A DNA stretch of 64,000 nucleotides, from assembly GCA_965178125.1 (NCBI GenBank), contig OZ237756.1, forward strand, positions 496,001 to 560,000, written 5' to 3'. Source of the stretch: Bilabrum cf. latius (lineage: Eukaryota). Made by a program: the position numbers and the translations under genes. The notes beneath the pieces were generated by a model that did no database searches, was not told where the DNA came from, and saw only the letters and a list, made by a program, of their open reading frames with translations. Shown in pieces: positions 1 to 64,000 of the stretch (positions are counted from its first letter, which is position 1; every line of letters starts with the position of its first letter).

Positions 1-3000
1 CGGCCGAGGCGGCAGCGGGAGGGGCTCCTTGGTCATTCCTCAGTGGCGCGCTGCTTGCATGCCGCTAGGACGAAGACGAGGGAGCCACAGGCCCGCGCGG
101 GGAGGAACTAAACGTGATGGCGCTCGCGGCGCCGTTGCCGGTTCCGTTGGTTCCGTTCACCACGCGGCCGCCGGCGCCATGCACGGGGGACACGACGCTG
201 TGAAGCTTCTTGCCCTTGCCCTTGCCCTTGCCCTTGCCCCTGCCTCCTCGCCCGATGCCGATGGCAGCAGCTGCCCCGCTCGAGGCGCCGCCTCTGGATC
301 CGGAGCCGAAACTGGCACCCGCCCCCCGACTGCCCTTGCCACTCTGCCCACCCCCCTCCTCCTCATCCTGTTCCGCCCTGGGTGAGCTGTCTGGGTAGGC
401 CACCCGCATGGCCCCGTCGATGTCGTGGTCGAATTCCATGGCGTCGAGCAGCTGGTTGAAGCGCTCCAGCTGGTCCACGACTCGTTCCCTGCTTTCTCCG
501 TCCACCACCATCGGCTCGCCCAGGTCCTCTGTGAGCAGCCGGCAGGTCCTGCCGATATTGATGGCGGTCTCCACCTTGTCTCCGGTGAGCACCCAGGTCT
601 TGATCCCAGCTCGTGCAAGGTCCGCGATGGTGCCGGGGACCCCTTCCTGCAGGCGATCCTCGATGGCCGTGGCACCAACGATCTCAAGGTCCTTCTCCAC
701 GTCGACCGCCACTTCGTGCAGCATCTCGTCCCTGTGGTGCACGTCCTCGTCAGCCTCCTTGTGCCTCTCCTGCCACTCTTCCACCTCGTCCTTGGACATG
801 CGCCTCCGGGCGATCACGAGGGTGCGCAGCCCAGAGGCAGCAAAGTCCCTCAGGTCGTCTTTCAGGGCCTGCAGCTTCGTGCCCTTGAGATCCCCTATGT
901 TGAGCATCGCAGAGTCTGCCCCCTTGCAGTACAGCCAGTACTCGTCATCCCTGGGATCCACCGTGATGACGCTCATCCTCTTCCGCTTGCTCGAGAACTT
1001 GTTCACACCGACCGACTTGAAGAACAGACGCTCGCCCTCCTCCCCATCACCCCCCGCCATGGGGTCCACCCGCACCGTCACCCCGTCGTTTGTCCTTCTC
1101 TCCAGCACGTACCCCATGTCCTTGGCGGCCCCAACCAGCGCCCCTTCGTCGGGCGACTCGGCCTGGTACACGATCTCGGTGCGTGTGCTGCCACCGCCGT
1201 CGTTGGTGCTGGATCCGGTCCGAGACCTCTCTCTTTGCCCACCACTTTGACCACCACTATCACCGCCGGTGCCGCTGTTCCCCGACTCCTGCGCCCCCGG
1301 CGACTCCTCTCCGTCCTCGCCCGACACCTCCACCTGCTCCGGCACAACGGTGTGACACACGGTCAGCACCGTGAGGAACGCGTCAACATCCTACCGCTTG
1401 CAACTGGCTGATGCGGAACCTTTCCCCTCGGCGCCGCGCGGGGACCCCCCTGCGGCGGTCTGCCTCCTCCCCTGCAGGATGTTGGTCATGCCGGCGTCCT
1501 TGAACTTCTTGTCGTTCCGCAGCTCGGGCACCCCAACCGAGGAGGCCCGCCTCGTGCGGCCACGCTGCCTGCCGCCCCCCTGCTTGGATCCAGAATCGGA
1601 ACGCGAGTGGGAGTGGCTTCCTGCCCCGCCCCGCTCCTCGTCCCCTCCCTGCTTCCTCTCCCTCTCCCTCTCGCTGAAGCTGTTGCGGTTGACGCTGCCC
1701 GAGATGGACACCGGGTTGGAGGAGCGGCGCGACGTCTGGGAGATGCGCGCCGGCTCCCTTGAGCCAGCCGGCCGAAGCCTGCGCTTGTTGTTCCGGTTTC
1801 TTTTGCCGCGTCCGTCGCGTGACGAGTGCGCGTCGCCGTCGTCGGTGGAAGGTTCGTCCAGATCGGGCAGCTTGCCGAACTGGACGCCCTTGATGCTGCA
1901 CACCTTGAACTCCATCACGTTGCGGGTGAGCGTGCCCTGTGCGGGGGGGAGGGAACTCAAAGAGAGTGAGGTGCATGAGTCATGTGACGAGTGCGTGCAA
2001 TGGTAGAAAACACGAAGGTGGGCAAAGCGGCAGTGCGGGCATGTGAGCAGCAGCAGGATGGCCACGACATGGGCACTGGGGCGAACAGTCCACCAGCCGT
2101 CAAGAATTCTATCAAAGTCACAGGAAATACGAGCAGTACCGAACTCACGGTTTTGTCGGAGAAGACATACTCGATCTAGCCCAGGTCCTGGTTCAGATTC
2201 GAGGTCCTTGCCTTGGCCGGCGTGTCGGTTTCTGGGTCGTACATCTCCGAGTCGGCGCCCACAAGCATCGCTTGAAGGTAGTTCACCATCTCCACTGTCA
2301 CATAGAGTGAAATCGGGATGCAGTTGTTGTACAGGATGATGAAGGTGAAGAGGTTTCCGATCCAGTCGGGGATCAGCAGATCGAAATCGCCCAGCATGAG
2401 GTATCCGAGCTCTGCCTCGTTCTACGCTTCCCAGATTACCACCGCGATGTCGCTGATGACTGATAGCAGAAGCTGGGCCCCGAAAATCACGCCGATGCAC
2501 AAGTTGATGATCTTCTCCACGTTGGAGAGCTTTGCTTTCCCCACGCCGGCCTTCTTCATGACCTTGGTGTCGCTGCCCGTTTGCATCACCACGCCCATGA
2601 CCCAGTGCGTGTTCCTCAGTGTGCACCCGCGCAGCAGCACGTTGTTGTAGCCGAGGGCCTGCCTGCCCGAGGCTGACTCGCCTGAGGGCGCCTTCTTGTT
2701 CTCGTTCTTGACCTCGAAGCGACCCGTGTACTTGTACAGCTGCGCGTTGGGCGGCATGGCGGTGACTGACACCTAGAGACCTGCGTAGTACTCGAGTTGT
2801 TCCTTGGTCGGCCTCAGGCTCTCGGTCATGTCGCTGAGGGGCGAGTCATCGTCATCATTGTTGTTATTTCCACCGCTGCTGCTGCTGCTGCCACCGGCCC
2901 CGCCGCTGGCTGCCCCCTTTGGCGTGCCGGCCCCGCTAGCCTGCTGCTCCTGCTTGTCGTGTTTGGCCACCTCGTCAGCGTCCATCATAACCGACTCCTG

Positions 3001-4077
3001 CTTCCGCAGCAATGCGCGGCGCCTCGGTTCCGCAATGTCCTGGTTGGACTCTATGCCCTTCTTCTTGATGCTCCTGGCTTCGCTCCTGTCGACGAGCAGC
3101 CCGCCCCCCGGCTCAGACGGACACGCCGCCTGCAGTGCCTTGAAGGAGGCCTTGCCCTTGAGGTCCGTCTCGCCGTCGATGTTGCTCGTCTCGATGTAGC
3201 AGGACCCGTCCGGCTTGCTGGAGTTGATCATGACCAGGTCTGCAGGGATGGGCCTGCCCCCCTTGATCCTGAGCACGTCACCCACCCTGATGTCCTTCCA
3301 GGCGACTTCGCGGTCCCAGTCCCCGTCTTTCGTCAGGACGTCCGCCTTGCGGTTGTTGGTCTCGGCGTCCGAGGCGTGCCGCTTCGAATCCTCGAAGCCT
3401 TCCTTGGCCATTGTGATTCCGAGTACCGCGATGAGGGGGCCCAGCGTGGAGAAAGGGGACAGGGGCGACGAGTACACTTCCGGGAAGTACCACCCGATGA
3501 GCATCATGGCGCTGATGACGAGGAAGTAGAGGTTGGCCACGCGGCGGAACTGCTCGAACAGGTTTGCCAGCGGGAATGTGATCCACTGGTACTTTGAGGT
3601 GCGGATGGAGTTGTCGGTGAACTGAGAGGCCTGGCCGCTGGGATCGTCTCCCCCCATCCAATCGAACGTTCGGTCCGGCTCATCTTCGGCGTGCAGGTTG
3701 CCCGATTCCGCTCGCTTCCTAGGATCCGAAGAGCCCCTTATGCGATTCTTTTGCCCGCTGCTGCTGCTGCTGCTGCTGCCGGTCGCCAAGCCGCTTCCTG
3801 ACTGCGACATGATTCCAACCGAGCCGGTGCCAGCGTTGTGCTCGTCGTCGTCCTTCTGATCCCGATCCTGCAGCAAGTGCTGATGGAGATTTTTACTGGG
3901 CGTATTTCCCATGCGTTGGCTGCCTGTCCCTCCGCCGGTGCTTGCCGGTGGATTATGAGGTGCAGACGGCCGCAACGGGCTCGATAGTTCCAATTGCCTT
4001 TTGAGGCCTGCCACCGGGTTTCTGATACTTGTGCCTGGCCTTGATTTGAAATCAGATGTGTTTCCCGCGCTAGCCAT
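1..4077 (-). CDS. P4-type ATPase (phospholipid flippase), 3' end outside the window
   Basis: Motifs [61 protein letters not shown](TAG)[25 protein letters not shown] and [18 protein letters not shown] intron at 2148-1937 splits DKT/GTLT. In-frame TAGs at 2773, 2422, 2176, 1391 and 65 are read through. Confidence 0.95.
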
Positions 4078-4567
4078 GCAGGTTGCAGTGGTTCACGCCG
4101 TAATGCGTGCGACCCGATACACGATTGCGGCGAAATCCTAGTCGAGTGAGGCCGACTTGCGCGTGCCGCTCAGTGTCGCCCTGCTCGCTCTTCGAAGGTT
4201 ACAGACCCTCTGTATAAGAATGCGTTGTGCGTTCAAACTAGCACTTTCAGCGTCTATCCGCCGAGTTATCGTGTGCTATAGCACTCGTTTGTTCGCGATA
4301 TGTAGGCACACGTTTCAAAATGCTTATATCAGATATGTGTTGAAAGTTCAACCAGACCAAGTATCGGCCGCTCTGAGAATTTTATTGAGCGGCGCATGCC
4401 GAATATACGCTAATAATTAAGCGTTTGTGACTGGACTTACGTTATCTAAAGCTATCTTGGCCGTAGGTTGTTACCTGTTCCACATGCAAGTCCCGGCACA
4501 ATTACCTAGGATCGCGACGTTGTAGAGCATTGAAGCTATCAATCGAAAATTGTGCAACATGTAAAGC

Positions 4568-6018
4568 TCAATCATCTTGATCACTGATGGACTGGCCATC
4601 CGCCTCGAGTAGCTCCGCGCATTCCTCATGTCCTCCCAGCCTGGCCGCCTCCAGTGGAAGCACCCCAGTGCGAGTGCTTCCATCCTCTAGCACCACAGTA
4701 CCCTCGATTTCTAGCCCTCCTGCCAGCTTGCCCAGCCTTAGCCGCTTTCCCAGCTCCATGGGCCTGCCCTCTGCAGCTGCCTAGAACACCATCCCAGCGT
4801 CCCGCCTGGCATCCGCGGCATGCCGCCATCTGACCATGTGGCCGGTCCATCGAGTATAGTGCTTTATGCGGGCCGCAACTTGGTCTGGGCAGAATCGCCT
4901 CGCCGTATCGGCGGCGGTGAGTCCCTTCTGCGAGAGCGGATATATCGCACGAAGGGGGTCCAGAGGAGCATTGACCTCTGGTAGCAAGGCCGGCAACAAT
5001 GGGTGAAGCAGACTGGCGCTTACATTGTTGGTGATTGATCGATCAGCTCCGAACTCCATTAGTAGCACAGCACACGGGAGACCGCCGAACCTGACTGCAC
5101 CATGGAGCGCCGTGCTGCCATCCTGCGAATCATCATGATATGGCGAGCATGCTTTCGGGAATCGAGATGCGATGCAGCATTATAGGTAGATACAAATATG
5201 ATTGCTTGCATGCGATTGATTTGCCGACCTCACAGAATCTTGTTGGTTCATTTTGGCCCCGTTCTCGAGGAGGATTTGGGTGCATGTCGCGCGGCAGCAC
5301 GACGCAGCCGCCATCAACGGTGTCATGCCGCAACAATCTATGTGTATGTCGGCCCCATGTTGGATTAGTAGGCTTAAGCATTTGTCCCTGCCGTACGCTG
5401 CAGCCTTCCACACCGCAGTCTTGCCGTGCTGCGAACTCGGGAATGGGTAAACTTGGACTGAAAAAGCTTGAACAGCTTATGAGCGGCATACTCAGGCAAT
5501 CATTGCAGCAACTACCATGAAAAGAAGTATGATCTATACGATTGGGAGACTGAGACGCAGTATCATACTGGCATGGTACATACTGTGTGACTGCTGCTTA
5601 TTAGTCTTGCCAACTCCACCAATGCATGCTCAGCAAAGCGCACAATGACCCATCACGTCAATTGTAGGCTATATAAGTATATCGTAAAACCTGTTTGGCT
5701 TACTGAATCAACCTCGTCTAGCTTCTTATTAGTCACAGATTGGAGCGCCTAAGCTAGCGCTTCGACACTCCCCTTGTCTGTAGCGGCATGGATCGGATCA
5801 CTCCTGTATTAAGGATACTACATGGAAGTCAATAAACGTGTTGGGCCTGATTGGGCCAGTAACGGGACGCTGGGGGCCGTCAAAGGGCAAATCACAACTT
5901 TAGACGCCGATGGTGCCTGTAGGAAGTAGCCTACTTGCAAACTATTGCCGTCAGAACCAAACGTGTAGCCAGCATTTTCATGTTTAATTGTCCACAATCT
6001 TACATTTTTCCGTCCCAA
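4568..6018 (-). CDS. Multi-exon ankyrin-repeat protein ending in the shared RRDAGMVF(Q)AAAEGRPMEL module; start uncertain
   Basis: Ankyrin repeats GKTAVWKAAAYGRDKCLSLLIQHGAD, GMTPLMAAA, GSTALHGAVRFG and GLTAADTA separated by apparent introns. TAG at 4781 is in frame and the gene ends at TGA 4568. Confidence 0.7.
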
Positions 6019-6852
6019 GAGCAGTCTTTCTGTCCGATGTCCCTAGCCTTTGTGCAATTGCTGCGGCGCGGCGCCAGCAGCGGCACCGCCGGATCAAGGG
6101 ATCCGCAGGCAGGGCTGATCAGGACCTCGATGCGAAGATGTGCGCGGTCACAACAACCAAAAACTATCTCGACAGTAGTGCGACTGTTCGAAGCTGCCCC
6201 GCCGGTACTATCTTGCATAGCCTGCTAGTTGCGGATCCACCCAGAGGCGATCACACGCTTCCTCCTAGGGTAATGAAGGCAGAGAACGACCCCACTGAGT
6301 GCACTGCACTGACAGCACGAGATCGAATAGTTGAAAATCTCTGCGGCTCACTAGAGAAGCAGGGGAAAGTGGTATGTGTGGGAGCAACGCATCAGGGGGA
6401 TAAAGGAAGGGAGCGGGGGAGAAAGACCTCGGCAGGACTTGCAGATCAGGATCTAGATCGTAGGAACACGGGCACTCGGGGGGGGGGTGGGTGTTCTGCG
6501 GGGGCGGCAGAGGATAGTATGGGACGATATATTCCCCTCGCTATATTAATGCATGCCTTTCATGTTGGACGGGTGCTGTGCCGTAGGCCACTGCCAGGCT
6601 CACACCGGCAGGTGTTCTCAATGGGACAGCACGGTGCAATTTCAGGGACCATGCCCCCAATTTTTCCAGCGCATGCCGGCATAGGGGTGGCGCACCTGTT
6701 GCTGACATCGCACCCGCTAGCCCCCTGCAAGGATGCACGCGCTCCCCATGCAGGTGTTGCATCTTGCCAATGCCAGTGGCCTGAAGCGAATCCGCAGTTC
6801 CGGTTTGCATTCATGCGAGGAAATCTACTATCCAAACCATAACTGAAGCCGC

Positions 6853-8669
6853 ATGGCGAATATGGCATCGCCTGACGTGCATGAGTTTAATGTTCCTAAG
6901 CACCATGAGCTTCGTGTACAGACAGGGGCATTGAAGATGCCAGCATTCGCTACTGTATGTTTGTACCACGTTGCCGTACCCGACAAAGCCACAGCTTGAC
7001 TATATGTGCTTGCTCTGATGGTATTTCTTATCCATTTGCAGGTTAGAGGTGGACGATGCGAATTGTTTGGTGCCGAATTAGAGCAAGGACGCAAGACTAG
7101 GCTGCCGCCGCAATCGAGTGTTGCTCTGCATTCATTCAGCGGGTGCAAGGTAAGAGAAATCTCTTGGCAAGTTGCCCAAACTAGCCCGCCAAGACATATC
7201 TACAATGCTAGTTCATAATTTATCCGATGCAGGTTGAGTTGCAAGGCATGTCAACCTTGGTATCGAAGCCGTATGTCGTGGGAGAGACGCCAATGCTGGA
7301 CGTGGCACAGCTGCACGCCCGGTTGACCTTCAGAAGAAGAGAAGCGACAGCCGCGTGGGAGCTGTAGAAAGCGGTGAGCACTGGTGATGCAAAGAGCACA
7401 GCCATGTCATCTTCGTCATCGTCATCGTCATCGTCCTCCTCGTCAGCTGCTGCCGGCGCGAGCACTGGGCCCTCCAAACCGGAACTAGCACCCCGCGAGT
7501 GCGCGCCCATCCCCGCACCCGAGTGCTACGGCCCGCGGGTCATGATCGTGGGAGGCACGGACACGGGCAAGTCGACTCTCGCCCGCACCCTCGCTACGTA
7601 CGCCGCGAGGCTGGCTTACACGCCCGTCCTCGTGGACCTGGATCCGGGGCAAGGGGGCCTGTCCCTGCCGGGGACCGTGGCGGCAGCTCCGATCGATGCC
7701 TCACGGATCGATCCTACCGTCGGGTTCACCGGCCTGCAACCGCTGGTGCACTGCACTGCAAGCACCACACCGGACGCGCACACGAACGTGTACAGGGGCG
7801 CCGTCAAGGCGCTGGCCTCGAGCGTGAGGCACGTGCTCCGATCGAATGACACGGTCCGGGCCTCTGGATGCATCATCAACACGTGCGGGTGGACGGAGGG
7901 CAAGGGCTATTCCCTGCTGCTTGAGGCCATCGCTGAGTTCGAGCCTGACGTGATCGTGGTGATGGTGGGAGGGGCGTTGCTGGCCAACCTTTCGTCACAC
8001 CGAGATGGAATCGTACCGGGGGCGCCCGACGGGCACGGCATGTGGAAGGTAGACCCGAAGAGGGTGGGCAAAGGGGCAGCTGCTTCCGCTGGATCGCTGC
8101 CGCACGTAGGTGGATCAGCGAGCGGGGCTGGTGACCCGGGTGCCTCCGGAGCTGGGATGGGCCTGCCGGGCACTGCTGACGTGGCCGTGAAGAAGATGGC
8201 CGCATCGGACGGAGTGCATAAGCGCAGCAGGGAACAGCGGCGCACGGCCAGGGAACAACGGATCACTCGGTATTTCTTCGGTCCCTCGGGACCAAGGTAT
8301 CTCCCCCTAAGCCCGGCCATCCTTGACCTCAAAGTGTCGGACATCCTCGCCCTGAGGCTGAATGGAGAAACGACCGCCAGCGTGCACCTGGCAGTGGGGG
8401 AGAAATCCATGCTAAAGGATGTTAGGAGCGAGGTGATAGATATCGAGGGGGAGGCCGAGTCCATCGTGAACGACGTCTGGGCCGTGTCAATGGCACCTCC
8501 CGACGCATCGCACGACGAGTTGCACGAGCACCCCGTGGCTGGATTCGTGCAGGTGCTTCAGGTAGATGCAAAGAGGGAGGGTGGGGCGGTGGTGCGGCTA
8601 CGGGTGCCGAACCCTGGTCCGTTGCCGAGCAAGCTCTTTCTGGTCACGGGGCAGTCCTTTGTTGAGTAA
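6853..8669 (+). CDS. CLP1: Clp1 polynucleotide 5'-kinase / mRNA cleavage factor II subunit
   Basis: N-terminal ELRV and CELFGAEL exons with two GT-AG introns. P-loop GGTDTGKSTL, VDLDPGQG and IINTCGW motifs. One in-frame TAG near 7365; stop is TAA. Confidence 0.9.
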
Positions 8670-8748
8670 AGTTGTGATGCTTTCAAATCAAGACGGAAAA
8701 AACGACTTGGATCCCTCTCGAAGTGCAAGCGAAGCAGTTACTGGGCAT

Positions 8749-10269
8749 TTACCGCCCAAATCCACGGATCCTCCTGTCGCCCCGCAGGTCCTTGACCACC
8801 ACTGTGCCCCTCCTCTCCACACCCATGTCCATGATCCGCTTGCCCCTGTTCCCTGGGCTCATCAGGCTACCGAATCTCAGCTGCATCGCGATCTCATCGT
8901 CCGGCGGTTTCTGGTTCTTGCCCTCAACGTATGCCCACCACCCTCGCTCCATATGCTGTTTGGATAACGGAATGCCTGCAACGAACGGGAGGTCGTCAGG
9001 GTGCGGCTCCGAGTCGTCTCTCTTCCCCGTACCGGCGTCTGCAGCGCCTGCGGGAGCAGCAGTGCTTCCAGCAGACTGGGCAGCGTCGGATGCCCCTCCA
9101 CCATCGTGCGATGCATCTTCACCACCGTCATCACCTCCGGCACCGGCACCAGAGGCGGCAGGTGCCGATTCACCAGCACCCTCCTCACCACCATGCGCTG
9201 CACCCTACCCCTCCTCTTCCTCACCGTCCTTCCCCTCCCCCTCCCCACTCGCAGCCCTCACGACCTGTGGGCCGCTGCCATCAGCTCCACTGCCTTCAAC
9301 AGCCTAGCCCAATTTGGCGCTACCAGCGTCCTCGTCCTCACCTTTGCTCGGTGCATCTGCAGCACCAGCAGCCTCCTCTACTCCAGAGGATTCTCTCTTG
9401 ACCCCCGAATCCTCTCCCTTTGCGTCCTATTTCTCTTTTTGCTGCTATTCCCACTCTGATTTCAGCTTGTCGATGGCTGCCTCGCCCAGCCCCAGAGCCC
9501 CGCACCTGGCGATGGCCACCATCAGGTGACCCACGGTCGCATCCTCGTGCATCTCGATCGTCTTGTAGCGCTTGCCGCCCACCAAGGGAAAATTCTTGCC
9601 AATGACATCGATAGACACCGCCTTTCTCCTCTCTAGGTCACGGGTAACCTCCTGCAGGTTTGAGGGGCGCAGGGCGGCGGGCGGGGGCGGTTTCTCGGGG
9701 CCCGGCACATCGGTCGGGAAGGAGGCCGCACCGGCGGTATCCAAGGCATTCTCTGACAGCCGACGGATGAGCTCAGCGACCGCGGCTGCTTTCTCAGCGG
9801 CTGTTCCCTCCCCGCTTCCGCTTCCGCTGCCGCTGCCCCTGCCCCTGGTACCACGAGGCGGGGTGGCGGTGCTGCCTGACGCCCCCGGCTTTGCGGCGGG
9901 TGCCGCAGCCGGCGCTGCTGCCGTAACACCGTCCACGAAAACAAAGCTGCCGCGCTTGAGCACTTTCTCTGCCACAAGGGTTTCGATTTTCGTGGCGCTG
10001 TCGTCTGCCCCCTCGTTGAGCAAGGGGCTGTCGGCGGATTCGCCCAGCCGGAAGGATGGATCGGATGCTGCCGGGCACTCATAGGACTGTGGTGGACTTG
10101 CAAAGTGGTTGAAGGGCGGCATTATGATGGTGTAAACTATTCTGCAGAACATCAGCGAAACAGCTGCAGGCAATGCCATGTTTATTGGCTTGCCGGCTCG
10201 ATGGCTTCCGTCGTTCCTGGTGTGGAGAAACATGCTCACCTTCGACTGTAGCAGGCGCACTATCTGCAA
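8749..10269 (-). CDS. Hypothetical protein, possibly with ubiquitin-like segments; 5' end uncertain
   Basis: ORFs 9445-10269 and 8749-8952 are in the same frame and are joined by TAG read-through. Ends at TAA. Confidence 0.5.
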
Positions 10270-10586
10270 AAGAAGTATGTGATTCTAATACAATATATGG
10301 GGCTGCAATTACACAGATATGTGTGCATGGGCCGCACTACTACCGCGAACTCGGGCAACTTACCTTCTCCTTGAGATCGGTGACAGAGCAACTGGGATCA
10401 ATGTCTGCACGGTCCACCCCCAGCGCGTGCTTAATTCTTAAAAGAAGGCCTTTACTTTTAGGCATCGTATTATCCGTATTTTGCCGCACTGTATGCGATC
10501 AAGCTCATCTGATATATATCGCAAAGTGCACGCATCGAGCACACCAACGGCAACTGCAACCTCTTTGTGCATTCACGCGAAGAAGC

Positions 10587-11972
10587 ATGCTTTCTGCTGT
10601 TGCAATTCTGTCGATCACGATACTGACCGTAGCCTTGGGCCGGCGTGTCCGTGATTCCTTGCTGAATGTCTCTGAGGTCACGTGGCTGCCGGAAGCAGGG
10701 GCATACACGGATCACAACTCCAGGTTTGTCGGATCGCCCAGTCTTGTGAAGGTCGGTAACCGCTGGCTTGCATCGCACGATTATTTCTTTCATACGCCTG
10801 TGGGGACCGTGAGCGTATTTCAGTCGACGGACGAGAGCGGAGTGGAGTGGGAATTCAGAGCGAATTTGACGGGGATCTACTGGGCTCAGCTGTTCGCCCC
10901 CGATGGACCAAACGGGGACGCATACCTCATTGGACCTGAAGGAGATGAAACTGGCAAAGGCAACCTCCGAATTTCGCGGTGCGCCGCGCCATGCGACGGC
11001 AGCGGTTGGGAGGAGCCGTCCACGCTGATCGCTGGGACAGCTGAGCGGATGTTCCATGCGGCCCCCACGCCGGTCGTGCACCACGGTCCCACGGGACAGC
11101 TGCTCCGATCCATGGAGGTGCACGGCACTGCGGTGCCGGAGGGCGATTTGGGCATCGTCATGCTAGCGGCGAGCGCGGGGTGCAGACCGCTGACAACCCC
11201 GGGCTGCTGGGCCGTATCCGATCCGATCCTGTGGAACTCAACCTGGTTGCAACCGGCCGCAACTGCCGCGGGTCTTCATCATCACCAAGTTTGGTCCGAA
11301 GCAGTGCGCGGCACCCTCGGTTCCGCAGCCGAGACGAGGCAGTGGGAGGAAGCCAACGCGATCGTCGATCCTGAGACAAACAATGCAAGCGTCCTCGTCC
11401 GACTCGACGCTCCCCTCCACGGCTGCACCACCATCGACGGTTGCAACCGGGCCGCACTGCTCAGCTGGACCCCAAGCGCCGCCGCCATCACAAGCACAAG
11501 CGACTCGACCGCAACAACCGCCCTGCCACAAGGGCAGCAACTGTCACCGGATGCCGGCTCTCTTCAGTTCAAGAAGATCGTGTCGATGCCCACGGGCTGC
11601 AACAAGTTCATCGTGAGGGCTGATATTGGCGCCGCGCAATCCGGCAACGGAACCTGGTTCTACGCCCTGTCCAACCCGGTGGACAAGGACGGCATCGCGG
11701 CGGGCACGTGCGGGCAAAGGAACCGAGCTGTGCTCAGCAGGTCTCGGGACCTCGAGAACTGGATCGTGTGCGAGCAGGTGCTCTTCGATGACACTGGGTA
11801 CTCGCCTTCGGACAGCGTGGCGCACACAGGCCTGCAGTACATTGATTTCAGGTTCGACGGGGCGGACATTGTGATGGCGATACGTGCGGGGTACAGGGGC
11901 TCTGTGACGTACCACGATGCTAACAGGCTGCTGGTGAAGCGGCTGAGCAACTACGAGGCCTTGTGTGCGTGA
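10587..11972 (+). CDS. Secreted sialidase-like / BNR-type beta-propeller protein, intronless
   Basis: Hydrophobic N-terminus followed by GSPSLVK..WLASHDYF, VFQSTDESGVEW, YWAQLF, LSRSRDLENW, GLQYIDFRFDGADI and YHDANRL, resembling bacterial exo-alpha-sialidase-like proteins. Stop is TGA. Confidence 0.65.
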   Translation: MLSAVAILSITILTVALGRRVRDSLLNVSEVTWLPEAGAYTDHNSRFVGSPSLVKVGNRWLASHDYFFHTPVGTVSVFQSTDESGVEWEFRANLTGIYWAQLFAPDGPNGDAYLIGPEGDETGKGNLRISRCAAPCDGSGWEEPSTLIAGTAERMFHAAPTPVVHHGPTGQLLRSMEVHGTAVPEGDLGIVMLAASAGCRPLTTPGCWAVSDPILWNSTWLQPAATAAGLHHHQVWSEAVRGTLGSAAETRQWEEANAIVDPETNNASVLVRLDAPLHGCTTIDGCNRAALLSWTPSAAAITSTSDSTATTALPQGQQLSPDAGSLQFKKIVSMPTGCNKFIVRADIGAAQSGNGTWFYALSNPVDKDGIAAGTCGQRNRAVLSRSRDLENWIVCEQVLFDDTGYSPSDSVAHTGLQYIDFRFDGADIVMAIRAGYRGSVTYHDANRLLVKRLSNYEALCA

Positions 11973-12180
11973 GTGTCCGGGATTTGGATCTGATTTGGAT
12001 TGTACTGACCTCACCTGGAGTTTTAATTGGGCTTCCTGGAGTGTCAAAACAATTCAGGATGATGTATGATTCGCTTATCAATTTGAAATTGGATTCACCT
12101 TAAATAAAACTATTCATAGGCTATCTATACCGAAACCTTCTAAGTGATTTCAAAGCGGACTAAAGGGCTACCACGACAGC

Positions 12181-13391
12181 GGGGGGGGACAACAGGTGGT
12201 GGTAGGTACACCAAGCGTTGAGGACGAGGGCTACGCTACGCTCGCCCCTCCTTTAAAGGCATATTTAGCAACTCAAGTGTTTCCCCTATAAACCTAAATG
12301 ATTTCACAGGGGGTTCCCCAAGAACCCCTATAGAACCCCTCTATGTACCCATTTTCAGATATAAAATTTACTCCTACGAAGTAGGGGTAAATTGAAGAAT
12401 TCTAATATTTAACCCCCTTATAAACTCTAACAGCAAAGACAGAGATGTTTTAGTAAAGTAGGAAAAAATGAAGAAATTAACCAAGTGTCCAAAATATCTC
12501 TGTGTTTGCTGTAGGAACGGAAGGATGAATTCCCAAGAGACCAAGAGACCAACCGAGGATTTCCCCAAGTGAACAAGGTATTTTATCAAGAGACCGAGGT
12601 ATGTTCCCAAGCGACAAACCGATAAACCGACCGATGAACCGACCGATGAACCGACCAAGGATTTCCCAAGGATTTCCCAAGGATTTCCCAAGGATTTCCC
12701 AAGGATTTCCCAAGCGACTAAATTGTTCTCCGAAGCAACCAAACCGATTACCCAAGAGATGATACATTATAAGGAAAACGAAAACGTATTTTAAGTCCCT
12801 TTGGAAAAGTCCCCCAAAAATTGAGAGATTTTACAGGTCAATTTTAAGAGACTTAGAAAGAATAAATATATTTTCCAATTAAAATTAAATGTTGTAATTC
12901 CTATGATGCCACCATAAAAATTAAAAGGAAAACGAAAACGTATTTTAAGTCCCTTTCGAAAAGTCCCCAAAAAACTTGTCAATTTTACTAATGCTAACGC
13001 CGAATGGGGTTCGGGGTTGATGTGGCGATGCGTTCGAGACTCGAACACAGGCTCCGGTCTACCAACGCGAGGTTGCAACCGCCAGTGCGACCAGCAGCTT
13101 GCGAGGCATTCCCTCGTCTCCTTCCTTAGGGAAGGGGGCGGGGCAGCGCGGCAGTGGCCGTTCCGGCTCATGCCGTTGTTTTGTTTAGTATTTATGTTGA
13201 TTGAACTGGAGACGAAGTGTGTCGAGTAAGCATCGTTGCATCAAGGTCAATTATAAGAGACTTAGAAAAAATAAATTAAGTTCCCTATTAAAATTAAATG
13301 TTGTAATTCCTATGATGCCACCATAAAAATTAAAAGGAAAATAAAAAACAAATTATAATTGTTTTCCAATTAAAAACACAAAAATTGATTG
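12181..13391 (+). repeat. Left terminal inverted repeat (~956 bp plus a 255-bp insertion)
   Basis: Reverse complement of 28519-29473 apart from the 12989-13243 insertion, about two substitutions seen by eye and a G8 versus C7 terminal run. Confidence 0.95.
12989..13243. mobile_element. GC-rich 255-bp secondary insertion in the left TIR (short copy)
   Basis: Absent from the right TIR, whose empty site reads AATTTTAC|AGGTCAAT. Both arms match 26851-27212. No target-site duplication. Confidence 0.85.
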
Positions 13392-13407
13392 CCTAAAGTG
13401 GAAATGT

Positions 13408-13441
13408 CGTACCTTAAGCATAACTTACGTAGTCTATAGTA
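13408..13441 (+). promoter_or_regulatory. Putative bipartite virophage promoter CGTACCTTAAG...CGTAxTCTATA
   Basis: The same arrangement recurs upstream of the helicase (~14826-14858) and pPolB (~16541-16572). Confidence 0.65.
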
Positions 13442-13452
13442 CAACCACATAA

Positions 13453-13692
13453 ATGGCAAAATCACAAAAGGAACTCGAGAATTACATCTTGGCGACCAAA
13501 GAATGTCTTAAATCAGTCCCGTTTATTACAACACGAGAAGCATACGATATGGCCAAAAAGTACCTTGAATTTACAAAGACTATTATTTGGATTAATTATG
13601 ATGATGACGATGACCTGCTTGCTGACTTTGAGGAAGCTAAAGATTTAAGTCAAATTGTAGTTGAATGGCACGAAAGTACCAAAACCAAATGA
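13453..13692 (+). CDS. Virophage hypothetical protein (79 aa)
   Basis: ATG to TGA ORF preceded by the conserved CGTACCTTAAG...TCTATAG motif. Confidence 0.65.
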   Translation: MAKSQKELENYILATKECLKSVPFITTREAYDMAKKYLEFTKTIIWINYDDDDDLLADFEEAKDLSQIVVEWHESTKTK

Positions 13693-13757
13693 TTTTTTCC
13701 CAAGAATTATTTTCCCTACTTTACAAAAGTAAGGAGAATGATACAACTATATAGCAA

Positions 13758-14813
13758 ATGAGTAGCGCCTTTGAAAGAATATTACAATCCCTAAACATTT
13801 ATCCCAACAGTCGTATTGTAAATTTAATGAAACGACCAAAACGACCCAAAGGAGTAAATCGACCCCACGTAAATGTACCAGAACCTCACCAAGTGGTACA
13901 AATGGATTTATTATCATTACCCCACGACAATAATTATAAATACGCATTAACTGCTATTGATTTACATACAAAGTAGGCCGATGCTGAACCGCTCAAAACC
14001 AAGCGTTAGAACGAAGTATTAAAGGCATCAAAAAAGATTTTCAATCGTGGTAATGTCCAGAAACCGCAGCACCGTTTGGAAATAGATAATGGAAAAGAAT
14101 TTAACGCTTTACAAAGATATTTAGAAGAGACCGATGTATTTGTACGAAGAAATAAAGCAGGTCGCCACCGACAACAGGCATTAGTGGAAAACCTAAATAA
14201 AACGTTGGGAAAAGCCATATTTACCCTATAGAACGTTAATGAGTTAAATACAGGTAATGAAAGCGTAGAATGGGTGGATATGCTTCCAAACATCATTGAA
14301 AACTATAATGAATATCAACTAGAAAAGTATATAGAAGAACCACCTTTACCCCCAGAACACTTCGACTTTACGTAGTGTAAAGGAGACGCTTGTAATATAT
14401 TGGAAGAGGGTACAAGAGTTCGTATACCATTAGAAGAACCCAGAAAGGCTACAAATTTACAGCAAAAATTATCCGGAAATTTTCGTGCTTCAGATTTACG
14501 CTATAATCCAGAAATCAAAACGATAACTAAAGTATTATTAAGACCGAGACAACCACCCTTATATGTTGTGGATTAGGATGATTTAGTGGCTTATCCAAAA
14601 GAGGAATTACAGATTATCGACTTTGATAATGAGGACAATAACCGAGATGCTCAGACAATCTTTCTCCCAAAAAAAATAAAATCCGAGAACGAAACAGAAT
14701 ATCAAATAGAATGGAAAGATTTTCCAGAACCAGAACATTGGACGTGGGAACCAAAGAATAAAATCCAAGAAATTGCTCCTAATTTAATTTTGGAGTGGGA
14801 TATAGAAAATTGA
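13758..14813 (+). CDS. Retroviral-type (rve, DDE) integrase with C-terminal chromodomain (351 aa with TAG=Gln)
   Basis: QMDLL, IDNGKEF and VENLNKTL supply the DDE triad. YQIEWKDFPEPEHWTWEP is a chromodomain motif. Five in-frame TAGs; ends at TGA. Confidence 0.93.
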
Positions 14814-14870
14814 GATGCCCCGTATCGTACCTTAAGGATTATTTTCGTATTCTATAGTACAACAACAAAA

Positions 14871-16533
14871 ATGTCATTCACTCTGCCGACTAAAGCGTAT
14901 TCGTCAAAAAGCCTTATGGACCTATGTAATGCCGGAAAACAAGAGGAATGTATTCAATACCTTAAACAATACTTCTACCGCACCCACGAACAAGGTGGCG
15001 GGGTGTATTTTCTAATAGCATCTGAATTAAATCGGAATAACATAAGTGATGACGAACCCCAGAAACCAGTCTGGTAGTTCCTTACGAATAAAAATATTAC
15101 TGAAAATTACCTGATTGGGGGACACTGTATTTACGCGATTGTGGGCAACAAAAGAGTAAAGACTTGGTCAGCACGAGACTGGTTCTTAAATGAGAATACC
15201 GACGTATTTACGATTGTAAGAAAATTCAATTCACCTACCGTTGATTACTGACAATCAAACAATTAACGTTATGGGTTCACCTATACTTACACGGGAAAAC
15301 TGTGGAAACATAGAGGATTTAACCGAAGACGCAAAAGCAGGCGCGACTATGATTTACGAACATATCCAGAAGGTGTGGACTTCAGAAGACAAAGAATAGT
15401 GTGATTTTGTGATGAAGTGGTTGGCTCACGTTATTGTGGGCGGAAAGAAGTTGGGTACAGCACTATATTTGAAATCTCCACAAGGAACTGGTAAATCGAT
15501 GATTATTACCTTCCTTATGAGAAAACTACTCGGATATACCCTCACACTATAGACGCTTACACACAAGATGCTTCAACCCGACGCCTTCAACTCAATTCTG
15601 GACGGGAAACTATTAGTCAATTTTAATGAAATTCCAAAAGCCTCGCCAACTATTTGGGACGCCATGTAGGCAACACTAAGAAATCTTATTACGGAAAAAC
15701 ACTTTTCCTGTAATGAGAAGTTTGTCAAATCCGAAAGTCGTCCGAATACATTCAATTTAATTATTGATACGAATGATAGTCCAATCAAAATCACCGAGGA
15801 AATCCGTAGATATTGTGTTTTGGATGTGAATACATCTAAGAAAGGAGACAAAGAATACTTTACAACACTAAAACGTTTTACAGAAAATCCAGAAGTGGCT
15901 AAGGCATTTTATATGTTATTGGTTGAAATCTATGATACATCACCAGACTTTACAGGACAATTCGCACCAAAATCAAAGAATTTTTACAAAGGAATTCTTG
16001 ATGGCGCACATCCGGTTTTAAAAATTCTAAAAGAAGAGTGGCTGGACGAAGGCAGAGATTTTAAAATGACAGTCTTGGAATTCCGCAATTATCTAAAGCA
16101 GGAACTGAACGGTAGAGTGAAGAACCTTGGTACACCTATGATTAAAACACTATTGTCAGAGGTAGGTGTTCATTCAACGATGAACAAATAGAGAAAACAA
16201 GAATTTAATGTGAAACACGCAGACTTACTAAAAGGCTTCCAATCTAAATTTTAGGCACTTCGTCATTCTGCTGAGATGGAAAAAGCAAAATCCGAGGTAG
16301 ATGTTCTTCGAGAGTAGATTAGAGAACTACAGAAACAAGTCGCATAGCAGTAGGAAACGATTGAATAGTTGGAATTAGAAAAGGAGATTACACCGACGGA
16401 ACAAGTCCATAAGAAAATCCAGAAACAGCTGAGTGTTGAGAATAGCATCGCTATTCAAAAATGGATAAAAGAGAACCCACCAAAGAACAAAAAAGGAAAA
16501 CTTTCCAAATTCCTCTGTAAAATTGAGAAGTGA
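14871..16533 (+). CDS. Superfamily 3 (D5-like) helicase with a +1 frameshift near 15245
   Basis: Walker A SPQGTGKS, Walker B LLVNFNE, motif C NLIIDTN and IRRY, then a C-terminal coiled coil with several TAGs. The first frame stops at TGA 15249-15251 and the helicase continues in the +1 frame to TGA 16533. Confidence 0.88.
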
Positions 16534-16590
16534 GTGAGTTCGTACCTTAAGAATAATTATCGTATTCTATAATATAATAGATACTATAGA

Positions 16591-18432
16591 ATGCCCGAAA
16601 TCGATTTTACGGAACCCCAAAGAACCAAATTGCGTCTTAATGGGAAACCAATATGGAGTATGCGATTTGAGAGCGAGGACCTTATCACCGTAAAAAATGT
16701 CTTGGAATTTATTCGTGATTACGACGATGGTGGTGAAAATCCGTTTGATGACTTTAAATTTAAGGTGAATATCAATTACCAAGATACAGGTTGGCGAACA
16801 CGAAGCACTTGGATTACTACAGATGATTTAGAAAATCAAGATAGTTTATGGGCGGGCTACGAAGACGACGATGACGACGAATATAGAAAATTGAATTCTT
16901 TTGAACTACTGCTTATTAGAAAGCCAGAACCAGAAGGCGGTGCTGACGAACATAACGATTGTTTATATAACGCTATAAAACAGGCTTTTCCTTTTTCAGT
17001 TGGTCGTAAGGTAAATGTAAAGAACGCAAAAGGCAAATGGAAAACTACTATTAAAAGAATGTCATAGTCCGACCTGAAAGAATTCTTGATAATTGGGCGT
17101 GATGACCCCGTTGATTACAGAAGAATACCAGAGATAGAAGACGAACTAGAAATACGTATTAACGTTGTGGGCGACTTTGAATACACATCTGGAAAAACTC
17201 ATTTTGACCGTCTTCTAACTGTATCATTAACAAATGGGCATTACAAGTATGTTCCCCCCATTAGTTAGAAAGAATTATTTACACCGCCGTCTAAAGAACC
17301 GTGTACGCTAATTACCCGCTTGTATCAATCCGAGAATTCTTATTTACTATTTGATGGAGACCGTGAGTATCAATCAGAAGGCATTACATCAGTTTCCAAG
17401 GATAAATTCATCTTTGAAGTCAAGTCCAAGGAAGAACTAAGAACAAAACACGAAGAACGGATGAAAAATGTAAGGGCATTAGCGAAGGAGACGGGTGGAT
17501 TTATGGATTTATCACGATTTATGTTTAGAACATCCCTATTTGTAAAGTCGTATTTCAGTAAGTTTTCCAAACTTTACCCTGCCGACCCGATTGACCGAAT
17601 GGAAGCACTTTGGATATCAAGAGCATCCGGTGGTGGATTGAATTGGGCAAACAAGGATACTACATTAAAAAACGCATACCAGTACGATATTAACTCATTT
17701 TATCCAAGTATTATGAAGGGTACATTTACATTTCCGGTTAGAAGGGGAACGTTCGTACAATTTAAAGTACCATCCAGTGGGTTCTATCCGTACGGCATTT
17801 TTAGGGTACGTATTGAAAATCTCAATTCTAAATTAGTACAAAAAAGAAAAAACAATTATTATACCCAATATGATATTAACCGAGCGATTGAGACGGGTGC
17901 TTAGGTGTCCCTAATTGAAGACGGTGAAGCCAACGCTTTACTTTACGATGAGACAACAAGGGTGAAGGCAAATGGACTGTTCAAAACGATGATTGAGCGA
18001 TTGTACGGTTATAAAAAATAGGGATTGAAGTGTGCGAAGGAGATACTAAATAATATTTGGGGTTCTCTATGTTAGAAAAACACAATCACAAAAACACTCC
18101 GAGATGGTGATTGTATGAATTTTAGACAATTAAAGAACGCGTATCCTAAAGCATCTGGACGACTTGTATCGGGTATACTATATGACGAAGAGTACGATTA
18201 CAAAACAGCCTACGCAAGAATGGGCCCCTTTCTGACTGGACTTGGACGAAGTAAATTGTCCAAAATGATTGAGCCATATCTTGAAAACATTCACTATGTC
18301 AACACGGATGGTTTCATTAGTGAGAAAGAATTACCTCTAAAGTTATCAACGAACCTTGGGGGTATGAAGTTGGAGCAATCAGGTGAATGTCAAATTATTC
18401 ACAGTAAGAAGAAAATTTTTAGAAAAGATTGA
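16591..18432 (+). CDS. Protein-primed family B DNA polymerase with N-terminal OTU-like region (613 aa with TAG=Gln)
   Basis: Motif A YDINSFYPS, motif B KEILNNIWG and motif C YVNTDGF. ORFs at 16591, 17086, 17320 and 18115 are all in one frame and are joined through TAGs. Confidence 0.92.
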
Positions 18433-18488
18433 CCAAAGCACCGCAGTTTACCGGCGGAACGGCATAAAAGTGTTTAGAAAAGATTGAA

Positions 18489-18761
18489 TTAAATAGTCTG
18501 CTTTTCCTTAAGCTTCTAAATTTCCTATCGCAAACTATCAAGTTCATCCATTATGTTAATTTGTTCCCTTTTTGTGTCTTCCTCTTTTTGAAGCCAATCA
18601 AGGTGTTTTTTTGTTCTACAATGATGTGATTTATTGTACTTCTTATATACGCCTCCACACGAGCATTGTATCTATTCTCCAAGTTTTTCCTTGTTTTTCC
18701 GGTAGTATTCACGGGCATACAGCTTATCCTGTTCTTTTCTTTCTGAATGACTGAGTGTCAT
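18489..18761 (-). CDS. Small zinc-finger protein (90 aa)
   Basis: YAREYYRKNKEK...CSCGGVY..NKSHHCRTKKH. Three in-frame TAGs, TAA stop and an upstream TCTATAG. Confidence 0.75.
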
Positions 18762-18797
18762 TTTTGTATTCTATAGTATTATACTATAGACTTAGAT

Positions 18798-20081
18798 TTA
18801 AGTATCGTAGGCAAATATTTTCCAAGCCTACTTAAGTGCTGTCTTCTTGGATATTCCTTTTTCTCTTAAAATGGACGCCATTTTCATCACTCTTGAACGT
18901 TTGGTTTCACACTGACATTGACCTCCAAATATTTCCAGATACATACCCGATACTGGGTCATTCGTATGCGAATGGATTTCTTTCATAATTGGTTTTCCAA
19001 CTGTTTTAGTTGCTAAATCCCAACCTTCCTTAAAATCTTGTCCAAAATCCCTTTCTGTGTTCTACTTATGTTTTTTCTAATTTTTCATTAAGGCGTTTCT
19101 GACATCTTCCGGTAAATCATTTAAACCTCTCCCAAACCATTTGGAAAAATAACCAGCCACGTCAGTAGCAGCATTAGCCACTCTCTTAGTAAATCCCGAT
19201 ACACTCTTAGCAATACTCTCTACATCCTACATAATAAATTGGTTTAAGGGTGGTGTCAAAAACCCATTTGTGCGCAGAACATCCTAAATGAACTTTTGAC
19301 AATTCAACGAGAAAGCACGGTACTGATAAAAGTTGTATTCTCCAATTTTCTGTAAAGTGGTCTCAAATAATTCCCTAACTGTTTTCTGAGGTTTTCCATT
19401 TATATTTACTTCCATAGTTTGAGTTTTCTTGTTGGTGGAAAATCGTGGGGACAAATTAACCCTCTCATTCTTCTCAAGATAAATCTTTTTTCCACCTCCA
19501 AGGTTCAATTCTAAGGCTAAATGGAAGAAATCATTATATCCGTGTTTATTTTTTAACTTTTTCATTTTCCCAAGGGTAATCCAGTTAAGCAACCGATTAA
19601 TCGCGCCACTAATAGGGGTTCTAATTACTTTCATAGCAATAATTGTCCTATCCCCGTACTGTTGAAGATTTCTCTGGACTTCGTTCGTATTTCCATACAC
19701 TACTCCACCCTTAAGCTGTTGCGCCAGCTAACTGCGCCGAGAGGGGGTGCTTCGCGGACCATCTTTAAGCTGGCTTCGCGGACCATCTTTTAAATACTAA
19801 TGAAGTGTGTTGGATTGTGTAGGTTTCTTCTAGGATTTCTTTTTTGGTTTTCCTTTTGTTCCCACACCATCTTTAAGCTGTTGCGCCAGCTAACTGCGCC
19901 GAGAGGGGGTGCTTCGCACACCATCTTCAAACTTAATTGCTTTTTCAAGGGCCTCTTTAGAATAAGGGAATTCACTTTTCCATGTCCTTGTTGTTTTACT
20001 CTTAGGTTCTTTGACACTAATGTACGTCTTAACAAAACCAGAATTCATTTTTCCGCCACTAAGTGAATAAAAACTATCCAT
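18798..20081 (-). CDS. Protein with permuted papain-fold (PPPDE/LRAT-like) peptidase domain (427 aa)
   Basis: His in FFHLAL precedes Cys in YRAFSLNCQKFI. One frame through TAGs from ATG 20081 to TAA 18798. Confidence 0.7.
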
Positions 20082-20107
20082 TTAGTATAGACTTGTATTT
20101 AAAAAAC

Positions 20108-20725
20108 TCATAGACGAGAACCAAGACCAAATGTTTTACGGACGAATTCCTCCAGTTGCTAAAAGGATGAATAGACACAGTACTAACTCTAATGTAATCC
20201 AGCGATTAAATTCGTTCTTGAGCGTTCCACAGACAATAAGTCCCCCGATTTTTTACCCTCACGGATTTCCTCAAAAAGACTGTGAGAAGGCACACACACA
20301 AAAATTGAACTTTCCTTAAATAAATCTTTCGCTAATTCCAACGAACCAACCATAACTATCAGACGTCTGGATTTCTTCGTGAGCCAATCCGCTTTAATTT
20401 TTTCATACACTAATCTTGATTGGGAATAATAAAAGAGGCGGTGGGTGCTTTCATCACCATCAACCAACATCTTTTCCATCTTTTGCTTTTCCTACCCTGA
20501 AATTTGAGCATTTACACACTCGTCTAAATCAATAATTAGCGTATCCTTATCCACCGCTTCTAGGGAACGACATAACGTAGTTTTACCGCTTCCTTTTGGA
20601 ACAACCACGCACGATTTCTGTTTCTAAGTTCCGTCTTTCGTCCACCAAGAATACAGACACTTGCTTCCTGTATAAGCTAAAGGGGCTAAAGTCCCAGCAA
20701 CCATTACAGCAGTTGATACTGACAT
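20108..20725 (-). CDS. P-loop NTPase / nucleotide-kinase-like protein (205 aa)
   Basis: Walker A VPKGSGKTT and LIIDLD. In-frame TAGs; ends at TGA 20108. Confidence 0.75.
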
Positions 20726-20780
20726 TGTTTTGATATACTATATACCAAGACAAATATTTATTGGTTTACCCTTTTCATAT

Positions 20781-22541
20781 TCACTGCTACAACATTGCGA
20801 GAAGTTGATTGCGAGAAAGAGATTTACCACCTGTTAAGCCCGAGCCTAACTTGGCACCTGTTAAGCCCTTGCCTTTCTTGGTAGTTCTCCTTGGCTTCCT
20901 ACCCATTCCCGCCATTTTAGCGATATCTGCTCCGGTTTCTATTGCTTTTGTAGCATCCCCTAAAAACTTCTTAGCTTTCCCAGACTTAACCCAATCAGCG
21001 GTTTTGTGTGCGAACTTTTTTAAGGCGTGTCTAATCTTTTTCCCAAGACCGCGACCGTGTAGTCCTGATAATTGACTTTCATATACAACGGGTAGTTTAG
21101 AGGCGGACAAAACGTCTGCCCTTGAGATGACACCCTGCTAATACTCGAACTTAGACCCATCAATCAAATTTAATACTCCTTCGTATAATCCAATCACAAC
21201 ACACTACACATTATCGTAGCCCACATCATCATTATTCTTCACTCGTAGGGTTATAGACAGTTGGTTAGACCCGTTGCTACCATTTGTCTAATCCACATCT
21301 AAGCTTAAGTCCTTGGCGGGGTCAATACATAACAGACCACCTGATAGCACCCTATCCCCGAATTTACGCATAGCCCATTCATTATATTGCTATTCAAGTC
21401 CGTTGCTTCTGGATAAGTCCCATAACTGCTGTGGCGATGCGTCGGCGAGTAATCCACTATGGTTATTCATCTCTATACTAATTCCATCAATTGCCATGAA
21501 TGTGTTTCCCTAATCTACTGAAAGGGTTGTAGGTGAGCGACGGGCAAACACAAATAAACGACTTGGAACTGAATTACTAAGCTTAATATTGTTATTGTAA
21601 AGAGTTGCTGTAGTACCTGCGGCAATTGTTGGACTATGACTTTGGGTATACGAAGTCATCTCAAAAATATCATACGAGACCTATTTAGGAAGCACAAATC
21701 CTGTTTTAGGTGTAATCTATTCAAGGTATAGGACTGGTTCTTGGACATCTACCGACTAAATGGTAGCAGTTAAGCCCTATTGTGGAATACGAGACCACAC
21801 GGTTCTACTCAGTTGAGACCAATTAATATTTAAGGAGAGTGTTTGAATTCCGTATATAGCCGTTTGTTCCTATTTACTTTCGTAGTGGAAAGGTGGGCAT
21901 AGTACTGCCTCAGTGCATTCAAAAACAAGAACACGATTTTGAGTTTGACCTGCGGGTACATCAGTATTATCCATTTGATACAAATTGTAAAATCCACTTC
22001 CTCGGGCTGGTTGGTCCTAAAGCACGTCCTCATACGAAGCAAGAGCGTTATTCGTAGACTAACTCATCATCGCGTATGAAGGCACATTATCGCGTCTATA
22101 CACACTATCAAGGCAATTCACACGGTGGACATCATCATCTAGTAAATGGGACAGAGCGTCCATTAGTTCACCGTTGTTCTGGGTATAACGAAGGTTATTA
22201 ATACCTACTGTCTGTGTTGCGATGGAGCGATTAAGTGGATAGGAGCGTGGAGCATCGTAATCTGGTCTAAAGGGTGCTAGACCACCTGCGGTTTGATTAT
22301 TCACGGAAAAGGTGATAGAAAATCGGCATGAGACATAGGCGCGGCGGCACAAACCTACACCTGAAGGCATACTAATATTCCAGTTGACCCCGCTGTTGTA
22401 GTTTCCGGCAGACCCGGAGGGGTTATATTTACGGAAAGTCCGGTTCTCATAACCTTCTTGAACTTCATACGGCTTCGGTTGTACATCTAGTGTTGCGGGT
22501 GATACTTTGACTGGCTGAAGGGCAAAGGTATTCAATGACAT
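20781..22541 (-). CDS. Virophage major capsid protein (586 aa with TAG=Gln)
   Basis: Virophage-MCP-like segments APRSYPL, VPSRLFVFARR, NHSGLLADASPQQLWDLSRSNGL and LCIDPAKDL, plus a basic Gly-rich C-terminal tail. About 13 in-frame TAGs; ends at TGA. Confidence 0.92.
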
Positions 22542-22582
22542 TTTTGTTTTCCTTGTATATTATATATAACGAATAAAATTCT

Positions 22583-22600
22583 ATGGGGTCGCGTCCCCAT
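22583..22600. terminator. GC-rich intergenic hairpin between penton and MCP
   Basis: ATGGGG-TCGCGT-CCCCAT in AT-rich DNA just downstream of the penton stop. Confidence 0.4.
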
Positions 22601-22619
22601 CCGACGAATTATCATTTTT

Positions 22620-23735
22620 TCAAAGTCCTTTCCGTTTCTTAAATAAAAACTTCACACTCACACTTCCGTGGCGTAAATAAAGAGGTCTTAGATTTGAATA
22701 ATTGTCTTTCCAATAAAGATTAAACTAAATCCTATCTACTGAATGTGTATCTAAAAAATCAATTTCGTGGAGAATATGGGGCTAATACTAAAGAACCTAC
22801 TAATTTACTGTTTCTGTATCATCTAATACACAATCCATATCCACTAATAAACTCTCGGTTCCTGAACCTGAATTTTGAACTGTATTAGTGGATTGTCCAT
22901 AGGCGGATTTCTAGGATATTGCCTCACTCCTCACTGGAAGACTTGAAGATGTGAAAACTATTCCGCGAAAAATCTAAAACTACACTAAACTCCCTCGTTC
23001 CTAGGTCATCATTAATCTGTAGTCTCCCGTTGGGTTTCCCTCGAAGTATGCCTAAGGTTCATATTTTCCAACAGAAGAGCCATCATCGAATAAAACATTG
23101 GTTCCTAGGGTTTTGAATAGAATACTGGCGTATAAGTCGTCATCTTGGATATCCATTCGTTCCATAGGAAAACCCGTCATCAGTTCGTTAAGGGCTTCAT
23201 TCAACACTAATTTAAATTTTTGTCCTGAGTTTTCCTCGTCGTAATCGGGATTTGCTACTAAACTGAACTTTCCATCTTTAAAGAGTAAAACCGGAACTGA
23301 TGTAATATCCGCTGATAAAGCATTCTATATGGTTTCGTTGAATAAATCAACAAAATGCTACACGGAATACATATAATAATAAGGAACAAACTACATAGGA
23401 TTGGAAAAAGATGGTTGGTTTTCCCCTGTTAACTAGGGTCTCCACTGAATGCTTGAGGTCCACAAACTTACTCCGTCTTCATCTGTAATGCTTATTCTAT
23501 ACACCGTTTGATTAGGATTTGAAGATGGATTTTTCACTTTATCGGTTTCTATGTGTGGAACCCATAAAGGTATTGAATTGGTGCTTATGGAAAACCGGAA
23601 TACTGACATCGTATAATCACCAACATCCTTATCTAATAATGGCTACTTGCGGGTTTCGCTATAGGTCGCTGGTTGGAAAGTATCTTCGTTATTTCGTATG
23701 TTTGCGGTAATGTAAAATCGGTCTGGAGAACTCAT
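22620..23735 (-). CDS. Virophage minor capsid (penton) protein (371 aa)
   Basis: N-terminal YSETRK(Q)PLL...YTMSVFRFSISTNSIPLWVP and C-terminal YWKD...SVKFLFKK, directly upstream of MCP. Missing from the ORF track because of TAGs. Confidence 0.88.
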
Positions 23736-23791
23736 TTTACTATAGACGTTTATAATTATGGGGTGGGTTTGATTACTTTTCTAAAGTATAA

Positions 23792-24283
23792 TTAAGATGG
23801 TGTAATAAGTGAACCTGACACTAAGGATTTCCAACTAGATGTAGAAGAACTGCCAATCGCCACATAGACATCGTTGTCGCTTCCATTATACACTAAAGCG
23901 CCCTTGAACTTTCGCTCTGCTGACGTATTAATAGGGGTAGAAGCGTCAGCCAATGTAGCTCCAGCAACCTCACTCAGCCCAACAACACCCTCTTGAGAAG
24001 TCTTGAATGAACCAACTAGTGAAATATCGCATCTTTCTCCTTCTTCGCTCATACTGAACTGACAACCAGCAGACGCTCCGTTTTTTCCAAACCGTAGAAC
24101 AGTTTCACCCCACTCCATATAAGGCTCTCCGTCTTTGAATTCAATACTTGGATTGCCTATGACTGCTCCCGTAGAGTTAGTAATTGCGGACACTTTAATT
24201 GCGTCGCTACTCACAACATTACACGTAATAGTTTGAGACATAAGGTCTAGACTGTTCTTAGATAGAAGATTTGAGACTGACAT
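23792..24283 (-). CDS. Virophage hypothetical protein, possibly virion-associated (163 aa)
   Basis: ATG to TAA ORF (MSVSNLLSKN...) in the structural gene cluster with an upstream TATA-like motif. Confidence 0.7.
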   Translation of the reverse strand: MSVSNLLSKNSLDLMSQTITCNVVSSDAIKVSAITNSTGAVIGNPSIEFKDGEPYMEWGETVLRFGKNGASAGCQFSMSEEGERCDISLVGSFKTSQEGVVGLSEVAGATLADASTPINTSAERKFKGALVYNGSDNDVYVAIGSSSTSSWKSLVSGSLITPS

Positions 24284-24348
24284 TTTATAGTATATCCACA
24301 GATATAATTTTTATCAGGTTGCCAAAAGATGTATATAAGAGGTTTTGG

Positions 24349-25530
24349 TCAATCTTTTCCTAAAAGATGTAATAGTTCCATAGCAACCTAATGATGAATA
24401 TTTTTAGTGCTTCCTTTTACTTTCTTGGCTACATTCATTGCTGTATCATAGATAATTCTTTTTCCACCTGTTAATCCTTTCCCCTTTTTTGGTTTTCCAC
24501 TTTCTTCTACAGTCATTGCGCGTGATGGTGGGTCTTCTAAATCAGGCTACTACATTCCATAGGGCGGACTAAACCCCGTAAATCGCTACACAGGTCTAGT
24601 AGCACGTTTTCCAATTCCCTGCTCAATTTCCATCCTACTCGGCATATCATAGTACTCACCAGTTTCTGGGTCCCACGCCCCCGGAGTGCTTCCTTGCGGT
24701 AGTGGTCTTTCATTGCTCGCTGCGGCTAATATGGCATCTAAGTCTTTTGATGTTTTTGACGCATTACTACTTGAACCCTCTTGAAAATGCTAAAACATAT
24801 TTGTCTGCCCCTGTGATGTTCTTTGTGAGAAATTCTTTCCCTATTCTAAATCCCACGCTATTCGTTGTTTTTCAGTTAAGGGTCTGTCTTGTTGTATTCT
24901 TTCTCTGGCTCTTTCCAATAACTATTTATACGCACCCGAAGACCTTTTTGGAAGCTGTACTTGTGTTGGAGCGGAAAACGTGTTTCTTCTTGTTGTTCGA
25001 GCAGGTGTTTGTAAAGATGTTGGCTACTAATCAATTCCCAACATTCCCTACGGTATTCGTTGTCCGGATGCCTCCTATATAACTTTCCCTAATTCTAAGA
25101 GTTGTTTTCTATCCTCAGCTGGAACTCTCTGCAGTCCTTCGTATCCTTTCCTTTGAAACCTCTCTATGTTAACGTATTGACGGGCGAGTTGTTGCTTCAT
25201 TTGTGGAGACATATTGATATTACCAACAAAATCCTTCAATGCTTTCACTGCTGGACTTACATTTTTACCCTCAATAATACCTTTCATTATACCAGATATT
25301 GACTTAGATATGATTTCCTCGTTGCTTTGGTCTGCCTATTTTCTCTACGCTGGAGTTCCATACCTTCCACTTTCTTTTAATCGTTCAATTTTTGCCCTTT
25401 TCCTTATAAAATCACTATATTCTGTTTCTAAATCTACGTCGTCCCTTGCCTGTAAATCTAACATTTTAGCATTGTCCAGTTCCCTTTCTAGGGCTTGCTG
25501 AATAAGAGCATTCACTTTAGCAGTTTTCAT
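24349..25530 (-). CDS. Virophage hypothetical protein, putative core protein (393 aa)
   Basis: Single frame through many TAGs to TGA 24349. Contains KKGKGLTGGK, which is shared with the MCP tail. Confidence 0.75.
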
Positions 25531-25595
25531 TTACTATAAGCTTTTATAAAAAGCTTGACCAAAAAATAAAAAATAAAGTGTTTGTGTATAGTATA

Positions 25596-25835
25596 ATGGA
25601 TATTGATAAGTGGATTATATAGAGAACCAAACAACTCGCGCTATAGAAAGAACAAGACGCTTTAAATAGAGTTAAAAACCATCATATTAAAGTTGGAAAA
25701 GGCCGTAGTAAGCCTAAGCGGAAAGTGAGCGCCAAAATGAAACGCCGCAATAAACTTGTAAAAATGGTGATGTAGTAGACTGGTATGAGTTTACCTCAAG
25801 CAAGTCGGTATATAAGAGAATAGAATATTATTTAA
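25596..25835 (+). CDS. Small basic virophage protein (79 aa)
   Basis: RRNKLVKMVM(Q)(Q)TGMSLPQASRYIRE(Q)N resembles a short helical motif I recognise from virophage proteins. Stop is TAA. Confidence 0.7.
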
Positions 25836-25864
25836 AGAAACTTTTATAACAAGTTTGACCAAAA

Positions 25865-26767
25865 TTATAGAAGGTAAGCCTACCTTTCTCCAATTAAATA
25901 CCTCGGGTAATTCCTATGAACACAAACCCACCGAGAAGGCATTTTTAGGACTTTAGAGATTTCTTGTTTCTCAAGTCCAATATAATTTTTTAGTAAATAC
26001 CTTAGAGAATGTGCGGAAGAACACTAAGGGAATATAACGAACTTATGACTTTCCGCAAGAATAATACGGGTACTTTTATAGTTGGTGGATAAATGACTTG
26101 TGATTAATACTGAAGTATTTGAGTGGCGACCAACCTATAATATTTCATCCTGTAAATGATTGAGGGCTTCCCTTAACTTCTTATCTTTGATTGTATCAAT
26201 ATCATCCAAGATTACTAAGGCGTCCCTTAATTCCTAATGAATATCAATCGGGTTCTCCACCAGTTCCTCATTTAAAATAATCCTTTTCAGTCCTTTCACT
26301 TCATCTAAGACTTTATCCTACTATACTCGTGAAAATAAAATAATTCTCCTGTTTGGAAACATTCTATGATAATTCTTAGCATACTTGGAAACCCAAGTAG
26401 ACTTCCCAGCACCTGATGGTGCGGTGATATATATTACCTCTCTTCCGTTTAAATTTGGTAATGATTGGAATTCACCCTATTTTAATGTAATCTCTTTATG
26501 TTTCTTTTCCTATGCTTTTTCATACAAGTATTTGATGTCTTCGTCTAGGGGTTCGACCTGTTTGATTAAGTGTCGTGCTAATAAATCCATTTTCCTCTGC
26601 GGAAATCGTTTCCCTGTAAGTGATGATACTTGAAAATCCTAAAATGACATACTATCATCTCCAAATTGGTTGTCTGTGTTTTCCGCCGTGTATAAAATAC
26701 GTTTTCCGTGAGTGTCATATGCGATGGGTGTTGATTTTGTAGTTTCCTTCCAAGAAAAATGAGCCAT
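25865..26767 (-). CDS. FtsK/HerA-type genome packaging ATPase (300 aa)
   Basis: Walker A APSGAGKS, Walker B LVILDDID, then L(Q)VGRH, ITSH and SRWVCV. Stop is TAA. Confidence 0.92.
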
Positions 26768-26850
26768 TTTAGTGTATTTACTATATGTTTTTATTTTTTC
26801 TAAAGTGTTTTGTCTTTTTGTTGAAAACTTATTTTGAATGATTGTCTTTT

Positions 26851-27212
26851 TAATGCTAACGCCGAATGGGGTTCGGGGTTGATGTGGCGATGCGTTCGAG
26901 ACTCGAACACAGGCTCCGGTCTACCAACGCGAGGTTGCAACCGCCAGTGCGACCAGCAGCTTGCGAGGCATTCCCTCGTCTCCTTCCTTAGGGAAGGGGG
27001 CGGGGCAGCGCGGCAGTGGCCGTTCCGGCTCATGCCGTTGTTTTGTCCCACCCTCCTCTCCCTGGTTTGGCTGATAGTGGAGCGGACGCGCAACCGACGG
27101 TTCTGGTGCTTTCCAACCGACGTCGGCGCGCGGTCTGCTCAGATTGGCCATGCTTTGCCCATGTCTTGATTGAACTGGAGACGAAGTGTGTCGAGTAAGC
27201 ATCGTTGCATCA
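26851..27212. mobile_element. GC-rich 362-bp secondary insertion (long copy) between the ATPase and protease genes
   Basis: Same arms as 12989-13243 plus a 119-bp hairpin-forming centre. AATGCTA occurs at both junctions. Confidence 0.8.
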
Positions 27213-27318
27213 ATGCTATCCACAAATTCCAAAACGGATTTTGTAGAAATACTTCTACGCTTAAATAGTGGTTAAGAGAATTCATCTCCCCCAATATATG
27301 TTTCTATAATAAATATAT

Positions 27319-27855
27319 ATGGATTATGCTCTTAGCGATAGTGATATTCGTGTTCTCCTCCAAACTCCACCAAATATTAAGGGGTTTCTTCCTACGTCGG
27401 TAAACATCGTTCCATATACAGAATTAGGATAGTACAATAGTATTGATGGATTATTTAGTCGTTGTAATTGTTGTATCATTCTATACCAAGAAGAAATAAA
27501 TTCTGGACACTGGGTGTGCTTATTTAAGCGTAATAAAACAATATACTTCTTTGACAGTTATGGAATTCGTCCTGATAGGCAATAGCACACAATGAGTGAA
27601 AGCGTGCGGAAACGTTTTTATGAAGACCCTGAGTTAATATATTTAATGTATCATTCTCCGTATAAGATTGACTATAACCCATATTAGTTTTAGGCGGATG
27701 GAATGGATATAGCAACCTGCGGGAGACATTGTATAGTTCGTCTTTGGAATAGGGGAAAAAACGCTGATTAGTATAAAAAGTGGGTGGATAAGGTTTGTAA
27801 GAAACATACATTAAATCCTGATGAATTAGTGTATTTATTGACGTGTCATTTATGA
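27319..27855 (+). CDS. Adenain/Ulp1-like capsid maturation cysteine protease (178 aa)
   Basis: GHWVCL (His), YFFDSYG (Asp) and Y(Q)F(Q)ADGMDIATCGRHC (oxyanion Gln and Cys). Stop is TGA. Confidence 0.92.
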
Positions 27856-28134
27856 ACTCCAAAGGTAAAAATGTGAGAAGAACTTTGGGGTTCTTGGTTT
27901 TACTTCGATACCGTGTCGTTTGAAGTATCTAAATTGGCGGTCCGTATCTAAATGATTTAAATGGCTGTAATACCCTATTCTATCGTAAAATTGCTAATAC
28001 CGCCTATCACCAAACGATGTAATATATTCATCATTTTCGTCAAAAACATCATACTTCTTATTCTTGCGTCTTGAGGGTGCTTTAAATAGAAAATTCTCAA
28101 CAACCTTTTCAAAATCGTAGGTATGTAGCTTCAT
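27850..28134 (-). CDS. Small viral protein, DUF5754-like (94 aa)
   Basis: SRRKNKKYDV...FGDRRY(Q)QFYD...HLD..R..YFKRH...PKFFSHFYLW resembles a motif common in giant viruses and virophages. The family name is from memory. Confidence 0.7.
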
Positions 28135-28518
28135 AAGTACTTTATAGTATAGTCTTCTACTTATATCAAAGCCCGAGCTTCTTGTATTCCTTTAGTTTTT
28201 CGTGTAATTTTTTCCAAATACGTGGATTAATTTGCTTGACAATATGCTCTATCATCAACTCCTTTAAAAATGGGTTCATTTACTATAGTGATATAGAATG
28301 GTCTTAATTATCATCTCTTGGGAAATCCTTGGAAAATTAATTTTAATATTCTATAATTTGTTTTTTATTTTCCTTTTAATTTTTATGGTGGCATCATAGG
28401 AATTACAACATTTATTTTTAATCTTTGAAAAAGATATCAAAAGAGCGGAGGGCAAAGCCCGAGCATCTTGGGAAATTAATTTTAATATTTCTTTGTATCC
28501 TATATTGTCAAAATTTTT

Positions 28519-29473
28519 CAATCAATTTTTGTGTTTTTAATTGGAAAACAATTATAATTTGTTTTTTATTTTCCTTTTAATTTTTATGGTGGCATCATAG
28601 GAATTACAACATTTAATTTTAATAGGGAACTTAATTTATTTTTTCTAAGTCTCTTATAATTGACCTGTAAAATTGACAAGTTTTTTGGGGACTTTTCGAA
28701 AGGGACTTAAAATACGTTTTCGTTTTCCTTTTAATTTTTATGGTGGCATCATAGGAATTACAACATTTAATTTTAATTGGAAAATATATTTATTCTTTCT
28801 AAGTCTCTTAAAATTGACCTGTAAAATCTCTCAATTTTTGGGGGACTTTTCCAAAGGGACTTAAAATACGTTTTCGTTTTCCTTATAATGTATCATCTCT
28901 TGGGTAATCGGTTTGGTTGCTTCGGAGAACAATTTAGTCGCTTGGGAAATCCTTGGGAAATCCTTGGGAAATCCTTGGGAAATCCTTGGGAAATCCTTGG
29001 TCGGTTCATCGGTCGGTTCATCGGTCGGTTTATCGGTTTGTCGCTTGGGAACATACCTCGGTCTCTTGATAAAATACCTTGTTCTCTTGGGGAAATCCTC
29101 GGTTGGTCTCTTGGTCTCTTGGGAATTCATCCTTCCGTTCCTACAGCAAACACAGAGATATTTTGGACACTTGGTTAATTTCTTCATTTTTTCCTACTTT
29201 ACTAAAACATCTCTGTCTTTGCTGTTAGAGTTTATAAGGGGGTTAAATATTAGAATTCTTCAATTTACCCCTACTTCGTAGGAGTAAATTTTATATCTGA
29301 AAATGGGTACATAGAGGGGTTCTATAGGGGTTCTTGGGGAACCCCCTGTGAAATCATTTAGGTTTATAGGGGAAACACTTGAGTTGCTAAATATGCCTTT
29401 AAAGGAGGGGCGAGCGTAGCGTAGCCCTCGTCCTAAACGCTTGGTGTACCTACCACCACCTGTTGTCCCCCCC
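28519..29473 (-). repeat. Right terminal inverted repeat (955 bp)
   Basis: Inverted match to 12181-13391. Ends in TGTTGTCCCCCCC followed by the ACAGC duplication. Confidence 0.95.
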
Positions 29474-29671
29474 ACAGCATACTAGTCCTGGTGCCAGGCG
29501 CTGTCCGCTAGACCTGACAGGTGGTGGTTTGAGCTAGCGCCCGAGCCAGGCTGACCGCTACAAGAGGAGGAACTGGAATTTGCGTCTGGAGGGAGTTGTG
29601 GGAGGGAGAGAAAAGCAAGGAAGAGGAACCCATCCGGAATGCGGAGGGAGGCAGGGGCCATCGGTGACACA

Positions 29672-30941
29672 TCACGATGTACCGCCACCAGCTCCGCTGC
29701 TGGCAGCACCACTGCCATCTTCGTGACCTAACGCTTCTGCCACCTCAGCATCAGCGGCCCCTCCTTGAGCTGGTCCGCCCTCTCCGCTTCCACCTTGCTC
29801 TTCTAGGCTGAGGTCAGCAGCGTCCAAGGCGGGTGCATCGCTGGCATTGCTGGCATTGCTGGCATTGCTGGCATCGCTGGCATCGCTGGTCTCTGTGGCG
29901 ACGCTTTCTCTGCGCTGTTCGAGCGCACGGCGGCAGTCGTCAAGGAGCCGATCCATCACACGGCACATGGCGCCATACGCGGACGCATCACCACCCGCGA
30001 GCTCTTCGAAGCCGTCGGGCAGGAACGACTCGGGGTCCTTCAGAATGTGACCCAAGGCCGTATCAGTGTGCCGTGCGTCGATCATGATATCTAACCCGCT
30101 TGATAGCGCCCAATGAAGCGCCTCCGTCCGACCTTCGTGCGCCGGCGCGGGCAGGCCTGGTAGGACCATGTGCTGGAACCACTCGAACCTCCTCCGAACA
30201 GGGAAGACAGCGGGGGTGTGGCTGGCTTCGACCGCGGCCATGAGGGCCCGAGCTCGCGGGAGGCAGACGGAGCTCGGCTCGTCTTGTTCTTCTGACTCCT
30301 TGTCACCGTCTGGATTGTCGTAGGCTGCGGCTTCTTCGACCATGGCCTTCACTTCGTCGTAGTCTCTGAGAAGAGTGGCCACATCTTGTTCGGCTCTAGT
30401 CCACGCTGCGAATCGAGTACACAAGGTCAATGGGTATTTCCGGTGTAAAACGGTTGCCGAAATACTTTGGTCACAAACAAGCGCGGCATCGCGCAAAATG
30501 CAAGCACTTACGCTCCACGGACAATTCAGAGGCTCCATCATCCGGGGCAACTGACCGATACAGCTCCGCAGCTTTGTCTGGCGCATCTACCGGCACTTCC
30601 ACCTGGTACTGACGAGGCTCGCCGATGGCAGGGTTCTTCGCAGGGGCATCAAGGCGGTAGTACTGCGCGCCATCAGCGGCAGTTTTCACAGCGAGACGGC
30701 AGACATCCAGGTTCAGGTCAGGAAGCACGCGGATGAAGTCATCCGCTGTCATTTCCTTGATCAACGACAAGACGTGGGATTCCTCAGGCGGGTCCATCAT
30801 TTGCATTGCTGAAGATCTGGTAGCATCCAGAACCTGCTGTTCGTTGCGATGCGACCGCAGGCTGCTCTTGCTCCGACCTCCCCTTTCCCTGGCGAATACC
30901 GCAGTGGTAAAGCATACGAATGCGACTTTCAAGACTAGCAT
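29672..30941 (-). CDS. Hypothetical host protein; exon structure uncertain
   Basis: Overlapping long ORFs (30471-31109 and 29672-30586) with host-like codon use. Ends at TGA 29672. Confidence 0.45.
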
Positions 30942-31187
30942 GTCTACCTGCTCCGTTGGTGGGCTTGCTTTGGCGGATGGTGTGGTCCGAGAATGGTGAC
31001 CAAACCGGAAACAGGGTCCATTCCGTTGCGGTCGACAATCGGCAATCGTGTGTGCAGCAGGCATCATGTAGCAGGACCACCAGGATGCATTGGCCTTAGA
31101 TGCAGCCAAGCGGCTATCATATCTTCATGAAGTGATTCATAGACCGGTGGGTAGGCTGATAAGTGGCCTATGTCAGGATACACCGTC

Positions 31188-32438
31188 ATGGGTAAGGCGA
31201 GGCGCTTAGTGCTCATTTCAAGGTGCACACAATTTCTTCGTCAAATTTCAGAGATTTGCACAGTTGTGATATAGCAGTTGAGGCGAAACTTGATGTACGA
31301 TACGCCAGAAGGTCACATTGCTGAAACGATTCGAGCTTTGACAATACATGGTGGCTAGCTCGAGCCATCTAATCCGGTGAGCGAGCCGAGAGCTTCGTTG
31401 CAGCATTGATACATTCAATTTGCTTGTTTAGACACAGCTATGCACCGCGAATTGTTGCGCAGGGCTTGCTCCCTGATCCGGGCGATCAAGCTGCCATCGA
31501 TTGGACAGACAGCTATGGCGATTGTATAACACAGCGCATGAACTTGAAAAACACGGAATCACTTGTTTTGCTAGAGAACCTGCTGTTTGTCAGGGAGCAT
31601 GGACTGCACAGCTGGAAGCTGGTGAGGTAGGTTATGGCAATCCCTATTCTTCGTACATGAATCCATTTGACCGATAATATGACGGTATTACTCTTCTATT
31701 CGGTTGCAGCCATACGTGCATGATGTAATAGTGCAAACAGCAATGAAGACTGGCAGGTTTACAAGCCTTGTTGTGTTGCTGCACGCGAATGTGAGCCTTC
31801 GGCTGATGAGACCAGGCATCAACGGGAGAAAATACCTACATTACTTCCGAGGGGTATTTCTGTATAGCTCGTATGTATCGAAAAGAGCGGCGGTATTGAC
31901 CGATGAGGAGACAAAGTTCATCAAGGAGACTCGACTACGAATCGGCTACGAAGACCGCGAGGCCTGGCTTCGCTCGATCTTCTCCGAGCTGCCGAGTCGA
32001 GAGCACAAGCTGAAAGGCGTGCAGTACTACAACCCATTCAGGAAGCGCATGCGACACATGCTCCACTGGCGAAGGGCAGTGGAGGCCGGGAGAGACGCGG
32101 GCATGGTGTTCTAGGCAGCTGCAGAGGGCAGGCCCATGGAGCTGGCCAGGAGGCTGAGGCTAGGCAAGCTCAGGGGCGGGCACACCAGGCTGGGAGAGGT
32201 TGTAATTGGAGGTGTTGTGCAAGGAGGATACAATGCGCTGACAGCGGCATGCGCTGGTGGGCACGGGGCCTGCGTGCGTGTGCTTGCCGACGGGCTGCTG
32301 GATGCAGACGAGTACGTGAAGGGTCGGGATGGTGGTGGGAGGGGCTGCTGGGAGGTGGCTGTGGGGGATGCGGTGGATGTACTGTAGGAGATCCGTGAGG
32401 ATCCGTGGATGCTATGCGGGGACTTAACGGGAGTGTGA
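31188..32438 (+). CDS. Member of the repeated host family with C-terminal YYNPFRK..RRDAGMVF(Q)AAAEGRPMEL ankyrin-like module
   Basis: 3' region is near-identical to the corresponding blocks near 60000-60420 and 63630-64000. TAGs are in frame and the stop is TGA 32438. The 5' exons are uncertain. Confidence 0.6.
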
Positions 32439-32620
32439 TGTGCACACGAGGCAGCTGATGAATACAGTAGCCACAGCCCGTTGGTAGGTTCCGTAGGTTC
32501 CGTTGGCGCCGCGGCTGCAAAGACGTAGAAGAGCAGGTTGAGTGCCAGAGTAGGATTCCTACAACTTAATATTCAAAACCAGCGATGAATACCGATTCCA
32601 TCCCGACACACAATTCCCGA

Positions 32621-33690
32621 TCACGACCGGAGAGCTGCCAGGCGAGCCGCCAAACTAGAGGCCACGCTGCCCCCACCTGACCCACCCGACGCTGCTCCTC
32701 CCCCAGCACCTCCACCGGCACCACCTGCGGACGACCCCCCTTCATCCCCTCCCCCTGACGGTGGTTTCGGGGGTCCTCCGGCTGCGACCGGCATGGCCGC
32801 GGCGGGATCTGCGGCGGCGGGGGCAGCAGTCCCAACGGCACCAGGAACGGCCATGCCCGCGAATTCGTCCTTCAGTGCCAGATCGTTCTCCGCCGCGACT
32901 TGCTGGATGAGCCCGTGGACCTCATCCTCCGGCGTGCTCGTCGCGGCGCTCCCCGCCATGGCCGATTCCATGTAGGAGGAGCGCACGTCCAAATCGTCGA
33001 ACTGCTCCTCGAACTTTTCCATCGTCTTGGAGATGCTGGAGGGGTCCATTGTCTGCATCAAATAAAGACAAGAAGAATGGACATACTAACATATCGTCGG
33101 AGAGGCAGGGTATAGCAAGCTGAGCAGTCTTGACGCGGACACTGTCCGACTGCGCAAATACTCACCGTCAACACGGTATCCATGCCCTTTGTCACGCTTT
33201 GCATCGCCTTGGTGATTGCATTCATTCTGAGAGCCTAATCCACTCTTGAGGCCACAGCTTCTATTCTCGATGCCATACGGATCATGTCTAGTGACTGGTT
33301 CTTTGCTCGAATCGCGTTCATGGCATGAATCTTGGCTACCTCCGGTCGCCCTTTCTTGATGGCATCTGCTACCTTCTTTTCCTCCTTCTTCTAGTCTTTA
33401 GAGAGCTTCTTGCTCTGGCGTTGCATCTGCGGTCTTTGTGGCACGAATCCAGGCAAGAGTATCGCTATGCAGAGACGCTCGACATAGCCTAATCCAACCC
33501 AATGCGTGGTATGATTAATACACCTTACGGATTTTGCGGTAAATTTCATGTTGAAAAGCGTTGCTGCGGTAAGACCCGAGGGGTGCAAAGCGAACACAGC
33601 TGGCATACCGTCGCAGAGGAGCGAAAGTAGGTCCGTCGCGCGAGAACAAGCACCATTTATCATAATATAGACCAATAGCTTACTTTCCAT
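32621..33690 (-). CDS. CHMP1: ESCRT-III subunit CHMP1/Did2
   Basis: Spliced METTLFNMKFTAKS/MQRQSKK...AKIHAMNAIRAKNQSLDMIRMASRIEAVASRV...MEKFEEQFDDLDV, with C-terminal MIM LAARLAALRS. Two in-frame TAGs. Confidence 0.92.
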
Positions 33691-33977
33691 GGCACGACTC
33701 ATGATTGTATCGCTGTTTTGTGTCAAGCCTCTGTGAGCCCAGCCTAGGCCCTAGCCAGGCAACCGGCCCACGAAACCGCGAGTGCATTTCGCGGACCTTT
33801 CGGAGAGAGGCGGCAGTGGGTACACCGGTGATCGGCGACGAAACCGGGCTGAGTCCCGTATTCACAACAACTTCACCACTTACACATATAATCATAGCAT
33901 ATCAAATCCCATCCGGCCTGGGGCCGCATTGGATCCTGCCCATTGCTCGGTCCCGTGCATGCCCCCATCTCTCTGCG

Positions 33978-34113
33978 GCGCAAGTCGGGCCTTGTTCCCT
34001 CCAGTATTCGCGCAAGTCAGGCCTTGTTCCCTCCAGTATTCGCGCAAGTCGGGCCTTGTTCCCTCCAGTATTCGCGCAAGTCAGGCCTTGTTCCATCCGG
34101 GCTTCGCGCAAGT
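33978..34113. repeat. 32-bp tandem repeat, about 4 copies
   Basis: GCGCAAGTCRGGCCTTGTTCCCTCCAGTATTC repeated head to tail with no spacers. Confidence 0.9.
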
Positions 34114-34297
34114 GTCCTCGAAAGCTCGCTTCATTGCACCCTGTACTGCACCATCGCAACTATGTCGAGCACTCTCATCTAGCATCTAGTCTAACATATT
34201 CGCGCACTCGTCATGCTCTGCAGGCACTGCTGCCTCCAGAAGAGACACCATCGGTCGGCTCCCATCCTCCAGACTTGCACTGACCGCATTCGTTCAT

Positions 34298-37200
34298 TCA
34301 CGCATCGCGCACGAACTCCTCCAGAACCACGGACATTTCCTGGAGACGTCCGAGCAGCTTCTCCCGCTCCTCTGCCCAACCTTGCCTGGCGCCCGCGGCA
34401 CCGTCCTCACGTGCCTCACGGACCTGCTCCGATCGGATTTCACCGGCCCGCCTCAACTCGTCCCGGAGCCCCTCGACCCTGCCCCGCAGAGTTGCGACCT
34501 CTTGCTCCAGAGCACTTGCTCGGTCCCGGGACTCTTCCAGCGCTCGTCTGCTCACTCCCGATTCTTGCCTGGCAGCGGCGGCCGACTGCTTGGCTGCTTC
34601 CACGGCCGCTTTCGCTTCTCGGCTCGCTTGCTCCGCTGCCTCCCTCAGCTGCTCCAGCCCGCGGACCGCCGCCCGCTGCTCCGATCGGATGGTCGCGTTC
34701 CGCTCTGACGCCTCACGGCACCGAGCGCGCTCCGAGTCCAGGTCTTGCTCCAGGGCTCTGATCCGATCCTCCTGCGATTTGATCCGATCCTGCAGCGCCG
34801 CCGACTGGGCTGCGTGCGACCCTGCCTCTGCCGCCTTGGTCGCAAGCTCCTCCCTCTCCTGCGCCCACCGCGCCTGTTCCCTGGCATACCTCGCCTCGGT
34901 CGATCGGAGCTGCTCCTTTGCGTGTCTGACGTCACTCTCAGAGGTGGCCAAAGTTGCTCGGCACCCTGCCAGCTCCTCCTAAAGTTCCGCAACGCGGCGC
35001 CGCAGCCTGCCAGCCTCTGCTGCAAAGGTGCCGGTGAGTCCGTCGGGGAACAAGGAGCTTTGATGCGCGGCGCCGGTTCCGCTACGCCTCTAGCCGTGCC
35101 CGCGTTCCTGCCCCGAATGCAGTTTTGTGGAGCGAGGTGGAGGTGCGGAGGCTGATAGGTCTGCGGCATGACTGGATCCAAAGAGAGCTGCGTCTCTCTC
35201 GTCGGCGACTGGGTGGGTAAACCGGCAAGAGGATCCAGATCCCCCTGGATCGCTCATCGTTTGCACAGCGCTGCTCTTGGATGCCTACCTCAGATCGCCC
35301 CGCATCGCCTCGAGCAGCTGCTCCGCTTGTTCCCTCCTGCCCCTCTCCGCCTCTGTCGCGCGCCCCGCTGCCCTCGTCCTCGCCTTCTAACGGTCCAGCT
35401 CCTCACTCGTCACACGGAGCTCCTCACTCGTCACACGGAGTTCCTCCCGGGCTGTCTTGAGCTGCTCCTTGAGCGCATCGGCTTCGTGCTCCGCTCTGCG
35501 GCGGGCACGTTCCGATTCCTGACGGGTTGCAGCCGCGGCCTCTGCTTCGTCCCTCAGCGCCTGGGACTCCTCGCGGGCGGCCTGCAGCCGGGCCTCCAGC
35601 GACTCGCAGTTGGTCGCAAATCGGGACTCCGTGGCGCGCGCGCTCTGCTCCGCAGCGGCTGCCTGCGACTCGGAATCGGAAAGCTACCTGCGAAGCGATT
35701 CTGCGACGTCCTCCGAAGCACTTGCTCGGCGCCTCTCCTGCTCGCACTCCCGGTTGGCCTGCTCTAGATCCGACTGGAGATGCTCGATGGTCCTCCGTGA
35801 GGCATCGTGCGCTCGATCGGAGCTCTCCTCGAACCGACTCCTGAGTCGCTCCGACTCCTCCCTGGCTTCCCGCGCAGCTGACTGCGCCGCAGATTCTGCC
35901 TCACGGGTCGATCGGAGCTAGGCGGCAGCCTCCCGCAACTGCTCCGTGCAATGCCTCACCCGCTGCTCCGATCGGATCGCGTCCTGCCGCAGCCTTTCCG
36001 TCTCCTCCCGCAAGTCCTCGTTCTCGGCTCGGAGCCCTTCGATGATGTTGGTGTGACGAGCGAGCAGACCCACGGCAGTGTGACGAGTGCCAGTGGATGC
36101 CCCATGGCGTGGGTGCGACCGCACACGTGGCGATACCCTTCCATCATCCAACTGCCTGCCAACATCGCGGTGAAGACGATCTGGAGCCTGGCCACGCCCA
36201 GCCCGGCTTGGCTGTGGCCATTGGCTGTCCTTGTCCGTGTCGCTGTGGACCCGTCTCCATGCATCACCCTCCTCCTCTTCGTCACCAGTGTTGTCCTTGG
36301 TATGCTGCTACACAGTGGTCTTCTCCTTTTTCTTATTCCTCCTCCTCCTCCTCTTCAGGTAGCTCCCCCACAGGTCATCGTTAAGAACCAGGGCCCGTCG
36401 GAACCCGCCGCCGCTGGCCTCGAGCGGGGCTCCCTGAAATTGCGCGGCGCCTGTGGTTCCGCTATAGCGTGATGGCGACTCACCGCTCAGTTCTGTCGTT
36501 TCCTGCTGCTTGCTCTCTTCGTTGTGTGACGAGTGCGACAGACGGCGGCTCCTGGGCGGCAGTGCCTCCTCCTCCTCCTCCTCCTCCACACTGGACGATC
36601 GCGATCGACGCCCGAAACCCCGGCCTGCTGCGTTTCCTATCCTGCTTGCAGCCGTGATGGCCCCGATCCCGATGCGCATGCCGCCCTGCCCCTCCTCCCG
36701 CCCGTGCTGCATTCCATGTCCCTGTCCCTGTCCCTGGGCCCGGGACGTGCTCCTGCTCCTGCTCCTGCTATTGCTATTGCTCCTGCTATTGCCGGTGTAC
36801 CCAGGCGATTGCCCATCGTCGGCCACGGGGCCGGTGGAGGAGCGAGACCAGGGCGAGCGCCTGTTCCGATTTTGGGAAGGGCGGTTTTGGGGAGCTTCAA
36901 AGGACTCGGAGCCGGAACTGCTGCCGGCGCGGGCGGCGCCGCGTGACTGGATCGGCCGCTCGTGGCGAGGCGGTGAGGTTCCGCTGCTGGCCATGCCCTC
37001 CGGCGCCGCGGCGAGCAGTCGTGCTGCCACGGGAAGCGGAACATCAGCTGCCATGGTCTCTGCGATTGAGGCATCGATCGGAGCGCGCTGCTCGCCGGCC
37101 AGGCGCATCAGCCGCTGCTGCCTGCGCCGTTGGAGGCCGGGTGAGCGGACCGACGAAGAAGCTCGCATTGCAGCGAGACTGCCACGATTAGAAGATGCTG

Positions 37201-37498
37201 ACGACTTGTGGGTAGCACCGTCATCGTCATCGCTGACCTCCGGGCTCATGCCACTGTCGGCAGCGGTGATGACAGCTGCTTGGCGCAAGAAACGAGCGGA
37301 GATTCCAGAGCTGCTCAGCATGGATGCACCGAGTCTTCGGGGGATGCCAACTGGCAAAGTGTCATCCAGACCACGTTGTATGCCAACGTGGTCGTCATCG
37401 ATGCTAGATTGAAGCCAGGATGAACTCTCATGACTACGTCCGGTTCGCATGGCCTTGCTCGCTTGCTGTCTGCGAAGCACGCGGTCGACCGCTGACAT
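34298..37498 (-). CDS. Large coiled-coil protein with low-complexity N-terminus
   Basis: Long E/R/A/Q heptad-rich frames joined by TAG read-through and probable introns. Ends at TGA 34298. Confidence 0.65.
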
Positions 37499-37891
37499 CT
37501 GCTAGCGTGCTAGTCTGCGTTTGCATGTAAGCAAGCAGTTATAGCACTTTGCGTTCCATTAATGCGAACACATCTTGGGTAGCGGTTTAAACGACCATTG
37601 ACTCGATGATACATTATCAGGTACTCATGGCAATAATGCTCACGTATTCTGCGCGCAATGCAGAGTTGAGGGATATAAGTATTCACGTTTACTGGCTCAG
37701 TTCGAATTTGATACTAAATGCGTACACAACTAGGCCTGACCCCACCATTCGTCGGCAGGCCAAGCAATCGTCATCATTCCAGCGGATGCAGACTGCAAGT
37801 GGTCCACCCAAGCGCGTGCGCCGCACCCTTGCCTAGTAGTGCCTACGTAATCATGCCACTATGCACCAAGCAAACATCTCAATGCCCACGC

Positions 37892-39359
37892 TCACACACC
37901 CCGCCGCTGGTGCGGCACGGTGGTCGATCCGAAACCGCGGAACCCGCCCCCAACTCCAACCGCACCGCCACTCCCCCCGCCTGCACCCAAACCGCCCGGC
38001 CCAGGCCTCTGCGGCTGCTACTGCTACTGCTATACACTCGGCCTGCCTCCAAGCCCAACCATCCCAGCCAGGCCCCCAGCCCCGACCCCGCCCCTAGCAC
38101 CCCCCATCCCACCCCCTCCGATACCTCCCCCCATCCCGGGACGCTTCGCCCCCACTCCACCGGTGGACTGGCCAAAGCCGCCGATCCCCATCCCCATCCC
38201 CGACCCAAACCCCCCGCCACCGCCACCGCTGCTTCCCCCGAACCTGGCCCCCGACCCGCCCTTGGTAGTGGGCAGCAGAGCGGACATGGGCCCGCCGGGC
38301 AGCTGCACAAAGTGCCGGACCAGGAGCAGCTGACCCACGGCAATGACGATCACAACGAGCACCTCGATCCCGGTGAGCCAACCCACCCTCCCGTTGTTGG
38401 TGTCGATCGTCTCCATGTGCCTCTGTTCCCTGTCCCTGTGCAGCATCTGCTTGGTGACCACCTTGCTGAGGCTCGCGTGGATCCTCTCCGTCATGCCCTT
38501 CATCTTGGAGACGTGCTCTGGCTCCTCCCCTCTCTTGACCCGGTTCAGCTCGTCCTGAGAGGAGGATGGTGACCCGGACAGCCGGCTGGACCGGATCGTG
38601 AGCTCGAAATCCACCACTTTCGCAGTCCAACGACTCATGGTGTTGTCGAAGCAGAACGAGTAGGTCCCGTCGCGATTCGCCGTGATGCTCGTTCCCTGCG
38701 TTGCGTACATATGTGACACGGCAAATACGGGCAGCTTTGTGTGCGTACAACTGGATGTAGGATTCGCAGGGCCTTCATTTGGGCTGTGGAATGCAACCGA
38801 AGCAGCTGAGCGTGCCCAAGAGGATACGCGCTCCGAAAGGAACATTGTAGCATAACATCGCGCAATACTGTATCGCACCTTCTTCAGCAAAGTTCCGACG
38901 ATAGCTCCGGTAGACTCGTCAATGTTGGAGAAGAGCAGCTTGTCGTACATGAGGCTACCGCTGGGATCTCCAACCTGCGCGCTCCGAAACAAGGCGTAGC
39001 GATCCAATCACCGGTGGATTATGCATAAACGCAGTGTATTTGCGTAAGGATCGCATCCTTACTTTCATTCGAATATCAAGCTTGCCGCCCCGAACCACAA
39101 CCATCCGCGGGTCGGCAGAGTCGCCCATTTTCAAGTCAAAATAGAGGCAGTCCTCGACTCTCGGCTCTACCTGCAATAGTATCCAATATGATTGGTTTGT
39201 GTGTTAGCAAGGCGCTGGGGCGAGTTGCAGAGATGGCTTGCAGTTGGCATCCGTTCGAAGCACCGCACTCCTTACCTAAAACTTTAACCTCTCAGCAATC
39301 TAGCCTGCCATGGCAGTTCCGAAAAGAACAAACATTGCACATAGCAACGGGATATACAT
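37892..39359 (-). CDS. p24/emp24 (GOLD domain) cargo receptor with extended Gly-rich tail
   Basis: Signal peptide, VEPRVEDCLY, GGKLDI, GTYSFCFDNTMSRWTAKVVDF, RDREQRHMETIDTNNGRV and a transmembrane helix. Several introns. Confidence 0.85.
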
Positions 39360-39558
39360 GATCACGATTGTAATAGGAAAGTTTGGCAGGAACGGTGAGA
39401 AATACAGAATTGTTGCCTCGGCGAAGTAGCGCGTTATTTTAGACAAGTTCGTCGAACTGCAACGGACGGGTACTTGAGCGAAATACTCGGATCTTGCCGG
39501 CTAGAGCATCGTCTGGTGAATTTAAAGTTGACATGGACTCCGTAGATCTGGTCCCGGG

Positions 39559-40560
39559 ATGCGTGGCGTGAGTGATCTACCAGGTTTTGGGCTTGGTGAT
39601 CCAGTTGCACACAATGGTGCGACCCATGTAGCGCTGTCCACCTGCCATTTTTATGCTGCTGTCCGCAGGGTCGATATCGAGGTGGATGAAGAGCAGTACG
39701 GCAGGGGGGAGCAGGCGAACTGCTGCCTTTGCGTATGCTAGTGCTCCTGCTTTCGACGATTGGTCTCGCTCAAGAAGCGGCGGTTCTTTGCACCCACAAC
39801 CGACCTGGACTTGACCTATATAACAAATAGAATCATTGCTGTTGGATTTCCCTCGGTGGGCTGCGAAGCTTGCTATCGCAATCCTGCATCCGCCATGTCT
39901 TCGTTTCTGCACGCCAGGCATCCAACTCGCTCGCTCGTTTTCAACCTCTGCCTGGAGGACAGCAGGGGATACGGACCCGATCGGCTGCCGAACCAGAAGA
40001 TCTGCAGAATTGGTTTCATCGATCATAACCCGCCTCGCCTGGAACAGTTCGAAGCGTTCCACTCCACAGCCGACACCTGGCTTCGAATGGACCCCCGACG
40101 GATCATTGCAGTGCACTGCAAGGCGGGCAAGGGCAGGACTGGAACGATGATCGTTGCGTACCTGGTGCACTGCGGTGCGTTTGCATCCAACGTGGACGAC
40201 TGCCTCCAGTACTACGGCTGGAGGAGGCACACCAAGGGGAGCGGGGTGACCATCCCCAGCCAGCAGCGGTTCGTGCGCTACAGTGCGATGCAGTCTGCCT
40301 GCATGCGGTGGTTCATGGCATTCAAAGCAAAGCAGCAATAGGCACAGGAAACTCAGGGTGCAGCGCACGATAGTGCAGCGCACGACAGCGCAATCGAGGA
40401 GATGGATGGTGAAATGCCAGGAGAGGTGCACCCCGTCACCATGCACGGTTCGCTGGGCGGGCGAAGGTTCTCTGCACCCCCTGGAAGGGTGGTCCGAAGC
40501 AAGTTGTCTCTTCTCGGTACAGGGACTCATGCCGGCACCGGGGCAGTGCCAGCGCTGCCG

Positions 40561-40601
<41 letters not shown>

Positions 40602-43600
40602 GGCTGCTGGGGGGGATCCGGTTGGGGGATAGGGATAGGGATAGGGTTCGGGTTTGGGTGTCATCACGGGGGGCGCTCTGGGCACAGGTGCATCGCACGG
40701 TGGTGCAGGGGCGTCGGTCCTGTAGTCCCCGGGGACCGTTGTGTCCGATGTGCCGGGGGCCAGCGCACTCGTCACACCCAGGCCATTGTTCTCCTCGGCC
40801 CCCTCTTCCGCCGGTGGAAATGGCACCAACCCATCCAGCGCCATCGGTGCTTCCGTGGTGGTGTTCCAGATAGGTTTCGCAGGGAACATGAGCGGCGCCG
40901 CGCGATCGCAAGGTGGGGTCCAGTAGATCTAGGTACACGCCAACTAGGCTCAGGTGGAGCATCCGTCCCTATCCCTGTCGGTGACTCCGCTCGTGAAAGG
41001 GAAGGGGCAAGGGTAGATGCAGGGGCAGGGGCAGAGGTTGTCTGACTCGATACACGACGATGACCATCCGGCCCATGAAGTGGATGCTCCAAGCATTCGA
41101 GAAGAAGAACAGGAACAGGAGCAGGGGCTAGTGACCGGTTCTGGTGATGGTGCTGGCGCCGGGGCCGGGGCCGGGGCCGGGGCTGGTGCTAGTTAGGACG
41201 AGGGTGTATTGGGCGACAAGAATGGTGCCACCACTAGCGGCGGACATGGCGAAGATCGTGAAGACGAGGACAAGGTGGTGCTGCTGGAGGCAGACTCTGA
41301 GGCCGAGGGCACCACGCCGTCCGGAATCAATAATCATCTCAGCCCCACGCACGACGGTGACGCCGACCCGCGCGACAGTGCGATGCACCTCGACCTGGTC
41401 ATGCCTTCACTCCCCGCGATGCCCCCCAGAACCCACCGGTGGATGCTGCCGCTCACTGGATCCAGGCACGGCATCGCCGCGGACCCCCACATGGTCGCAT
41501 CCTCCAAGGTGGAGGTACTCGGAATCGGAATCAGCGGGGCCCCGACGGCGTGCCGCAAGGCCGCCAAAGAGCAAGCTGGAAGCACCGACCCCGGCCCGAA
41601 GCTCATGGCTAGGTGCACGGACTGGTACGGCAGGGTGCATTTCGACTCTGGCAATCTGACGGGTGAGGAGGGGACTGCCTTGGAGGTTGCAACCGGTGAG
41701 CCGGCCGCTGTGGAGGATGGGGGCTGGCCCGGTGTGGTCTCACGGGCTTCTAGAGCATCTGCTAGCGGCGATCCCCCCAGCTAGCGGGCTGGGCATGGGT
41801 CATCATCTGGGTCAGCAGCGGCAAATGCTGGACTGGTGACCCGGCTAGCGAGCTGGGAAGGAGACACGGAAGGTGCACCGCATGGCAGTGCTAGTGATCA
41901 CCGAGATGGAGTAGGTGGTTCGGCTCCGAATGGTAGCGGGTGGGTGTCACTCCGTCCTCAGAGTGACCCCGAGATCGTGTCCAGAATGACTCCGAGAGCC
42001 CTCGCCAAAGCTGGCATCCTCACACCGGGCGGCCATGATATCGGAACCAAGACAGGCTCCGCGCCTACCGGCAGAGATATCGTTTCATTGGATTCCGGAC
42101 GATCCCTGCCAGCGGGATCGCTATCCGGAGTGAAAATTGGATCGCAGGGAAGGCCATCAGCCAGCAAGGTGCAGAAGATGCTTGGGATCGAACTTGCAAC
42201 CGGGGATAGGAGTAGTATGCTCCGACGGGAAAGTGCCAAGATCTCAGTGGGCGCTGGTGCTGTGAGTGTCGCTCACAGTGCAACAATTGATGCTGATGAA
42301 GATGGTGGTGCAGCCGGTGCAGGTGAGTGGTAGGGGCCAGGTGCTGCAAAGCAGGTGTCACCCGGGGGGGCACGGTTCTGGCAAGAAGAGGATAGCGGTC
42401 TAGACGAGGCAACCAGGGAACAAGGTCTATAGAACCTTCGCGAAGCCATCGTGAGGTCCCTGGGCGACGAGTGGAAGAGGGTGGTGGGGCATATCGAGGA
42501 TGGGGAGAGTGATGGTCTTTTTAGGGGCACGAGGGCGCGGGCCCTGCTTGCGGGAATCGACCCTGGGAGGCTCCGCGGCGCCTATCCCGGACTGGTGGCC
42601 TTGCGAAACATGTGCCAGAGCGGTCACAGCATCGCACAATCGGATGGAATGGAGACGAGGGTAGGACTGCCTCCGGGAATCGATCTCGCGTCTCGCGGCG
42701 TAGAACCGAGCGGCGTGTGGGGCGACGGTGTGGATCCTCTAGCGCTGCGGCAGAGAGGTGTGACGAGTGATGCAACCAGCGCATCGGTTCGAGTGGCCGG
42801 AGCGGGGCCCAACGGGGTGCAGGGTGCTGCAGCGAGTGCGAAGGATTGTGCCACGTGTGCGTCCCAGAGGCGAAGGGGACGGCGCGGCGACTACATCCCG
42901 CCTGGTTGCTCGATCGAGATGGCCACACTGGGCGGGTCGGGCACCGCAGGTGTGACGAGTGAAGGTACCGCCACCGCGGCTCCTCCCGAGTCCGCCGCCA
43001 GTGCAGCAGCTGCACCTGTAGTCAAAGAGAAGGCATAGATGGAGTCCGGCGCGATGCTCAAGTCGCTGATGGTGCCCCCGAGGGGGGACAAGCGATTCTC
43101 ATCTCCGCCCATGGGTAGGCCGCTAACTGCCAACGACGTCAGGATCGGATGGAGCGCAGAGGCTTCGGGTGGACTGGCCGTCCGCGGCGCGTTCCGGCTG
43201 GCGCTGTACTTTGGGCTGCAGCCGTCCAACGCGAAACGTCTGTGCCACTTGTGGCTGCATTCCGGGCTGCTTCCCTGGCCGGGGTGCGGTCGGGAGTTCG
43301 GTAGTTTATATTCCGAGTCGCATGCAAGGGCAGGGGCGGTGGAGGCGGTGCGGGGCCTGGCGGCGCGGGCCAGGGCGTGTTCCGATTCCGGATCGCTTGG
43401 GGAAGCTGCCGGGGTTGGTGGCATCGTGACTGCTGGGCTCACTCGTCACGGTGCGCTGCTTCCGTCGGATTTGCGCGGTACCAGCGTCCGCGTCACCGGA
43501 TGGAGGCAGGTCAAGCACGAGAGGATCGGGTGGTTTCACGCCACCAAGGAGGACATCGACGAAGCCTGCAAGGACCTGAAGAAAACCGAGAAATTTCCGG

Positions 43601-44169
43601 GAAGCTTCTCGGTGACGGTGCTGTACCGCGGTAGGGTACCGGTTGGGTGGGCTCCGGAGTTTACCGTTGAGTTTGGAAGGGCGCCCAGCGACACCAGGCT
43701 GGCTCAGACGGCTACTTGGGGGCTGGTGCGGCGGGGAGGCGGGGCCCAGGGAACAAAGCACCAGCAGGGAGCGACTGATGATGATGAGGGCAATGAAAGG
43801 TTGGGAGACTCCGGTGGTCCTGTTTCGGGCGCTGCGTTAGGGGAGTCGCCGCGTGGGGGTGCAGCGGGAGCGGGCAAGGCGACTGGTCCTGCCGAGGCTG
43901 GGTTAGCGGTGGCCGGTGGCCAGTCCACCGGTGGAGTCACTGGTCCACGGGTGCGGTACCGTACCGAGGAAGCAGTGTCCGGCAACCGTGTATCGAGTCC
44001 ATCATCTGGTGGTCAAACTGGCCGTGATGGTGACGCGGGTGACGTGGTGCTTGCGTCAGGGGTGGCAGCGGGTGAGACGGGTCACGCTCTCGAGTAGGGT
44101 GGGTCTGCAAGGGGCAGGGCGGATATGGAGGCAGACGGGCTCGGGGAACAACTTGATGATGACGAGTGA
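39559..44169 (+). CDS. PTEN-like phosphatase with long low-complexity insertions
   Basis: LVSLKKRRF, DLDLTYIT, YRNP, HCKAGKGRTG and GVTIPSQQRFV, with C2-like end IDEACKD..KFPGSFSV. A single frame runs through 10 or more TAGs to TGA 44169. Confidence 0.85.
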
Positions 44170-44367
44170 ACCTCGAGCGGCTTGCCGAAGAAGCGACATA
44201 CTAGATCTAGCGATTTGATTCTTTCCTTGCACACGCTCTCGGCTTGTTTCAACACTAACATGCGTCTACATTTGCAAAATCGGACACTGGTCGAAAAGAC
44301 GGCCGTGCTGCAATGCACTGCAAGCACTCTCCAGATCCACGGCGATCATCATGATTGGGCGCGCTCG

Positions 44368-47300
44368 TCACACCCCTCCACCAGTGTTGATGGGAGACCG
44401 CCGCGGCGTACCAGAGCCCTGGGGCGCACTGGTTCCGCTACTGGAGAGGGCCAGCCCGCCGCGGCGCCGCCCAACAGCGGAACCTCCCCTGGGCGTCCAA
44501 CCCGCCATGCCTTCGCCTTCGTCGCCATCCAGTGCGGCAGCATTCGCCATTCCATCCGTCTGGTTCCGCCGCAACCGGCGCCGCGGGATCGGTTCCGGGT
44601 CCGTGTCACCTGTCAAGTCGTGTTCCCTAGACCCAAAACCGGAATCGAAGCCCAGCTGCGACCCGCTGCCTCTTCCGCCCGGGGGTGTGCCGCCGGGCCG
44701 CAGCAGGCGGCTGCGACCACTCTCGGTTCCGCTACCGGCGCCGCGCACTTCAAATCCAGTCGCCAGCAGGGCACGCCCGGATTCGCGGAGTTTCTGCTCC
44801 GAGTCCGGCGACGGCATTTGCGCCGCGGTCCCGGATTGCGAGGCTTCTTGCGATCCACCTCCACGCTGGGCATGGTGCTGGTGCCTGCGGGGAAGCATGT
44901 ACTCGGAATCGGAATTTACCGACTCGATGGAGCCGGTTCGCCTGAATGCCTGCGCTTGCCCTGGCCCCCCTCCGCCTCTATGGTGGCCCCTGGCGCCTGC
45001 GGAGGCGCTTCCCGGTTCCGCATCCGAACGAGCGGCGCCGCGCATGCCTTTCCGACGACCGTGCGACGGCGGAGAATCTACCGTGCTACGCTAAGATGAT
45101 CGCGTGACGTCTTTATCTCCTTCTTGTTGCACCTGCTGCTTGGGGTGGTGCCACATCCTGTCGCGGCGTAGCGAGGACTAGCCGGAATCTATCCCAGGAT
45201 CGGCCCCGCTACGACCCAGTGTGCTGCCACCAGATGCCGATACTGGCGACTCGTCTGCCGGTGTCAGATTCGGCATGCTAAGTCCCAAACTGACACCCGC
45301 AGGGGCTTCCTCGCGACGATTGGCTCGGCTCCGACCAGACACACTCGTCACACCTGCTCCACCACCGCCCAAACCGGAAATGGAGGACGCCGTGGGAGAG
45401 AGGGAGAAAGATCCACTGGGCCCATCGGTCGACGTGCTGCGCATTTGACCACCGCGAGATTGACCATCTCCGCGGCCGATACCAAATCGATTGGATCCGG
45501 AGCCTCTCACCGACCCGCTCGTAGACCGACCTACACTCTCCGAACCCACCCCTCCCAGTCCCTGATTCTGCTGCTGCTGCAGGAGGTGCCGGCCCGCGCT
45601 GGCGAGAGCCGCCGAGTGCGCCGAGTCGTGGGATAGAGCCGTTGAACCCAGCGGAGAGTCACGAGTATTGGTCATTCGAGAGGACCCAGCCGCGGGCCAA
45701 CAGTCGCTCAGCTCCGTCTGAGGCGACAAACCGGAAGTGCTACCCGGCCCACGTCCACCGGTGGATCTAGCCCTGCCCCCGCTGCCCCCGCTGCTCGCAC
45801 GCACCACGAAGCCCTCGGAGGATGCGGCATGTGTTCCCTGGCTGCCGCCCCTTCGCACCGATGACCCACCTCGACCCACCGACACGGACCCGGGAGTGCG
45901 CGCGGCGCCGTCCATTTGCGGAACCTGCATGATGATCCTGCGCCCAGTGGCACCGACAGAAGCCTCGCTTCCCCTCTCTAGAGCATCCCAATCGCGGTCT
46001 ACTCTCGCACTCGTCACACCATCAATCGTCACACCATTCCTCCCAGCGGCTGCAGCCCCTAATCTGGCGCTGCTACCACTGGGGGCTCCGAACGCCTTGC
46101 CGTCCACCGCCATCTGCGCCTACGAAAGGACAGACGGGTGGCGCCTGAGTCCTGCGGAACCGGCGCCGCGCGATTGCCCCGGCGAGCTACTGGCGGGCAC
46201 GGCGGCGGGCACGCCGGTGGGCACACCGGATTCCACTGCAGGGCTGACCGGTGTCCCCATCAGGGAGCTGCGAAGGGACAAACCGGAACTGCCAGACCTC
46301 AGCCCCTGACCGATGGACGGCACGGTCGGCTGCTGTTTCTTGTTCTTCTGGAGCCGTTGGGTATGAGCCTGCGCGAGACGGGGGGATTGGGCGTGTGACA
46401 AGTGCGTGCCGGCCTGCGGGGAGTGGCCGTCGGAGTCACTCCGCCCCCTGCTCCTGTAAACTGACCCCAGCACGGTTGACCCGTCTGCTGCCCGGCTGCC
46501 GGACCCTCCAGACCCGCTGCGGAACGGACCGGCGCCGCGCAATCCGCGACCCACCACGTCGTCAAGGATTGCACCGCCAGCAGCAGCGGCTGTGCGGGCG
46601 GCAGATCCGGAATCAAAACTGGCATCACTTCGCATCCTCCTCGTACCCTGCGTGCCCTGCGCCAGCGGGCCGCCGCCTTTCCGGTGTGACGAGCGCTGCC
46701 CCTTTGTCGATCTGCTCGCAGCAGTTCCGGTCTTGCTTGCTCCACTCCACCCGTGGATTCTCCGTGGCCTCGCCAGCTCGGAGGGGGTCAGCGGCTCGTC
46801 CTCCTGCCGGCCGATGCCAGGGCTATTCCGGGCGCTGACTGGGCTGCTGCTTCCGCTAGTGCCTGCGGTGACGTCTATCCCACTCAGCAAGCCCGCGCGT
46901 GACGAGCTGGCGGTTCGCACCACACCGTAGGTCCCTCGGGAATCACTCGTCACACGGCCTCCAAGCGACTGGGGCGTCTGCACCGGGGACACCCTAGGCG
47001 CACCAGGGGAAGGGCGCGGTGCGCTTTGCTCGCCAGTGAGTCTATTTCCAACGTTTCCCTGGGTGCCTACTCCCTCTCCTGATCCTCCGTGCAGACCCGA
47101 CGGGTCAGCAACGAGTGCGTCTAAGAACGGCCGAGTCCCGGGTTCGAACCCGGGCTCCTTCCCGTCCCCGCTCCCAGTTCCGAACGGGGCACCACCCAGG
47201 GCACTGGTTGCAACTTCAACGTCCAGCGAGTCTTTACTGGAGATTCTCTGGGGCACTACCGAGTCACCCTCACCGGTTGCAACCGACAGTGGCGCTCGGC

Positions 47301-50300
47301 GCCTGGTCTGCAGGCCGGTTGCATTGTGGTCGGGCTGGTGACCCACCTCGCGATCGTGACCCTACGCTTCGCTGGGTGTCCTGACGTCAGCTGTCGGAGT
47401 CATTTCCACCGACACAGACACTCCGCTGGGTGCCCCGCTGGCTTCTGCCGGGTCCAAATCATCCAGGTCATCCGATGATCCGAGGTTGGAAGGGGAGCTA
47501 GATGCGCCCCCGGCGTCTAGTCGGAGCAGAGGCCGACGCCTGTCCAGCCCACCACCACTTGAGGCTTCACTCGTCACATCAATACCAGTGGCAGAGCCCG
47601 ATCCGGACCCGGAATCAGACTGGCCAACCGCGGGAGTCACCCCGTCCATAGAGTCGTATCGATTCCGAATCCTCAACGGATTGCCCACCTCCTGCGAACC
47701 AGATCCATACCCAGGTCCAGAGCCTGACCCGTTGGATGATGACCCGCGACGCTTTGCGTCCCGTCTGGCGCGCAGCTGCTCCGCGAGACTGGTCGCAACC
47801 GAGAGAACCGGCGTGTTCTCCACCTGCCTGTTGTCTTCAGGGGCGCTGTTCCCGGGATCCAGATCCGGCCTCGTCGCGATACTGAGACCCGTTGGGGCCC
47901 CCCGCTTGCCATTCTTTTTGAACCTAGCCCCCGGCAGGGACAGCTGCACCCCGCCGGCTTCGGTGTTGGCCGAAGCGCCGACCGTTTCAGGCTCCGAATC
48001 CAAACCAGCAGCACCCATCGCCTGCTCTCCAGGGGGTGACACGGGACTCGGAGTCGATTCTGCCTCTCCCCTATCCCGGCTAGATCTGGGCTCCGCGCCG
48101 AATGCCCGCCCGCCGCCGAAGAACCCCCCCGCCGCGTCCTCGTCAGCGCCCCCCCCCCTCCTCGCCCGCTCCCTTCGCTCCGCCACCGTCGACGTCTGGT
48201 TCCCGTCACGGGTCAACTCGGAATCGGAATGGTACTCGTCATCGTCGACGGCAGCGCCGCCCACCATTGCCGGTCGGCTGGGTGCAGGTTCAGGTGAGGG
48301 GCCGGGCAGCGAGGGCAGCGGCACTCCCCTGACTCCCTTCGGTTTTCGCATCGGAGCGTCCCGGGTTCGAGTCCCACCGGCGGGCTAAGAGCCCTGCTTT
48401 TCTTTCTTCTTTCTCTTGGGTAGCGTCAAAGACAGCCCCACGACAGCCCCATCGCTGTAGCGGTCTTCCGGTTTGGGCCCAGTTTCCGGCTCCGGATCGT
48501 CATCGTCCCACCCGGCACTGCGATCGGCTGCCCGCGCCGTGACCGCGTTCCTGCTCCGATCCATGCCGGCGTAGGCATCAGTTACGTCAGCGCCCCTGTG
48601 TGTCTTCCACCTGGTGTCAGTTACGGCCTCCTCCTCCTCGTCCTCCACGGTACCGTCACGCTTGCTGCTGACACCTGCGCCACCCACGGCGCCTTCAATC
48701 CCACCACCATAGTCACTACCATCGGCGACATCGTCCCCAAACGCTCCTCCGCCGCCGAAGCTGAACCCGCCTTTGGTGTCAGCAGCCCGTCGGGTCCTGC
48801 CCCCGTCCCTCTGCGGCGCAGACACTTCGAGGGCCAGCGCACTCGTCACACCGTCGTCCTCCTTGCTACGGGCCTCCTCCTCCGCGGCCTCCTGACGCAC
48901 CCGCTCAGCCTCCTCGGCCACGTCAAGTTCCGCAGAAAGCGCGGCGCCGGCCTCGGCCTCGCGCACGGTGGCCTCATCGGTCGCAACCCCCTCGCCCAGC
49001 AGCACGACCACCACGCTCACGTTGTCCCCCGACCCCTCCTCCACCGCCAGTTTGGCCAAGTGCTTCGAGGCCTCCTCGGGTGACTTGCCAAGCGCTAGCT
49101 GATGCCTCACGACTCCGATCGCCCGCCCGCAGTCCATCACGTCGAAAGCGCCGTCACAAGCCAGAAGAGCAAACTCGTCTTGCTCTGTGAGGAGAGTCGC
49201 GCTGACCTCCGCCTCCGATGTGACGAGTGGGGCGCCACAGCATCCATGCTTCATGTGCTTGTCGCCCACCGCTCGGGCAACCGCGAGGGAGTTCATGACC
49301 CGGCCGTTAGAGACCAACACTCCCGCGGTACCGACCCTCGCCCTCTCCACGGGGTCACTCGCCTTGTGATCCCGAGTCATGCACACCGCCTAACCCCCCC
49401 TGCAAAGTACGCACCTCGAGTCCCCAACATAGGCGCACACAGCCGCGATCCCGCCGCCACTGGCACCCACACCAGCAGACGGACCCTCATCACTCGTCGC
49501 ACCACCCCCGGAAACAGACACGCTCCCCACGGGTAGAAGTGCAAGCGCCACCACCGTGGTGCCATCGTCCTCGCCGACCTCGAAATCGGTCTTGATGGTC
49601 AGCGGCCACTCAAGGCTCAAACCCCCGGGCTTGCCCTTGCCCTTGCCCTTGCCCTTGCCCTTGCTACCGCGACGTTTGGCTGCGAATTTGTTCCCTGGTT
49701 TTCCATTGTTCTCCAGCGCAGCCAATGCCTTCCCCTGCCGCCTCTGCAAGAACGAGGGCATTGCGAGCGCGGGGGAGGCAGAGTGACCCCCGCCGGGAGT
49801 GACACCGCCGAGCCCCCCAAATCCACCGGTGGGTTGCACCTGCATGCCCCCGCTGCTGATGCCGAGTGCAGCCAGCTTGGAAGATCCAGGGCGACTGCTG
49901 CTGCTGCCACTTGGGGGCCTGCCCACAGCGTGAGAAACACCACCACCGCCACTTGACCCGGCAAGCAGCTGCAAGGTACTCTCCCCAGGACCCGCACCCC
50001 CACTGGATCCGGAGCCAGAAACGACCGCCCCCGCTCCCCTCTCGCCTTCACCGCTGGAGGCAGCCGCAGCTGCCGCTGCCACGCCCCCAAGCTGGCTTGA
50101 GGTGCTACTCCTCCTCCTCTTGCGCTTGGAAGCAATCGGAATCGCTTCGGGTTCACTCCCTGGGTTGTTTCCAGAGTCTAGCCCGCTAGAGGAGTCAATC
50201 TGGAGGTTCCTTGCCTTCCCATTGCTTGTCGTTCTCTTCGAACTCGCGCCTGCACCATCACGATCCCGATCACCGCCGATGTTGCTGCTGTTATTCCCGT

Positions 50301-53300
50301 CCAACCGCAGTCGTGGCACTGGAACAGGCGCATGCACCTCACCTGATCCTGACCCATCCGCAGGCGGACTGCTGCCCCCCTTCGCAGCGAGCAGGGCGGG
50401 CGATGGCACTTCCGGTTTGGAGGGGGAGATGTCGTCTCGGCTGGAAGTTCCGCTGGAATTGCGCAGCGCCAGCTCGCTTCCGGGCGTCGAGCTTGCCTTG
50501 CCCCCGCCTGCCCCCTCGCCTTCCACGCTGTGTTCCCTGGATCTGGATCTGGATCTGCGCTGTTCCCTGGACACATCGATGAAGTCGCTGTCGCTGAGCA
50601 CCTGCACTGCACTGCCGTACGCTCCCGCTCTGCCTTCGTCATCGTCGTCATTGTTGTCGTGTTCCGCCAGCTGCTGCTTCCCGCTGCCAATCGCTCTTCC
50701 TCCCTGCCTGCTATGAATGTGTTCATTCTCATTACCATTCCCACCACCATCATCATCAGTATCAGCATTTTCACCATCCTCGTCGCTGTCACTGTGGGCC
50801 AGGCTCGACTTCCTCCTCCCAGTGAGCACATCCGGCTGGCTGCGGGAGCGGTTCAGCGACCCCGCCTCCAGGACACCACCACCAACGGCACCGGAGGAAC
50901 CACTTCCGATTCCGGACGGTCCCCCGATTCCGACTCCGGATCCTCGGCTGGTGAGGTTTCGGCTGCCCACGGACACCCTGCTCTGGCTCCTGGCGGTGCC
51001 GGGCCTCTCGCCTTCTAGATCGGCTGCGGTCAGCAGCTTGGGCGATGGAGGGGGCGGCTTGCGACTAACTTCAGCTAGGAAATGGGCGTCTGCGTCCGCG
51101 ACCGCCCGCCACAGTGCACGCACGGCCTCCCCCCCGCGTGCCAGACGGGCCCTGAACAGGTCCAGGACGACCTCAACGACGAAGTCAGAGGCCCTGGAGC
51201 CGCCGTGGCCGTCGCACACCACGAACAGTGACACGGGCCCGCCCTCGTGACTCAGGCTGACGTCAGCGCGGGCCGCAGTGCCCATCCACCCGTGGTCTAC
51301 AGGGCCGATTCTCGGCGGTCGCTTCATCTTCACTTTCACGACAGCGGGAGAGTGGCCAAACCCGGCGCGGGTGTCCAAAGATCGCGTGCTGGCAGCGGCA
51401 GCGGCATCCGCGTCTCCACTGTAGGTTCCGCTGGATTGCGCGGCGCCAGGCGAAGCGGCGAGAGCGCGTGGAGGGCTCCTGGGACCGAACGCCAGGTCCG
51501 CAGCAGCGCCCTCACTCGTCACACCAACCAGCTGCGGCCCTCTGGGCCTGGGCCCGTCACTGGCTCCACTCATCACACGGCCTCGGGAGCCGGTACGGTG
51601 GGCGATGCTGCTGCTGCTGCTGCTCGCAACGCTCCCGCTTCGCCCCCCAACGCTCCCCGGTTCGAACCCCGCCAAAGGCAGCCTGGGGACGAAAAAATCG
51701 GCATTTGCCAGGTGCGCGTCTTCCATTTGGCCGCGCTTGCCCTGCTCGCCGAAAGCCCCGACCCGCGGGCGGACCGAATCCATGCGCGGCGCCAGCAAAC
51801 GAGGCTCCGGGAACGGTTTCGAGCCATGCTGCGACCCGGAATCGAAATAACCCGACGGTCCCCCACCCTCACTCGTCACACTACCGGCACCGGCGGACGG
51901 TCCGATCCACAGGGGCCTCGGCTCCCCGTGTCTCTGCAGCAGCCACCACACCCCCAGAGCGAGGTCGCCCACCCGGCAGCACTCTTTGTCCCAGAACACG
52001 CTCTCCCAGCCCAGCTGCCCCCCCCGCACGGAGCGGGTGGAAATGGCAGGACTCGGAGCCCGAAATCCGGCGCTCCCCGGGCGAGCGTCGGCTCCGGATC
52101 CGCGGGTCCGCATGAGGGGGAGCATGGGCCGGCGGGTCTCCGGGTCGATCACGCAGTACTGGTGGTACGCGTGATGTGACGAGTGGATGTGGTGTGACGA
52201 GTGCGATCTGCGCTCGGGTAATGACGAGGAGCAGCCCCCAACGGCGCCGGGTGACGGTGAGGCATCTCCCCTCCCGATCCTCCGATCTACGGGCGTAGGC
52301 GGCACGGACCCAGCCGTGGAAGATACCGCGCTGCCGCTCTCACTGGCGTCTACTCCAGTGTGACGAGTGCTATCCGGCGACTCGAAGTCGAATCCCGCTG
52401 GCCTGCGCCTTACCCACCTGGACTCGGACTCCTTCTCCTTCTCCTTCTCCTTCCCTGCTACTTGCTCCCCTGCTTCGTCTTCGCCGTTGGTGCTCGGCTG
52501 ACCCGCACCCACAGGGAGGGCACCCCGACCCCCACCATCACCCTTAGTGTCCCCATGGTGGGGGCCCACCCCGCCCCCCACGCTACTGGTGGAAGACTCC
52601 CTCTCCCCCTTCGAGTCCTCCCGCACTGCCTTCAGCGAACCTTCGTGAACCCCAAACGACCCGCTACCCCCCACTTCCCCCCCATCGACCGGGGAGGCCG
52701 CAGAGACTGCGATCCCGGTCGCGCCCGGGGTAAGTTCCGCAAGTGCGCGGCGCCCGCTCGAAGGCGTCGTCGCGCGTGTGGAGCCCCTGGAACCTGCGAC
52801 GCCGCGCGATCCTGATCCTGCGGAACCTGGCTCCTGGCTCGGGGGCCGCCCCACTGCGCTCGGCGTCCGCGGCGGCAGCGTCAGGCCCTGACCCCCGAAG
52901 CGGCGCCTGCCCTCCGCCGAAGAGGGCTATGAACCTTCGCTGAGGTTCGATAGGGCGCCTCCGGCTCCGCTGCGGGACCTGCTGTGCGCCGGGGAGCGCC
53001 TGTTGGTCGCAAATTCGACAAACGAGCGGAGGTAGCCAGGCACCGAGGCGTCCCGGAGGACTTCAGGCGTCTCGCAGCGGAGCTCTGGGGGACTTTCTGG
53101 GTAGTTGTCTGGCATGAATACTCGAAAATCCGCGGGTTCCTTGTGCTGTGTGTGCGGCGTGGGCTCGAACCTGAGCAGGAAGGAGGATGGGGACTGCCAT
53201 TCCACAGGCGGCTCCTCGTCCATTCCACGGCGCCTCCTCGCTAGTTTGCCGAGAACAGCCTTCAATTTAGTTTTCCGTATGCGTCTTATTTCCTTCTGCG

Positions 53301-53448
53301 TTTCCAGCCTAGCGATTCGATGCGATATATCCGGAGGAAGCTCCAAGTCTGTCGCAACGCATTCTGGGGCGCATGCCAGCATTTCAATCACATCCAAGCC
53401 GGCTCTATCCTTGCGCTCATGCTGAGCGAACTTATTCCACGATGCCAT
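44368..53448 (-). CDS. ~3000-aa protein with N-terminal RWD/UBC-like domain and PP2C (PPM) phosphatase
   Basis: MPDNYPESPP, then QGKRGQMEDAH, VCDGHGG, DGTT, VGDSRCVLCRGG(Q)AV..TRDHK, LAVARAVGD, LACDG and GSGDNVSVVVV. Seven ORF-track segments lie in one frame joined by TAGs; ends at TGA 44368. Confidence 0.85.
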
Positions 53449-53896
53449 AATTGTCGTGATCGGATGCAAGACCGCGAAGTCTCAGTGCAGGAAGCCCTGG
53501 CCGCACAGCGGTCGGGTCCGACCGAAACCGATTCAATGCAACACCAAGATGCTCCGGCACCACAGGACAGAACGCAGACGACTTGCCAATGTTGTGATTG
53601 AACACGCAACGATACTATGATAGGCTGCGAAAATGATTGAATCAATCTGCCCCGGGGTGCGCTGTTGCCGCTCGGCATCCCGACCGATCAATCCAACCGG
53701 CCGGTTCCGGAAATGCAGTGTGCGCGGCGCCAAGCTGCCGTCTGCAGTGCCATTACGGGAGATACCACCGATAGTATCGGCTCGATAGTTGCAGTCTGCT
53801 CCGCAAGATTTGTTCAACATATATCAATCACCACACGGCTGGCCTGTGGGTTGATACCGACTGTTGAGGAACTAATTTGAATCGCTGCTAGCCGGC

Positions 53897-56068
53897 ATGT
53901 CGGACAGGTGGAGCGATCGCGGCGGTGAATTCGACGAATTCGGTCGCAGGCGGCCCCCAAGAGCTGCTGGAGCATCTACTTCCGCGTCATCTGGCGACGC
54001 AAATGCCCCAGCTCCAGCGAGGGCGGAAGACGATGCTCCCCGACGAGACCGGAGGTTCGACGACAGCGATCGCCCACTTGACAGGTCCCGTGGCGGCTGG
54101 AGCCAAGACGATGGAAGAAATGATAGGCGTGGACACGACTACGATCGTCGCGGCCCGCGCGAAGAACGGCGGGGGGAGGCGGGACCGCCGGGTGATTCTC
54201 GTCACGGCGAGCGCGAGCACTATAGGCGGCCGCACGATCGCGGAGGCTACAGCGCGGATCGAAGGGAGTACCACCACGGCCGCGGGAATTACAACGATCA
54301 CGGCGGCGGAAGGTACGGTTAGAACCGAGGGTACCACCCCCATTCGCACCGGGGGGGTCCCCGGGGCGGAGGTTACAACCACCCCCACCGCCGGGGGGGG
54401 GGCAAGGACGACGGCAACGATGAGGACCGTGTCATGGAAGACGACATGGATGATATCACGAGGGACGCGAGGACAATCTTCGTGCAGCAGATGGTCAGCC
54501 GAGTGACTGATGACTGGGTCAGGGATTACTTCGAGCAAGTAGGCCCTGTCGCCAGGGTCAAGCTGATCAAGGACCCCCACACTAGGAAGTGCATGGGCAT
54601 GGGATACGTGGAATTCAAGAATCTGGACTCTGTCCCCAACGCTCTCCTGCTCAACGGACAAAAAATGTCCATGGAGACAAGGGCCTCCACTGCTGACGGC
54701 CTGCCGATCATGGTCTCCACCTGCGGGGCGGAGAGGGCGTACGCCCACCAGGCCGAGGACGAGATCGAGGAGGTGGCAAAAGAGAGAACCCTCTACATCG
54801 GGAATCTGCCACCGGGCCTAGAAGCCGCAGACGTCCGCGCCATCGCTGAGAAGATGGGGCCGGTCGCATCGGTCAAGCTGGAGGAGGCCCAGGAGGAGGA
54901 GGACGAGGACGAGGACAGCGGAGAAAGTGAAGATGAAGACACGGAAGGAGGCGGCGGCGAGAAACCCCCAGGGAACAAGAAGCCCCCAGGGAACAAGGAG
55001 GGCTACGCGATCGTCAAATTCCTCGACGACCAGGGGGCGACCAACGGACTGCACGGCCTGGCCGACATCAACATCGCCGGGTACACGCCCCATTTGGGGC
55101 TGATCTCAAAGAAGGGGGAGGTGCATGGGGCCAACAACGAGATCTGGAGGCCCGGTGACAAGGAAGCCCGGCGGTTATCGGCATCTGCCAAGGCCCAGAT
55201 CATCGCGACCCTCAGTACTGCGACTCAGGCCACCCTGTCCAAGCTTGGAGGGGCCGGCGCGCTCGCAGCAGCGGCTGCCAGCGCATCGAATGCCGCCACG
55301 GTTGCAGCAAGGGAGCAGAACGGCTCCGAATCCCTGGTGGCACCTGGGCTAGGTGAGTACCTCAAGAAGCAGTACGGGGAGGGCAGCGGTGTGACGAGTG
55401 GATCGGGAGGGGACGGGGGTGATGGTGCCGGCAGCGGGGAAGAAGCTGGGAACGGTGGCGCGACGAACGTGGTGGAGGGGGAGGGGATCGAATGGGACAA
55501 GACGGTTGGGAACCCCTCGCGGTGCGTTAGGATCATGAACCTCTTCGATCCAGCGAAGGTTCGCGAACTTTCGGACGAGGAGTACGACGATTGGAAGGAT
55601 GATCTAGAGGACGATGTGGGGGCGGAGATTGACCGCAAGGGCAGGATGGTGCACCTACGGGCCAAGAGCTCGGACGAGTGCGGGTCTGTGTTCGCGTGCA
55701 TGCGGAACGTCTCGGACGCGATTTTGGTTGCAACGGCCATGGCGGGGCGCTACTACGACAAGCGCAGGATCAAGGCCGAGTACGTCCCGGAAACAGAGTA
55801 CATGGACCGGTTTCCAAAGGTCGCGCCCAGGGTGGCCAAGATCGACGCGAGGCTGCTAGCCGGTGCAGGTGCCGGTGCTGCAGCAGCTGGGGCAGGACAG
55901 GGATCTGGAGCCAGTGGGGGCTCTGGTGCGCAAACCGGAAGTGCGGCAGGCGGCTCGCCTGCCGCCCCTGCATCGTCGTCGTCCCAGGCGCCTGCCTCAG
56001 CGATGCCGTACATGCCCATGGCGGCGATGCTGGGCGGGCCCAACTCGATCGCTGACATGTACATGTGA
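53897..56068 (+). CDS. RBM39: RBM39/CAPER-like splicing factor (two RRMs and a UHM)
   Basis: R/D-rich N-terminus, RTIFVQQM...GMGYVEF, LYIGNL and C-terminal SRCVRIMNLFDP...DLEDDV...GRYYD. TAG at 54320 is in frame. Confidence 0.8.
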
Positions 56069-56156
56069 TTCACAGTAAGGTTACGTTAGGAATTCTATGC
56101 TGCAATCGAGATCAGCCCTATACTTTTCCGGTGAGCTACCACTGCGGACCTTGCAA

Positions 56157-56204
56157 TGCTTCATTCGAAATCAGAAATTCATAGCTCTGATTTCGAATGA
56201 AGCA
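56157..56204. other. Perfect 19-bp inverted repeat with 10-nt loop
   Basis: TGCTTCATTCGAAATCAGA-AATTCATAGC-TCTGATTTCGAATGAAGCA. Confidence 0.85.
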
Positions 56205-56613
56205 ATGTTCATGATGCATGAATCCACATAGAATTCTGTCAGGTTGTTCAAACCGCTACTGGTCCTGGCCGACCAGCCATGCGTCCCATCGGATCCATCC
56301 GGATACTTTCGCCTTGTGGCCTTCTCTGCGCCCTACTTACCGTGCAGCTTGCTACCACTCGCTTATGCAGTCTCCATCCGATGGCTCATTTGATCCTATT
56401 GCATCCACTTAAATATACGTATTGCTGTTGTCGTGTGCCGGTGTCCTTCTCCGTGTCCTGTCAGTCCTTTTCCGCGCCCACCTCCGTTTTGGATCATCGC
56501 TGCTCCGTCGCTTCAATCCTGGTGCAATTGCAAAATATTCGATAAACCAGGATAGCATGGTATCCATTCGCAATAGGTTACAGGTATAACCGTACACCAC
56601 AAGTTTACTTATA

Positions 56614-56646
56614 ATCCGGATCCGGATCCGGATCCGGATCCGGATC
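56614..56646. repeat. (ATCCGG)n self-complementary microsatellite
   Basis: About five tandem ATCCGG units. Confidence 0.85.
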
Positions 56647-56739
56647 TAGTTGGGTAATGACCGGTTCCGGGCTACTATGCTTGAATCGTCCATACTCTGG
56701 ATTTTGAAACAGCTAAAAACTCTGGAAAGCAAAGCAAAT

Positions 56740-58834
56740 TCAAAGGGAGTCTCCGGGCATACCTGGACCACAGCGATCCGGATCCAAGGGGTTCGCTGAC
56801 AGCAAGTCAGAGCTGGCTTCGACGGTGTGTCGCAGTCGGTTCAGATCCTTGCGGCACCCGGAATGCTTATCTGATCCGGAATCCGGATCCTGCACTACGG
56901 TTGTACTCTCTAGAAACACATCTGAGAGACCGAGAGCCTCGGCCATCCGCGTCTGAACTGGATCACCACGGCTTCCCGAATGGTACGGACACTAGGGCTA
57001 CATCTCCGTACTCCTAGTCCTGGTTGCCAGCATTGAGGAAATTGAAGAAGTCGGTTGCGATCCCATCCTCATTCCGCAGCATCTTCAGCGCACTCAGCGC
57101 ACTCATCGAGATAGTTAGGATGTCATTAGGTCCCCCAGCATTGATACTCGGACGCTTCGTGACACCTGCTTGCAGTACATACCTCTTCTGCAGCCAAGCT
57201 AGGATTTTGAGGTCAGAAGGCAAGGACCCCGTGGAAGGGCGCTCACCAGATCCGGCCATTTGCATCCTGCACAGCAAGATGCTTGTGTATTGGACATGGG
57301 CACCGGCGCCATTCATTCGAATGAGGTCCGACAGGGGCTGCCTGATGTCAGGAGTCATCATTTTCATCACGTCCTTTGCCGACATCCTAAGCTCGTACCG
57401 GATGCCTCCGCTTGTGATGCGGCGCGCACGGCGCACGTCTACTCCTTCATGCTGCAGCTAGTGCTGGATTTCAGACGGGTCCACAAGCCGGATCTTGCCT
57501 GCGGAAGGGATGTGAGGAATGCACTGCACGAACAGATCGCTCGGCGGGTCGTAGACTTCCGAGTCGGACGATACACCGCCCATTCGATCCCCTGGTTTAC
57601 CTGCCTTGCGAAGCCTAGTCCGGCGTGGAGGGTCCGCGTGGCCTGCTCCACCTGTCGCGGGCCCTGGATCGCTGCCGCCGCTAGCGCCTTGCCCAGCAAG
57701 AGCCACTGTCATGGTGTCGAGGCCCTCATCTTCCTCCGAATCAGATCCGTCCACGCTCGCACCAGGGCCCGGGTTCAGCGATTGACCTGTGCTAGAGCCT
57801 GCCGAGGCGCTCGTTGTGCCCGTATCTTTGCTCGCATGGCTCGTTCCTGCGGTAGGCCCTACTGATAGGTCGGTGCCACGGAGAGCAGCGGCTGTTCCTT
57901 CTCCCTCCCTTCCTGCAGGTTCAGCACTCGGTTCGTCTCTGCTGGGCTTACCAATGGCCTGCTAGAGCATGTCAATAAGCTAGAAAGCGAGGTACGACCA
58001 AGACTGAAATTCGCCTCGGGCAACCCTACCGGTACCTGCTGACGCAGTGCGTCCGGAGTGGGTTGCTCGGAGTGCAGCTACCTTCTTCCGCAGGTCATGT
58101 GTGCCCTCCGGCGATGCGATGATATGCACTAATTGATGTAACTTGTCAATGGGGTCCGATGCAGACATCCCGATCAGTGCTGCCCAGTCTTCTGGCCCGG
58201 CCGGCATCGGATGCCCGCTTACTGACAGCAGTGCTGCTGCTTTCTTGGCCAGCCCGGGGAGACCTTCGATGCGCTGCCCTTTTCCAGTGGCCTCTACATT
58301 TGCATTCCAGATAGTGTTAGACAAGAACCGCAGTAGACCAGCAGTGGCCATGTGTGGCCTTGCCGTCCCATCCTTGATTGCATCCTGCTCTGCCTCATAG
58401 ATCGCAAGCGCCATCTCTGCAATTTTGTCGCCTTCTGCGTCGTGATAGAAGAGCAGAACTGACCAAAATTGCAATCTTTTAAATAAACTGGTTTAACTAG
58501 ATGAATGGTAGATGCCATGAATGCTGTACTTACCAGCCGTTTTCAGCGACGAATCTTCAGAGTCCCTTGCTTTGCCAACCGCCTCAGAAAAGGCAGCTGC
58601 GGTTTGGCCGATCACAGTAGGTTCTCCAGCCGGATATACCAGCTCGAAGTGTCCTGCTGGGTTCCATGCTAGCCACGTTTCGCCTTGTTTGGCGACGTGG
58701 CGCGTCATTTCGCCAGCTGCTGCAAGGTCCAATTGGTGGCGCCGCTCACGCCGGGTGAACCTTGCCATTGTATCGATTGATTGAACTTCAACCAACAGCA
58801 TCCCGAGCACCAACGCGCTAGCCTGCGCGAGCAT
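56740..58834 (-). CDS. Unknown host protein, paralog of the gene at ~60636-62464; boundaries approximate
   Basis: Shared N-terminus MARFTRRERRHQLDLAAAGEMTRHV and similar C-terminal ISMS.L.AL.ML.N..GIA..F..FL. Confidence 0.5.
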
Positions 58835-59111
58835 TGTGGCTGTAAGCTACCGAGAAAATGTCGCATTCGATCGGTCCCGGCGGAAAACTCGAAATTGAAA
58901 CTCTCTCTCCAGTGGTGGTGCCTCACGAGCGAACCTTCCCAGCAAATCGGTGAACCCTCTCCACCGGTCGAAGCAAATTGTCTTGGATCACGCAAACATG
59001 CCACACACTCTGACCGACACAGGCATGACTTCAAATGCATAGCAACTGTTAATGCGTGTCCTTGATGGTTAGCTAGATTGCTCAGAACTGCAAACGCTGT
59101 TCAGCAAACCG

Positions 59112-60430
59112 ATGGGCAAGCTTGTGGCTACTACGGCAATAAATCGGTCATATATGAGGCCAGGAAAACATCACCGAGCTCGCTGGAATCTTTGGCAGGA
59201 CTCTTGGGGCGGTTTGCCAGATCATCGACCGCTCTTTGATTTTCCAGCAGAGTACAGGGCGTATGCTCTTCCAGTCGTGTTGGGAAGATGTTCATGTGAT
59301 ACGCTTCTCCGATTGCTACAAGCCGGCAGCCCTCCCGAGTCCACGGATATTCTGGACGTGTATGACTATTCGGCAAAGAATATACCTCTAGTAAGATCTT
59401 TTCGCAGCCAGGTATGCTGAAGCCACGGTCGCCAATCACTGCTTAAGTGCAACTCCAGCTTTGACAGCTCGCAGTACGATCAGCTCAAGTTTTTCCGATG
59501 CCCGATGGTAAGGTGCATTCGGGAATGCCTCAGTAATGAGCTGGAGCTGCTTCTCTTCTTTGCCAATGGGTACCCACGGCGTCACCAGCAGTTTAAAGGA
59601 GTGAGTTTGACACGCTGATGGCTCGAGAAATGCAGTTACGACGCAATTCATTGTGTTCAGGCATTGAGCTTGTACCTTACTATTGTATGCAGGCTATCCG
59701 CTCCCGTCGGATCATACGGACATTTCAGTACGACTCTGTGATCAGGCGGGACTCACCCGGGCAACGATCCGACCGGAGCATCGGATCGGACCAGCACTGG
59801 AGGCGTTGCATTGTTCCGTTGCTGCACGCTGGTATGCCCATTGCGCGTGATTTCATCGTTGGAGACACGTATGAGCTGTTGTGCGACGCGTGCCACCTCC
59901 AGGATGTCACCGGTATTACCTTCGATGACCAATTGGAAGGTGCCATGCAACACCCAGACACGTGGCTCCGCACATTGTTTCAGAGACTCAAGCCCGAACA
60001 GCTGAAAGGAGTGCAGTACTACAACCCATTCAGGAAGCCCATGCGTCACATGTTACATTGGCGAAGGGCTGTGGAGGCCAGAAGAGACGCGGGCATGGTG
60101 TTCTAGGCAGCTGCAGAGGGCAGGCCCATGGAGCTGGCCAGGAGGCTGAGGCTGGGCAAGCTCAGGGGCGGGCACATCCGGTCAGGAGAGATTACCATTG
60201 GGAGTGCAGTGCAAGGAGGATACAATGCGCTGACGGCGGCATGCGCTCGTGGGCACGGGGCCTGCGTGCGTGTGCTTGCCGACGGGCTGCTGGATGCAGA
60301 CGAGTACGTGAAGGGTCGGGATGGTGGTGGGAGGGGCTGCTGGGAGGTGGCTGTGGGGGATGCGGTGGGTGTGCTGGAGGAGATCCGTGAGGATCCATGG
60401 ATGCTATGCGGGGACTTGCCGGAAGTTTAA
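59112..60430 (+). CDS. Repeated host family gene (MGKLVATTAINRSY...RRDAGMVF(Q)AAAEGRPMEL)
   Basis: Paralog of 62742-64000 at an offset of 3630 bp. Introns probable; stop is TAA 60430. Confidence 0.6.
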
Positions 60431-60635
60431 CTAGGGCCTGACAGCCGGTCTCTGCACCAGTGTCTATAGTCAATGTTCTCGTGGCGCTGACGAAGCTCTC
60501 AAAGATGAAGTTGGATCATGCTGACTAACTGCAAAGGACGGTCCTACAAATTGCGCTGCATCCGCAATGACCTCCTTTGGACCTCAACACAAGAGATCAC
60601 ATCGGATTCTCAGCCGGCACAGACTCAAGAACCGC

Positions 60636-62464
60636 CTATCCCTCACGAAAACTCAAGAATCGAAGAAACTTGCTTGCGATGCCCCTGGCGTTCTGCAGCA
60701 TCCTCAGTGCGTTCAGCGGACTCATGCTAATTTCGATGATACCGCTGTGCTTGCCGGCATTGGAAATCGGTACTAGCTTGATCTTTGCCTTGATCTTTCG
60801 TCTGCCAAACCACTCTTGTATCTTGGCTGCAGCAGCATCGGTTGGGGCGAAGACGACTTTCTTTGGACTCGCTTTCACCTTCTTGAGCAGCAAAGTGCTA
60901 CAGAACTCAACACTGCCACCGTCTGAGGCGTATCCGAGCTCTGCCAGGAACTCGCGCTTGGGCGCCTTCTGCATGAGGGCCTCCAGTTGTTTGTCTTCCA
61001 TGCTGATCTCGAATGGATGGTGTGGGCCGTCCAGGCCACGTACCCTGCGCACCTCGAAGCCTCTGTGCTCCAGCCACGACCTGATCCCTGCCGCTGTTGT
61101 TGGCTTCTTGCCACCACTAGCGCCGGCGCGCGGGCGCCACCACGCGTACACCGAGCCTGGCACCGCGTACCTCTCCGAGTCGGTTGATTCCCCCCTCACT
61201 GAGATCTCTGGCCCACCAGCGCCCCGGAGTCGGGGCTCGTCTTGCGATACAGCCTCCCCGGCTGTTGGCATGTAATATGATTCGATGCCCTTCCCGCCCA
61301 TGCTGTTGAATTCTCCTTCTTCCGAGCTAGAGCCGTCCATGCTCGCCGCTGCGTCTGTGTCTTGGGCTTGCTCTCCTCCTCCCTGTGTCGAGCTGCTCCC
61401 TGAGTCCACCACTCTGGGACCCTTGGCATGCTCAGTTGCACCTCCCTCTGCAGCGGTAGTCCCTCTTTTTATATCGCTCGCTTGGCGGTCATCGGGGCGG
61501 ACCGAGAAGGGTGTAGATCCGGCTCCTGCTTCCTCGCCTGCCCCTGCTCCTTTCGCGTCGAGTAAACTCCTTGCAGCTTCGACATCCACTGTGCCGAGCT
61601 TGTCTAAAAGCCAGAACGCGAGGGTAGCCGACTAACGCCACCGCTTTGCATCGCCGGTGACACTGGGCGATCCTGTCGAGCCCGTCCTAAAGCTCATATC
61701 CATGACTTGCATTACCTCATGTAGCCGACCCCGGGACTCTCCTGACGCGGATGCCGTTTGCAGATTGATAAACCTAGTGAGAGGGTCGGTGCCAGTGACT
61801 TTGAGCTGTGCCACGAGTAGATCCGGCCCGGACTACATCGGTTGAACACTAGGTGATGTCAATGCCGCAGAAGCCCGGGCCAACTCGTGAAGCCCACCAA
61901 TGCGGTGCCCCATTCGAGTTACTAGTGTGTCTGCAGCTTGTAGAGTATCAGACACAAAGTGAAGTAAGCCAGCTGTTTCAATATACGGAATGGGAGTGCC
62001 CATCTATGCTGCCTTGTGATCTGCTCTATAGATCGCAAGTGCACTGGCGGCGATTTCATCTCCAGCTGCGATGAATGAGAGGATTTGTGCAAAGTTTTAC
62101 GGCAACTTGATCGCAAAGTCAGTTTCAGTAGGAGCCAAACCATCAACGTAGCAATACACTTACATTGTGCTCGCACTGGTTCGTCCTCAGCCTCCAATGC
62201 CGCACCAACAATCCTTTGGAAAGCTGCTGGATTCGGGTCAATGGCGGTATCTTCACCATCAGCTGAAATGAGGCTGAAGTATCCTGCTGGGTTCCATGCT
62301 AGCCACGTTTTGCCTTGTTTGGCGACGTGGCGCGTCATTTCGCCAGCTGCTGCAAGGTCCAATTGGTGGCGCCGCTCACGCCGGGTGAACCTTGCCATTG
62401 TATCGATTGATTGAACTTCAACCAACAGCATCCCGAGCACCAGCATGCTAGTCTGCGCGAGCAT
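60636..62464 (-). CDS. Unknown host protein, paralog of 56740-58834; boundaries approximate
   Basis: Near-identical 5' block and diverged but alignable C-terminal domain. Confidence 0.5.
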
Positions 62465-62741
62465 TGTGTCTGTAAGCTACCGAGAAAATGTCGCTTTCGA
62501 TCGGTCCCGGCGGAAAACTCGAAATTGAAACTCTCTCTCCAGTGGTGGTGCCTCACGACCGAACCTTCCCAGCAAATCGGTGAACCCTCTCCACCGGTCG
62601 AAGCAAATTGTCTTGGATCACGCAAACACACCAGACACTCTGACCGACACAGGCATGACTTCAAATGCATAGCAACTGTTAATGCGTGTCCTTGATGGTT
62701 AGTTAGATTGCTCTGAACTGCAAACGCTGTTCAGCAAACCG

Positions 62742-64000
62742 ATGGGCAAGCTTGTGGCTACTACGGCAATTAATCGGTCATATATGAGGCCAGGGAAGCG
62801 GTATCATGCCCACGGCGATCTATGGTGGGAATCTATGGGTAGTATGCCAGACAATAGGCCGAATCACGATTTTGCATCTTCGTACAAAGCATATGCTCTT
62901 CCCGTGATGCTTGGTCGATGTTCGAGCAGCATCGTACATCGCGTGTTGAAGGCCGGTAGCCCTGCAGAATCCACGGATGCCCTGGATGTCCATGATTTTA
63001 TTGCAGCGAACGTACCGCTTGTAAGTTGAAGTTCCCGAAGGTCTGGACAATAGCCATGTTTTGCGAATAGCTGTCAAACTGCAACTATGCTAGCTATGTA
63101 TCACTTTTTCGGAATGCAGTACGAACAGCTTAAGTTTTTTAGGTGCACGATGGTACGATGCATTCGAGAATGCTTGCCAGATGAGCTGGAGCTACTTGTC
63201 TTCTTCGCCGCGGCAAGCCCGCGACGGCAATTCCTGACGAGCGTGAGTTCCACACAGCACTTCCTCTTTATACTACCTATCATGCGCTGTTCAATCACAT
63301 GGCTGCTACTCAAAGCTGCACGCAGCCCCTACGCTCCCGTAGGATCATTAGGACCTTTCAAGACTGGGAATTCGACTGGCGCGATCATCCTGGGCAGAGG
63401 TCTGTGGGCACCTTGGGATGGAGGAGACTTTGGAGACTTTGCATTGTGCCCCTGCTCCATGCCGGGATACCCATGCCTCCTGACTTTGACCATAAAACGG
63501 ATGGCTTATTCAAGGATGGAAGCTCTCTTTGGAGAGTCACGGGCGTCACGCTCGAAGATGAATACAATGGTCTAATGTTTGACCCAACTACGTGGCTCCG
63601 CACCTTGTTTCAGCGACTCACGCCCGAGTAGCTGAAAGGAGTGCAGTACTACAACCCATTCAGGAAGCCCATGCGTCACATGCTCCACTGGCGAAGGGCT
63701 GTGGAGGCCAGAAGAGACGCGGGCATGGTGTTCTAGGCAGCTGCAGAGGGCAGGCCCATGGAGCTGGCCAGGAGGCTGAGGCTAGGCAAGCTCAGGGGCG
63801 GGCACATCAGCCTGGGGCAGATTACCATTGGGGGTGCAGTGCAAGGAGGATACAATGCGCTGACGGCGGCATGCACTGGTGGGCACGGGGCCTGCGTGCG
63901 TGTGCTTGCCGACGGGCTGCTGGATGCAGACGAGTACCTGAAGGGTCGGGATGGTGGTGGGAGGGGCTGCTGGGAGGTGGCTGTGGGGGATGCGGTGGGT
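62742..64000 (+). CDS. Repeated host family gene, truncated by the window end
   Basis: Aligns with 59112-60430. TAG at 63629 aligns with CAG at 59999. Confidence 0.6.

Follow-up and report, generated by a model that had tools for sequence, protein, structure and literature searches.

Gene content of the locus

The window, meaning the whole 64-kb stretch of DNA analyzed here, lies in a single 212-kb contig of a DNA run and holds host genes with an integrated virophage among them. The largest host ORF (44368–53481, minus strand) encodes a PP2C domain and runs for 3037 codons to a TGA, with seven TAGs in frame (first bases 52929, 49392, 48387, 47364, 46122, 45180 and 45093). The TAG at 49390–49392 (minus strand) falls within the catalytic domain (Pfam PP2C match, residues 1347–1488), and alignments with PPM1A and PPM1B from the PDB extend ~130 residues beyond it, the remaining catalytic motifs being downstream; this TAG faces a Q of PPM1B and a K of PPM1A. 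A PTEN-like ORF of 1545 codons (39532–44169, plus strand) carries 16 in-frame TAGs, the first of which (39739) is upstream of the recognized domain, and a coiled-coil ORF of 1086 codons (34298–37558, minus strand) carries eight; both end in TGA. In a P4-ATPase exon on the minus strand, followed by a GTGAGT intron start, a TAG (2176–2178) stands eight codons before the catalytic DKT (phosphorylation) motif.

An earlier note on this DNA had listed Clp1, CHMP1, PTEN, PP2C and RBM39 as genes that read through TAG. The PP2C and PTEN ORFs and the CHMP1 (Snf7) exon (33160–33450, minus strand; TAGs at 33391–33393 and 33235–33237) bear this out, but four of the five TAGs of the 'Clp1' ORF fall where the coding exon uses another frame (7018–7203), leaving TAG 7365 alone as plausibly coding, and the RBM39 TAG (54320) is upstream of the recognized domain. 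The tract of three consecutive TAG CAG pairs that the note placed in the tail of the p24 protein is present in the sequence (38015–38032, minus strand), ~90 codons beyond where the Pfam p24 match stops, in a tail whose coding status is putative. A family of ankyrin-like paralogues also contains TAGs. The CAG of one copy (59999–60001, plus strand) aligns with a TAG (63629–63631) in its tandem paralogue, as described before, and the reported pairing of TAG 32385 with a GAG exists as well, the GAG standing at 60377 and not at 60376. One TAG is common to all four copies (60104, 63734, 32112 and 4783). The closest database proteins are metagenome proteins.

The virophage (12182–29473; 17,292 bp) has a GC content of ~0.38, against ~0.6 outside it, and contains 88 in-frame TAGs. 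It is bounded by perfect terminal inverted repeats (TIRs) of 807 nt (12182–12988 and 28667–29473) and flanked on both sides by the 5-bp direct repeat ACAGC, a target-site duplication, which together with an rve plus chromodomain integrase and the surrounding host DNA constitutes a signature of integration. The integrase (13665–14813, six TAGs), a DUF5906 primase-helicase (15220–16533, nine TAGs) and a family B DNA polymerase (16573–18432, five TAGs) are encoded on the plus strand, and the chromodomain match of the integrase (residues 337–378) is downstream of its last TAG (14574, residue 304). The morphogenetic module, on the minus strand, comprises a double jelly-roll major capsid protein (20781–22559; Pfam Sputnik_MCP_1st and MCP_V20_C) with 13 TAGs, one of them two codons ahead of the terminal TGA, a penton or minor capsid protein (22620–23885; Pfam V18-19) with 17 TAGs, and an AAA-type packaging ATPase (25865–27271) with 10 TAGs and a TAA end, for which the Pfam hits are below curated cut-offs. 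With 101 CAA and 46 CAG codons, TAG would make up 37% of the glutamine codons of the element. The virophage is written in the code of its host and uses TAG even more freely than the host does.

The same usage is found in five virophage loci from metagenomes (L001–L005), where TAG is the only stop-type codon in frame; their capsid ORF has 628 codons with seven TAGs, while the longest ORFs under the standard code reach at most 294 codons. One of these relatives, L002, is 42–60% identical to the window virophage (58% over 601 columns for the capsid protein) and has TAG at 11 of the same positions. Homology between the two continues past TAGs in the DNA polymerase, capsid, penton and ATPase.

Evidence for sense use of TAG

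In the PP2C, PTEN and coiled-coil ORFs (5668 codons), frame 0 holds 31 TAGs and neither TAA nor TGA, whereas the two other frames of the same codons hold 77 and 126 TGA and 7 and 14 TAA (224 in all), an arrangement that goes beyond chance. TAG itself is somewhat rarer in frame 0 of these host ORFs than off-frame (31 vs 35 and 56). In the virophage (3980 codons), frame 0 has 88 TAGs, with both TAA and TGA absent; off-frame, TAA plus TGA come to 441, and TAG occurs at a similar frequency (76 and 57). Over host and virophage combined (9648 codons), in-frame TAA and TGA number 0 against 255 and 410 off-frame, an absence that is partly a product of how the ORFs were defined.

TAA and TGA act as stops all through the window. 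The 21 complete ORFs terminate at TGA (16) or TAA (5), and none requires a TAG end, in what is a small sample defined with TAG as sense. Two of the TAA ends, both proposed earlier as true ends, find confirmation in homologues or a paralogue. The Clp1 stop (8667–8669, plus strand) directly follows a Pfam Clp1 C-terminal match that covers the complete profile (1–113 of 113) up to the last residue, and Clp1 chains in the PDB finish within a few residues of the same point. The other (60428–60430, plus strand) ends an ankyrin-like paralogue, another copy of which has TGA at the aligned codon (32436–32438).

Contigs from sequencing runs allowed the TAGs to be followed into transcripts. The p24 gene has three GT..AG introns (38695–38877, 38973–39060 and 39168–39272, minus strand) whose splice joints appear in runs X5, X6 and X7 and not in the DNA run X1, which indicates that X5–X7 contain spliced RNA; the labels of these runs are guesses, X5 being flagged 'probably DNA', and it is the splice joints that mark them as RNA. 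Contigs of X5, X6 and X7 cover all seven TAGs of the PP2C ORF, a piece of X5 (34201–36674) spans seven of the eight TAGs of the coiled-coil ORF, and the X5 contig pieces listed cover six of the 16 TAGs of the PTEN ORF, in each case with no other letter and no gap. The letters at the TAGs are identical in four runs from three studies, and no splice joint was reported at a TAG in the contigs of the runs examined. The earlier note had named splicing out or editing of the TAGs as one observation that would speak against its reading; since the spliced contigs retain the covered TAGs letter for letter, these are neither spliced out nor edited, with the reservation that contigs drop rare variants and partial editing could escape notice. 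The long ORFs, the essential domains downstream of TAGs and the unchanged TAGs in spliced contigs show that TAG is a sense codon.

Residue assigned to TAG

Homologues of the host proteins were used to score candidate residues. The summed log-odds favored Q (+4.56) over E (−0.27) and T (−3.76), Q being ahead of E by 4.8, in a test restricted to four TAG sites with alignable columns, one of which supplies most of the Gln signal. The P4-ATPase TAG at 2176–2178, which had been singled out as occupying a conserved Gln position, does so: of 120 aligned homologues, 115 are ungapped at this column and 109 of these have Gln. The paralogue pair with CAG 59999 opposite TAG 63629 speaks for Gln as well. 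At P4-ATPase site 557, E and Q tie. Neither of the CHMP1 TAGs points to Gln, as homologues have E, Q, V or I at the first site, with E dominant, and T or S at the second (seven of seven homologues and the animal PDB chains, with no Q).

The virophage offered more sites. Opposite its 61 TAGs aligned with L002 stand Q (15), TAG (11), K (7), E (6), R (4) and other residues (18), and over 50 sites the log-likelihood was highest for Q (−128.2), followed by E (−144.7) and K (−149.8), a margin of 16.5 units over E and 21.6 over K. A version of this test based on BLOSUM sums gave the correct residue for every one of 59 control codons. The TAG sites face Q in 30% of cases, K in 14% and E in 12%; among control codons, Q codons are matched by Q in 24–38%, and K and E codons by their own residue in 43–63%. 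The TAGs of L002 itself discriminate less, with nearly equal log-likelihoods for Gln (−70.5) and Lys (−71.6), and in distant capsid homologues (27–31% identity) Q is the majority residue in one of 13 TAG columns. The earlier note had left Glu as a reading to be formally excluded; Glu is disfavored, as both the host log-odds sum and the virophage log-likelihood place Q above it. On these statistics, Gln is the best-fitting residue for TAG.

Discussion

The combined results make it very probable that UAG is translated as sense, with glutamine as the most likely residue, and that termination occurs at UGA and UAA, as the earlier note had proposed; reading frames, domains downstream of TAGs, unchanged TAGs in spliced contigs and residue statistics all support this. 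The pattern is one that we take to be NCBI translation table 15. A putative mechanism is a tRNA-Gln with the anticodon CUA, able to pair with UAG and not with UAA, combined with an eRF1 that would have lost recognition of UAG while keeping that of UAA and UGA. TAG itself presumably has no terminating role. The same combination of tRNA-Gln(CUA) and altered eRF1 was proposed for Iotanema in the sections consulted of Panek et al. 2017 (PMC5304391). The 64-kb window contains no eRF1 gene, no tRNA gene was found in the window or in L001–L005, and there was no Rfam match.

A code in which UAG is ambiguous, specifying an amino acid inside genes and, depending on context, the end of others as in Condylostoma, karyorelict ciliates or Blastocrithidia, is unlikely. 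ORFs defined with TAG as sense would let a TAG terminator pass unnoticed, 64 kb is small for catching occasional termination, and both the TAG just ahead of the capsid TGA and the slight deficit of host TAGs in frame 0 would fit such a code. Against this, no complete ORF needs a TAG end, virophage TAGs show no depletion in frame 0, and homology runs past TAGs wherever it can be traced (PP2C, integrase chromodomain, polymerase, capsid, penton and ATPase). That UAG is sense for a different residue, with Glu or Lys as the nearest alternatives, is very unlikely. The GAG facing a TAG in one paralogue pair, the prevalence of E at the first CHMP1 site and its tie with Q at P4-ATPase site 557 would suit Glu, and the near-equal scores at the TAGs of L002 would suit Lys; these are outweighed by the virophage log-likelihood margins, the P4-ATPase column and the host log-odds, and TAG faces K and E far less often than codons for K and E face their own residue.

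The standard code, with TAGs removed or bypassed through pseudogenes, assembly errors, unannotated introns, RNA editing or low-level readthrough, is hardly credible and already largely refuted. The non-coding TAGs of the 'Clp1' ORF are a case in its favor, as is the possibility that partial editing was lost with the rare variants dropped from contigs. However, independent runs agree on the TAG letters, the spliced contigs retain them with no joint there, a frame of 3037 codons free of TAA and TGA is unexpected by chance, and TAG is kept both in four paralogues and at the 11 positions common to the window virophage and its relative L002.

Glutamine at UAG, with UAA and UGA as terminators, is a rare but known type of code. 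According to the sections consulted of two studies, UAG alone is reassigned to Gln in Iotanema spirale, Protocruzia tuzeti and two phyllopharyngean ciliate lineages (PMC5304391, PMC11687900), and nuclear decoupling of UAG from UAA is confined to a few cases, namely Iotanema, an uncultured rhizarian, Scotinosphaera and a few ciliate lineages (PMC11687900). The window host resembles the UAG-only codes of Iotanema and ciliates in that UAG is best read as Gln and both other codons still terminate, and differs from Iotanema, Protocruzia and the phyllopharyngeans, as far as those sections describe them, in its GC-rich DNA (0.55–0.66), its GT..AG introns of 88–183 nt and its 212-kb contig. These features presumably also set it apart from gene-sized ciliate chromosomes. 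Reassignment of both UAR codons to Gln (table 6 type) is listed, in the part of PMC11687900 consulted, for many ciliates, hexamitin diplomonads, oxymonads, ulvophytes and Amoeboaphelidium. These codes and that of the window host have in common a stop codon reassigned to glutamine, but a UAR code does not fit the window, where TAA is never in frame in 9648 codons and ends five ORFs. As CAA outnumbers CAG in the AT-rich virophage, TAA would be expected there if it were a Gln codon.

The window virophage has the build of the mavirus-like provirophages of Cafeteria and those of Bigelowiella, which are AT-rich elements of ~17 kb with long TIRs, a short target duplication and an rve integrase in a GC-rich protist chromosome. 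To our knowledge these virophages and their hosts use the standard code, and the 88 in-frame TAGs set the window element apart from them. A closer parallel in coding is provided by the Polinton-like endogenous viral elements of Streblomastix strix, which use the TAA/TAG=Gln code of their host (Bellas et al. 2023, PMC10120064; sections consulted). Both are integrated elements of DNA viruses that follow the variant code of their host, which implies a long association. Compared with the Streblomastix elements as described there, the window element is a virophage, with a Sputnik-type capsid, a penton and an rve-chromo integrase, and its code is TAG-only and common to environmental relatives, known as metagenome loci, integration having been seen, among these virophages, for the window element.

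A virophage lineage in a UAG-only code appears to be unreported so far and, if the reading is correct, would be the first virophage lineage in any variant code. With somewhat less than even confidence, we suggest that the host lineage is new for UAG/UAA decoupling and that a whole virophage clade, and by implication its giant viruses, has co-adapted to UAG=Gln. Each new decoupling helps to test the co-evolution of eRF1 and suppressor tRNAs. A host, a provirophage and environmental virophages with one variant code open virus–host code co-evolution to study, predict a giant virus with the matching code, and would make a natural experiment on whether reassignment shuts foreign viruses out of a host while the resident ones follow. 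Gene calling under the standard code breaks the genes of the window host and its virophages; close relatives of the capsid protein in the protein library are fragments of 133–270 aa only, and three of them have an end that adjoins one of the TAG positions of the window.

Gene content and gene models

The eukaryotic gene load resides in the GC-rich part of the window (GC 0.55-0.66), on either side of a GC-poor block (0.38) that occupies ~12-29.5 kb. The GC-rich part encodes a P4-ATPase (- strand), Clp1, a CHMP1/Snf7 protein, a p24/GOLD protein, a PTEN-like phosphatase (1545-codon ORF, 39532-44169, +), a PP2C-domain protein of 3037 codons (44368-53481, -) and an RRM protein, and a tandemly duplicated gene set lies at 56.9-64 kb. 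Host introns span 88-183 nt. The N-terminal domain of Clp1 is encoded by a separate exon at 7018-7203, in a different frame from the stop-to-stop ORF 6909-8669, which is therefore not the gene model; the intron apparently ends near 7230, as judged by eye on the sequence. Four of the five TAGs in that ORF are accordingly noncoding and only TAG 7365 may be a coding site, which makes Clp1 a weaker case than the earlier note assumed.

The PP2C catalytic domain is apparently split by very long low-complexity inserts. Motifs of its first half are seemingly located near residues 575-830 (by eye, without a domain match), the second half corresponds to residues 1347-1488 (Pfam), and the 3037-residue protein is covered by contigs of the spliced runs. 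An ORF of 614 codons at 10128-11972 (+) has no TAG and no Pfam match; among protein-atlas clusters it lies closest to bacterial exo-alpha-sialidase/BNR proteins (score 0.92), and it may be a bacterial-type gene in a eukaryote.

TAG as a sense codon

When TAG is read through, the host ORFs for the PP2C (3037 codons), PTEN-like (1545 codons) and coiled-coil (1086 codons; 34298-37558, -) proteins contain 7, 16 and 8 TAGs, respectively. Together these 5668 codons contain 31 TAGs and no TAA or TGA in frame, against 203 TGAs and 21 TAAs in the two alternative frames. The nine ORFs of the integrated virophage (12182-29473), in total 3980 codons, similarly contain 88 TAGs and neither TAA nor TGA in frame, with 234 TAAs and 207 TGAs in the other frames; the absence of TAA and TGA in frame is partly a product of how ORFs are defined, but ORFs of such lengths are not expected by chance. 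The in-frame frequency of TAG in the virophage (88) is comparable to that out of frame (76 and 57).

Homology continues past the TAGs. The Pfam match of the PP2C protein includes TAG 1364, and the alignments to PPM1A and PPM1B in the PDB run ~130 residues past the TAG, over the remaining catalytic motifs. The chromodomain of the virophage integrase lies downstream of the last TAG of its gene, and alignments of four further virophage proteins (polymerase, capsid, penton and ATPase) to a metagenome relative span many TAGs. In the P4-ATPase, the TAG at 2176-2178 is followed by an intron beginning GTGAGT, and the reading frame resumes in the next exon. Direct reading of the window confirmed every TAG site that the earlier note had named, including the tract TAG CAG TAG CAG TAG CAG at 38015-38032 (-) in the p24 gene. 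As evidence, however, this tract is weaker than had been proposed, being located in a putative coding tail far beyond residue 234 of the ORF, where the Pfam p24 match stops. The corresponding bin (37536-38202) has a depth of 0 in the sequencing runs X6 and X7 and 3.5 in X5, values to which no weight is given.

The contigs of four public runs were compared with the region 34201-54200. Run X1 showed even depth and no splice joints. X5, X6 and X7, which derive from two studies other than that of X1 and whose records label the type as a guess (X5 is flagged 'probably DNA'), share three GT..AG joints on the minus strand of the p24 gene (38694/38878, 38972/39061 and 39167/39273), showing that they contain spliced RNA. 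All seven PP2C TAGs were covered by contigs of each of these three runs, and the pieces listed for X5 cover 7 of 8 coiled-coil and 6 of 16 PTEN TAGs. The TAG-covering pieces contained no other letters and no gaps, no joints at TAGs were reported in the contigs of the four runs over this region, and across the 20 kb the only base change listed was G to A at 41248 in X6, away from any TAG. The possibility that the TAGs are spliced out or edited, which the earlier note had set as a refuting condition, is thus answered in the negative, at the resolution of contigs, which lose rare variants. Taken together, TAG is almost certainly a sense codon.

Stop codons and type of code

TAA and TGA are stops within the window, terminating 5 and 16 of the 21 complete ORFs, respectively. 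The TAA at 8669 closes the Clp1 gene at the point where the Pfam C-terminal domain and the PDB homologues also end, and the TAA at 60428-60430 of an ankyrin-like gene aligns with a TGA (32436-32438) in its paralogue, bearing out both ends as originally assigned. With a sample of 64 kb, TAG might occasionally act as a terminator as well. A code in which both UAA and UAG specify glutamine was considered as well and is argued against by codon usage in the AT-rich virophage, which favours CAA (101) over CAG (46) and uses TAG 88 times, yet has no TAA in frame. The proposal that UAG encodes glutamine while UAA and UGA remain stops is supported by the ORFs, by homology past the TAGs, by the gene ends and by the residue tests described below.

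The residue encoded by TAG

At the host sites, the P4-ATPase provides the clearest column, where 109 of the 115 homologues without a gap (120 aligned) have Gln opposite TAG 2178. TAG 2424 of the same gene faces Gln 28, Glu 28 and Lys 18 times (n = 118), and TAG 1393 lies in a variable stretch. The partner of the PP2C TAG is Gln in PPM1B and Lys in PPM1A. The two CHMP1 sites point away from Gln, the first to Glu (E 4, Q 1, V 1, I 1) and the second to Thr (T 6, S 1), and animal PDB chains are consistent with both results. Summed over four host columns, the log-odds (Q +4.56, E -0.27, T -3.76) suggest Gln, a positive but thin signal. No TAG falls within the aligned part of the Clp1 and PTEN PDB alignments, and Gln codons are not enriched beside TAG (4 of 62 vs a background of 4%).

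The tandem duplication at 56963-64000 has a period of 3,630 bp with three genes per unit and has diverged unevenly, with 94.5% identity across an ankyrin-like 3' module, 82% across the middle portion and similarity at the protein level only for the first gene. Further copies of the module are found at 32008-32434 and, inverted, at ~4725-4840. Between paralogues, TAG 63629 faces CAG 59999 and TAG 32385 faces GAG 60377, and one TAG is kept in all four module copies (60104, 63734, 32112 and 4783). Neither the divergent pair 56963-58492/60597-62096 nor a scan of the duplicated stretch irrespective of frame gave information on the TAG residue.

The virophage alignments provide stronger evidence than the host columns. 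A profile scan of metagenome contigs identified five related loci, the longest of which (L002) is 42-60% identical to the window virophage per gene. Opposite 61 virophage TAGs, L002 has Q 15, TAG 11, K 7, E 6, R 4, A 3, M 3, D 3 and others 9. With substitution frequencies from the same alignments, Gln has the highest log-likelihood (Q -128.2, E -144.7, K -149.8), and a BLOSUM-sum test assigned all 59 control codons their true residue. Gln stands opposite 30% of the TAG sites, similar to true Gln codons (24-38% conserved) and unlike Lys and Glu codons (43-63%). For the TAGs of L002 itself, Gln and Lys are nearly tied (-70.5 and -71.6). Distant capsid homologues (n = 150, 27-31% identity) have variable columns, with a Gln majority in 1 of 13 TAG columns. 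Overall, glutamine is the most likely meaning of TAG, with high probability.

Decoding and host lineage

ARAGORN detected no tRNA genes in the window or in the five related loci, and no Rfam matches were obtained. Since host ribosomes make the virophage proteins and neither the window nor these relatives encode a tRNA, the virophage TAGs are informative about host decoding. For the virophage alone, the tRNA might instead come from a giant virus. For decoding by the host itself, a tRNA-Gln(CUA) would read UAG and eRF1 would no longer recognise it; Panek et al. (PMC5304391) present this combination as the only simple route to a sense UAG with UAA as stop.

The closest database proteins to those of the host are metagenome proteins (51-62% identity). 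In a quick single-gene P4-ATPase tree, the host groups with six metagenome proteins (SH-aLRT 95) and is placed only weakly near ochrophyte stramenopiles, a placement on which nothing here depends. The GC content, the intron lengths and the large contigs give the host what we take to be an un-ciliate-like look. The host might nevertheless be Iotanema or an unsampled relative; UAG-only reassignment to Gln has been reported for Iotanema spirale, together with Protocruzia tuzeti and two phyllopharyngean lineages (PMC11687900; PMC5304391). This type of code is thus already known, and the added interest is that a provirophage and environmental virophages share it.

The virophage and its relatives

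The integrated virophage forms the GC-poor block and is a complete-looking element of 17,292 bp whose 807-nt terminal inverted repeats (12182-12988 and 28667-29473) are perfect and which is flanked on both sides by the 5-bp direct repeat ACAGC; these features suggest a recent integration. Its proteins include a major capsid protein and a penton of Sputnik type, together with an rve-chromodomain integrase, a DUF5906 primase-helicase, a family B DNA polymerase and an AAA-type ATPase. Of the 235 Gln-type codons, 88 (37%) are TAG, more than are CAG. An analogous sharing of code is described for Polinton-like elements of Streblomastix (PMC10120064), which use the TAA/TAG=Gln code of their host. Full-text searches, supplements aside, yielded no virophage with a variant (TAG-only) code and no account of the present host.

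The five related loci have a GC content of 0.44-0.48, protein identities of 42-60% and TAG as the only in-frame stop-type codon, and three of them (L001, L002 and L004) apparently represent a single virus, or close variants of it, recovered from different samples. Their capsid ORF has 628 codons with 7 TAGs, while the longest standard-code ORFs are at most 294 codons. No capsid relatives were found in two IMG/VR scans, and the closest ones in a library of 1.84 billion proteins are fragments of 133-270 aa. In three of these fragments an end adjoins a TAG position of the window; two stop just ahead of TAG 384, and the third (448-584) lies between TAG 446 and TAG 585, a pattern expected from gene calling with the standard code. 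Within the terminal repeats of the window virophage, short tandem repeats are located at 12618-12714 and 28941-29037, and the arrays include ~5 copies of an 11-nt unit (CCAAGGATTTC).

What the first reader, a model, noticed from the sequence alone, without database searches (positions are those of the whole stretch)
12176..29478. Complete, apparently recent provirophage insertion with TIRs and 5-bp TSD
Seen: an ACAGC duplication flanks the element. The TIRs are ~955 bp and differ by only about two substitutions. The site is intergenic, about 200 bp from two convergent host stop codons (11972 and 29672). The full morphogenesis module (MCP, penton, ATPase, protease) is present together with rve integrase, SF3 helicase and pPolB. 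Established: this gene set matches mavirus and the endogenous mavirus-like elements of Cafeteria, which reactivate on giant-virus infection and protect host populations. Inference: a potentially inducible antiviral element.
Basis: partly seen in the sequence, partly recalled or inferred. Interest (0 to 1): 0.8.

Follow-up and report, generated by a model that had tools for sequence, protein, structure and literature searches.

The report
Integrated virophage using TAG=glutamine code
A complete virophage genome sits in a protist chromosome, and its genes make sense only if the stop codon TAG is read as glutamine, as in the host's own genes, so this virus lineage has adapted to a rare genetic code.

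Summary
A 17.3-kb AT-rich element (12181-29473) lies between two convergent host genes. It has an ACAGC duplication on both sides and ~956-nt terminal inverted repeats that differ by 2 substitutions and one homopolymer base. With TAG read as sense, 15 intact genes appear: rve-chromo integrase, D5-like helicase, pPolB, virophage MCP, penton, ATPase, clan-CE-like protease and 8 others. They hold 100 in-frame TAGs, and every gene ends in TGA or TAA. Host genes also carry in-frame TAG, one at an invariant Gln of a P4-ATPase. Five metagenomic relatives (MCP 44-60% identical) are recoded the same way, and TAG pairs mainly with TAG or Gln. Their MCPs form one clade among standard-code virophage MCPs. 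The MCP is closer to Sputnik V20 than to mavirus. A TATAVTA motif (often TCTATAGTA) precedes 13 of 15 genes and recurs in relatives, suggesting giant-virus-driven transcription. A 362-bp GC-rich host repeat has been inserted twice. Element unitigs are 14-23x deeper than flank unitigs, which fits a multi-copy family. Induction and antiviral function were not tested. This is a new variant of a known kind.

The parts
12176..12180 (.). left target-site duplication ACAGC
12181..13391 (+). left terminal inverted repeat (about 956 nt of repeat, plus a 255-bp insert at 12989-13243); holds 11-, 12- and 21-nt tandem arrays
12989..13243 (+). internally deleted copy (255 bp) of a GC-rich 362-bp repeat; no target-site duplication; the right TIR shows the empty site
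13665..14813 (+). integrase: rve core + C-terminal chromodomain (382 aa, 6 TAG); no TATAVTA motif upstream
   Evidence: PF00665 38.3 bits, PF00385 26.4 bits
14871..15251 (+). ORF of 126 aa, no family (1 TAG)
15271..16533 (+). D5/VapE-like SF3 helicase (420 aa, 9 TAG); no TATAVTA motif upstream
   Evidence: DUF5906 E 2.3e-15; helicase part of primase-helicase PHROGs
16591..18432 (+). [quoted passage not shown]
   Evidence: PF03175 25.6 bits, cut-off 25.8; phrog_1907 E 5e-13; 60% identical to the L002 homologue over 611 aa
18489..18761 (-). ORF of 90 aa (3 TAG), ends in TAA
18798..20081 (-). ORF of 427 aa with an internal 162-nt-spaced repeat (9 TAG); conserved in relatives (42%)
20108..20725 (-). 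ORF of 205 aa with a P-loop (5 TAG); conserved in relatives (56%)
20781..22541 (-). major capsid protein, virophage type (586 aa, 13 TAG)
22620..23735 (-). penton / minor capsid protein (371 aa, 15 TAG)
   Evidence: PF21507 E 1.1e-10; Sputnik 3j26_N E 1.7e-13
23792..24283 (-). ORF of 163 aa (no TAG), ends in TAA
24349..25530 (-). ORF of 393 aa (13 TAG); conserved in relatives (37-38%)
25596..25835 (+). small ORF of 79 aa (5 TAG), homologous to a 134-aa ORF of L002; TATAVTA 9 nt upstream
25865..26767 (-). P-loop ATPase, presumed packaging ATPase (300 aa from Met at 26767); ends in TAA at the same aligned place as in L002
   Evidence: 60% identical to L002
26851..27212 (+). full copy (362 bp, GC 0.54-0.70) of the GC-rich repeat, between the ATPase and protease genes; absent from the dominant element variant in runs X1, X3 and X5
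   Evidence: joint 26850->27213
27319..27855 (+). putative clan-CE (adenain/Ulp1-like) cysteine protease (178 aa, 5 TAG); H64, D79, Q125 and C134 invariant
   Evidence: weak
27850..28134 (-). ORF of 94 aa, DUF5754 (1 TAG)
   Evidence: 27.6 bits, cut-off 27.4
28519..29473 (-). right terminal inverted repeat (uninterrupted); lies in a 154-nt tandem repeat region (28470-28889)
29474..29478 (.). right target-site duplication ACAGC

Best explanation
This is a complete integrated virophage genome (a provirophage). A retroviral-type (rve) integrase inserted it into an intergenic spacer between two convergent host genes, leaving a 5-bp duplication. The element belongs to a virophage lineage that is written in the host's non-standard nuclear code: UAG = glutamine, with UAA and UGA as stops (NCBI table 15 pattern). 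Shown: the structure (TIR, TSD), 15 intact genes under that code, the meaning of TAG, the same recoding in five environmental relatives that form one MCP clade, and a conserved motif just upstream of 13 of 15 genes. Inferred: host ribosomes translate the genes using a host tRNA-Gln that reads UAG. The element stays quiet until a giant virus whose late transcription machinery recognises the TATAVTA/TCTATAGTA motif infects the cell. It then replicates from its TIRs by protein-primed pPolB synthesis, assembles capsids (MCP, penton, protease, ATPase) and competes with the giant virus. With about 100 in-frame UAGs, it cannot be expressed in a standard-code host. By implication, its helper virus must also work in a UAG=Gln cell.
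For: Structure. Code: the longest standard-code frame is 211 codons, against 619 with TAG as sense. There are 95 in-frame TAGs in 4,493 codons of 14 ORFs, no in-frame TAA or TGA, and terminators are 9 TGA and 5 TAA. A 15th ORF adds 5 TAGs. The full-length match of the MCP to Sputnik V20 (residues 24-490) runs across TAG positions. Host: in-frame TAGs lie in P4-ATPase, PP2C and other ORFs. One aligns to the Gln of 'ELGQIEYIFSDKT' in Drs2p; another aligns to Gln in PPM1B and Lys in PPM1A. Meaning of TAG: in conserved contexts of pairwise alignments with five relatives, the residue opposite TAG is TAG 132, Q 65, K 33, E 18, and all others 7 or fewer (L001, L002 and L004 are near-copies, so the counts are not independent). 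TAA as stop: the ATPase ends '...GERQAYLL' + TAA at the same aligned position in the window and in L002. Relatives: 5 of 5 loci open up only with TAG as sense. The 5 recoded MCPs form one clade (SH-like 100) among 56 standard-code representatives. Virophage identity. Promoter-like motif: 32 TATAVTA sites in the element, of which 14 lie in the 39-nt same-strand windows upstream of 12 of 14 genes (0.5 expected). The 15th gene also has it. It replicates in L002 (7 of 10 ORFs, 0.28 expected), L004 (4 of 8) and L001 (3 of 4). Integration: flank unitigs of X1 and X3 run from host DNA 30 nt into each TIR.
Against: Nothing was measured on expression, induction or any effect on a giant virus, and no giant-virus sequence is to hand. 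The TATAVTA motif was derived from the same 14 upstream regions it was first tested on, so only the relatives give an independent test. Integrase and helicase lack it. The host evidence for TAG=Gln rests on two aligned positions, and one of them is Gln or Lys in homologues. No suppressor tRNA was found in the window or in the relatives, and no host genome is held. The junction unitigs enter the TIRs by 30 letters, one short of the 31 that the tool asks for to count a bridge, and the best DNA holders may be the sample the window was assembled from. ATPase and protease assignments are below curated thresholds. This copy has a TIR interrupted by an insert, which could impair replication.
Confidence: 0.8

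Rival explanations
1. It is a Maverick/Polinton-type self-synthesising transposon or polinton-like virus that moves on its own and has no relationship with a giant virus.
For: rve integrase + pPolB + TIRs + 5-6 bp TSDs are also the Polinton hallmark (Hackl 2021 passages). Integrase and helicase lack the shared motif. Dependence on a giant virus was not tested.
Against: MCP and penton match the virophage-specific Pfam families and the Sputnik structures. All 150 best of 2,280 MCP hits align as one family. A compact shared motif directly upstream of 13 of 15 genes is the pattern reported for virophages whose promoters mimic a giant virus's late promoter.
Confidence: 0.08
2. TAG is not a plain Gln codon here. 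It could encode another residue (Glu, Lys), or be an ambiguous, context-dependent stop/sense codon.
For: K (33) and E (18) are also frequent opposite TAG. The PP2C position is Lys in PPM1A. No tRNA or eRF1 data are available.
Against: Gln is the commonest non-TAG partner (65), and K and E are its usual exchange partners. An invariant Gln of P4-ATPases aligns to TAG. None of 15 genes ends in TAG.
Confidence: 0.07
3. The host-element joins are an assembly artefact: a free or episomal virophage genome was mis-joined into a host contig.
For: Element unitigs are 14-23x deeper than flank unitigs. No contig spans the whole element. No independent long read was seen.
Against: There is a perfect 5-bp duplication exactly at both TIR ends. 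In X1 and X3, single flank unitigs continue 30 nt into each TIR, and an X7 unitig does so into the right TIR. Both flanks are ends of convergent genes about 200 nt away, as expected of one intergenic spacer.
Confidence: 0.03
4. It is a decayed relic whose genes are broken by many nonsense mutations (standard code).
For: There are 100 in-frame TAGs under the standard code.
Against: Only TAG interrupts the frames, never TAA or TGA, although those are as common as or commoner than TAG in the other two frames (102 and 163 TAA, 82 and 160 TGA, 88 and 63 TAG). There are no frameshifts. The same pattern holds in 5 of 5 relatives and in host genes.
Confidence: 0.02

Closest known systems
Mavirus and the endogenous mavirus-like elements (EMALEs) of Cafeteria burkhardae
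   Same: Integrated virophage in a GC-rich protist genome, seen as an AT-rich island. It has long TIRs, a short TSD (EMALEs mostly 3-5 bp, mavirus 5-6 bp), an rve integrase, pPolB, a morphogenesis module, a promoter motif shared by the genes ('TCTA' for type 4 EMALEs, matching the CroV late promoter), many copies per genome, and secondary invasion by host mobile elements (Hackl 2021, passages read).
   Different: The genes are written with UAG=Gln. The MCP matches mavirus MCP only weakly (E 1.3e-7 over 89 residues) but matches Sputnik V20 strongly. The motif is TATAVTA, and only 6 of 12 instances include TCTA. The host has no close named relative.
Sputnik virophage (V20 MCP, V18/19 penton)
   Same: Closest solved capsid proteins by sequence; both Sputnik-type MCP Pfam domains are present.
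   Different: The replication and integration module here is rve integrase + pPolB. That Sputnik has neither is recalled knowledge, not tested here. This element is integrated with TIR and TSD.
Code-matched endogenous viral elements of Streblomastix strix (Bellas et al. 2023)
   Same: Integrated capsid-encoding elements that use their host's reassigned stop codons, read there as a sign of long association (passage read).
   Different: Those are Maverick/Polinton-group MCPs in a host with TAA and TAG = Gln. Here it is a virophage-type MCP, TAG alone is reassigned, and free-standing metagenomic relatives share the code.
Nuclear codes that reassign UAG alone (NCBI table 15 pattern; phyllopharyngean ciliates)
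   Same: UAG is sense while UAA and UGA terminate. [quoted passage not shown]
   Different: The host here is GC-rich (about 0.6), unlike what I recall of ciliate genomes (recalled, not tested). Its lineage was not determined.

Membership tests
Virophages (class Maveriviricetes) | virophage-type double jelly-roll major capsid protein | tested here: met
   PF21915 E 8.1e-25 and PF22031 E 1.5e-27, both above cut-off; Sputnik V20 E 2.1e-30
Virophages (class Maveriviricetes) | penton (minor capsid) protein | tested here: met
   PF21507 41.3 bits, cut-off 27; 3j26_N E 1.7e-13
Virophages (class Maveriviricetes) | FtsK/HerA-type packaging ATPase | tested here: inconclusive
   Only generic P-loop matches were found, the best being AAA_22 at 26.4 bits against a cut-off of 27. 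It is 60% identical to the L002 homologue.
Virophages (class Maveriviricetes) | clan CE cysteine maturation protease | tested here: inconclusive
   No Pfam match. H64, D79, Q125 and C134 are invariant in 3 of 3 sequences. The model has pLDDT 59. Most of the top 48 Foldseek rows are adenain, Ulp1/SENP, OtDUB/SdeA or poxvirus I7L, but the best E is 2.6e-3 and TM is 0.41 or less.
Virophages (class Maveriviricetes) | replication depends on a co-infecting giant virus | not testable with these tools
   The only indirect evidence is the shared upstream motif.
Genus Mavirus / EMALEs | rve-family integrase | tested here: met
   PF00665 38.3 bits (cut-off 32.6), plus a chromodomain at 26.4 bits (cut-off 25.1)
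Genus Mavirus / EMALEs | [quoted passage not shown] | tested here: met
   phrog_1907 E 5.4e-13; PF03175 25.6 bits, just under the 25.8 cut-off
Genus Mavirus / EMALEs | TIRs and a short target-site duplication | tested here: met
Genus Mavirus / EMALEs | proteins most similar to mavirus proteins (in Hackl 2021 each EMALE had a top hit to mavirus and none resembled Sputnik closely) | tested here: not met
   MCP: Sputnik 109 bits against mavirus 34 bits. Penton: only Sputnik matched. Only the capsid proteins could be compared.
Genus Mavirus / EMALEs | 'TCTA' late-promoter motif before the genes (type 4 EMALEs) | tested here: inconclusive
   TCTA is part of the motif in 6 of 12 genes that carry TATAVTA.
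Polintons / polinton-like viruses | Polinton- or PLV-type MCP rather than virophage-type | tested here: not met
   Only virophage MCP families matched.
UAG=Gln nuclear code with UAA and UGA as stops (table 15 pattern) | in-frame TAG in conserved genes of element and host | tested here: met
UAG=Gln nuclear code with UAA and UGA as stops (table 15 pattern) | TAG corresponds to Gln in homologues | tested here: met
UAG=Gln nuclear code with UAA and UGA as stops (table 15 pattern) | TAA and TGA terminate | tested here: met
   9 TGA and 5 TAA terminators in 14 ORFs with no in-frame use; a conserved TAA end. The host's own TAA use could not be judged.
UAG=Gln nuclear code with UAA and UGA as stops (table 15 pattern) | tRNA-Gln(CUA) and an altered eRF1 in the host | not testable with these tools
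   No genome is held and there is no tRNA in the window.

The most novel reading that the evidence does not exclude
A whole virophage lineage, and so also an undiscovered giant virus that it parasitises, is locked to hosts with a UAG=Gln nuclear code. Changing the code did not free this protist lineage from giant viruses or virophages, but it now acts as a host-range wall. The family is currently active in the host: many near-identical copies, other insertion sites, and the same dominant variant in organisms of two studies. The recoded MCP clade could then serve as an environmental tracer for both the hosts and the missing giant virus.
Probability: 0.45. Interest if true: 0.75.

Novelty: new variant of a known kind. 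Interest (0 to 1): 0.62.

Why it matters
Endogenous virophages are the best candidate for an inducible, heritable defence of protists against giant viruses, but they have been studied in very few hosts. This one shows that the system also exists in a host with a rare UAG-only codon reassignment. It also shows that the virophage has used that codon heavily (37% of its Gln codons) for long enough to give a diverged clade (MCP 44-60% identity). That bears on the old idea that code changes protect against viruses. There is a practical warning too: standard gene callers cut these genes into fragments. The database holds only 133-270-aa pieces of the relatives' MCPs. Such elements will therefore be scored as 'degraded' or missed unless alternative codes are tried.

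Tried and rejected
Whole genome: none is held, so no genome-wide copy count, tRNA set or eRF1.

Earlier notes of this scan: none for this genome.

Viral-contig scan with the MCP: 5 pattern matches, 0 confirmed.

A narrower alignment worked.

Distant MCP relatives (about 30% identity) did not settle the meaning of TAG. Aligned residues there were G, H, Y and I/V at different sites; only the closer relatives were informative.

Names for the closest MCP clusters: 10 of 10 looked up, none informative.

Host lineage: the Clp1 core gave 7 hits. The best named ones are about 30% identical (an oomycete, a hemichordate), and one unnamed protein is 51% identical. The lineage is left open.

Empty allele: no joint 12180->29474 in any of the 4 runs laid. 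Contigs cannot show absence.

Expression: no RNA holder is listed. Run X7, which looks spliced at 30405->30512, has no cover on the element's interior. This is no evidence either way.

Rfam over 12000-29700 at E<=0.1: 0 matches, so the GC-rich insert is no known RNA family.

tRNA genes: 0 in the window and 0 in L001-L005.

Protease: Pfam, PHROGs and a PDB sequence search gave nothing specific (the WD40 rows have 0 passing stretches and are spurious). The protein-atlas tool does not take recoded translations.

L002 ORFs with no counterpart here (381 aa, 134 aa and others): no Pfam family. No integrase was seen in the 13 kb held of L002, whose contig end cuts the helicase.

Literature: searches found no paper in the held library describing a virophage that uses a reassigned stop codon. 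The nearest are an ochre-suppressor tRNA in one virophage clade (PMC6905037, passage) and S. strix EVEs (PMC10120064, passage). PMC12480563 concerns a plastid code. The Halocafeteria preprint has no mention of codes, and its host GC of 47% differs from this window. Supplementary files were not seen, and subscription journals are not covered.

First ML tree run did not finish; FastTree was used instead.


Full report
**1. The observation**

An AT-rich island (GC 0.30-0.41) lies in GC-rich DNA (0.49-0.69). It is bounded by inverted repeats: 12182-12988 pairs with 28667-29473 (807 nt), and 13244-13391 pairs with 28519-28666 (148 nt). Read directly, the left end is ...CCACG ACAGC GGGGGGGGACAACAGG... 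and the right end is ...CCTGTTGTCCCCCCC ACAGC ATACT.... ACAGC therefore flanks the element at 12176-12180 and 29474-29478.

A global alignment of the two arms, with the left-arm insert left out, gives 2 substitutions (12220, 12570) and one extra G. Identity ends after about 956 nt. The neighbouring host ORFs end at 11972 (+) and 29672 (-).

**2. The genes need another code**

Under table 11 the longest ORF inside the element is 194 aa. Stop-to-stop frames of at least 150 codons number:
- 6 under the standard code (longest 211);
- 14 with TAG as sense (619, 592, 468, 437, 427, 421, 393, 382 ...);
- fewer long frames when TAA or TGA alone is freed.

The host flanks also lengthen, from 1178 to 3037 codons on the right.

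With TAG read through, Pfam finds the following:
- an rve integrase with a chromodomain;
- a DUF5906/VapE-type helicase;
- a family B polymerase of the protein-primed type (25.6 bits against a cut-off of 25.8; PHROG polymerases at E 5e-13);
- an MCP with both Sputnik-type domains;
- a V18/19-type penton;
- a P-loop ATPase.

Fourteen ORFs hold 95 in-frame TAGs in 4,493 codons, and end in TGA (9) or TAA (5). In the other two frames TAA, TGA and TAG are all common: 102 and 163, 82 and 160, 88 and 63. A 15th ORF (25596-25835, 79 aa, 5 TAGs) is conserved in relatives. There are no frameshifts in the genes compared with relatives.

**3. What TAG means**

Host evidence. A TAG in a P4-ATPase exon aligns to the Gln of ELGQIEYIFSDKT in yeast Drs2p. 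A TAG in a PP2C domain aligns to Gln in PPM1B and to Lys in PPM1A.

Element evidence. Distant MCP relatives were uninformative. The 1.84-billion-protein search returned short pieces (133-270 aa) at 46-70% identity, next to full-length proteins at about 30% or less. Two pieces end exactly where the window's MCP has TAG (...NGLE|QQY).

A metagenome scan gave five loci, from 87 pattern matches of which 5 were confirmed. All five open up only with TAG as sense: their longest frames go from 154-294 to 354-646 codons. In conserved contexts of all pairwise protein alignments, the residue opposite TAG was TAG 132, Q 65, K 33, E 18, and others 7 or fewer. L001, L002 and L004 are near-identical, so these are not independent counts.

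TAA is a real stop: the ATPase ends ...GERQAYLL-TAA at the same aligned position in the window and in L002. Long frames of L002 end in TAA (8) or TGA (5) (some of the 13 frames may be antisense artefacts).

The code is therefore TAG=Gln with TAA and TGA as stops. The TAG share of Gln codons is:
- 37% in the element (95 of 254);
- 26% in L002 (58 of 226);
- about 13% in six long host frames (37 of 285; these frames may include intron sequence).

**4. A recoded lineage**

The window's MCP is 59-60% identical to L001-L004 and 44% identical to L005. In a FastTree of 61 MCPs (5 recoded and 56 standard-code representatives of at least 440 aa taken from P0004-P0060; fragments left out), the recoded rows form one group with SH-like support 100 on a stem of 0.86. 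Caveats: midpoint root, no bootstrap, and effectively three independent recoded lineages.

L002 shares helicase (55%), pPolB (60%), ATPase (60%), protease (55%), penton (51%), MCP (59%) and four further ORFs with the element, but in a different gene order.

**5. Which kind of virophage**

Against solved structures, the MCP matches Sputnik V20 (E 2.1e-30, residues 24-490) far better than mavirus MCP (E 1.3e-7, residues 321-409). The penton matches only Sputnik's. The integrase/pPolB module is the mavirus/Polinton type. So the element is mavirus-like in architecture but is not a close relative of mavirus.

The protease call is weaker. There is no Pfam family. H64, D79, Q125 and C134 are invariant. 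The model has low confidence (pLDDT 59). Its Foldseek rows are nearly all clan CE peptidases, but with E of 2.6e-3 at best.

**6. A promoter-like motif**

TATAVTA, often as TCTATAGTA, occurs 32 times on both strands of the element. Fourteen of these lie in the 39-nt same-strand windows before 12 of 14 genes, where 0.5 would be expected. The 15th gene has one 9 nt upstream. Integrase and helicase have none.

I found the motif in these same regions, so the independent test is in the relatives:
- L002: 7 of 10 ORFs (0.28 hits expected);
- L004: 4 of 8;
- L001: 3 of 4.

Hackl et al. 2021 report that mavirus and type 4 EMALE genes carry 'TCTA' flanked by AT-rich sequence, matching the CroV late promoter, and that other EMALE types carry other motifs (passages). 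Here TCTA is part of 6 of 12 instances. This supports transcription driven by a giant virus, but does not show it.

**7. Evidence from public runs (all assembled contigs)**

In X1 and X3, one flank unitig (7,448 nt, depth 22.3 and 42.4) covers 10800-12210. Another (2,677 nt, depth 31.3 and 36.7) covers 29444-30700. Each therefore runs 30 nt into a TIR, one letter short of the tool's bridging criterion, as expected where a 31-mer graph breaks at a repeat. These runs may be the source of the assembly.

Element unitigs have depths of about 513 (X1), 590-620 (X3) and 30 (X5, where the flanks are at 0.1-8). That is 14-23 times the flank unitigs in X1 and X3. This fits a multi-copy family or extra-chromosomal copies, but it is not a calibrated copy number.

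The dominant 5.7-kb unitig differs from this copy by 47 letters in 4,672 (about 1%). It lacks 18418-18472, and it is the same in X1 and X5, which belong to different studies. Of 233 records laid in X3, 136 are at least 99% alike, 68 are 95-99% and 29 are 90-95%, so several variants coexist. In X7, two records join the TIR end at 12181 to other sequence, which points to other insertion sites. No contig shows an empty site.

**8. Secondary insertions**

A 362-bp GC-rich segment (26851-27212) lies between the ATPase and protease genes. A copy with an internal deletion (255 bp) interrupts the left TIR. The shared parts are 100% identical. Neither site has a duplication, and the right TIR shows the exact empty site.

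Contigs of X1, X3 and X5 join 26850 to 27213 at high depth, so most copies lack it. In X7 its pieces reach depths of 1,000-1,800 in other contexts. It matches no Rfam family. It looks like a host repeat that has invaded this copy twice, much as host elements invade EMALEs and Halocafeteria virophages.

**9. Comparison and novelty**

Integrated virophages with TIRs and TSDs are known. Integrated Maverick/Polinton-type elements that use their host's TAA/TAG=Gln code are known in Streblomastix strix. A virophage with an ochre-suppressor tRNA has been read as a hint of reassignment in its host.

Six searches found no report, in the held library, of a virophage lineage written in a reassigned code or of a UAG-only case. 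Supplements and subscription journals were not seen. I therefore rate this a new variant of a known kind, with interest 0.62.

The host lineage stays open. Its Clp1 has no named relative above about 31% identity.

Noticed in passing
window 26851-27212 and 12989-13243: A GC-rich 362-bp repeat is inserted twice in this virophage copy; the second copy has an internal deletion and 12 nt of filler. The ends are TAATGC... and ...GCATCA, and neither site has a target-site duplication. Most element copies in the runs lack it, and its pieces are very abundant in run X7 in other contexts. Its nature is unknown (a MITE-like element, or a remnant of a recombinase-type retroelement).
   Followed up: partly
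window 30406-30511 (minus strand): A contig of run X7 skips 106 nt with CT..AC ends (GT..AG on the minus strand). This is probably an intron of the host gene ending at 29672. The same contig continues 30 nt into the right TIR, so this gene's transcript may end inside the virophage.
   Followed up: no
window 18418-18472, 19928-20105, 20887-20984, 22585-22629, 28329-28419: The dominant element variants in runs X1, X3 and X5 skip or replace these stretches relative to the window's copy. The family therefore has indel variants, one of them at the 3' end of the polymerase gene and one inside the 427-aa ORF's internal repeat.
   Followed up: no
window 31914-32307, 59906-60299, 63536-63929; 58590-58889 and 62220-62519; inverted at 4714-4840: A host repeat family of at least 300 nt occurs three times (87-94% alike). 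There is a 3,630-nt-spaced duplication near the right end of the window, and a 127-nt inverted match at 4714-4840.
   Followed up: no
window 33946-34137: A 32-nt tandem repeat array (about 5-6 units) lies in host DNA.
   Followed up: no
window 39532-44169 (+) and 44368-53481 (-): Very long host frames (1,545 and 3,037 codons) are rich in low-complexity Gly/Ser/Ala tracts. They hold a PTEN/DSP-like phosphatase and a PP2C domain, with 16 and 7 in-frame TAGs. Some TAGs lie in runs such as G-X-G-X-G-X-G.
   Followed up: no
L002 3003-4148 (-): A 381-aa Gly/Asn-rich ORF in the relative has no counterpart in the window's element and no Pfam family. It is possibly a fibre or host-recognition protein.
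   Followed up: partly

What the first reader, a model, noticed from the sequence alone, without database searches (positions are those of the whole stretch)
12181..29473. Endogenous virophage whose genes use the host's reassigned code (UAG=Gln)
Seen: nearly every large element gene is broken by TAG in the standard code but becomes one ORF ending in TAA or TGA when TAG is read through (integrase 5 TAGs, MCP about 13, also penton, ATPase, protease and pPolB). The protease's conserved oxyanion-hole Gln before the catalytic Cys is TAG (27691-27693). The helicase coiled coil reads LRE*IRELQKQVA*Q*ETIE*LEL. Established: virophages depend on host translation and on a giant helper virus. Inference: this lineage has adapted to a recoded host, so it could not be expressed in standard-code hosts, and its helper giant virus must also cope with UAG=Gln. 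I know of no described recoded virophage but cannot verify novelty.
Basis: partly seen in the sequence, partly recalled or inferred. Interest (0 to 1): 0.97.

Follow-up and report, generated by a model that had tools for sequence, protein, structure and literature searches.

The report
Integrated virophage that reads UAG as glutamine
A 17-kb virophage is integrated in a GC-rich protist chromosome, and both it and the host use the stop codon UAG as an ordinary glutamine codon, so this virus lineage (and probably its giant-virus helper) is tied to hosts with this rare genetic code.

Summary
Window 12182-29473 is a low-GC island (0.37-0.40 against about 0.60). It has 955-nt inverted terminal repeats and a 5-bp target-site duplication. 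It carries Sputnik-type major capsid and penton genes, a clan-CE cysteine protease, a P-loop ATPase, pPolB, a D5-like helicase and an rve-chromo integrase.

Its 16 ORFs hold 99 in-frame TAG, 0 TAA and 0 TGA. They end in TGA (10) or TAA (6).

TAG means Gln:
- The protease TAG at 27691-27693 sits in a column that is Gln in 148 of 149 representatives.
- Across ten genes, the orthologous codon is Gln as often for TAG (0.38) as for CAA (0.35) or CAG (0.38), against a 0.04 background.
- At invariant Gln columns, TAG, CAG and CAA interchange between lineages.

Host flank genes also carry in-frame TAG. One is the conserved Gln of the flippase LGQIEY-FSDKT motif.

Five metagenomic relatives (MCP 49-59% identical) need the same code, so this is a recoded clade.

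Decay and virus-encoded suppression are rejected.

The principle (endogenous polinton-like elements following a variant host code) is published for Streblomastix. No paper found describes a UAG=Gln virophage.

Host identity and the helper virus remain unknown.

The parts
12176..12180 (.). Left copy of the 5-bp target-site duplication, ACAGC. Base 12181 is one extra G.
   Evidence: Read directly. The same pentamer follows the right end.
12182..12988 (.). Left terminal inverted repeat, outer part.
   Evidence: I1, 807 nt; 955 nt in all with 2 mismatches.
12989..13243 (+). 255-nt GC-rich (0.56) secondary insertion that interrupts the left TIR. Not part of the virophage.
   Evidence: The right TIR has the uninterrupted site. 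It folds as a closed rod, z -4.6. There is a second copy at 26851-27212.
13244..13391 (.). Left TIR, inner part.
   Evidence: (I3).
13453..13692 (+). orf79b. No TAG, ends in TGA, overlaps the integrase start.
   Evidence: A promoter-like box lies 18 nt upstream.
13665..14813 (+). Integrase: rve core plus a C-terminal chromodomain. 6 TAG.
   Evidence: Pfam PF00665 1.7e-9 and PF00385 6.7e-6, both above their cut-offs.
14871..15251 (+). orf126. It is the N-terminal part of the helicase protein, cut off in this copy by a 1-nt frameshift at about 15249.
   Evidence: The relative L004 has one fused 547-aa ORF. The dominant variant contig in runs X1 and X5 lacks 1 nt at 15249.
15271..16533 (+). D5-like (DUF5906/VapE-like) helicase with a C-terminal coiled coil. 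9 TAG.
   Evidence: Pfam PF19263 2.3e-15. Coiled-coil string checked.
16591..18432 (+). [quoted passage not shown] 5 TAG.
   Evidence: Pfam PF03175 7.1e-6, 25.6 bits against a cut-off of 25.8. 61% identical ortholog in L004.
18489..18761 (-). orf90. 3 TAG.
   Evidence: Orthologs in L002, L003 and L004.
18798..20081 (-). orf427, function unknown. 9 TAG.
   Evidence: Orthologs in L001-L004.
20108..20725 (-). orf205, a small P-loop protein. 5 TAG.
   Evidence: Weak Pfam AAA_24 hit. Orthologs in all five loci.
20781..22541 (-). Major capsid protein, virophage (Sputnik V20) type. 13 TAG.
   Evidence: Pfam PF21915 8e-25 and PF22031 1.5e-27. PDB 3j26 1.7e-30.
22620..23735 (-). Penton (minor capsid) protein. 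15 TAG.
   Evidence: Pfam PF21507 1.1e-10. 7 of 15 TAG sites are Gln in both P0014 and P0015.
23792..24283 (-). orf163. No TAG.
24349..25530 (-). orf393, a lysine- and glutamine-rich protein. 13 TAG.
   Evidence: Orthologs in L002-L004.
25596..25835 (+). orf79. 5 TAG.
25865..26767 (-). P-loop ATPase, the presumed packaging ATPase, 300 aa. 9 TAG.
   Evidence: Start fixed. 48 homologs, several on contigs of 17-25 kb. All Pfam AAA hits are below cut-off.
26851..27212 (+). Second, longer copy (362 nt) of the GC-rich insertion, between the ATPase and protease genes.
   Evidence: Contigs in X1 (depth 317.7) and X5 (18.7) join 26850 to 27213 without it.
27319..27855 (+). Clan-CE cysteine protease. 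5 TAG, including the invariant Gln125 at 27691-27693.
   Evidence: 2627 homologs. Columns G63, H64, Q125, T133, C134, G135 are invariant. Model pLDDT 96.5. Fold hits are adenain, Ulp1, pS273R and I7L.
27850..28134 (-). orf94. 1 TAG.
13407..13458 (+). First of three 52-nt conserved upstream blocks that end at a start codon (the others are 14825-14876 and 16540-16591). They contain the box TCTATAGTA.
   Evidence: D5. The box lies within 40 nt upstream of 14 of 16 genes, against 3.3% of random windows.
28519..29473 (.). Right terminal inverted repeat, uninterrupted.
29474..29478 (.). Right copy of the target-site duplication, ACAGC.
1957..4092 (-). Host P4-ATPase (flippase) exon with 3 in-frame TAG. 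The one at residue 639 is the Gln of LGQIEY-FSDKT.
44368..53481 (-). Host 3037-codon ORF with a PP2C domain. 7 in-frame TAG, one (residue 1364) inside the Pfam PP2C match.

Best explanation
Window 12182-29473 is a virophage genome inserted into the chromosome of a GC-rich, intron-bearing eukaryote by the virophage's own rve-family integrase. The host's cytoplasmic translation reads UAG as glutamine and keeps UAA and UGA as stops. The virophage has no translation machinery, so its genes have drifted with that code. TAG is now an ordinary Gln codon, supplying 99 of its 254 Gln codons. 14 of its 16 ORFs would be truncated in a standard-code cell.

Shown here:
- the anatomy of the element;
- the meaning of TAG in the element;
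- the sense use of TAG in host genes;
- the same code in a clade of environmental relatives;
- purifying selection on the copies.

Inferred:
- The uniform TCTATAGTA-type box in front of nearly every gene is the late promoter of an unknown helper giant virus whose polymerase transcribes the element.
- The host carries a tRNA-Gln(CUA) and an altered eRF1.
- The helper virus is itself compatible with UAG=Gln.
For: Anatomy:
- GC is 0.37-0.40 inside the element and about 0.60 outside.
- TIRs are 955 nt with 2 mismatches.
- ACAGC sits on both sides.
- Pfam gives virophage MCP, penton, rve, chromo, DUF5906 and pPolB.
- The MCP matches Sputnik V20 at 1.7e-30 and the mavirus MCP at 1.3e-7.
- The protease model hits clan-CE proteases only.

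Code in the element:
- Coverage by ORFs of 200 aa or more is 0.04 (standard), 0.80 (TAG sense), 0.16 (TAA sense) and 0.04 (TGA sense).
- In frame there are 99 TAG, 0 TAA and 0 TGA in 4506 codons. Off frame there are 272 TAA and 251 TGA.
- Protease residue 125 (TAG) is Gln in 148 of 149 representatives.
- In the ten-gene codon tally against lineages L003 and L004, the partner codon is Gln for 0.38 of TAG (n=246), 0.35 of CAA and 0.38 of CAG. The background is 0.04, Tyr 0.02, Trp 0.03, Leu 0.01-0.02, Glu 0.08-0.10.
- MCP columns 110, 301, 314, 385 and 398 are all-Gln with TAG, CAG and CAA mixed among lineages.
- 7 of 15 penton TAG sites are Gln in both P0014 and P0015.

Selection:
- The 40 displayed differences of 271 between copies in the runs touch 38 codons. 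24 are synonymous and 14 are not, and none creates TAA or TGA. One is TAG to CAG.

Host:
- ORFs of 3037, 1545 and 1086 codons appear only with TAG as sense.
- The flippase TAG aligns with the Gln of LGQIEYIFSDKT in Drs2p, and the alignment runs across two TAGs.
- A TAG lies inside the PP2C Pfam match.
- Terminators are TGA x8 and TAA x2.
- Position-specific composition continues across TAG but not across real terminators (weak).

Clade:
- All 5 of 5 metagenomic relatives need TAG as sense. Their MCPs hold 3-6 in-frame TAG and 0 TAA or TGA.
- A distant virophage relative, L006, is open under the standard code. This serves as a negative control.

Promoter:
- All 15 TATAGTA in the window lie in the element, where about 2 are expected.
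- The box lies within 40 nt upstream of 14 of 16 genes, against 3.3% of random windows.
- Virophage promoters match those of their giant virus (PMC10945749, passages read).
Against: - No tRNA gene of any kind is in the window. The decoding agent is therefore not seen.
- No whole genome is held. The host-side case rests on one strongly conserved Gln, on ORF continuity and on a weak composition test. Some of the 48 host TAGs counted may lie in introns or UTRs (the five upstream of the Clp1-like ORF, for example).
- Several TAG columns are not Gln in homologs. Protease residue 89 is Leu in 89 of 149. MCP residue 175 is Tyr or Phe in all relatives.
- ATPase TAG columns are only 0.06 Gln (CAG 0.07, CAA 0.13, background 0.02).
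- For L003, reading TAA as sense also opens most of the contig (0.81 against 0.88).
- The database proteins P0004 and P0005 were already translated with TAG=Q, so they are not independent. Without P0005, by my own recount of the columns, MCP TAG columns are 9 of 60 Gln and CAA columns 12 of 78.
- This particular copy has a frameshift and two secondary insertions, so it may not itself be functional.
- Because ORFs were defined by TAA and TGA, a dual use of TAG (sense and occasional stop) cannot be excluded.
Confidence: 0.9

Rival explanations
1. Virus-autonomous recoding: the host uses the standard code, and the element (or its helper) supplies a suppressor tRNA or release-factor change, as TAG-recoded phages do.
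For: The element uses TAG far more heavily than the host flanks: 99 of 254 Gln codons against 48 of 354.
Against: - Host genes in both flanks need TAG as sense, including a conserved flippase Gln and a PP2C domain.
- ARAGORN finds no tRNA in the 64-kb window, element included.
- Rfam finds nothing relevant in 12000-29700.
- The heavier use of TAG fits the element's AT bias.
Confidence: 0.03
2. Decay: the TAGs are nonsense mutations (for instance C-to-T deamination of CAG, RIP-like) in a dead, AT-enriched insertion.
For: - The element is AT-rich in a GC-rich genome.
- This copy carries a frameshift and two insertions.
- One variant copy has CAG where this copy has TAG.
Against: - No TAA or TGA occurs in 4506 codons, although CAA-to-TAA and TGG-to-TGA changes would accompany such decay.
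- Lineages only 49-62% identical in MCP keep all genes open with TAG at different sites.
- Differences between copies are mostly synonymous, 24 of 38 codons.
- TAG encodes an invariant catalytic-site Gln.
- 155 CAA/CAG codons remain.
Confidence: 0.01
3. TAG is a sense codon with another or an ambiguous meaning: Leu, Glu, Lys or Tyr, or context-dependent Gln/stop.
For: - Protease residue 89 is Leu in 89 of 149 representatives.
- MCP residue 175 is Tyr or Phe in relatives.
- UAG=Leu codes exist (PMC5304391 and PMC11687900, abstracts read).
- The MCP has a TAG two codons before its TGA.
Against: - TAG's substitution profile equals that of CAA and CAG, and differs from Leu, Tyr, Trp, Glu and Lys codons.
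- The invariant protease Gln, the flippase Gln and the penton VLQYQP block are all TAG.
Confidence: 0.04
4. Assembly chimera: a free virophage genome was wrongly joined to host contigs.
For: - In run X1, flank contigs stop 29-30 nt inside the TIR. Element contigs have depth about 375-554 against 22-31 for the flanks.
- In run X5, the element is present with almost no flank.
Against: - A 5-bp duplication flanks the exact TIR ends.
- Contigs in runs of two studies (X1; X7 record 22) contain flank plus the first 29-30 nt of the TIR, so junction words exist in the reads. X1 may be the source sample.
- The depth excess is what multiple copies would give.
Confidence: 0.02

Closest known systems
Mavirus and the endogenous mavirus-like elements (EMALEs) of Cafeteria burkhardae
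   Same: - An integrated virophage of about 17-20 kb with long TIRs, rve integrase, pPolB, MCP, penton, ATPase and cysteine protease.
- Many copies per genome.
- A uniform promoter box on every gene, thought to match the helper giant virus.

Source: PMC10945749, passages read. The architecture details are recalled.
   Different: - The MCP is much closer in sequence to Sputnik V20 (1.7e-30) than to the mavirus MCP (1.3e-7, local match only).
- The genes contain 99 TAG sense codons.
- The host is unidentified.
- The helper virus is unknown.
Sputnik virophage
   Same: The capsid module: MCP and penton match the Sputnik Pfam families, and the MCP matches 3j26.
   Different: - This element has a pPolB plus rve-chromo integrase replication and integration module.
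- It is integrated with TIRs and a target-site duplication.
- It uses UAG=Gln.
- Sputnik's own gene content is recalled, not tested here.
Endogenous polinton-like elements of Streblomastix strix (Bellas et al. 2023, PMC10120064)
   Same: Integrated double-jelly-roll virus elements whose genes follow the host's non-standard nuclear code. The authors read this as a long-term association (passage read).
   Different: - There, both TAA and TAG encode Gln. The MCPs belong to a 'Metamonada' polinton-like group, not the virophage type.
- Here, only TAG is reassigned and TAA is a working terminator (6 of 16 element genes).
- That paper's supplements could not be seen.
UAG-only reassignment to Gln: Iotanema spirale, Hartmannula sinica, Trochilia petrani
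   Same: UAG=Gln with UAA (and UGA) kept as stops (PMC5304391 and PMC11687900, abstracts read).
   Different: - Those are an anaerobic fornicate and two ciliates.
- This host has about 60% GC, long low-complexity proteins, introns and long contigs.
- No virus or virophage is reported for those hosts in the abstracts read.
TAG-recoded bacteriophages (crAss-like and others)
   Same: Viral genes with in-frame TAG read as Gln.
   Different: In those phages the recoding belongs to the virus and is not shared with the host (recalled; PMC11502894, only notes alternative codes in Crassvirales). Here the host genes share the code, and no tRNA is encoded in the element.

Membership tests
Virophages (four-gene morphogenetic core; the definition is recalled) | Virophage-type double jelly-roll major capsid protein | tested here: met
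   Pfam PF21915 8.1e-25 and PF22031 1.5e-27. Sputnik V20 3j26 1.7e-30 over residues 28-489.
Virophages (four-gene morphogenetic core; the definition is recalled) | Penton (minor capsid) protein | tested here: met
   Pfam PF21507 V18-19, 1.1e-10, above its cut-off.
Virophages (four-gene morphogenetic core; the definition is recalled) | Clan-CE (adenain/Ulp1-like) cysteine protease | tested here: met
   Model pLDDT 96.5. The 12 PDB matches with E at or below 0.001 are clan-CE proteases; TM-scores are modest at 0.34-0.49. H64, Q125 and C134 are invariant.
Virophages (four-gene morphogenetic core; the definition is recalled) | FtsK/HerA-type packaging ATPase | tested here: inconclusive
   It is a P-loop protein, but its Pfam AAA hits are all below cut-off. 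Its 48 homologs carry no Pfam family. The position next to the protease and the contig sizes of 17-25 kb fit. The fold was not tested.
Virophages (four-gene morphogenetic core; the definition is recalled) | Replication dependent on a giant virus | not testable with these tools
   Only indirect: a uniform promoter-like box in front of 14 of 16 genes.
Polintons/Mavericks | pPolB plus retrovirus-like integrase ('by definition', abstract of PMC5499653 as listed), with TIRs and a short target-site duplication | tested here: met
   - rve 1.7e-9.
- pPolB 7.1e-6, which is 0.2 bits under the Pfam cut-off.
- TIRs.
- 5-bp duplication.
Polintons/Mavericks | Polinton-type capsid proteins | tested here: not met
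   MCP and penton match the virophage (Sputnik) families, and no polinton family appeared. It is therefore filed as a virophage with a polinton-like replication module.
Nuclear code with UAG=Gln only (as in NCBI table 15) | TAG is a sense codon in the element and in the host | tested here: met
Nuclear code with UAG=Gln only (as in NCBI table 15) | The residue encoded by TAG is Gln | tested here: met
Nuclear code with UAG=Gln only (as in NCBI table 15) | TAA and TGA remain stops | tested here: met
   - In frame, 0 of 4506 codons are TAA or TGA, against 272 TAA and 251 TGA off frame.
- Terminators are TGA x10 and TAA x6 in the element, and TGA x8 and TAA x2 in the host.
- Reading TAA or TGA as sense opens nothing.
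Nuclear code with UAG=Gln only (as in NCBI table 15) | A tRNA-Gln with anticodon CUA, and an altered eRF1 | not testable with these tools
   No tRNA is in the window. No genome is held.

The most novel reading that the evidence does not exclude
A whole clade of virophages has co-evolved with a eukaryotic lineage that reads UAG as Gln and is not one of the three described UAG=Gln lineages. The clade comprises at least three lineages, down to about 50% MCP identity, seen in several metagenomes. The code acts as a host-range lock. These virophages cannot be expressed in standard-code protists. Their helper giant viruses must belong to a matching, still undescribed group that never uses TAG as a terminator. 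If so, in-frame TAG becomes a marker that links virophage, helper virus and host in metagenomes.
Probability: 0.4. Interest if true: 0.8.

Novelty: new member of a known kind. Interest (0 to 1): 0.62.

Why it matters
- Viruses that lack translation machinery must obey the host's code. A non-standard code is therefore both a barrier to host switching and a built-in label of who infects whom.
- Here the label ties a virophage clade to a rare UAG-only Gln code.
- It predicts a matching giant virus, which can be searched for by its avoidance of TAG terminators and by the TCTATAGTA-type promoter box.
- It flags the host as a probable further case of decoupled UAG/UAA reassignment.
- It also warns that standard-code gene calling makes such elements look like dead pseudogenes.

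Tried and rejected

- Whole-genome access: none is held.
- Atlas search with a Clp1-like host ORF only says 'eukaryote, Clp1/NOL9 family'. The host lineage stays unknown.

**Searches with no useful hit**
- MCP as a single protein against viral contigs: no relative.
- MCP alignment against viral contigs: one distant standard-code relative, L006.
- MCP against the phage record collection: no match.
- The wide MCP alignment A1 was too divergent for a pattern scan.
- PDB sequence search with the protease: only spurious summed WD40 hits, discarded.
- Rfam on the element: one chance-level hit.
- A 43-nt piece of the GC-rich insert: absent from viral contigs.

**Weak or uninformative tests**
- The GC3 periodicity test of the host frame is only weakly informative, because the host has little GC3 excess.
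- ATPase TAG columns are uninformative, because the family has few conserved Gln.

**Sequencing runs**
- No RNA holder is listed.
- X7 and X9 are only guessed to be RNA. They cover the flanks, the TIR ends and the GC-rich insert but not the virophage core. This says nothing about expression or absence.

**Literature**
- Searches for a recoded virophage were. Passages were read in PMC10120064, PMC8204192, PMC13524828, PMC11502894 and PMC12220804. None describes a virophage with UAG=Gln.
- The exact TCTA late-promoter motif of CroV and mavirus could not be found in the library. It is recalled.
- Supplements were closed. The supplementary tables of PMC10120064 may list further recoded elements.

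Full report
**1. What is there**

The window has a sharp low-GC island (0.37-0.40) between flanks of about 0.60 GC.

- Its ends are inverted repeats. The arms 12182-12988 and 28667-29473, then 13244-13391 and 28519-28666, make 955 nt with 2 mismatches once a 255-nt insert in the left arm is set aside.
- The pentamer ACAGC lies directly outside both ends, with one extra G at 12181. This is the kind of short target-site duplication an rve-family integrase leaves.

Read with TAG as a sense codon, the island holds 16 ORFs:
- an integrase with rve core and chromodomain;
- a D5-like helicase (DUF5906);
- a protein-primed family B polymerase, 0.2 bits under the Pfam cut-off;
- a major capsid protein matching both Sputnik MCP domains;
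- a penton matching Sputnik V18/19 (all);
- a 300-aa P-loop ATPase;
- a 178-aa protease.

The MCP matches Sputnik V20 (3j26) at 1.7e-30 over nearly its whole length. It matches the mavirus MCP only locally, at 1.3e-7.

The protease has 2627 homologs. A model built on 61 sequences (pLDDT 96.5) matches only clan-CE cysteine proteases: adenovirus protease, Ulp1/SENP, ASFV pS273R, poxvirus I7L and bacterial CE deubiquitylases. TM-scores are modest at 0.34-0.49.

So this is a virophage by its morphogenetic module. It has a polinton/mavirus-like replication and integration module, and it is integrated.

**2. Is the TAG pattern more than chance?**

In the core 13400-28200, ORFs of 200 aa or more cover:
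- 0.04 of the sequence under the standard code;
- 0.80 with TAG as sense;
- 0.16 with TAA as sense;
- 0.04 with TGA as sense.

The 16 ORFs (4506 codons) contain 99 TAG, 0 TAA and 0 TGA in frame. The two other frames of the same genes contain 150 TAG, 272 TAA and 251 TGA. The zeros follow partly from how the ORFs were defined. The length of the ORFs and the domain matches that run across TAGs do not.

- 14 of 16 ORFs contain TAG. The first TAG falls at codon 9 to 161, so a standard-code cell would truncate all 14.
- Terminators are TGA (10) and TAA (6).
- The integrase has 6 TAGs, not 5.

**3. What does TAG encode?**

*Protease.* The TAG at 27691-27693 is residue 125. That column is Gln in 148 of 149 representatives and is one of seven invariant columns, with G63, H64, T133, C134, G135 and D168. 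The order His, Asp, Gln, Cys is that of clan CE. The role of that Gln in the oxyanion hole is recalled knowledge, not tested here.

*Relatives.* Five metagenomic loci carry MCPs 49-59% identical, and most of the other genes too. All five need TAG as sense. Their MCPs hold 3-6 in-frame TAG and no TAA or TGA. For L003, reading TAA as sense also opens most of the contig (0.81 against 0.88), so there the coverage test alone does not discriminate.

*Codon alignment of the MCP.* All-Gln columns use TAG, CAG and CAA interchangeably among three lineages: columns 110, 301, 314, 385 and 398.

*Ten-gene tally.* Over ten genes and three lineages, the fraction of orthologous codons that are Gln is:

| Codon class | Partner is Gln |
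|---|---|
| TAG (n=246) | 0.38 |
| CAA | 0.35 |
| CAG | 0.38 |
| All non-Gln codons | 0.04 |
| Tyr codons | 0.02 |
| Trp | 0.03 |
| Leu | 0.01-0.02 |
| Glu | 0.08-0.10 |
| Lys | 0.06-0.08 |

*Penton.* 7 of 15 TAG sites are Gln in both homologs P0014 and P0015, including the conserved VLQYQP block.

*Results that do not point to Gln.*
- Protease residue 89 is Leu in 89 of 149 representatives.
- MCP residue 175 is Tyr or Phe in all relatives.
- ATPase TAG columns are variable polar positions with only 0.06 Gln (CAG 0.07, CAA 0.13, background 0.02).

These are what variable positions look like, and CAA and CAG columns behave the same way.

*Independence of the database proteins.* P0004 and P0005 turned out to be translations made with TAG=Q, so they are not independent. 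Without P0005, by my own recount of the columns, MCP TAG columns are 9 of 60 Gln and CAA columns 12 of 78. Whether P0006-P0010, P0014 and P0015 come from recoded contigs is unknown.

**4. Is it the host's code?**

With TAG as sense, the flanks give ORFs of 3037, 1545 and 1086 codons with 7, 16 and 8 TAGs. These contain a PP2C domain, a PTEN-like phosphatase domain and a coiled coil.

- One TAG (residue 1364) lies inside the PP2C match.
- A P4-ATPase exon (1957-4092, minus strand) aligns with yeast Drs2p across two TAGs. The TAG at residue 639 is the Gln of LGQIEY-FSDKT, just before the catalytic aspartate.
- Ten host ORFs end in TGA (8) or TAA (2). They hold 48 TAG in 9656 codons. Some of these, such as the five upstream of the Clp1-like ORF, may be non-coding.
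- Codon-position composition is the same before and after TAGs (0.66/0.57/0.62 and 0.65/0.55/0.64). It changes after real terminators (0.43/0.61/0.53, n=9). This is a weak test, because the host has little GC3 excess.
- No tRNA gene is in the window.

TAG makes up 48 of 354 Gln codons in these host ORFs and 99 of 254 in the element. This fits the element's AT bias.

The host is a eukaryote (Clp1/NOL9 family hit; introns; long low-complexity proteins). Its lineage could not be determined.

**5. Rivals**

- *Decay by C-to-T mutation.* Excluded. There is no TAA or TGA. Divergent lineages keep every gene open with TAG at different sites. Differences between near-identical copies in the runs are mostly synonymous: 24 of the 38 codons touched by the 40 displayed differences of 271, with one TAG to CAG, one TAG to AAG, and none creating TAA or TGA.
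- *A virus-encoded suppressor in a standard-code host.* Excluded by the host genes and by the lack of any tRNA.
- *Another meaning of TAG.* Excluded by the substitution profile and the invariant Gln sites. An occasional dual use as a stop cannot be excluded.
- *Mis-assembly.* Unlikely, given the target-site duplication and the contigs that contain flank plus the first 29-30 nt of the TIR in runs of two studies. One of those may be the source sample.

**6. How it most likely works**

The integrase inserted the linear genome, leaving the 5-bp duplication.

Every gene except two that follow another gene closely has a TATA[GCA]TA box, with core TCTATAGTA, 8-27 nt before its ATG.
- 13 of 16 genes were found, and the ATPase was added once its start was corrected.
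- Only 3.3% of random 40-nt windows contain the box.
- All 15 exact TATAGTA in the 64-kb window lie in the element, where about 2 are expected.
- The relatives carry the box too.

Virophage promoters match those of their giant virus, and different endogenous virophage types carry different motifs (PMC10945749, passages read). The box is therefore most likely the late promoter of an unknown helper. That it resembles the TCTA motif of CroV and mavirus is recalled, not verified.

Transcripts would be translated by host ribosomes, which read UAG as Gln. This last step, and the helper's compatibility with the code, are inferences.

**7. State of this copy and copy number**

This copy has a 1-nt frameshift at about 15249 that splits a helicase protein which is one 547-aa ORF in L004. 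The dominant variant contig in runs X1 and X5 lacks that nucleotide.

It also carries two copies of a GC-rich, rod-folding insertion:
- 12989-13243 and 26851-27212;
- most copies lack the second one, as shown by the joint 26850 to 27213 in X1 and X5.

In X1, contigs over the element have depths of about 375-554, against 22-31 for the flank contigs. In X5, the element is present with almost no flank. This is compatible with many copies or with free virophage DNA. Contig depth cannot decide between them.

**8. Comparison and novelty**

- Architecture is that of mavirus-like endogenous virophages. The capsid is Sputnik-like.
- The principle that integrated polinton-like elements follow a variant host code is published for Streblomastix strix, where TAA and TAG are both Gln (PMC10120064).
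- Giant-virus MAGs that annotate better under alternative codes were reported in 2026, with no mention of virophages (PMC13524828).
- UAG-only Gln codes are described for Iotanema spirale and two phyllopharyngean ciliates (abstracts).
- Four searches found no paper describing a virophage with UAG=Gln. Supplements were closed.

I therefore rate it a new member of a known kind. It has added value as a recoded virophage clade, and as a pointer to an unidentified UAG=Gln host and a matching giant virus.

Noticed in passing
window 12989-13243 and 26851-27212: A GC-rich (0.56-0.60) insertion is present twice in the element, as a 255-nt form and a 362-nt form that share 196 + 48 nt.
- It is inserted precisely, with no obvious duplication.
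- It folds as a closed rod with paired ends (z -4.6).
- There is no Rfam match and no match in viral contigs.
- It lies at very high contig depth in runs X7 (1000-1800) and X9 (100-217), where it continues into other sequence.

It is probably a high-copy MITE-like host element or an abundant RNA.
   Followed up: partly
window about 15249: A 1-nt frameshift splits orf126 from the helicase. The relative L004 has one fused 547-aa ORF, and the dominant variant contig in runs X1 and X5 lacks this nucleotide. The lesion is therefore specific to this copy, or it is an assembly error.
   Followed up: yes
proteins P0004 and P0005: The public protein collection already holds full-length translations of these MCPs with Gln at every TAG. 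Some gene-calling pipeline has therefore already read such contigs with a TAG-sense code.
   Followed up: partly
window 20781-20900 (MCP C-terminus) and 24349-24480 (orf393 C-terminus): Both proteins carry a KKGKGLTG(A/G)K motif near the C-terminus. These may be processing sites for the cysteine protease.
   Followed up: no
window 20784-20789: The MCP ends ...Gln(TAG)-Gln(CAG)-TGA, so a TAG lies two codons before the real terminator.
   Followed up: no
window 10500-30400 in runs X1 and X5: Contigs over the element are 12-25 times deeper than the flank contigs in X1. In X5 they are present with almost no flank. This means either many copies or insertion sites, or free virophage DNA.
   Followed up: partly
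window 12655-12714, 12766-12988, 28563-28870: The TIRs contain internal tandem repeats: 154-nt units and an 11-nt CCAAGGATTTC array.
   Followed up: no
window 44368-53481 (minus strand): A host ORF of 3037 codons whose PP2C domain seems split. By my reading of the translation, the N-terminal half lies roughly 600 or more residues upstream of the Pfam-matched C-terminal half (residues 1347-1488), separated by low-complexity Gly/Ser/Ala-rich sequence.
   Followed up: no
L006 (viral contig, 15950 nt held): A distant virophage relative (MCP 26% identical, GC 0.29) that uses the standard code yet also carries 9 TATAGTA motifs.
   Followed up: no

Follow-up and report, generated by a model that had tools for sequence, protein, structure and literature searches.

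The window, that is, the whole 64-kb stretch of DNA that was analysed, contains a host-integrated virophage at positions 12182–29473, which was delimited by its 955-bp terminal inverted repeats (TIRs), the ACAGC sequence found on both flanks and its Pfam domains. According to the Pfam search, the virophage carries an rve integrase, pPolB, the Sputnik-type major and minor capsid proteins, and an ATPase; it also has a helicase-like gene. The internal stops of the translated virophage genes (13665–28134) are all TAG, by which a decayed virophage was ruled out, and the Pfam domains span these codons. TAG makes up 91 of the 4107 codons in 12 virophage ORFs and 54 of the 9768 codons in 11 host ORFs; examples of host ORFs with TAG read through are those at 1957–4077 (−), 39559–44169 (+), and 44368–53448 (−). 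A TAG in a host P4-ATPase occupies the position of the Gln in the LGQIEY motif of yeast DRS2, and among the neighbours of host TAG codons Gln is 2.9-fold enriched (10 of 108). The residues of ATPase homologues at the TAG columns form a polar mix, which excludes Tyr as well as Leu without pointing to Gln alone. These codons are read as a residue, probably Gln, by both the host and the virophage, and the virophage is intact and adapted to its recoded host. The helper giant virus should face the same TAG code. Among the literature listings there was no report of TAG readthrough in a virophage, and the recoding common to host and virophage may deserve more attention than the inserts described below.

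A conserved 12-nt motif precedes three replication-side genes (13407, 14825, and 16540) and a TATAGTA motif is located shortly upstream of many virophage genes; both are likely promoter elements of the virophage. Reading TAG through does not unite the helicase-like region at 14871–16536, which consists of two ORFs (126 and 420 aa) in different frames. The 108-aa ORF of the right TIR (28861–29187) is cut in the left TIR (12466–12797) by a stop at 12570, which is one of the two differences between the TIRs, and tandem repeats of 11 and 12 nt occur at about 12618–12714. A diverged tandem duplication of approximately 3.6 kb (31914–32307, 56963–60430, and 60597–63929) contains ORFs without Pfam matches and has partial copies near 4714–4840 and 32000, and it is possibly another repeat family. 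A recurring GTGTGACGAGTG-like motif was seen inside host coding sequence on both strands (36524, 40745, 42756, 42948, 45987, and 51512), and a 32-nt tandem repeat lies in host DNA at 33946–34137.

Two GC-rich inserts interrupt the virophage on its + strand. The first one, of 255 bp, is located at 12989–13243 in the left TIR only, while the second one, of 362 bp, occupies 26851–27212 between two divergent genes and is upstream of both, at 83 bp from the ATG of the packaging ATPase and 106 bp from that of the protease-like gene. Their GC content is 56% and 60%, respectively, compared with 37% for the virophage without the inserts. The left 196 nt (196/196) and the right 47 nt (47/47) of the two inserts are identical, and the centres between them are 12 and 119 nt long, exactly at the coordinates and with the arm lengths that the earlier note on this DNA had given. 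After removal of the 255-bp insert, 953 of the 955 positions of the TIRs match, and the right TIR represents the empty site with zero duplicated bases, in agreement with the previous claim of an insertion confined to the left TIR and devoid of a target site duplication (TSD). The TIR also contains a 154-nt tandem unit (12766–13391 and 28352–28889), and the site of the 255-bp insertion has a paralogous empty site between 12834 and 12835. The empty site of the 362-bp insert was found as a joint between 26850 and 27213 in contigs of two (X2 and X6) of the four public runs examined. TSDs are absent at both sites, each of which was compared with its empty allele. An apparent TSD at the 362-bp site, AATGCTA, was rejected because it is the start of the element itself and the empty-site joint skips exactly 362 nt. 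On the + strand, the insertions lie between C and A and between T and A, and no shared core of the two target sites is visible. With TAG read through, both sites fall outside the viral ORFs, which account for 86% of the insert-free virophage, and this part of the former description is likewise correct. BLAST detected no further copies of the element in the 64-kb window.

To resolve the structure of the inserts, contigs of the four public runs X2, X6, X7, and X8 were placed on the 26400–27700 stretch (the sample type of X7 and X8 was guessed to be RNA, X8 being also graded as probably DNA), and the runs X11–X20, which had small shares, were left out. Behind 27046, contigs of X6, X7, and X8 enter one common body sequence, which begins with the 12 nt that make up the centre of the 255-bp copy, and one common body sequence also precedes 27067 in all four runs. 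Contig records 17 (X7) and 22 (X8) contain B directly joined to A (27067–27212 followed by 26851–26874), and A, a 20-nt spacer, and B could be read in contig records 18 and 23. Repeat A thus comprises 196 nt (26851–27046), as defined by the loose end behind 27046 and the joins between the end of B and the start of A, and repeat B comprises 146 nt (27067–27212), as defined by the loose end common to the four runs. The A2–B2 spacer of 20 nt (27047–27066) is bounded by the loose ends at 27046 and 27067, and its edges are good to a few nucleotides. Together, the four junctions describe a parent of the structure A1(196)–body–B1(146)–A2–spacer–B2, which was built from separate junctions, a single spanning contig being absent among the pieces listed, and the body of which is visible for 30 nt at each end only. 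No filled junctions of the 362-bp site were present among the pieces listed. In X7 and X8, the element is covered and the virophage flanks have 0 depth (9 of 30 bins covered, five contigs placed per run), which fits a mobile element, although contigs cannot show absence.

The contigs had some further peculiarities. The consensus of X2 behind 27046 is a blend of two contigs (agreement 0.63), and a third, unrelated continuation behind A is hidden inside it. In X2 and X6, a variant of A has 18 AT-rich nucleotides inserted with A89–103 (26939–26953) on both sides, that is, with a 15-bp duplication, which resembles a truncated non-LTR insertion inside the repeat. In X2 there is also an additional 5′ flank, and A is followed there by a second, diverged start of the body (19 of 30 nt matching as counted by eye), while diverged copies of A were found in X6 (records 11–13); the diverged body start and A copies point to at least two subfamilies. 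In X7 and X8 (and in an X6 record of the same length), the contig of B is unbroken at the end of B and enters A by 24 nt, and a break lies 6 nt before A. RNA, circles, or tandem copies are possible explanations of this break.

Compared with this layout, the 362-bp copy is one A followed by one B without any body, at a site with an empty allele, that is, a solo AB repeat. The 255-bp copy consists of the whole A (A1, 12989–13184, identical to 26851–27046), the first 12 nt of the parent body (13185–13196, equal to the start of the loose ends behind 27046 in X6, X7, and X8), and the last 47 nt of B (13197–13243, identical to 27166–27212). With its body sequence and truncated B it is not a solo AB repeat but an internally deleted derivative. 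Consequently, of the “constant arms” suggested previously, the identity over 196 and 47 nt stands, but the 47-bp right arm is a mere tail of the 146-bp repeat B, and the “variable centre” has to be abandoned: the 12-nt centre belongs to the beginning of the body, and the 119-nt one is made up of the A2–B2 spacer and the first 99 nt of B. A cargo cassette with an exchangeable centre was ruled out, since the split-repeat junctions explain both centres.

We concluded that the inserts are real, recent, and polymorphic remnants of a split-repeat retroelement. It is highly probable that both derive from a single GC-rich element whose direct repeats are split, likely a Ngaro-type tyrosine-recombinase (YR) retrotransposon, which would have been inserted twice in non-coding virophage DNA and would then have lost its middle. 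Such a parent would encode RT/RNase H and a tyrosine recombinase, and its circular cDNA would have been integrated at the B/A junction, and therefore without a TSD. Recombination between A1 and A2 could then have produced the A–spacer–B structure of the 362-bp copy, similarly to a solo LTR, while the 255-bp copy could be the product of one deletion or RT template jump from body position 12–14 to B position 100 across a 2-nt microhomology; the next two nucleotides (TT) after 13196 fit both sides of this deletion. The shrinkage to 255–362 bp in non-coding DNA keeps all virophage ORFs intact, thus such remnants could be packaged. Alternatively, the 255-bp copy might be artificial, a full-length element collapsed during assembly or polishing, as its junction is not among the contig joints listed, which belong to the 26400–27700 stretch with the left TIR outside. 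This is very improbable, however, given the precise empty site with clean termini of the element and the microhomology at the junction, which is typical of real deletions.

Searches for relatives of the element were largely empty. Exact-pattern scans found 0 matches in IMG/VR, JGI metagenomes, and GTDB genomes, INPHARED gave one chance match of 27 nt (E 0.3), and none of the 80 related virophage loci collected by the ATPase alignment had a BLAST match to the element at E ≤ 1, while GC-rich patches occur in 20 of these 80 loci. Querying with the MCP returned 0 viral loci. The best Rfam 15 hit reached 19.5 bits against a gathering threshold of 60, which corresponds to miRNA-hairpin noise, and nothing above chance was found on the inserts. 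ARAGORN detected no tRNA in them, and the sigma-70 promoter scan, which is irrelevant for a eukaryote, was empty.

These data also bear on the idea that the inserts are an independent parasite of the virophage with an exchangeable centre, either a structured RNA or a cassette of SINE, MITE, or Helentron type. The folding of the whole element (z −4.6 and −4.8 for the two copies against shuffles), the Pol III-like boxes, which recall SINEs, and the terminal and subterminal inverted repeat with a 3′ hairpin on the minus strand, which recall Helentron ends, speak for it. Nevertheless, we regard it as extremely improbable: the four junctions largely refute it by explaining both centres as parts of split repeats, the TSD, the poly(A) tail, and the T/T target are all missing, neither an Rfam match above chance nor a tRNA was found, and the folding excess originates largely from A–B pairing, because A and B reach no more than z −2.3 and −1.9 when folded separately. 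The independent structured mobile RNA proposed in the earlier note is thus unsupported, while its other proposal, a solo repeat or non-autonomous derivative of a Ngaro-like element, fits the four junctions. As to the particular classes, a MITE needs TIRs and a TSD, but here the first 6 nt of the termini agree at only 5 positions and the TSD is lacking, and a tRNA-derived SINE was rejected as both the poly(A) or simple-repeat tail and the TSD are missing. Non-autonomous Helitron2/Helentron elements have a terminal and a subterminal inverted repeat and a 3′ hairpin, and they are inserted between T and T. The minus strand of the element resembles such ends, yet three C–A mismatches break the helix there, and the C/A and T/A insertion sites on the + strand do not suit this class.

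The assignment of the parent to the Ngaro group is a separate question. We infer it from the layout and the context, the RT, RNase H, and recombinase genes of the parent being outside the visible body; the Pfam scan of 18 ORFs of the window found neither an RT nor a YR. Beyond its layout, a Ngaro element is characterised by Gag-like, RT/RNase H, and tyrosine recombinase ORFs in the body and by the lack of a methyltransferase domain, which PAT elements have, while gene order and host range set VIPER apart. Two of the features expected of a Ngaro element, split direct repeats and lack of a TSD, are present, but split repeats equally fit PAT, TOC, Kangaroo, and VIPER elements and are therefore non-discriminating; as far as the available texts describe these groups, they have the A1–B1–A2–B2 layout in common with Ngaro. 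C. burkhardae, the protist whose virophages contain Ngaros, has the standard genetic code. A parent of PAT/TOC/Kangaroo or VIPER type, or a non-coding element with split direct repeats, is compatible with this shared layout and with the readthrough of TAG in the present host, unlike in C. burkhardae, and Ngaros are reported as absent from Halocafeteria in the available part of the preprint on that genus. On the other hand, in the literature examined the split-repeat elements reported in virophages are Ngaros only, and according to the available text of PMC8547959 these are GC-rich and prefer intergenic DNA and TIRs, like the inserts here, which makes the non-Ngaro parent unlikely. A DIRS1-like element, which needs long inverted terminal repeats and an inverted ICR, was rejected, as the repeats are direct here and A aligns poorly with reversed B when only Watson–Crick pairs are allowed (151 of 3000 shuffles).

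The predicted folds drew attention to the pairing between A and B. The region A30–43 (26880–26893, and also 13018–13031 in the 255-bp copy) is complementary to the last 14 nt of B (27199–27212 and 13230–13243) with 11 Watson–Crick and 3 G–U pairs, and the predicted helix runs to the final base of B. The three non-Watson–Crick pairs are G–U on the + strand and C–A on the minus strand. A helix of this length from the terminal base occurred in 5 of 5000 shuffles and its duplex energy was reached in 1 of 2000, in tests that were chosen after seeing the fold. In a similarly post hoc scan, the terminal 14-nt window of B was the only one of 34 windows with z < −3 (−4.5) against A. The above Watson–Crick-only alignment, being marginal, speaks against the pairing. 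A looser pairing reaches as far as about A75 and takes in the last ~47 nt of B (1 of 1000 shuffles, post hoc); 47-nt windows starting at B76 and B91 are on a par with the terminal one (z −3.7 and −3.6, the terminal 47 nt with A30–~75 giving −3.8), thus the breakpoint of the 255-bp copy is not uniquely marked. In the B1–A2–spacer–B2 module constructed in silico, A2 30–43 is taken by the end of B1, not by that of B2. In the B1–A2 folds this helix is local across the junction with pair probabilities of 0.76–1.0, the crossover is located at the top of the stem, and a short GCAT–4 nt–ATGC palindrome lies across the B/A crossover.

In these models the A–B end pairing is a candidate self-priming or recombination hairpin. 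The primer role is the least sure step of the proposed mechanism and can be put forward only tentatively: A30–43 of the transcript would pair with the end of B2, would be cut, and would prime first-strand synthesis, after which the cDNA would copy B2, the spacer, A2, B1, the body, and the rest of A1, and the missing tips would be rebuilt from the B1/A2 junction. Fold-back priming of the B2 end on A2 was rejected, since the single-copy spacer would then be skipped and B2 loses to B1 in the fold of the module. Instead of a primer, the B end with A30–~75 may form a hairpin around the B/A junction of the cDNA, that is, a folded attachment site of the tyrosine recombinase. The local helix across the junction with its high pair probabilities and the position of the crossover at the stem top with the palindrome suit this function, as does the single-stranded cDNA of DIRS-1 described in the available text of PMC7192593. 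The three mismatches, which are G–U or G–T on the + strand and C–A on the first cDNA strand, rather favour RNA, even if three of three is a small number, and the two target sites are without a visible common core. The attachment site seems doubtful to a similar degree as the primer. Either way, the A–B end pairing is a testable candidate for the primer or the recombination site of YR retrotransposons, the primer of DIRS-1 being called unknown in the available text of PMC7192593. The literature on priming, hairpins, and Pol III in Ngaro and DIRS elements that was covered does not describe such pairing, and subscription work (e.g., by Goodwin and Poulter from 2004 or by Poulter and Butler from 2015), where it may be in print, was outside this scope.

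Other parts of repeat A also have a predicted structure. The three hairpins noticed previously are present as sequences at A44–58, A114–128, and A132–147, but the + strand folds form only the third of them in the 255-nt copy and only the first in the 362-nt copy. In the fold of the 255-nt + strand the third hairpin is extended to 14 bp (A124–155, 26974–27005), and in the variant contig of X6, which has 6 changes and 4 gaps, 4 of the changes being listed, all three listed changes in the stem preserve this pairing and the fourth is in the loop. Repeat A further contains, on the + strand, a weak Pol III A-box-like site with two mismatches to the consensus at A9–19 (26859–26869), a B-box-like site at A44–52 (26894–26902), and the only T4 run of the element at A191–194 (27041–27044), at the 3′-end of A. 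The A and B boxes together were found in 5 of 3000 shuffles and the joint layout including T4 in 6 of 20000, as counted post hoc. The Pol III unit in A is a weak lead, because a lax A box also accompanies 6 of the 14 background B boxes of the window, and the B box of A is at the same time half of a palindrome.

The pairing and the Pol III-like boxes raise the possibility that the 255-bp and 362-bp copies are themselves mobile non-autonomous elements, which were copied in trans by the RT and recombinase of the parent and inserted in their short form. The 255-bp copy retains all of A and those 47 nt of B that pair with A30–~75, the Pol III-like boxes in A begin at +9, the RT of DIRS-1 acts in trans (PMC7192593, available text), and both copies are recent as judged from their identical arms and the 2 differences in the 955 positions of the TIRs. 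Each form was seen once, however, and both are without an internal B/A junction, whose counterpart in DIRS-1, the ICR, is essential there according to the same source; besides, transcription by Pol III would terminate with A, at the sole T4 run, and the B76 and B91 windows pair with A as well as the retained one does. Mobility of the short forms is accordingly rather doubtful, and loss of the middle after insertion is preferred.

The boldest combination of these elements is that the missing primer of YR retrotransposons is concealed in the split repeats: the RNA's 5′-end (A30–43, loosely to ~A75), perhaps made by Pol III from A, would pair with the 3′-end of B2 and prime after cleavage, the 255-bp copy would be a minimal mobile unit with both signal halves riding in virophages, and the element would stand midway between split direct repeats and inverted ends of the DIRS1 type. 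We consider this combination unlikely as it stands; an intermediate of this kind was not observed according to PMC4157794.

The closest counterparts of the inserts are found in the virophage elements of C. burkhardae (EMALEs). About one in four of these carries a Ngaro of the A1–[ORFs]–B1A2B2 type, and five EMALEs contain solo AB repeats, with a bias to intergenic sites and TIRs (Hackl et al., PMC8547959, available text). The supplement of that paper, as far as available, has a 437-bp Ngaro entry for Cflag_215, one of the five solo-AB EMALEs, and a few AB-repeat reads were described in reactivated virophages in the accessible part of Koslova et al. (PMC10945749). Like the Cafeteria burkhardae solo AB repeats, the present inserts are GC-rich A and B remnants in intergenic DNA or a TIR of an AT-rich endogenous virophage, and the parent has the same A1–body–B1A2B2 layout as the Cafeteria Ngaros and left a remnant of similar size (362 bp compared with the 437-bp entry). 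This likeness is one of description, not of sequence comparison with the Cafeteria families, and, unlike in the Cafeteria case, the host here reads TAG as a residue. Neither the deletion form of A1, 12 nt, and the tail of B nor the A–B end pairing is described for Cafeteria Ngaros in the available texts of PMC8547959 and PMC10945749.

The 362-bp copy is also similar to SIRE of Trypanosoma cruzi, which consists of A2, a short spacer of about 30, and B2 (185/30/220) of the split-repeat YR retroelement VIPER and for which the available text of PMC6681497 leaves open whether it is mobile or a remnant. In contrast to the insert, SIRE is a larger, dispersed genomic repeat without any virophage context, and VIPER is kinetoplastid-restricted according to the same text. 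The internal copy of the end-to-end junction and the complementary ends are shared with DIRS-1 of Dictyostelium (PMC7192593, available text). Unlike DIRS-1 with its long inverted terminal repeats and inverted ICR, the element has direct repeats, and its inverted match is short, offset by 29 nt from the 5′-end, and dependent on G–U pairs. The sizes of the repeats (A 196, B 146) resemble those given for the Xenopus Ngaro DIRS-53_XT (A 236, B 152) in the source as available. Self-priming itself is known in some LTR retrotransposons, Tf1 being one. As there (PMC5006619, available text), the 5′ sequence of the transcript would loop to a complementary site and prime reverse transcription, but this site lies just inside the 5′ LTR in the LTR retrotransposons, whereas the element would have it at its extreme 3′-end. 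A retrotransposon remnant in a virophage in a protist is a known nesting, which appears here in another host.

Follow-up and report, generated by a model that had tools for sequence, protein, structure and literature searches.

Why should one 12-mer recur in several long genes of a single locus, on both strands, far beyond what the encoded proteins and their codon usage lead one to expect? The window, as we call the whole 64-kb stretch of DNA analysed here, comes from a eukaryotic host, as shown by the GT..AG introns of its P4-ATPase and p24 genes. The word, GTGTGACGAGTG (M1), is its commonest non-repetitive 12-mer. The initial annotation had counted 16 exact copies, and all 16 were recovered exactly where it had placed them, seven on the plus and nine on the minus strand. 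Its estimate that a given 12-mer is expected far less than once per 64 kb agrees with 100 dinucleotide shuffles (mean 0.00, largest 0). Allowing up to two mismatches brings the count to 35 (16 exact, 12 with one mismatch and seven with two), the expectation being 4.26 +/- 1.98 with a maximum of 11. Every near-copy named before is among them: those at 1982, 36051, 46684, 47568, 49218 and 52174 have one mismatch and that at 43440 has two. The window contains the 10-mer core GTGACGAGTG 22 times. In the logo the 12 informative columns are near-invariant and of equal weight and the flanks are almost flat, so that the edges are sharp at 12 bp. M1 is non-palindromic, its reverse complement being a different word. 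It can also be read as 9+3 bp, GTG-TGACGA-GTG, with GTG at each end and a length that is a multiple of three.

All exact copies in the window lie inside ORFs, namely in four adjacent long genes (A-D, Table 1) out of 14 host ORFs. The other ten, among them CLP1, CHMP1, p24 and the P4-ATPase exons, hold no exact copy in the window, although about 11 would be expected if they were equally enriched. This patchiness may indicate a local or gene-class function. The four carrier genes are of cellular type and apparently expressed, and they lie beside the intron-bearing p24 gene. Copies occupy permissive stretches of low complexity within long ORFs and poorly conserved positions, with no fixed place in genes or transcripts. 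One intron is also occupied: the copy at 1982 does lie within a GT..AG intron of the P4-ATPase gene, as had been proposed. Alignment of the contexts confirms that the settings are unrelated; flanks are non-homologous except in the 35404/35425 pair, a 21-nt tandem duplication and the sole true tandem duplication of M1 in the window. A micro- or minisatellite was rejected, since only this pair is head-to-tail there. A promoter-type transcription-factor site was rejected as well, given the near-invariant columns and the location of all 16 exact copies inside ORFs.

Table 1. Carrier genes and positions of M1 and M2 within the window.
Feature	Position	Strand	Context
Gene A	34298-37558	-	coiled-coil ORF
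Gene B	39532-44169	+	PTP/DSP-like ORF
Gene C	44368-53481	-	PP2C ORF
Gene D	53876-56068	+	RRM ORF
M1 exact	35404..35415	-	sense gene A, R-V-T-S-E; in 21-nt tandem pair
M1 exact	35425..35436	-	sense gene A, R-V-T-S-E; second of tandem pair
M1 exact	36078..36089	+	antisense gene A, T-R-H-T
M1 exact	36524..36535	+	antisense gene A, H-S-S-H
M1 exact	40766..40777	-	antisense gene B, L-V-T
M1 exact	42758..42769	+	sense gene B, G-V-T-S-D
M1 exact	42950..42961	+	sense gene B, G-V-T-S-E
M1 exact	45342..45353	-	sense gene C, G-V-T-S-V; TTCCGGTTTG 16 nt upstream
M1 exact	46008..46019	-	sense gene C, G-V-T-S-A; 15 nt from 46023 copy
M1 exact	46944..46955	-	sense gene C, R-V-T-S-D
M1 exact	48840..48851	-	sense gene C, G-V-T-S-A; VTS also in 90%-identical protein P0020
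M1 exact	51513..51524	-	sense gene C, G-V-T-S-E
M1 exact	51870..51881	-	sense gene C, S-V-T-S-E
M1 exact	52192..52203	+	antisense gene C, H-S-S-H; 18 nt from 52174 copy
M1 exact	52358..52369	+	antisense gene C, T-R-H-T
M1 exact	55389..55400	+	sense gene D, G-V-T-S-G
M1 one-mismatch	1817..1828	+	antisense P4-ATPase exon, H-S-S-R; TTCCGGTTTC 16 nt upstream
M1 one-mismatch	1982..1993	+	P4-ATPase GT..AG intron (about 2148-1938), antisense to gene
M1 one-mismatch	36051..36062	+	antisense gene A; 27 nt from 36078
M1 one-mismatch	44362..44373	-	internal TGA (44368-44370) is the gene C stop codon
M1 one-mismatch	46023..46034	-	sense gene C, G-V-T-I
M1 one-mismatch	46393..46404	+	antisense gene C
M1 one-mismatch	46684..46695	+	antisense gene C; TTCCGG fused at 5' side
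M1 one-mismatch	47568..47579	-	sense gene C, D-V-T-S-E
M1 one-mismatch	49218..49229	+	antisense; conserved PP2C segment ...APLVTSEAEV...; same peptide in P0020, no indel
M1 one-mismatch	49491..49502	-	sense gene C, G-A-T-S-D; 90%-identical P0020 G-V-T-S-D, no indel
M1 one-mismatch	51567..51578	-	sense gene C, R-V-M-S-G
M1 one-mismatch	52174..52185	+	antisense gene C, H-S-S-H
M2	8228..8236	+	sense CLP1, S-R-E-Q; conserved ungapped segment
M2	8249..8257	+	sense CLP1, A-R-E-Q; 21 nt from 8228 copy; conserved ungapped segment
M2	8847..8855	-	sense ORF 8749-10308 (minus), P-G-N
M2	34875..34883	-	sense gene A, R-E-Q
M2	38424..38432	-	sense p24/GOLD gene, R-E-Q
M2	40880..40888	+	sense gene B, A-G-N
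M2	42414..42422	+	sense gene B, R-E-Q
M2	43747..43755	+	sense gene B, Q-G-T
M2	45832..45840	-	sense gene C, Q-G-T
M2	49689..49697	-	sense gene C, P-G-N
M2	50531..50539	-	sense gene C, R-E-H
M2	50561..50569	-	sense gene C, R-E-Q
M2	54969..54977	+	sense gene D, P-G-N
M2	54987..54995	+	sense gene D, P-G-N; 18 nt from 54969 copy

Confinement to this locus, which had been named as a refuting outcome, describes the window with its four adjacent genes but not a related organism: its 16 contigs, all from one metagenome and 93,453 bp in total, carry 56 dispersed exact copies. These contigs were chosen for holding a close M1 pair, and 24 of the 56 copies lie beyond the selecting pairs; the evidence for M1 beyond the locus consists of one window and these preselected contigs. 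A second word, M2 (CAGGGAACA, 9-10 nt), which played no part in the selection, shows enrichment behaviour like that of M1, and its 10-mer CCAGGGAACA occurs 15 times in the same contigs against a naive 0.18. Strand and frame in the relative were called from the longest ORF, a heuristic that failed at least on contig L020, where M1 lies in sense orientation in the 3'UTR after a CHMP1 ortholog. The relative commonly has tandem arrays in which M1 alternates with a short spacer (periods 15, 17, 18, 21 and 42). In one of them M1 is kept no better than the spacer, which favours slippage and speaks against strong constraint. Of the other 99 metagenome loci, most in the sample inspected were head-to-tail satellites and unrelated.

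Can the encoded proteins account for the word? The initial annotation would have given up its reading if the enrichment vanished under a codon- and amino-acid-preserving null. The enrichment survives: such a shuffle of genes A-D yields a mean of 0.09 copies (largest 2 in 2000) against the 16 observed. A codon-independence model, which takes in M1's own codons and deals with small counts, expects 0.0016 copies in these genes, an enrichment of about 10,000-fold. The 11 sense copies all use a single frame, xGT GTG ACG AGT Gxx, encoding xVTS[EDAGV], and the five antisense copies use three (sense 11/0/0, antisense 2/1/2), so that the claim of both orientations and different frames holds for the orientations and for the antisense frames but not for the sense copies. 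The TGA-containing frame is empty inside ORFs. A-priori shares computed from codon usage (sense 0.43/0.11/0.05, antisense 0.23/0.10/0.08) fit this split (Monte Carlo p 0.25), which is the expectation under coding constraint for a strand-symmetric word. Since it matches the codon prediction for equally enriched strands, it points to duplex DNA and not to RNA or peptide.

The tripeptide VTS is itself in excess in genes A-D (13 against 1.9 expected), and GTG-ACG-AGT spells 12 of the 13 instances, with 0.019 expected per instance. Selection on G-V-T-S-x as a short linear motif of disordered protein regions would agree with the 11 of 11 sense copies that encode xVTS[EDAGV] in low-complexity regions, and with P0020, which keeps VTS at one orthologous site and at another has GVTS opposite GATS of the window. 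But the instances are codon-identical down to the uncommon AGT (0.13 of Ser codons), synonymous shuffling fails to regenerate the word, and copies in antisense orientation, in the intron or in the UTR specify different peptides or no peptide at all, which leaves a peptide motif very improbable and close to refuted. The synonymous shuffle, the shared VTS codons and the strand and frame split all support the initial description of M1 as a DNA-level signal imposed on proteins.

As an RNA-level cis element, M1 would be recognised in transcripts by a guide RNA or an RNA-binding protein and could act in export, in stability or in keeping very long intronless ORFs free of cryptic processing. Sense copies do make up 11 of the 16 exact M1 and all 14 M2 copies of the window (0.28 M2 expected), and the 3'UTR copy of the relative is sense. 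Moreover, M1 is unchanged in contigs of the RNA-like runs X5 and X6. In these runs the p24 GT..AG introns are spliced, and their contigs stop close to gene boundaries at which the DNA run goes on. However, five of 16 exact and five of ten one-mismatch copies in genes A-D are antisense, with about 0 expected by chance, the P4-ATPase gene adds two antisense one-mismatch copies, and M1 has no fixed transcript position. The sense share is also what codon usage predicts, both for M1 (0.69 against 0.59) and for M2 (37 of 46 copies, 0.80 against 0.75, p 0.50); the strong sense bias of M2 therefore requires no RNA-level cause. M1 has no Rfam match. We regard an RNA signal as quite unlikely, and its strictly sense-strand form was rejected because the enrichment is not limited to the transcribed strand.

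Wherever the origin of an M1 or M2 copy can be judged, it lies in base substitutions at the site and not in an insertion. Two M2 copies lie within an ungapped conserved segment of CLP1, a one-mismatch M1 copy (PLVTSE) lies in a conserved PP2C segment with no indel, and at 49491 GATS of the window faces GVTS of P0020 in ungapped alignment, the presence/absence comparison with P0020 covering two sites at the protein level. A transposon, MITE or excision footprint was rejected on the lack of indels at these two sites, again at the protein level, and of terminal inverted repeats, target-site duplications or shared flanks. A tiny mobile or templated insert of 12 bp (or 9+3), which repair might have pasted in or which might be a footprint, or else a minisatellite seed prone to slippage, would survive only where the frame stays open. 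It would explain the sharp edges with 12 equally weighted positions, the length divisible by three with GTG at both ends, the unoccupied TGA frame and the arrays of the relative. It would also fit the excess of close pairs in one orientation (four pairs no more than 30 nt apart, p 0.0008), which the DNA-word reading can claim as well, but three of these four pairs in the window have the word and not the spacer in common. Equal survival of inserts in the five open strand/frame classes is rejected (p 0.0001), the PP2C copy and the difference to P0020 came without indel, and M2, with its 9-10 nt, arose in the ungapped CLP1 segment. Terminal repeats, target duplications and shared flanks around M1 were absent from the context alignment and logo, and the runs compared, which are near-identical strains, contained no insertion or deletion differences. 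On balance an insert is unlikely.

The window also contains a virophage-like insert (12.3-29.3 kb), and the earlier remark that it lacks the word was correct: no M1 copy with 0 or 1 mismatch occurs in it. Could M1 be a self-marker by which the host distinguishes resident from foreign (viral) DNA? The eight virophage ORFs hold neither M1 nor M2, for which about 2.5 and about 3.6 copies (14/0.28 x 0.071) would be expected at host enrichment, and the joint absence has P about 0.002-0.006. Uptake sequences are likewise absent from recently acquired genes, according to one study (PMC2817400). However, the absence of M1 alone is not significant (P 0.08), the virophage is strongly different in composition (AT-rich, GC 0.37-0.41), and with ten host ORFs free of exact copies M1 is no general mark of host DNA. 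The proposal that foreign DNA lacks a self-marker is thus weak, and we consider it distinctly improbable.

Something probably reads or creates M1 on the DNA itself. That M1 is a lineage-specific word acting on double-stranded DNA, neither a peptide motif nor mainly an RNA signal, has in our judgement an even chance of being correct. A putative sequence-specific reader of duplex DNA would exert a directional force by which exact copies are made and preserved wherever the protein tolerates them. One form of this force would be selection favouring M1 as the target of a multi-contact DNA-binding protein, such as a factor for chromatin, recombination or repair that works at particular loci; the other would be a bias of repair or gene conversion toward M1, a molecular drive like that suggested for HIP1. 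The two forms are not separable here; we slightly prefer the drive-like one, because the positions occupied are poorly conserved, obey codon compatibility and are not fixed within genes.

Among known systems, the 12-bp MEX motif of C. elegans rex sites and the Drosophila MSL recognition elements mark chromosomal territory by clustered copies; they are degenerate, far sparser and mostly non-coding. Such recruitment motifs of about 12 bp would fit the 21-kb block and the homotypic pairs of M1, which is near-invariant and mostly coding, with a territory of four genes at most in the window. The closest analogues are bacterial uptake sequences and cyanobacterial HIP1. The USS of Pasteurellaceae and DUS of Neisseriaceae are exact words of 9-12 bp that occur on either strand at a density of about one per 1-2 kb, mostly intragenic and spread roughly evenly over the genome in hundreds to thousands of copies; the uptake receptor of these competent bacteria prefers the word, and molecular drive has been shown for them. 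M1 resembles them in being exact, intragenic, on both strands and in excess of codon and protein constraint (16 against 0.09), in raising VTS (13 against 1.9), in frames that fit the codon model, in its low-complexity sites and in its absence from the virophage. Unlike them, it resides in a eukaryotic nuclear genome with spliceosomal introns, is patchy in the window (4 of 14 host ORFs) and commonly forms close pairs and tandem arrays; we know of no uptake machinery or natural transformation in its host. Frame use of uptake sequences tracks codon compatibility, and they favour genes and positions of low conservation, make the tripeptides that they encode more frequent and are missing from recently acquired DNA (PMC2817400). 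The origin of HIP1 (GCGATCGC) has been ascribed to sequence-specific repair bias and not to a function of each site (PMC4390886). The HIP words are 8-bp palindromes with cognate orphan methyltransferases, whereas M1 is a non-palindromic 12-mer; like HIP1 and the alternate highly iterated palindromes of cyanobacteria, it is a hyper-abundant exact word in coding DNA.

All 16 exact copies of the 12-mer GTGTGACGAGTG (M1) listed in the initial annotation were recovered, seven on the plus and nine on the minus strand, and 16 of 16 lie inside four neighbouring long host open reading frames (ORFs), genes A to D. No exact copy arose in any of 100 dinucleotide-preserving shuffles. Allowing up to two mismatches, we found 35 matches (16 exact, 12 with one and 7 with two mismatches) versus 4.26 +/- 1.98 expected, the largest shuffled value being 11. 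No other non-repetitive 12-mer is as common in the window as M1, whose 10-mer core GTGACGAGTG is found 22 times. In a logo built from the 28 exact and one-mismatch copies, 12 columns are informative and the flanks are nearly flat, with weak preferences for G on the 5' side and for A/C and then G on the 3' side. Flanks of individual copies are unlike one another, with the exception of 35404/35425, a 21-nt tandem duplication. As a splice signal the word was rejected, the three confirmed introns beginning with GTGCGA or GTAAGG, unlike M1; it likewise lacked the properties of a transposon footprint, a satellite or a promoter-type site. An Rfam scan and a tRNA scan gave no match. Genes B and C are convergent, and both stop codons lie inside M1-like sequence. 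The base before the stop is G in 11 of the 11 TGA stops listed.

Coordinates of features in the window
Feature	Position	Strand	Remark
Gene A	34298-37558	minus	coiled coil
Gene B	39532-44169	plus	PTP/dual-specificity-phosphatase-like
Gene C	44368-53481	minus	PP2C
Gene D	53876-56068	plus	RRM
Gene B stop	44160-44169		inside M1-like TGACGAGTGA
Gene C stop	44362-44373		internal TGA of one-mismatch M1 copy
Virophage-like insert	about 12.3-29.3 kb		GC 0.37-0.41
p24/GOLD gene introns, GT..AG	38695-38877, 38973-39060, 39168-39272	minus	spliced contigs, two runs
Dispersed 10-mers TTCCGGTTTG, GCTCCGATCG	6798, 7475, 31001, 45370, 45727, 46279, 48466, 50410, 55931; 7686-37075		unrelated flanks

The host part of the window is eukaryotic DNA with a GC content of 0.52-0.66. 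The AT-rich insert encodes an rve integrase with chromodomain, a DUF5906 primase-helicase, a family-B DNA polymerase (PolB), a Sputnik-type major capsid protein, a minor capsid protein and an ATPase, and its earlier designation as a virophage is therefore correct. The 17-nt word CCAAGGATTTCCCAAGG is repeated close to both of its ends, at about 12.6 and 29.0 kb. Elsewhere, a repeat of at least 60 nt (...GGCAGGCCCAT...) is present in four copies at 4758 (minus), 32127, 60119 and 63749, the ORFs 56963-58492 and 60597-62096 are paralog-like, and 4658-4840 has protein-level matches on two contigs (L064 and L108) of a related organism known from metagenomes; these three are a multi-copy gene family or element.

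The ORFs of genes A to D are open only when TAG is read as sense. Gene C has five internal 'stops', each of them TAG (minus strand; 46120, 47362, 48385, 49390, 52927). One falls within the Pfam PP2C match, at a position that is Arg in P0020, a protein 90% identical to gene C. In the P4-ATPase gene an earlier alignment placed TAG at variable columns only; a later one settled one site, TAG 2176-2178 (minus), in the column of the conserved Gln of ...ELGQ[IV]xY[IV]FSDKT in two solved P4-ATPases. The virophage ORFs (13665-27271) contain 5-17 TAGs each. ORFs are terminated by TGA in 11 genes and by TAA in two. Host and virophage genes alike use TAG as sense; the virophage shares the host code, which resembles NCBI table 15. 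Since TAG is read as glutamine, the lineage is unusual; it is also poorly sampled.

Sequencing runs were compared with the window. Two of them, X5 and X6, were taken as RNA-like solely from spliced GT..AG joints in their contigs, their recorded kind being a guess ('RNA?'). Contigs of X5/X6 span 15 of the 16 exact M1 copies (all except 40766) without base difference or gap, and stop close to gene boundaries, at which the DNA run X1 goes on; spliced joints in the very long genes B, C and D were absent from them. From contigs, not reads, we infer that mature transcripts contain M1 and the in-frame TAGs. The genes that carry M1 are cellular in appearance and judged to be expressed. Four runs compared with the window gave no insertion or deletion and one base difference, hence they show no polymorphism at word sites.

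The enrichment of M1 is a nucleotide-level property, beyond peptide or codon usage. In 2,000 shuffles that preserved all amino acids and the codon usage of each gene, the mean was 0.09 copies and the largest value 2, versus 16 observed, and a codon-independence model predicts 0.0016 copies. The enrichment thus persists under the very null model proposed for its refutation. The tripeptide VTS occurs 13 times in genes A to D versus 1.9 expected from composition, an about 7-fold excess. Of these 13, 12 are spelled GTG-ACG-AGT, at a codon-usage probability of 0.019 per instance, and such identical codons make a peptide motif scarcely credible. The sole VTS with other codons sits in the conserved PP2C domain.

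Sense copies (11 of the exact ones) all use one frame, xGT GTG ACG AGT Gxx, giving [G/R/S]-V-T-S-[E/D/A/G/V]. The five antisense copies encode H-S-S-H (two), T-R-H-T (two) and L-V-T (one), and the sense frame that contains TGA is used by no copy inside ORFs. As the sense excess first resembled an RNA signal, a-priori shares of strands and frames were computed from the codon usage of the window (sense 0.43, 0.11 and 0.05; antisense 0.23, 0.10 and 0.08). The observed split is compatible with this prediction (Monte Carlo p 0.25), 11/16 sense copies are in line with the predicted 0.59 (p 0.61), and equal use of the five open strand and frame classes is rejected (p 0.0001). Ten one-mismatch copies in or at genes A to D divide into five sense and five antisense, and the P4-ATPase gene adds two more antisense ones, one exonic and one intronic. 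Antisense copies are too numerous for an element acting at the RNA level, which we therefore consider quite unlikely. The simplest reading is that both strands are enriched in M1 to a similar degree and that coding constraints set the permitted places.

The related organism was found by scanning metagenome contigs for two M1 copies 3-33 nt apart, which returned at least 120 loci; 106 of the 120 listed have every copy in one cluster. The loci viewed (12 and 17) were mostly satellites, unrelated sequence with a GC content of 0.36-0.73 that contains the word by chance. Twenty-one of the at least 120 loci were taken as relatives, and the viewed sample of the other 99 was mostly unrelated satellites. 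The relatives comprise 16 contigs of one metagenome (93,453 bp, GC 0.53-0.60) and the contigs L036, L054, L115, L064 and L113. On one contig, L020, the CHMP1-like gene of the window has an ortholog (74-77% nucleotide identity), and the long ORFs of the relative have internal TAGs. The 16 contigs carry 56 exact M1 copies, 24 of them beyond each contig's selecting pair, versus about 0.01 expected. By a longest-ORF heuristic, which is wrong for L020, these are mostly in the sense frame xVTS and some are antisense. The M1 pair of L020 lies in the 3'UTR immediately past the stop codon. At the corresponding site the window lacks an intact copy, and the two 3'UTRs are too strongly diverged for their alignment to show gain or loss. 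M1 dispersed in the relative, together with this site difference, makes the word a property of the lineage whose single sites turn over. Among viral contigs the same close-pair pattern gave two low-complexity matches.

A k-mer census of the host parts of the window revealed further dispersed words, the clearest being (C)CAGGGAACA (M2). The window has 14 copies of M2, for which the codon model expects 0.28; another 34 sites lie in about 100 kb of contigs from the relative, chosen without regard to M2. REQ is written AGG-GAA-CAx in six of seven cases and PGN CCA-GGG-AAC in four of five. M2 uses all three frames and is sense in 37 of 46 cases (14/14 in the window; for the relative, ORFs of 250 codons or more), versus a predicted 0.75 (p 0.50). 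Other dispersed 10-mers are TTCCGGTTTG and GCTCCGATCG, with nine exact copies each in the window, the latter often close to ATGCCTCAC; the relative's contigs hold GCTCCGATCG four times and TTCCGGTTTG twice, versus a naive expectation of 0.18. GGTTGCAAC occurs ten times in the window and at ten sites in the relative. At two places (1791-1828, 45342-45379) TTCCGGTTT[C/G] precedes an M1 copy by exactly 16 nt, and at 46679 TTCCGG is fused directly to one. A composite TTCCGGTTTG-N16-M1, with these two cases and one fused case in the window, was dropped, the relative showing no such link.

Copies could have been inserted as pasted units or born by slippage. Close M1 neighbours in the same orientation (at most 30 nt apart) number four (simulation p 0.0008; spacings 15, 18, 21 and 27 nt), and three of these pairs have the word alone in common, their spacers being different. 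M2, like M1, forms close same-orientation pairs. In the relative, M1 with a 3-9-nt spacer is often tandemly amplified (periods 15, 17, 18 and 21), and in one 42-nt array M1 varies as much as the remainder of the unit; slippage thus contributes, and constraint on single copies is not evident. These pairs and arrays favour pasting or slippage, but the evidence for substitution makes it unlikely as the general origin. CLP1 contains two M2 copies, 21 nt apart, in a segment whose alignment with seven homologs has no gaps, and the closest homolog (54% identical in the alignment) has different residues at the M2 sites. These copies therefore arose by substitution, and amino acids were altered. In gene C, an antisense one-mismatch M1 at 49218 sits in the conserved PP2C stretch ...APLVTSEAEV..., position 49491 reads G-A-T-S (one mismatch) in the window versus G-V-T-S in P0020 with no indel, and VTS is found in both at 48840. 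A representative protein search returned three proteins covering two word sites, and a cluster look-up gave no names; an ortholog search gave one distant match for the RRM protein and none for the tail of gene C. These three indications, with two sites compared at protein level, suggest that M1, too, arose by substitution and not as pasted 12-mers.

The initial annotation had named confinement to this locus as an objection. M1 is dispersed in the relative's contigs, so the objection fails there, yet within the window it holds in part, the word being patchy and limited to genes A to D. Equal fold enrichment would place 11.2 copies in ten other host ORFs (4,720 codons), which hold no exact one, and the probability of all 16 falling in genes A to D is 0.0002 in a model without protein tolerance. 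Several of the ORFs without M1 encode short conserved proteins (CLP1, p24, P4-ATPase), and M1 is also missing from the CHMP1-like gene, which is outside this set; lower tolerance may be a partial cause of the patchiness. Virophage ORFs carry no M1, but only about 2.5 copies would be expected there at the same enrichment (P of none 0.08), so this absence is uninformative by itself. That the word marks host DNA in general as self is very unlikely, as most neighbouring host genes lack it.

Hyper-abundant exact words in genes are a classic bacterial puzzle (uptake sequences, Chi, HIP1), and they reveal machines that read the entire genome. For M1, a sequence-specific process on duplex DNA might drive sequences toward the word, either through selection for binding sites of a putative multi-contact DNA-binding protein or through a repair or gene-conversion bias favouring it. 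We give such a process, in one form or the other, an even chance of being the cause, and lean slightly towards the drive-like form. A wider proposal is possible but rather doubtful: that this free-living eukaryote and its relatives carry bacterial-type 'molecular-drive' words, the sharply bounded 12-bp word and at least one other, CAGGGAACA, substituted into both strands of nuclear coding DNA by repair or gene-conversion bias, or by a reader distinguishing long-resident host from incoming viral DNA, strongly enough to alter conserved proteins such as CLP1. If true, a sequence-specific process (a binding factor, biased repair or gene conversion) would shape eukaryotic coding sequence independently of protein function and bias proteome composition, the VTS excess being an example. 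The 12-mer would then be a handle for finding its reader, and the word might help to separate resident from foreign DNA in a virophage-harbouring host.

A narrow literature search for M1, its complement and 11-mers yielded primer coincidences only, among the matches listed, and a narrow full-text search found no paper on comparable over-represented 12-mers in eukaryotic coding regions. Closest in working are the uptake sequences (USS/DUS) and HIP1. USS/DUS are pushed directionally toward a word by uptake bias, comparable to the process proposed for M1. Uptake sequences are described as resembling M1 in a both-strand pattern filtered by coding constraint (PMC2817400), and for HIP1 a repair or conversion bias has been modelled as the origin (PMC4390886). 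M1 nevertheless belongs to neither family: it is no palindrome, its carrier is a eukaryote and its spread within the window is uneven.
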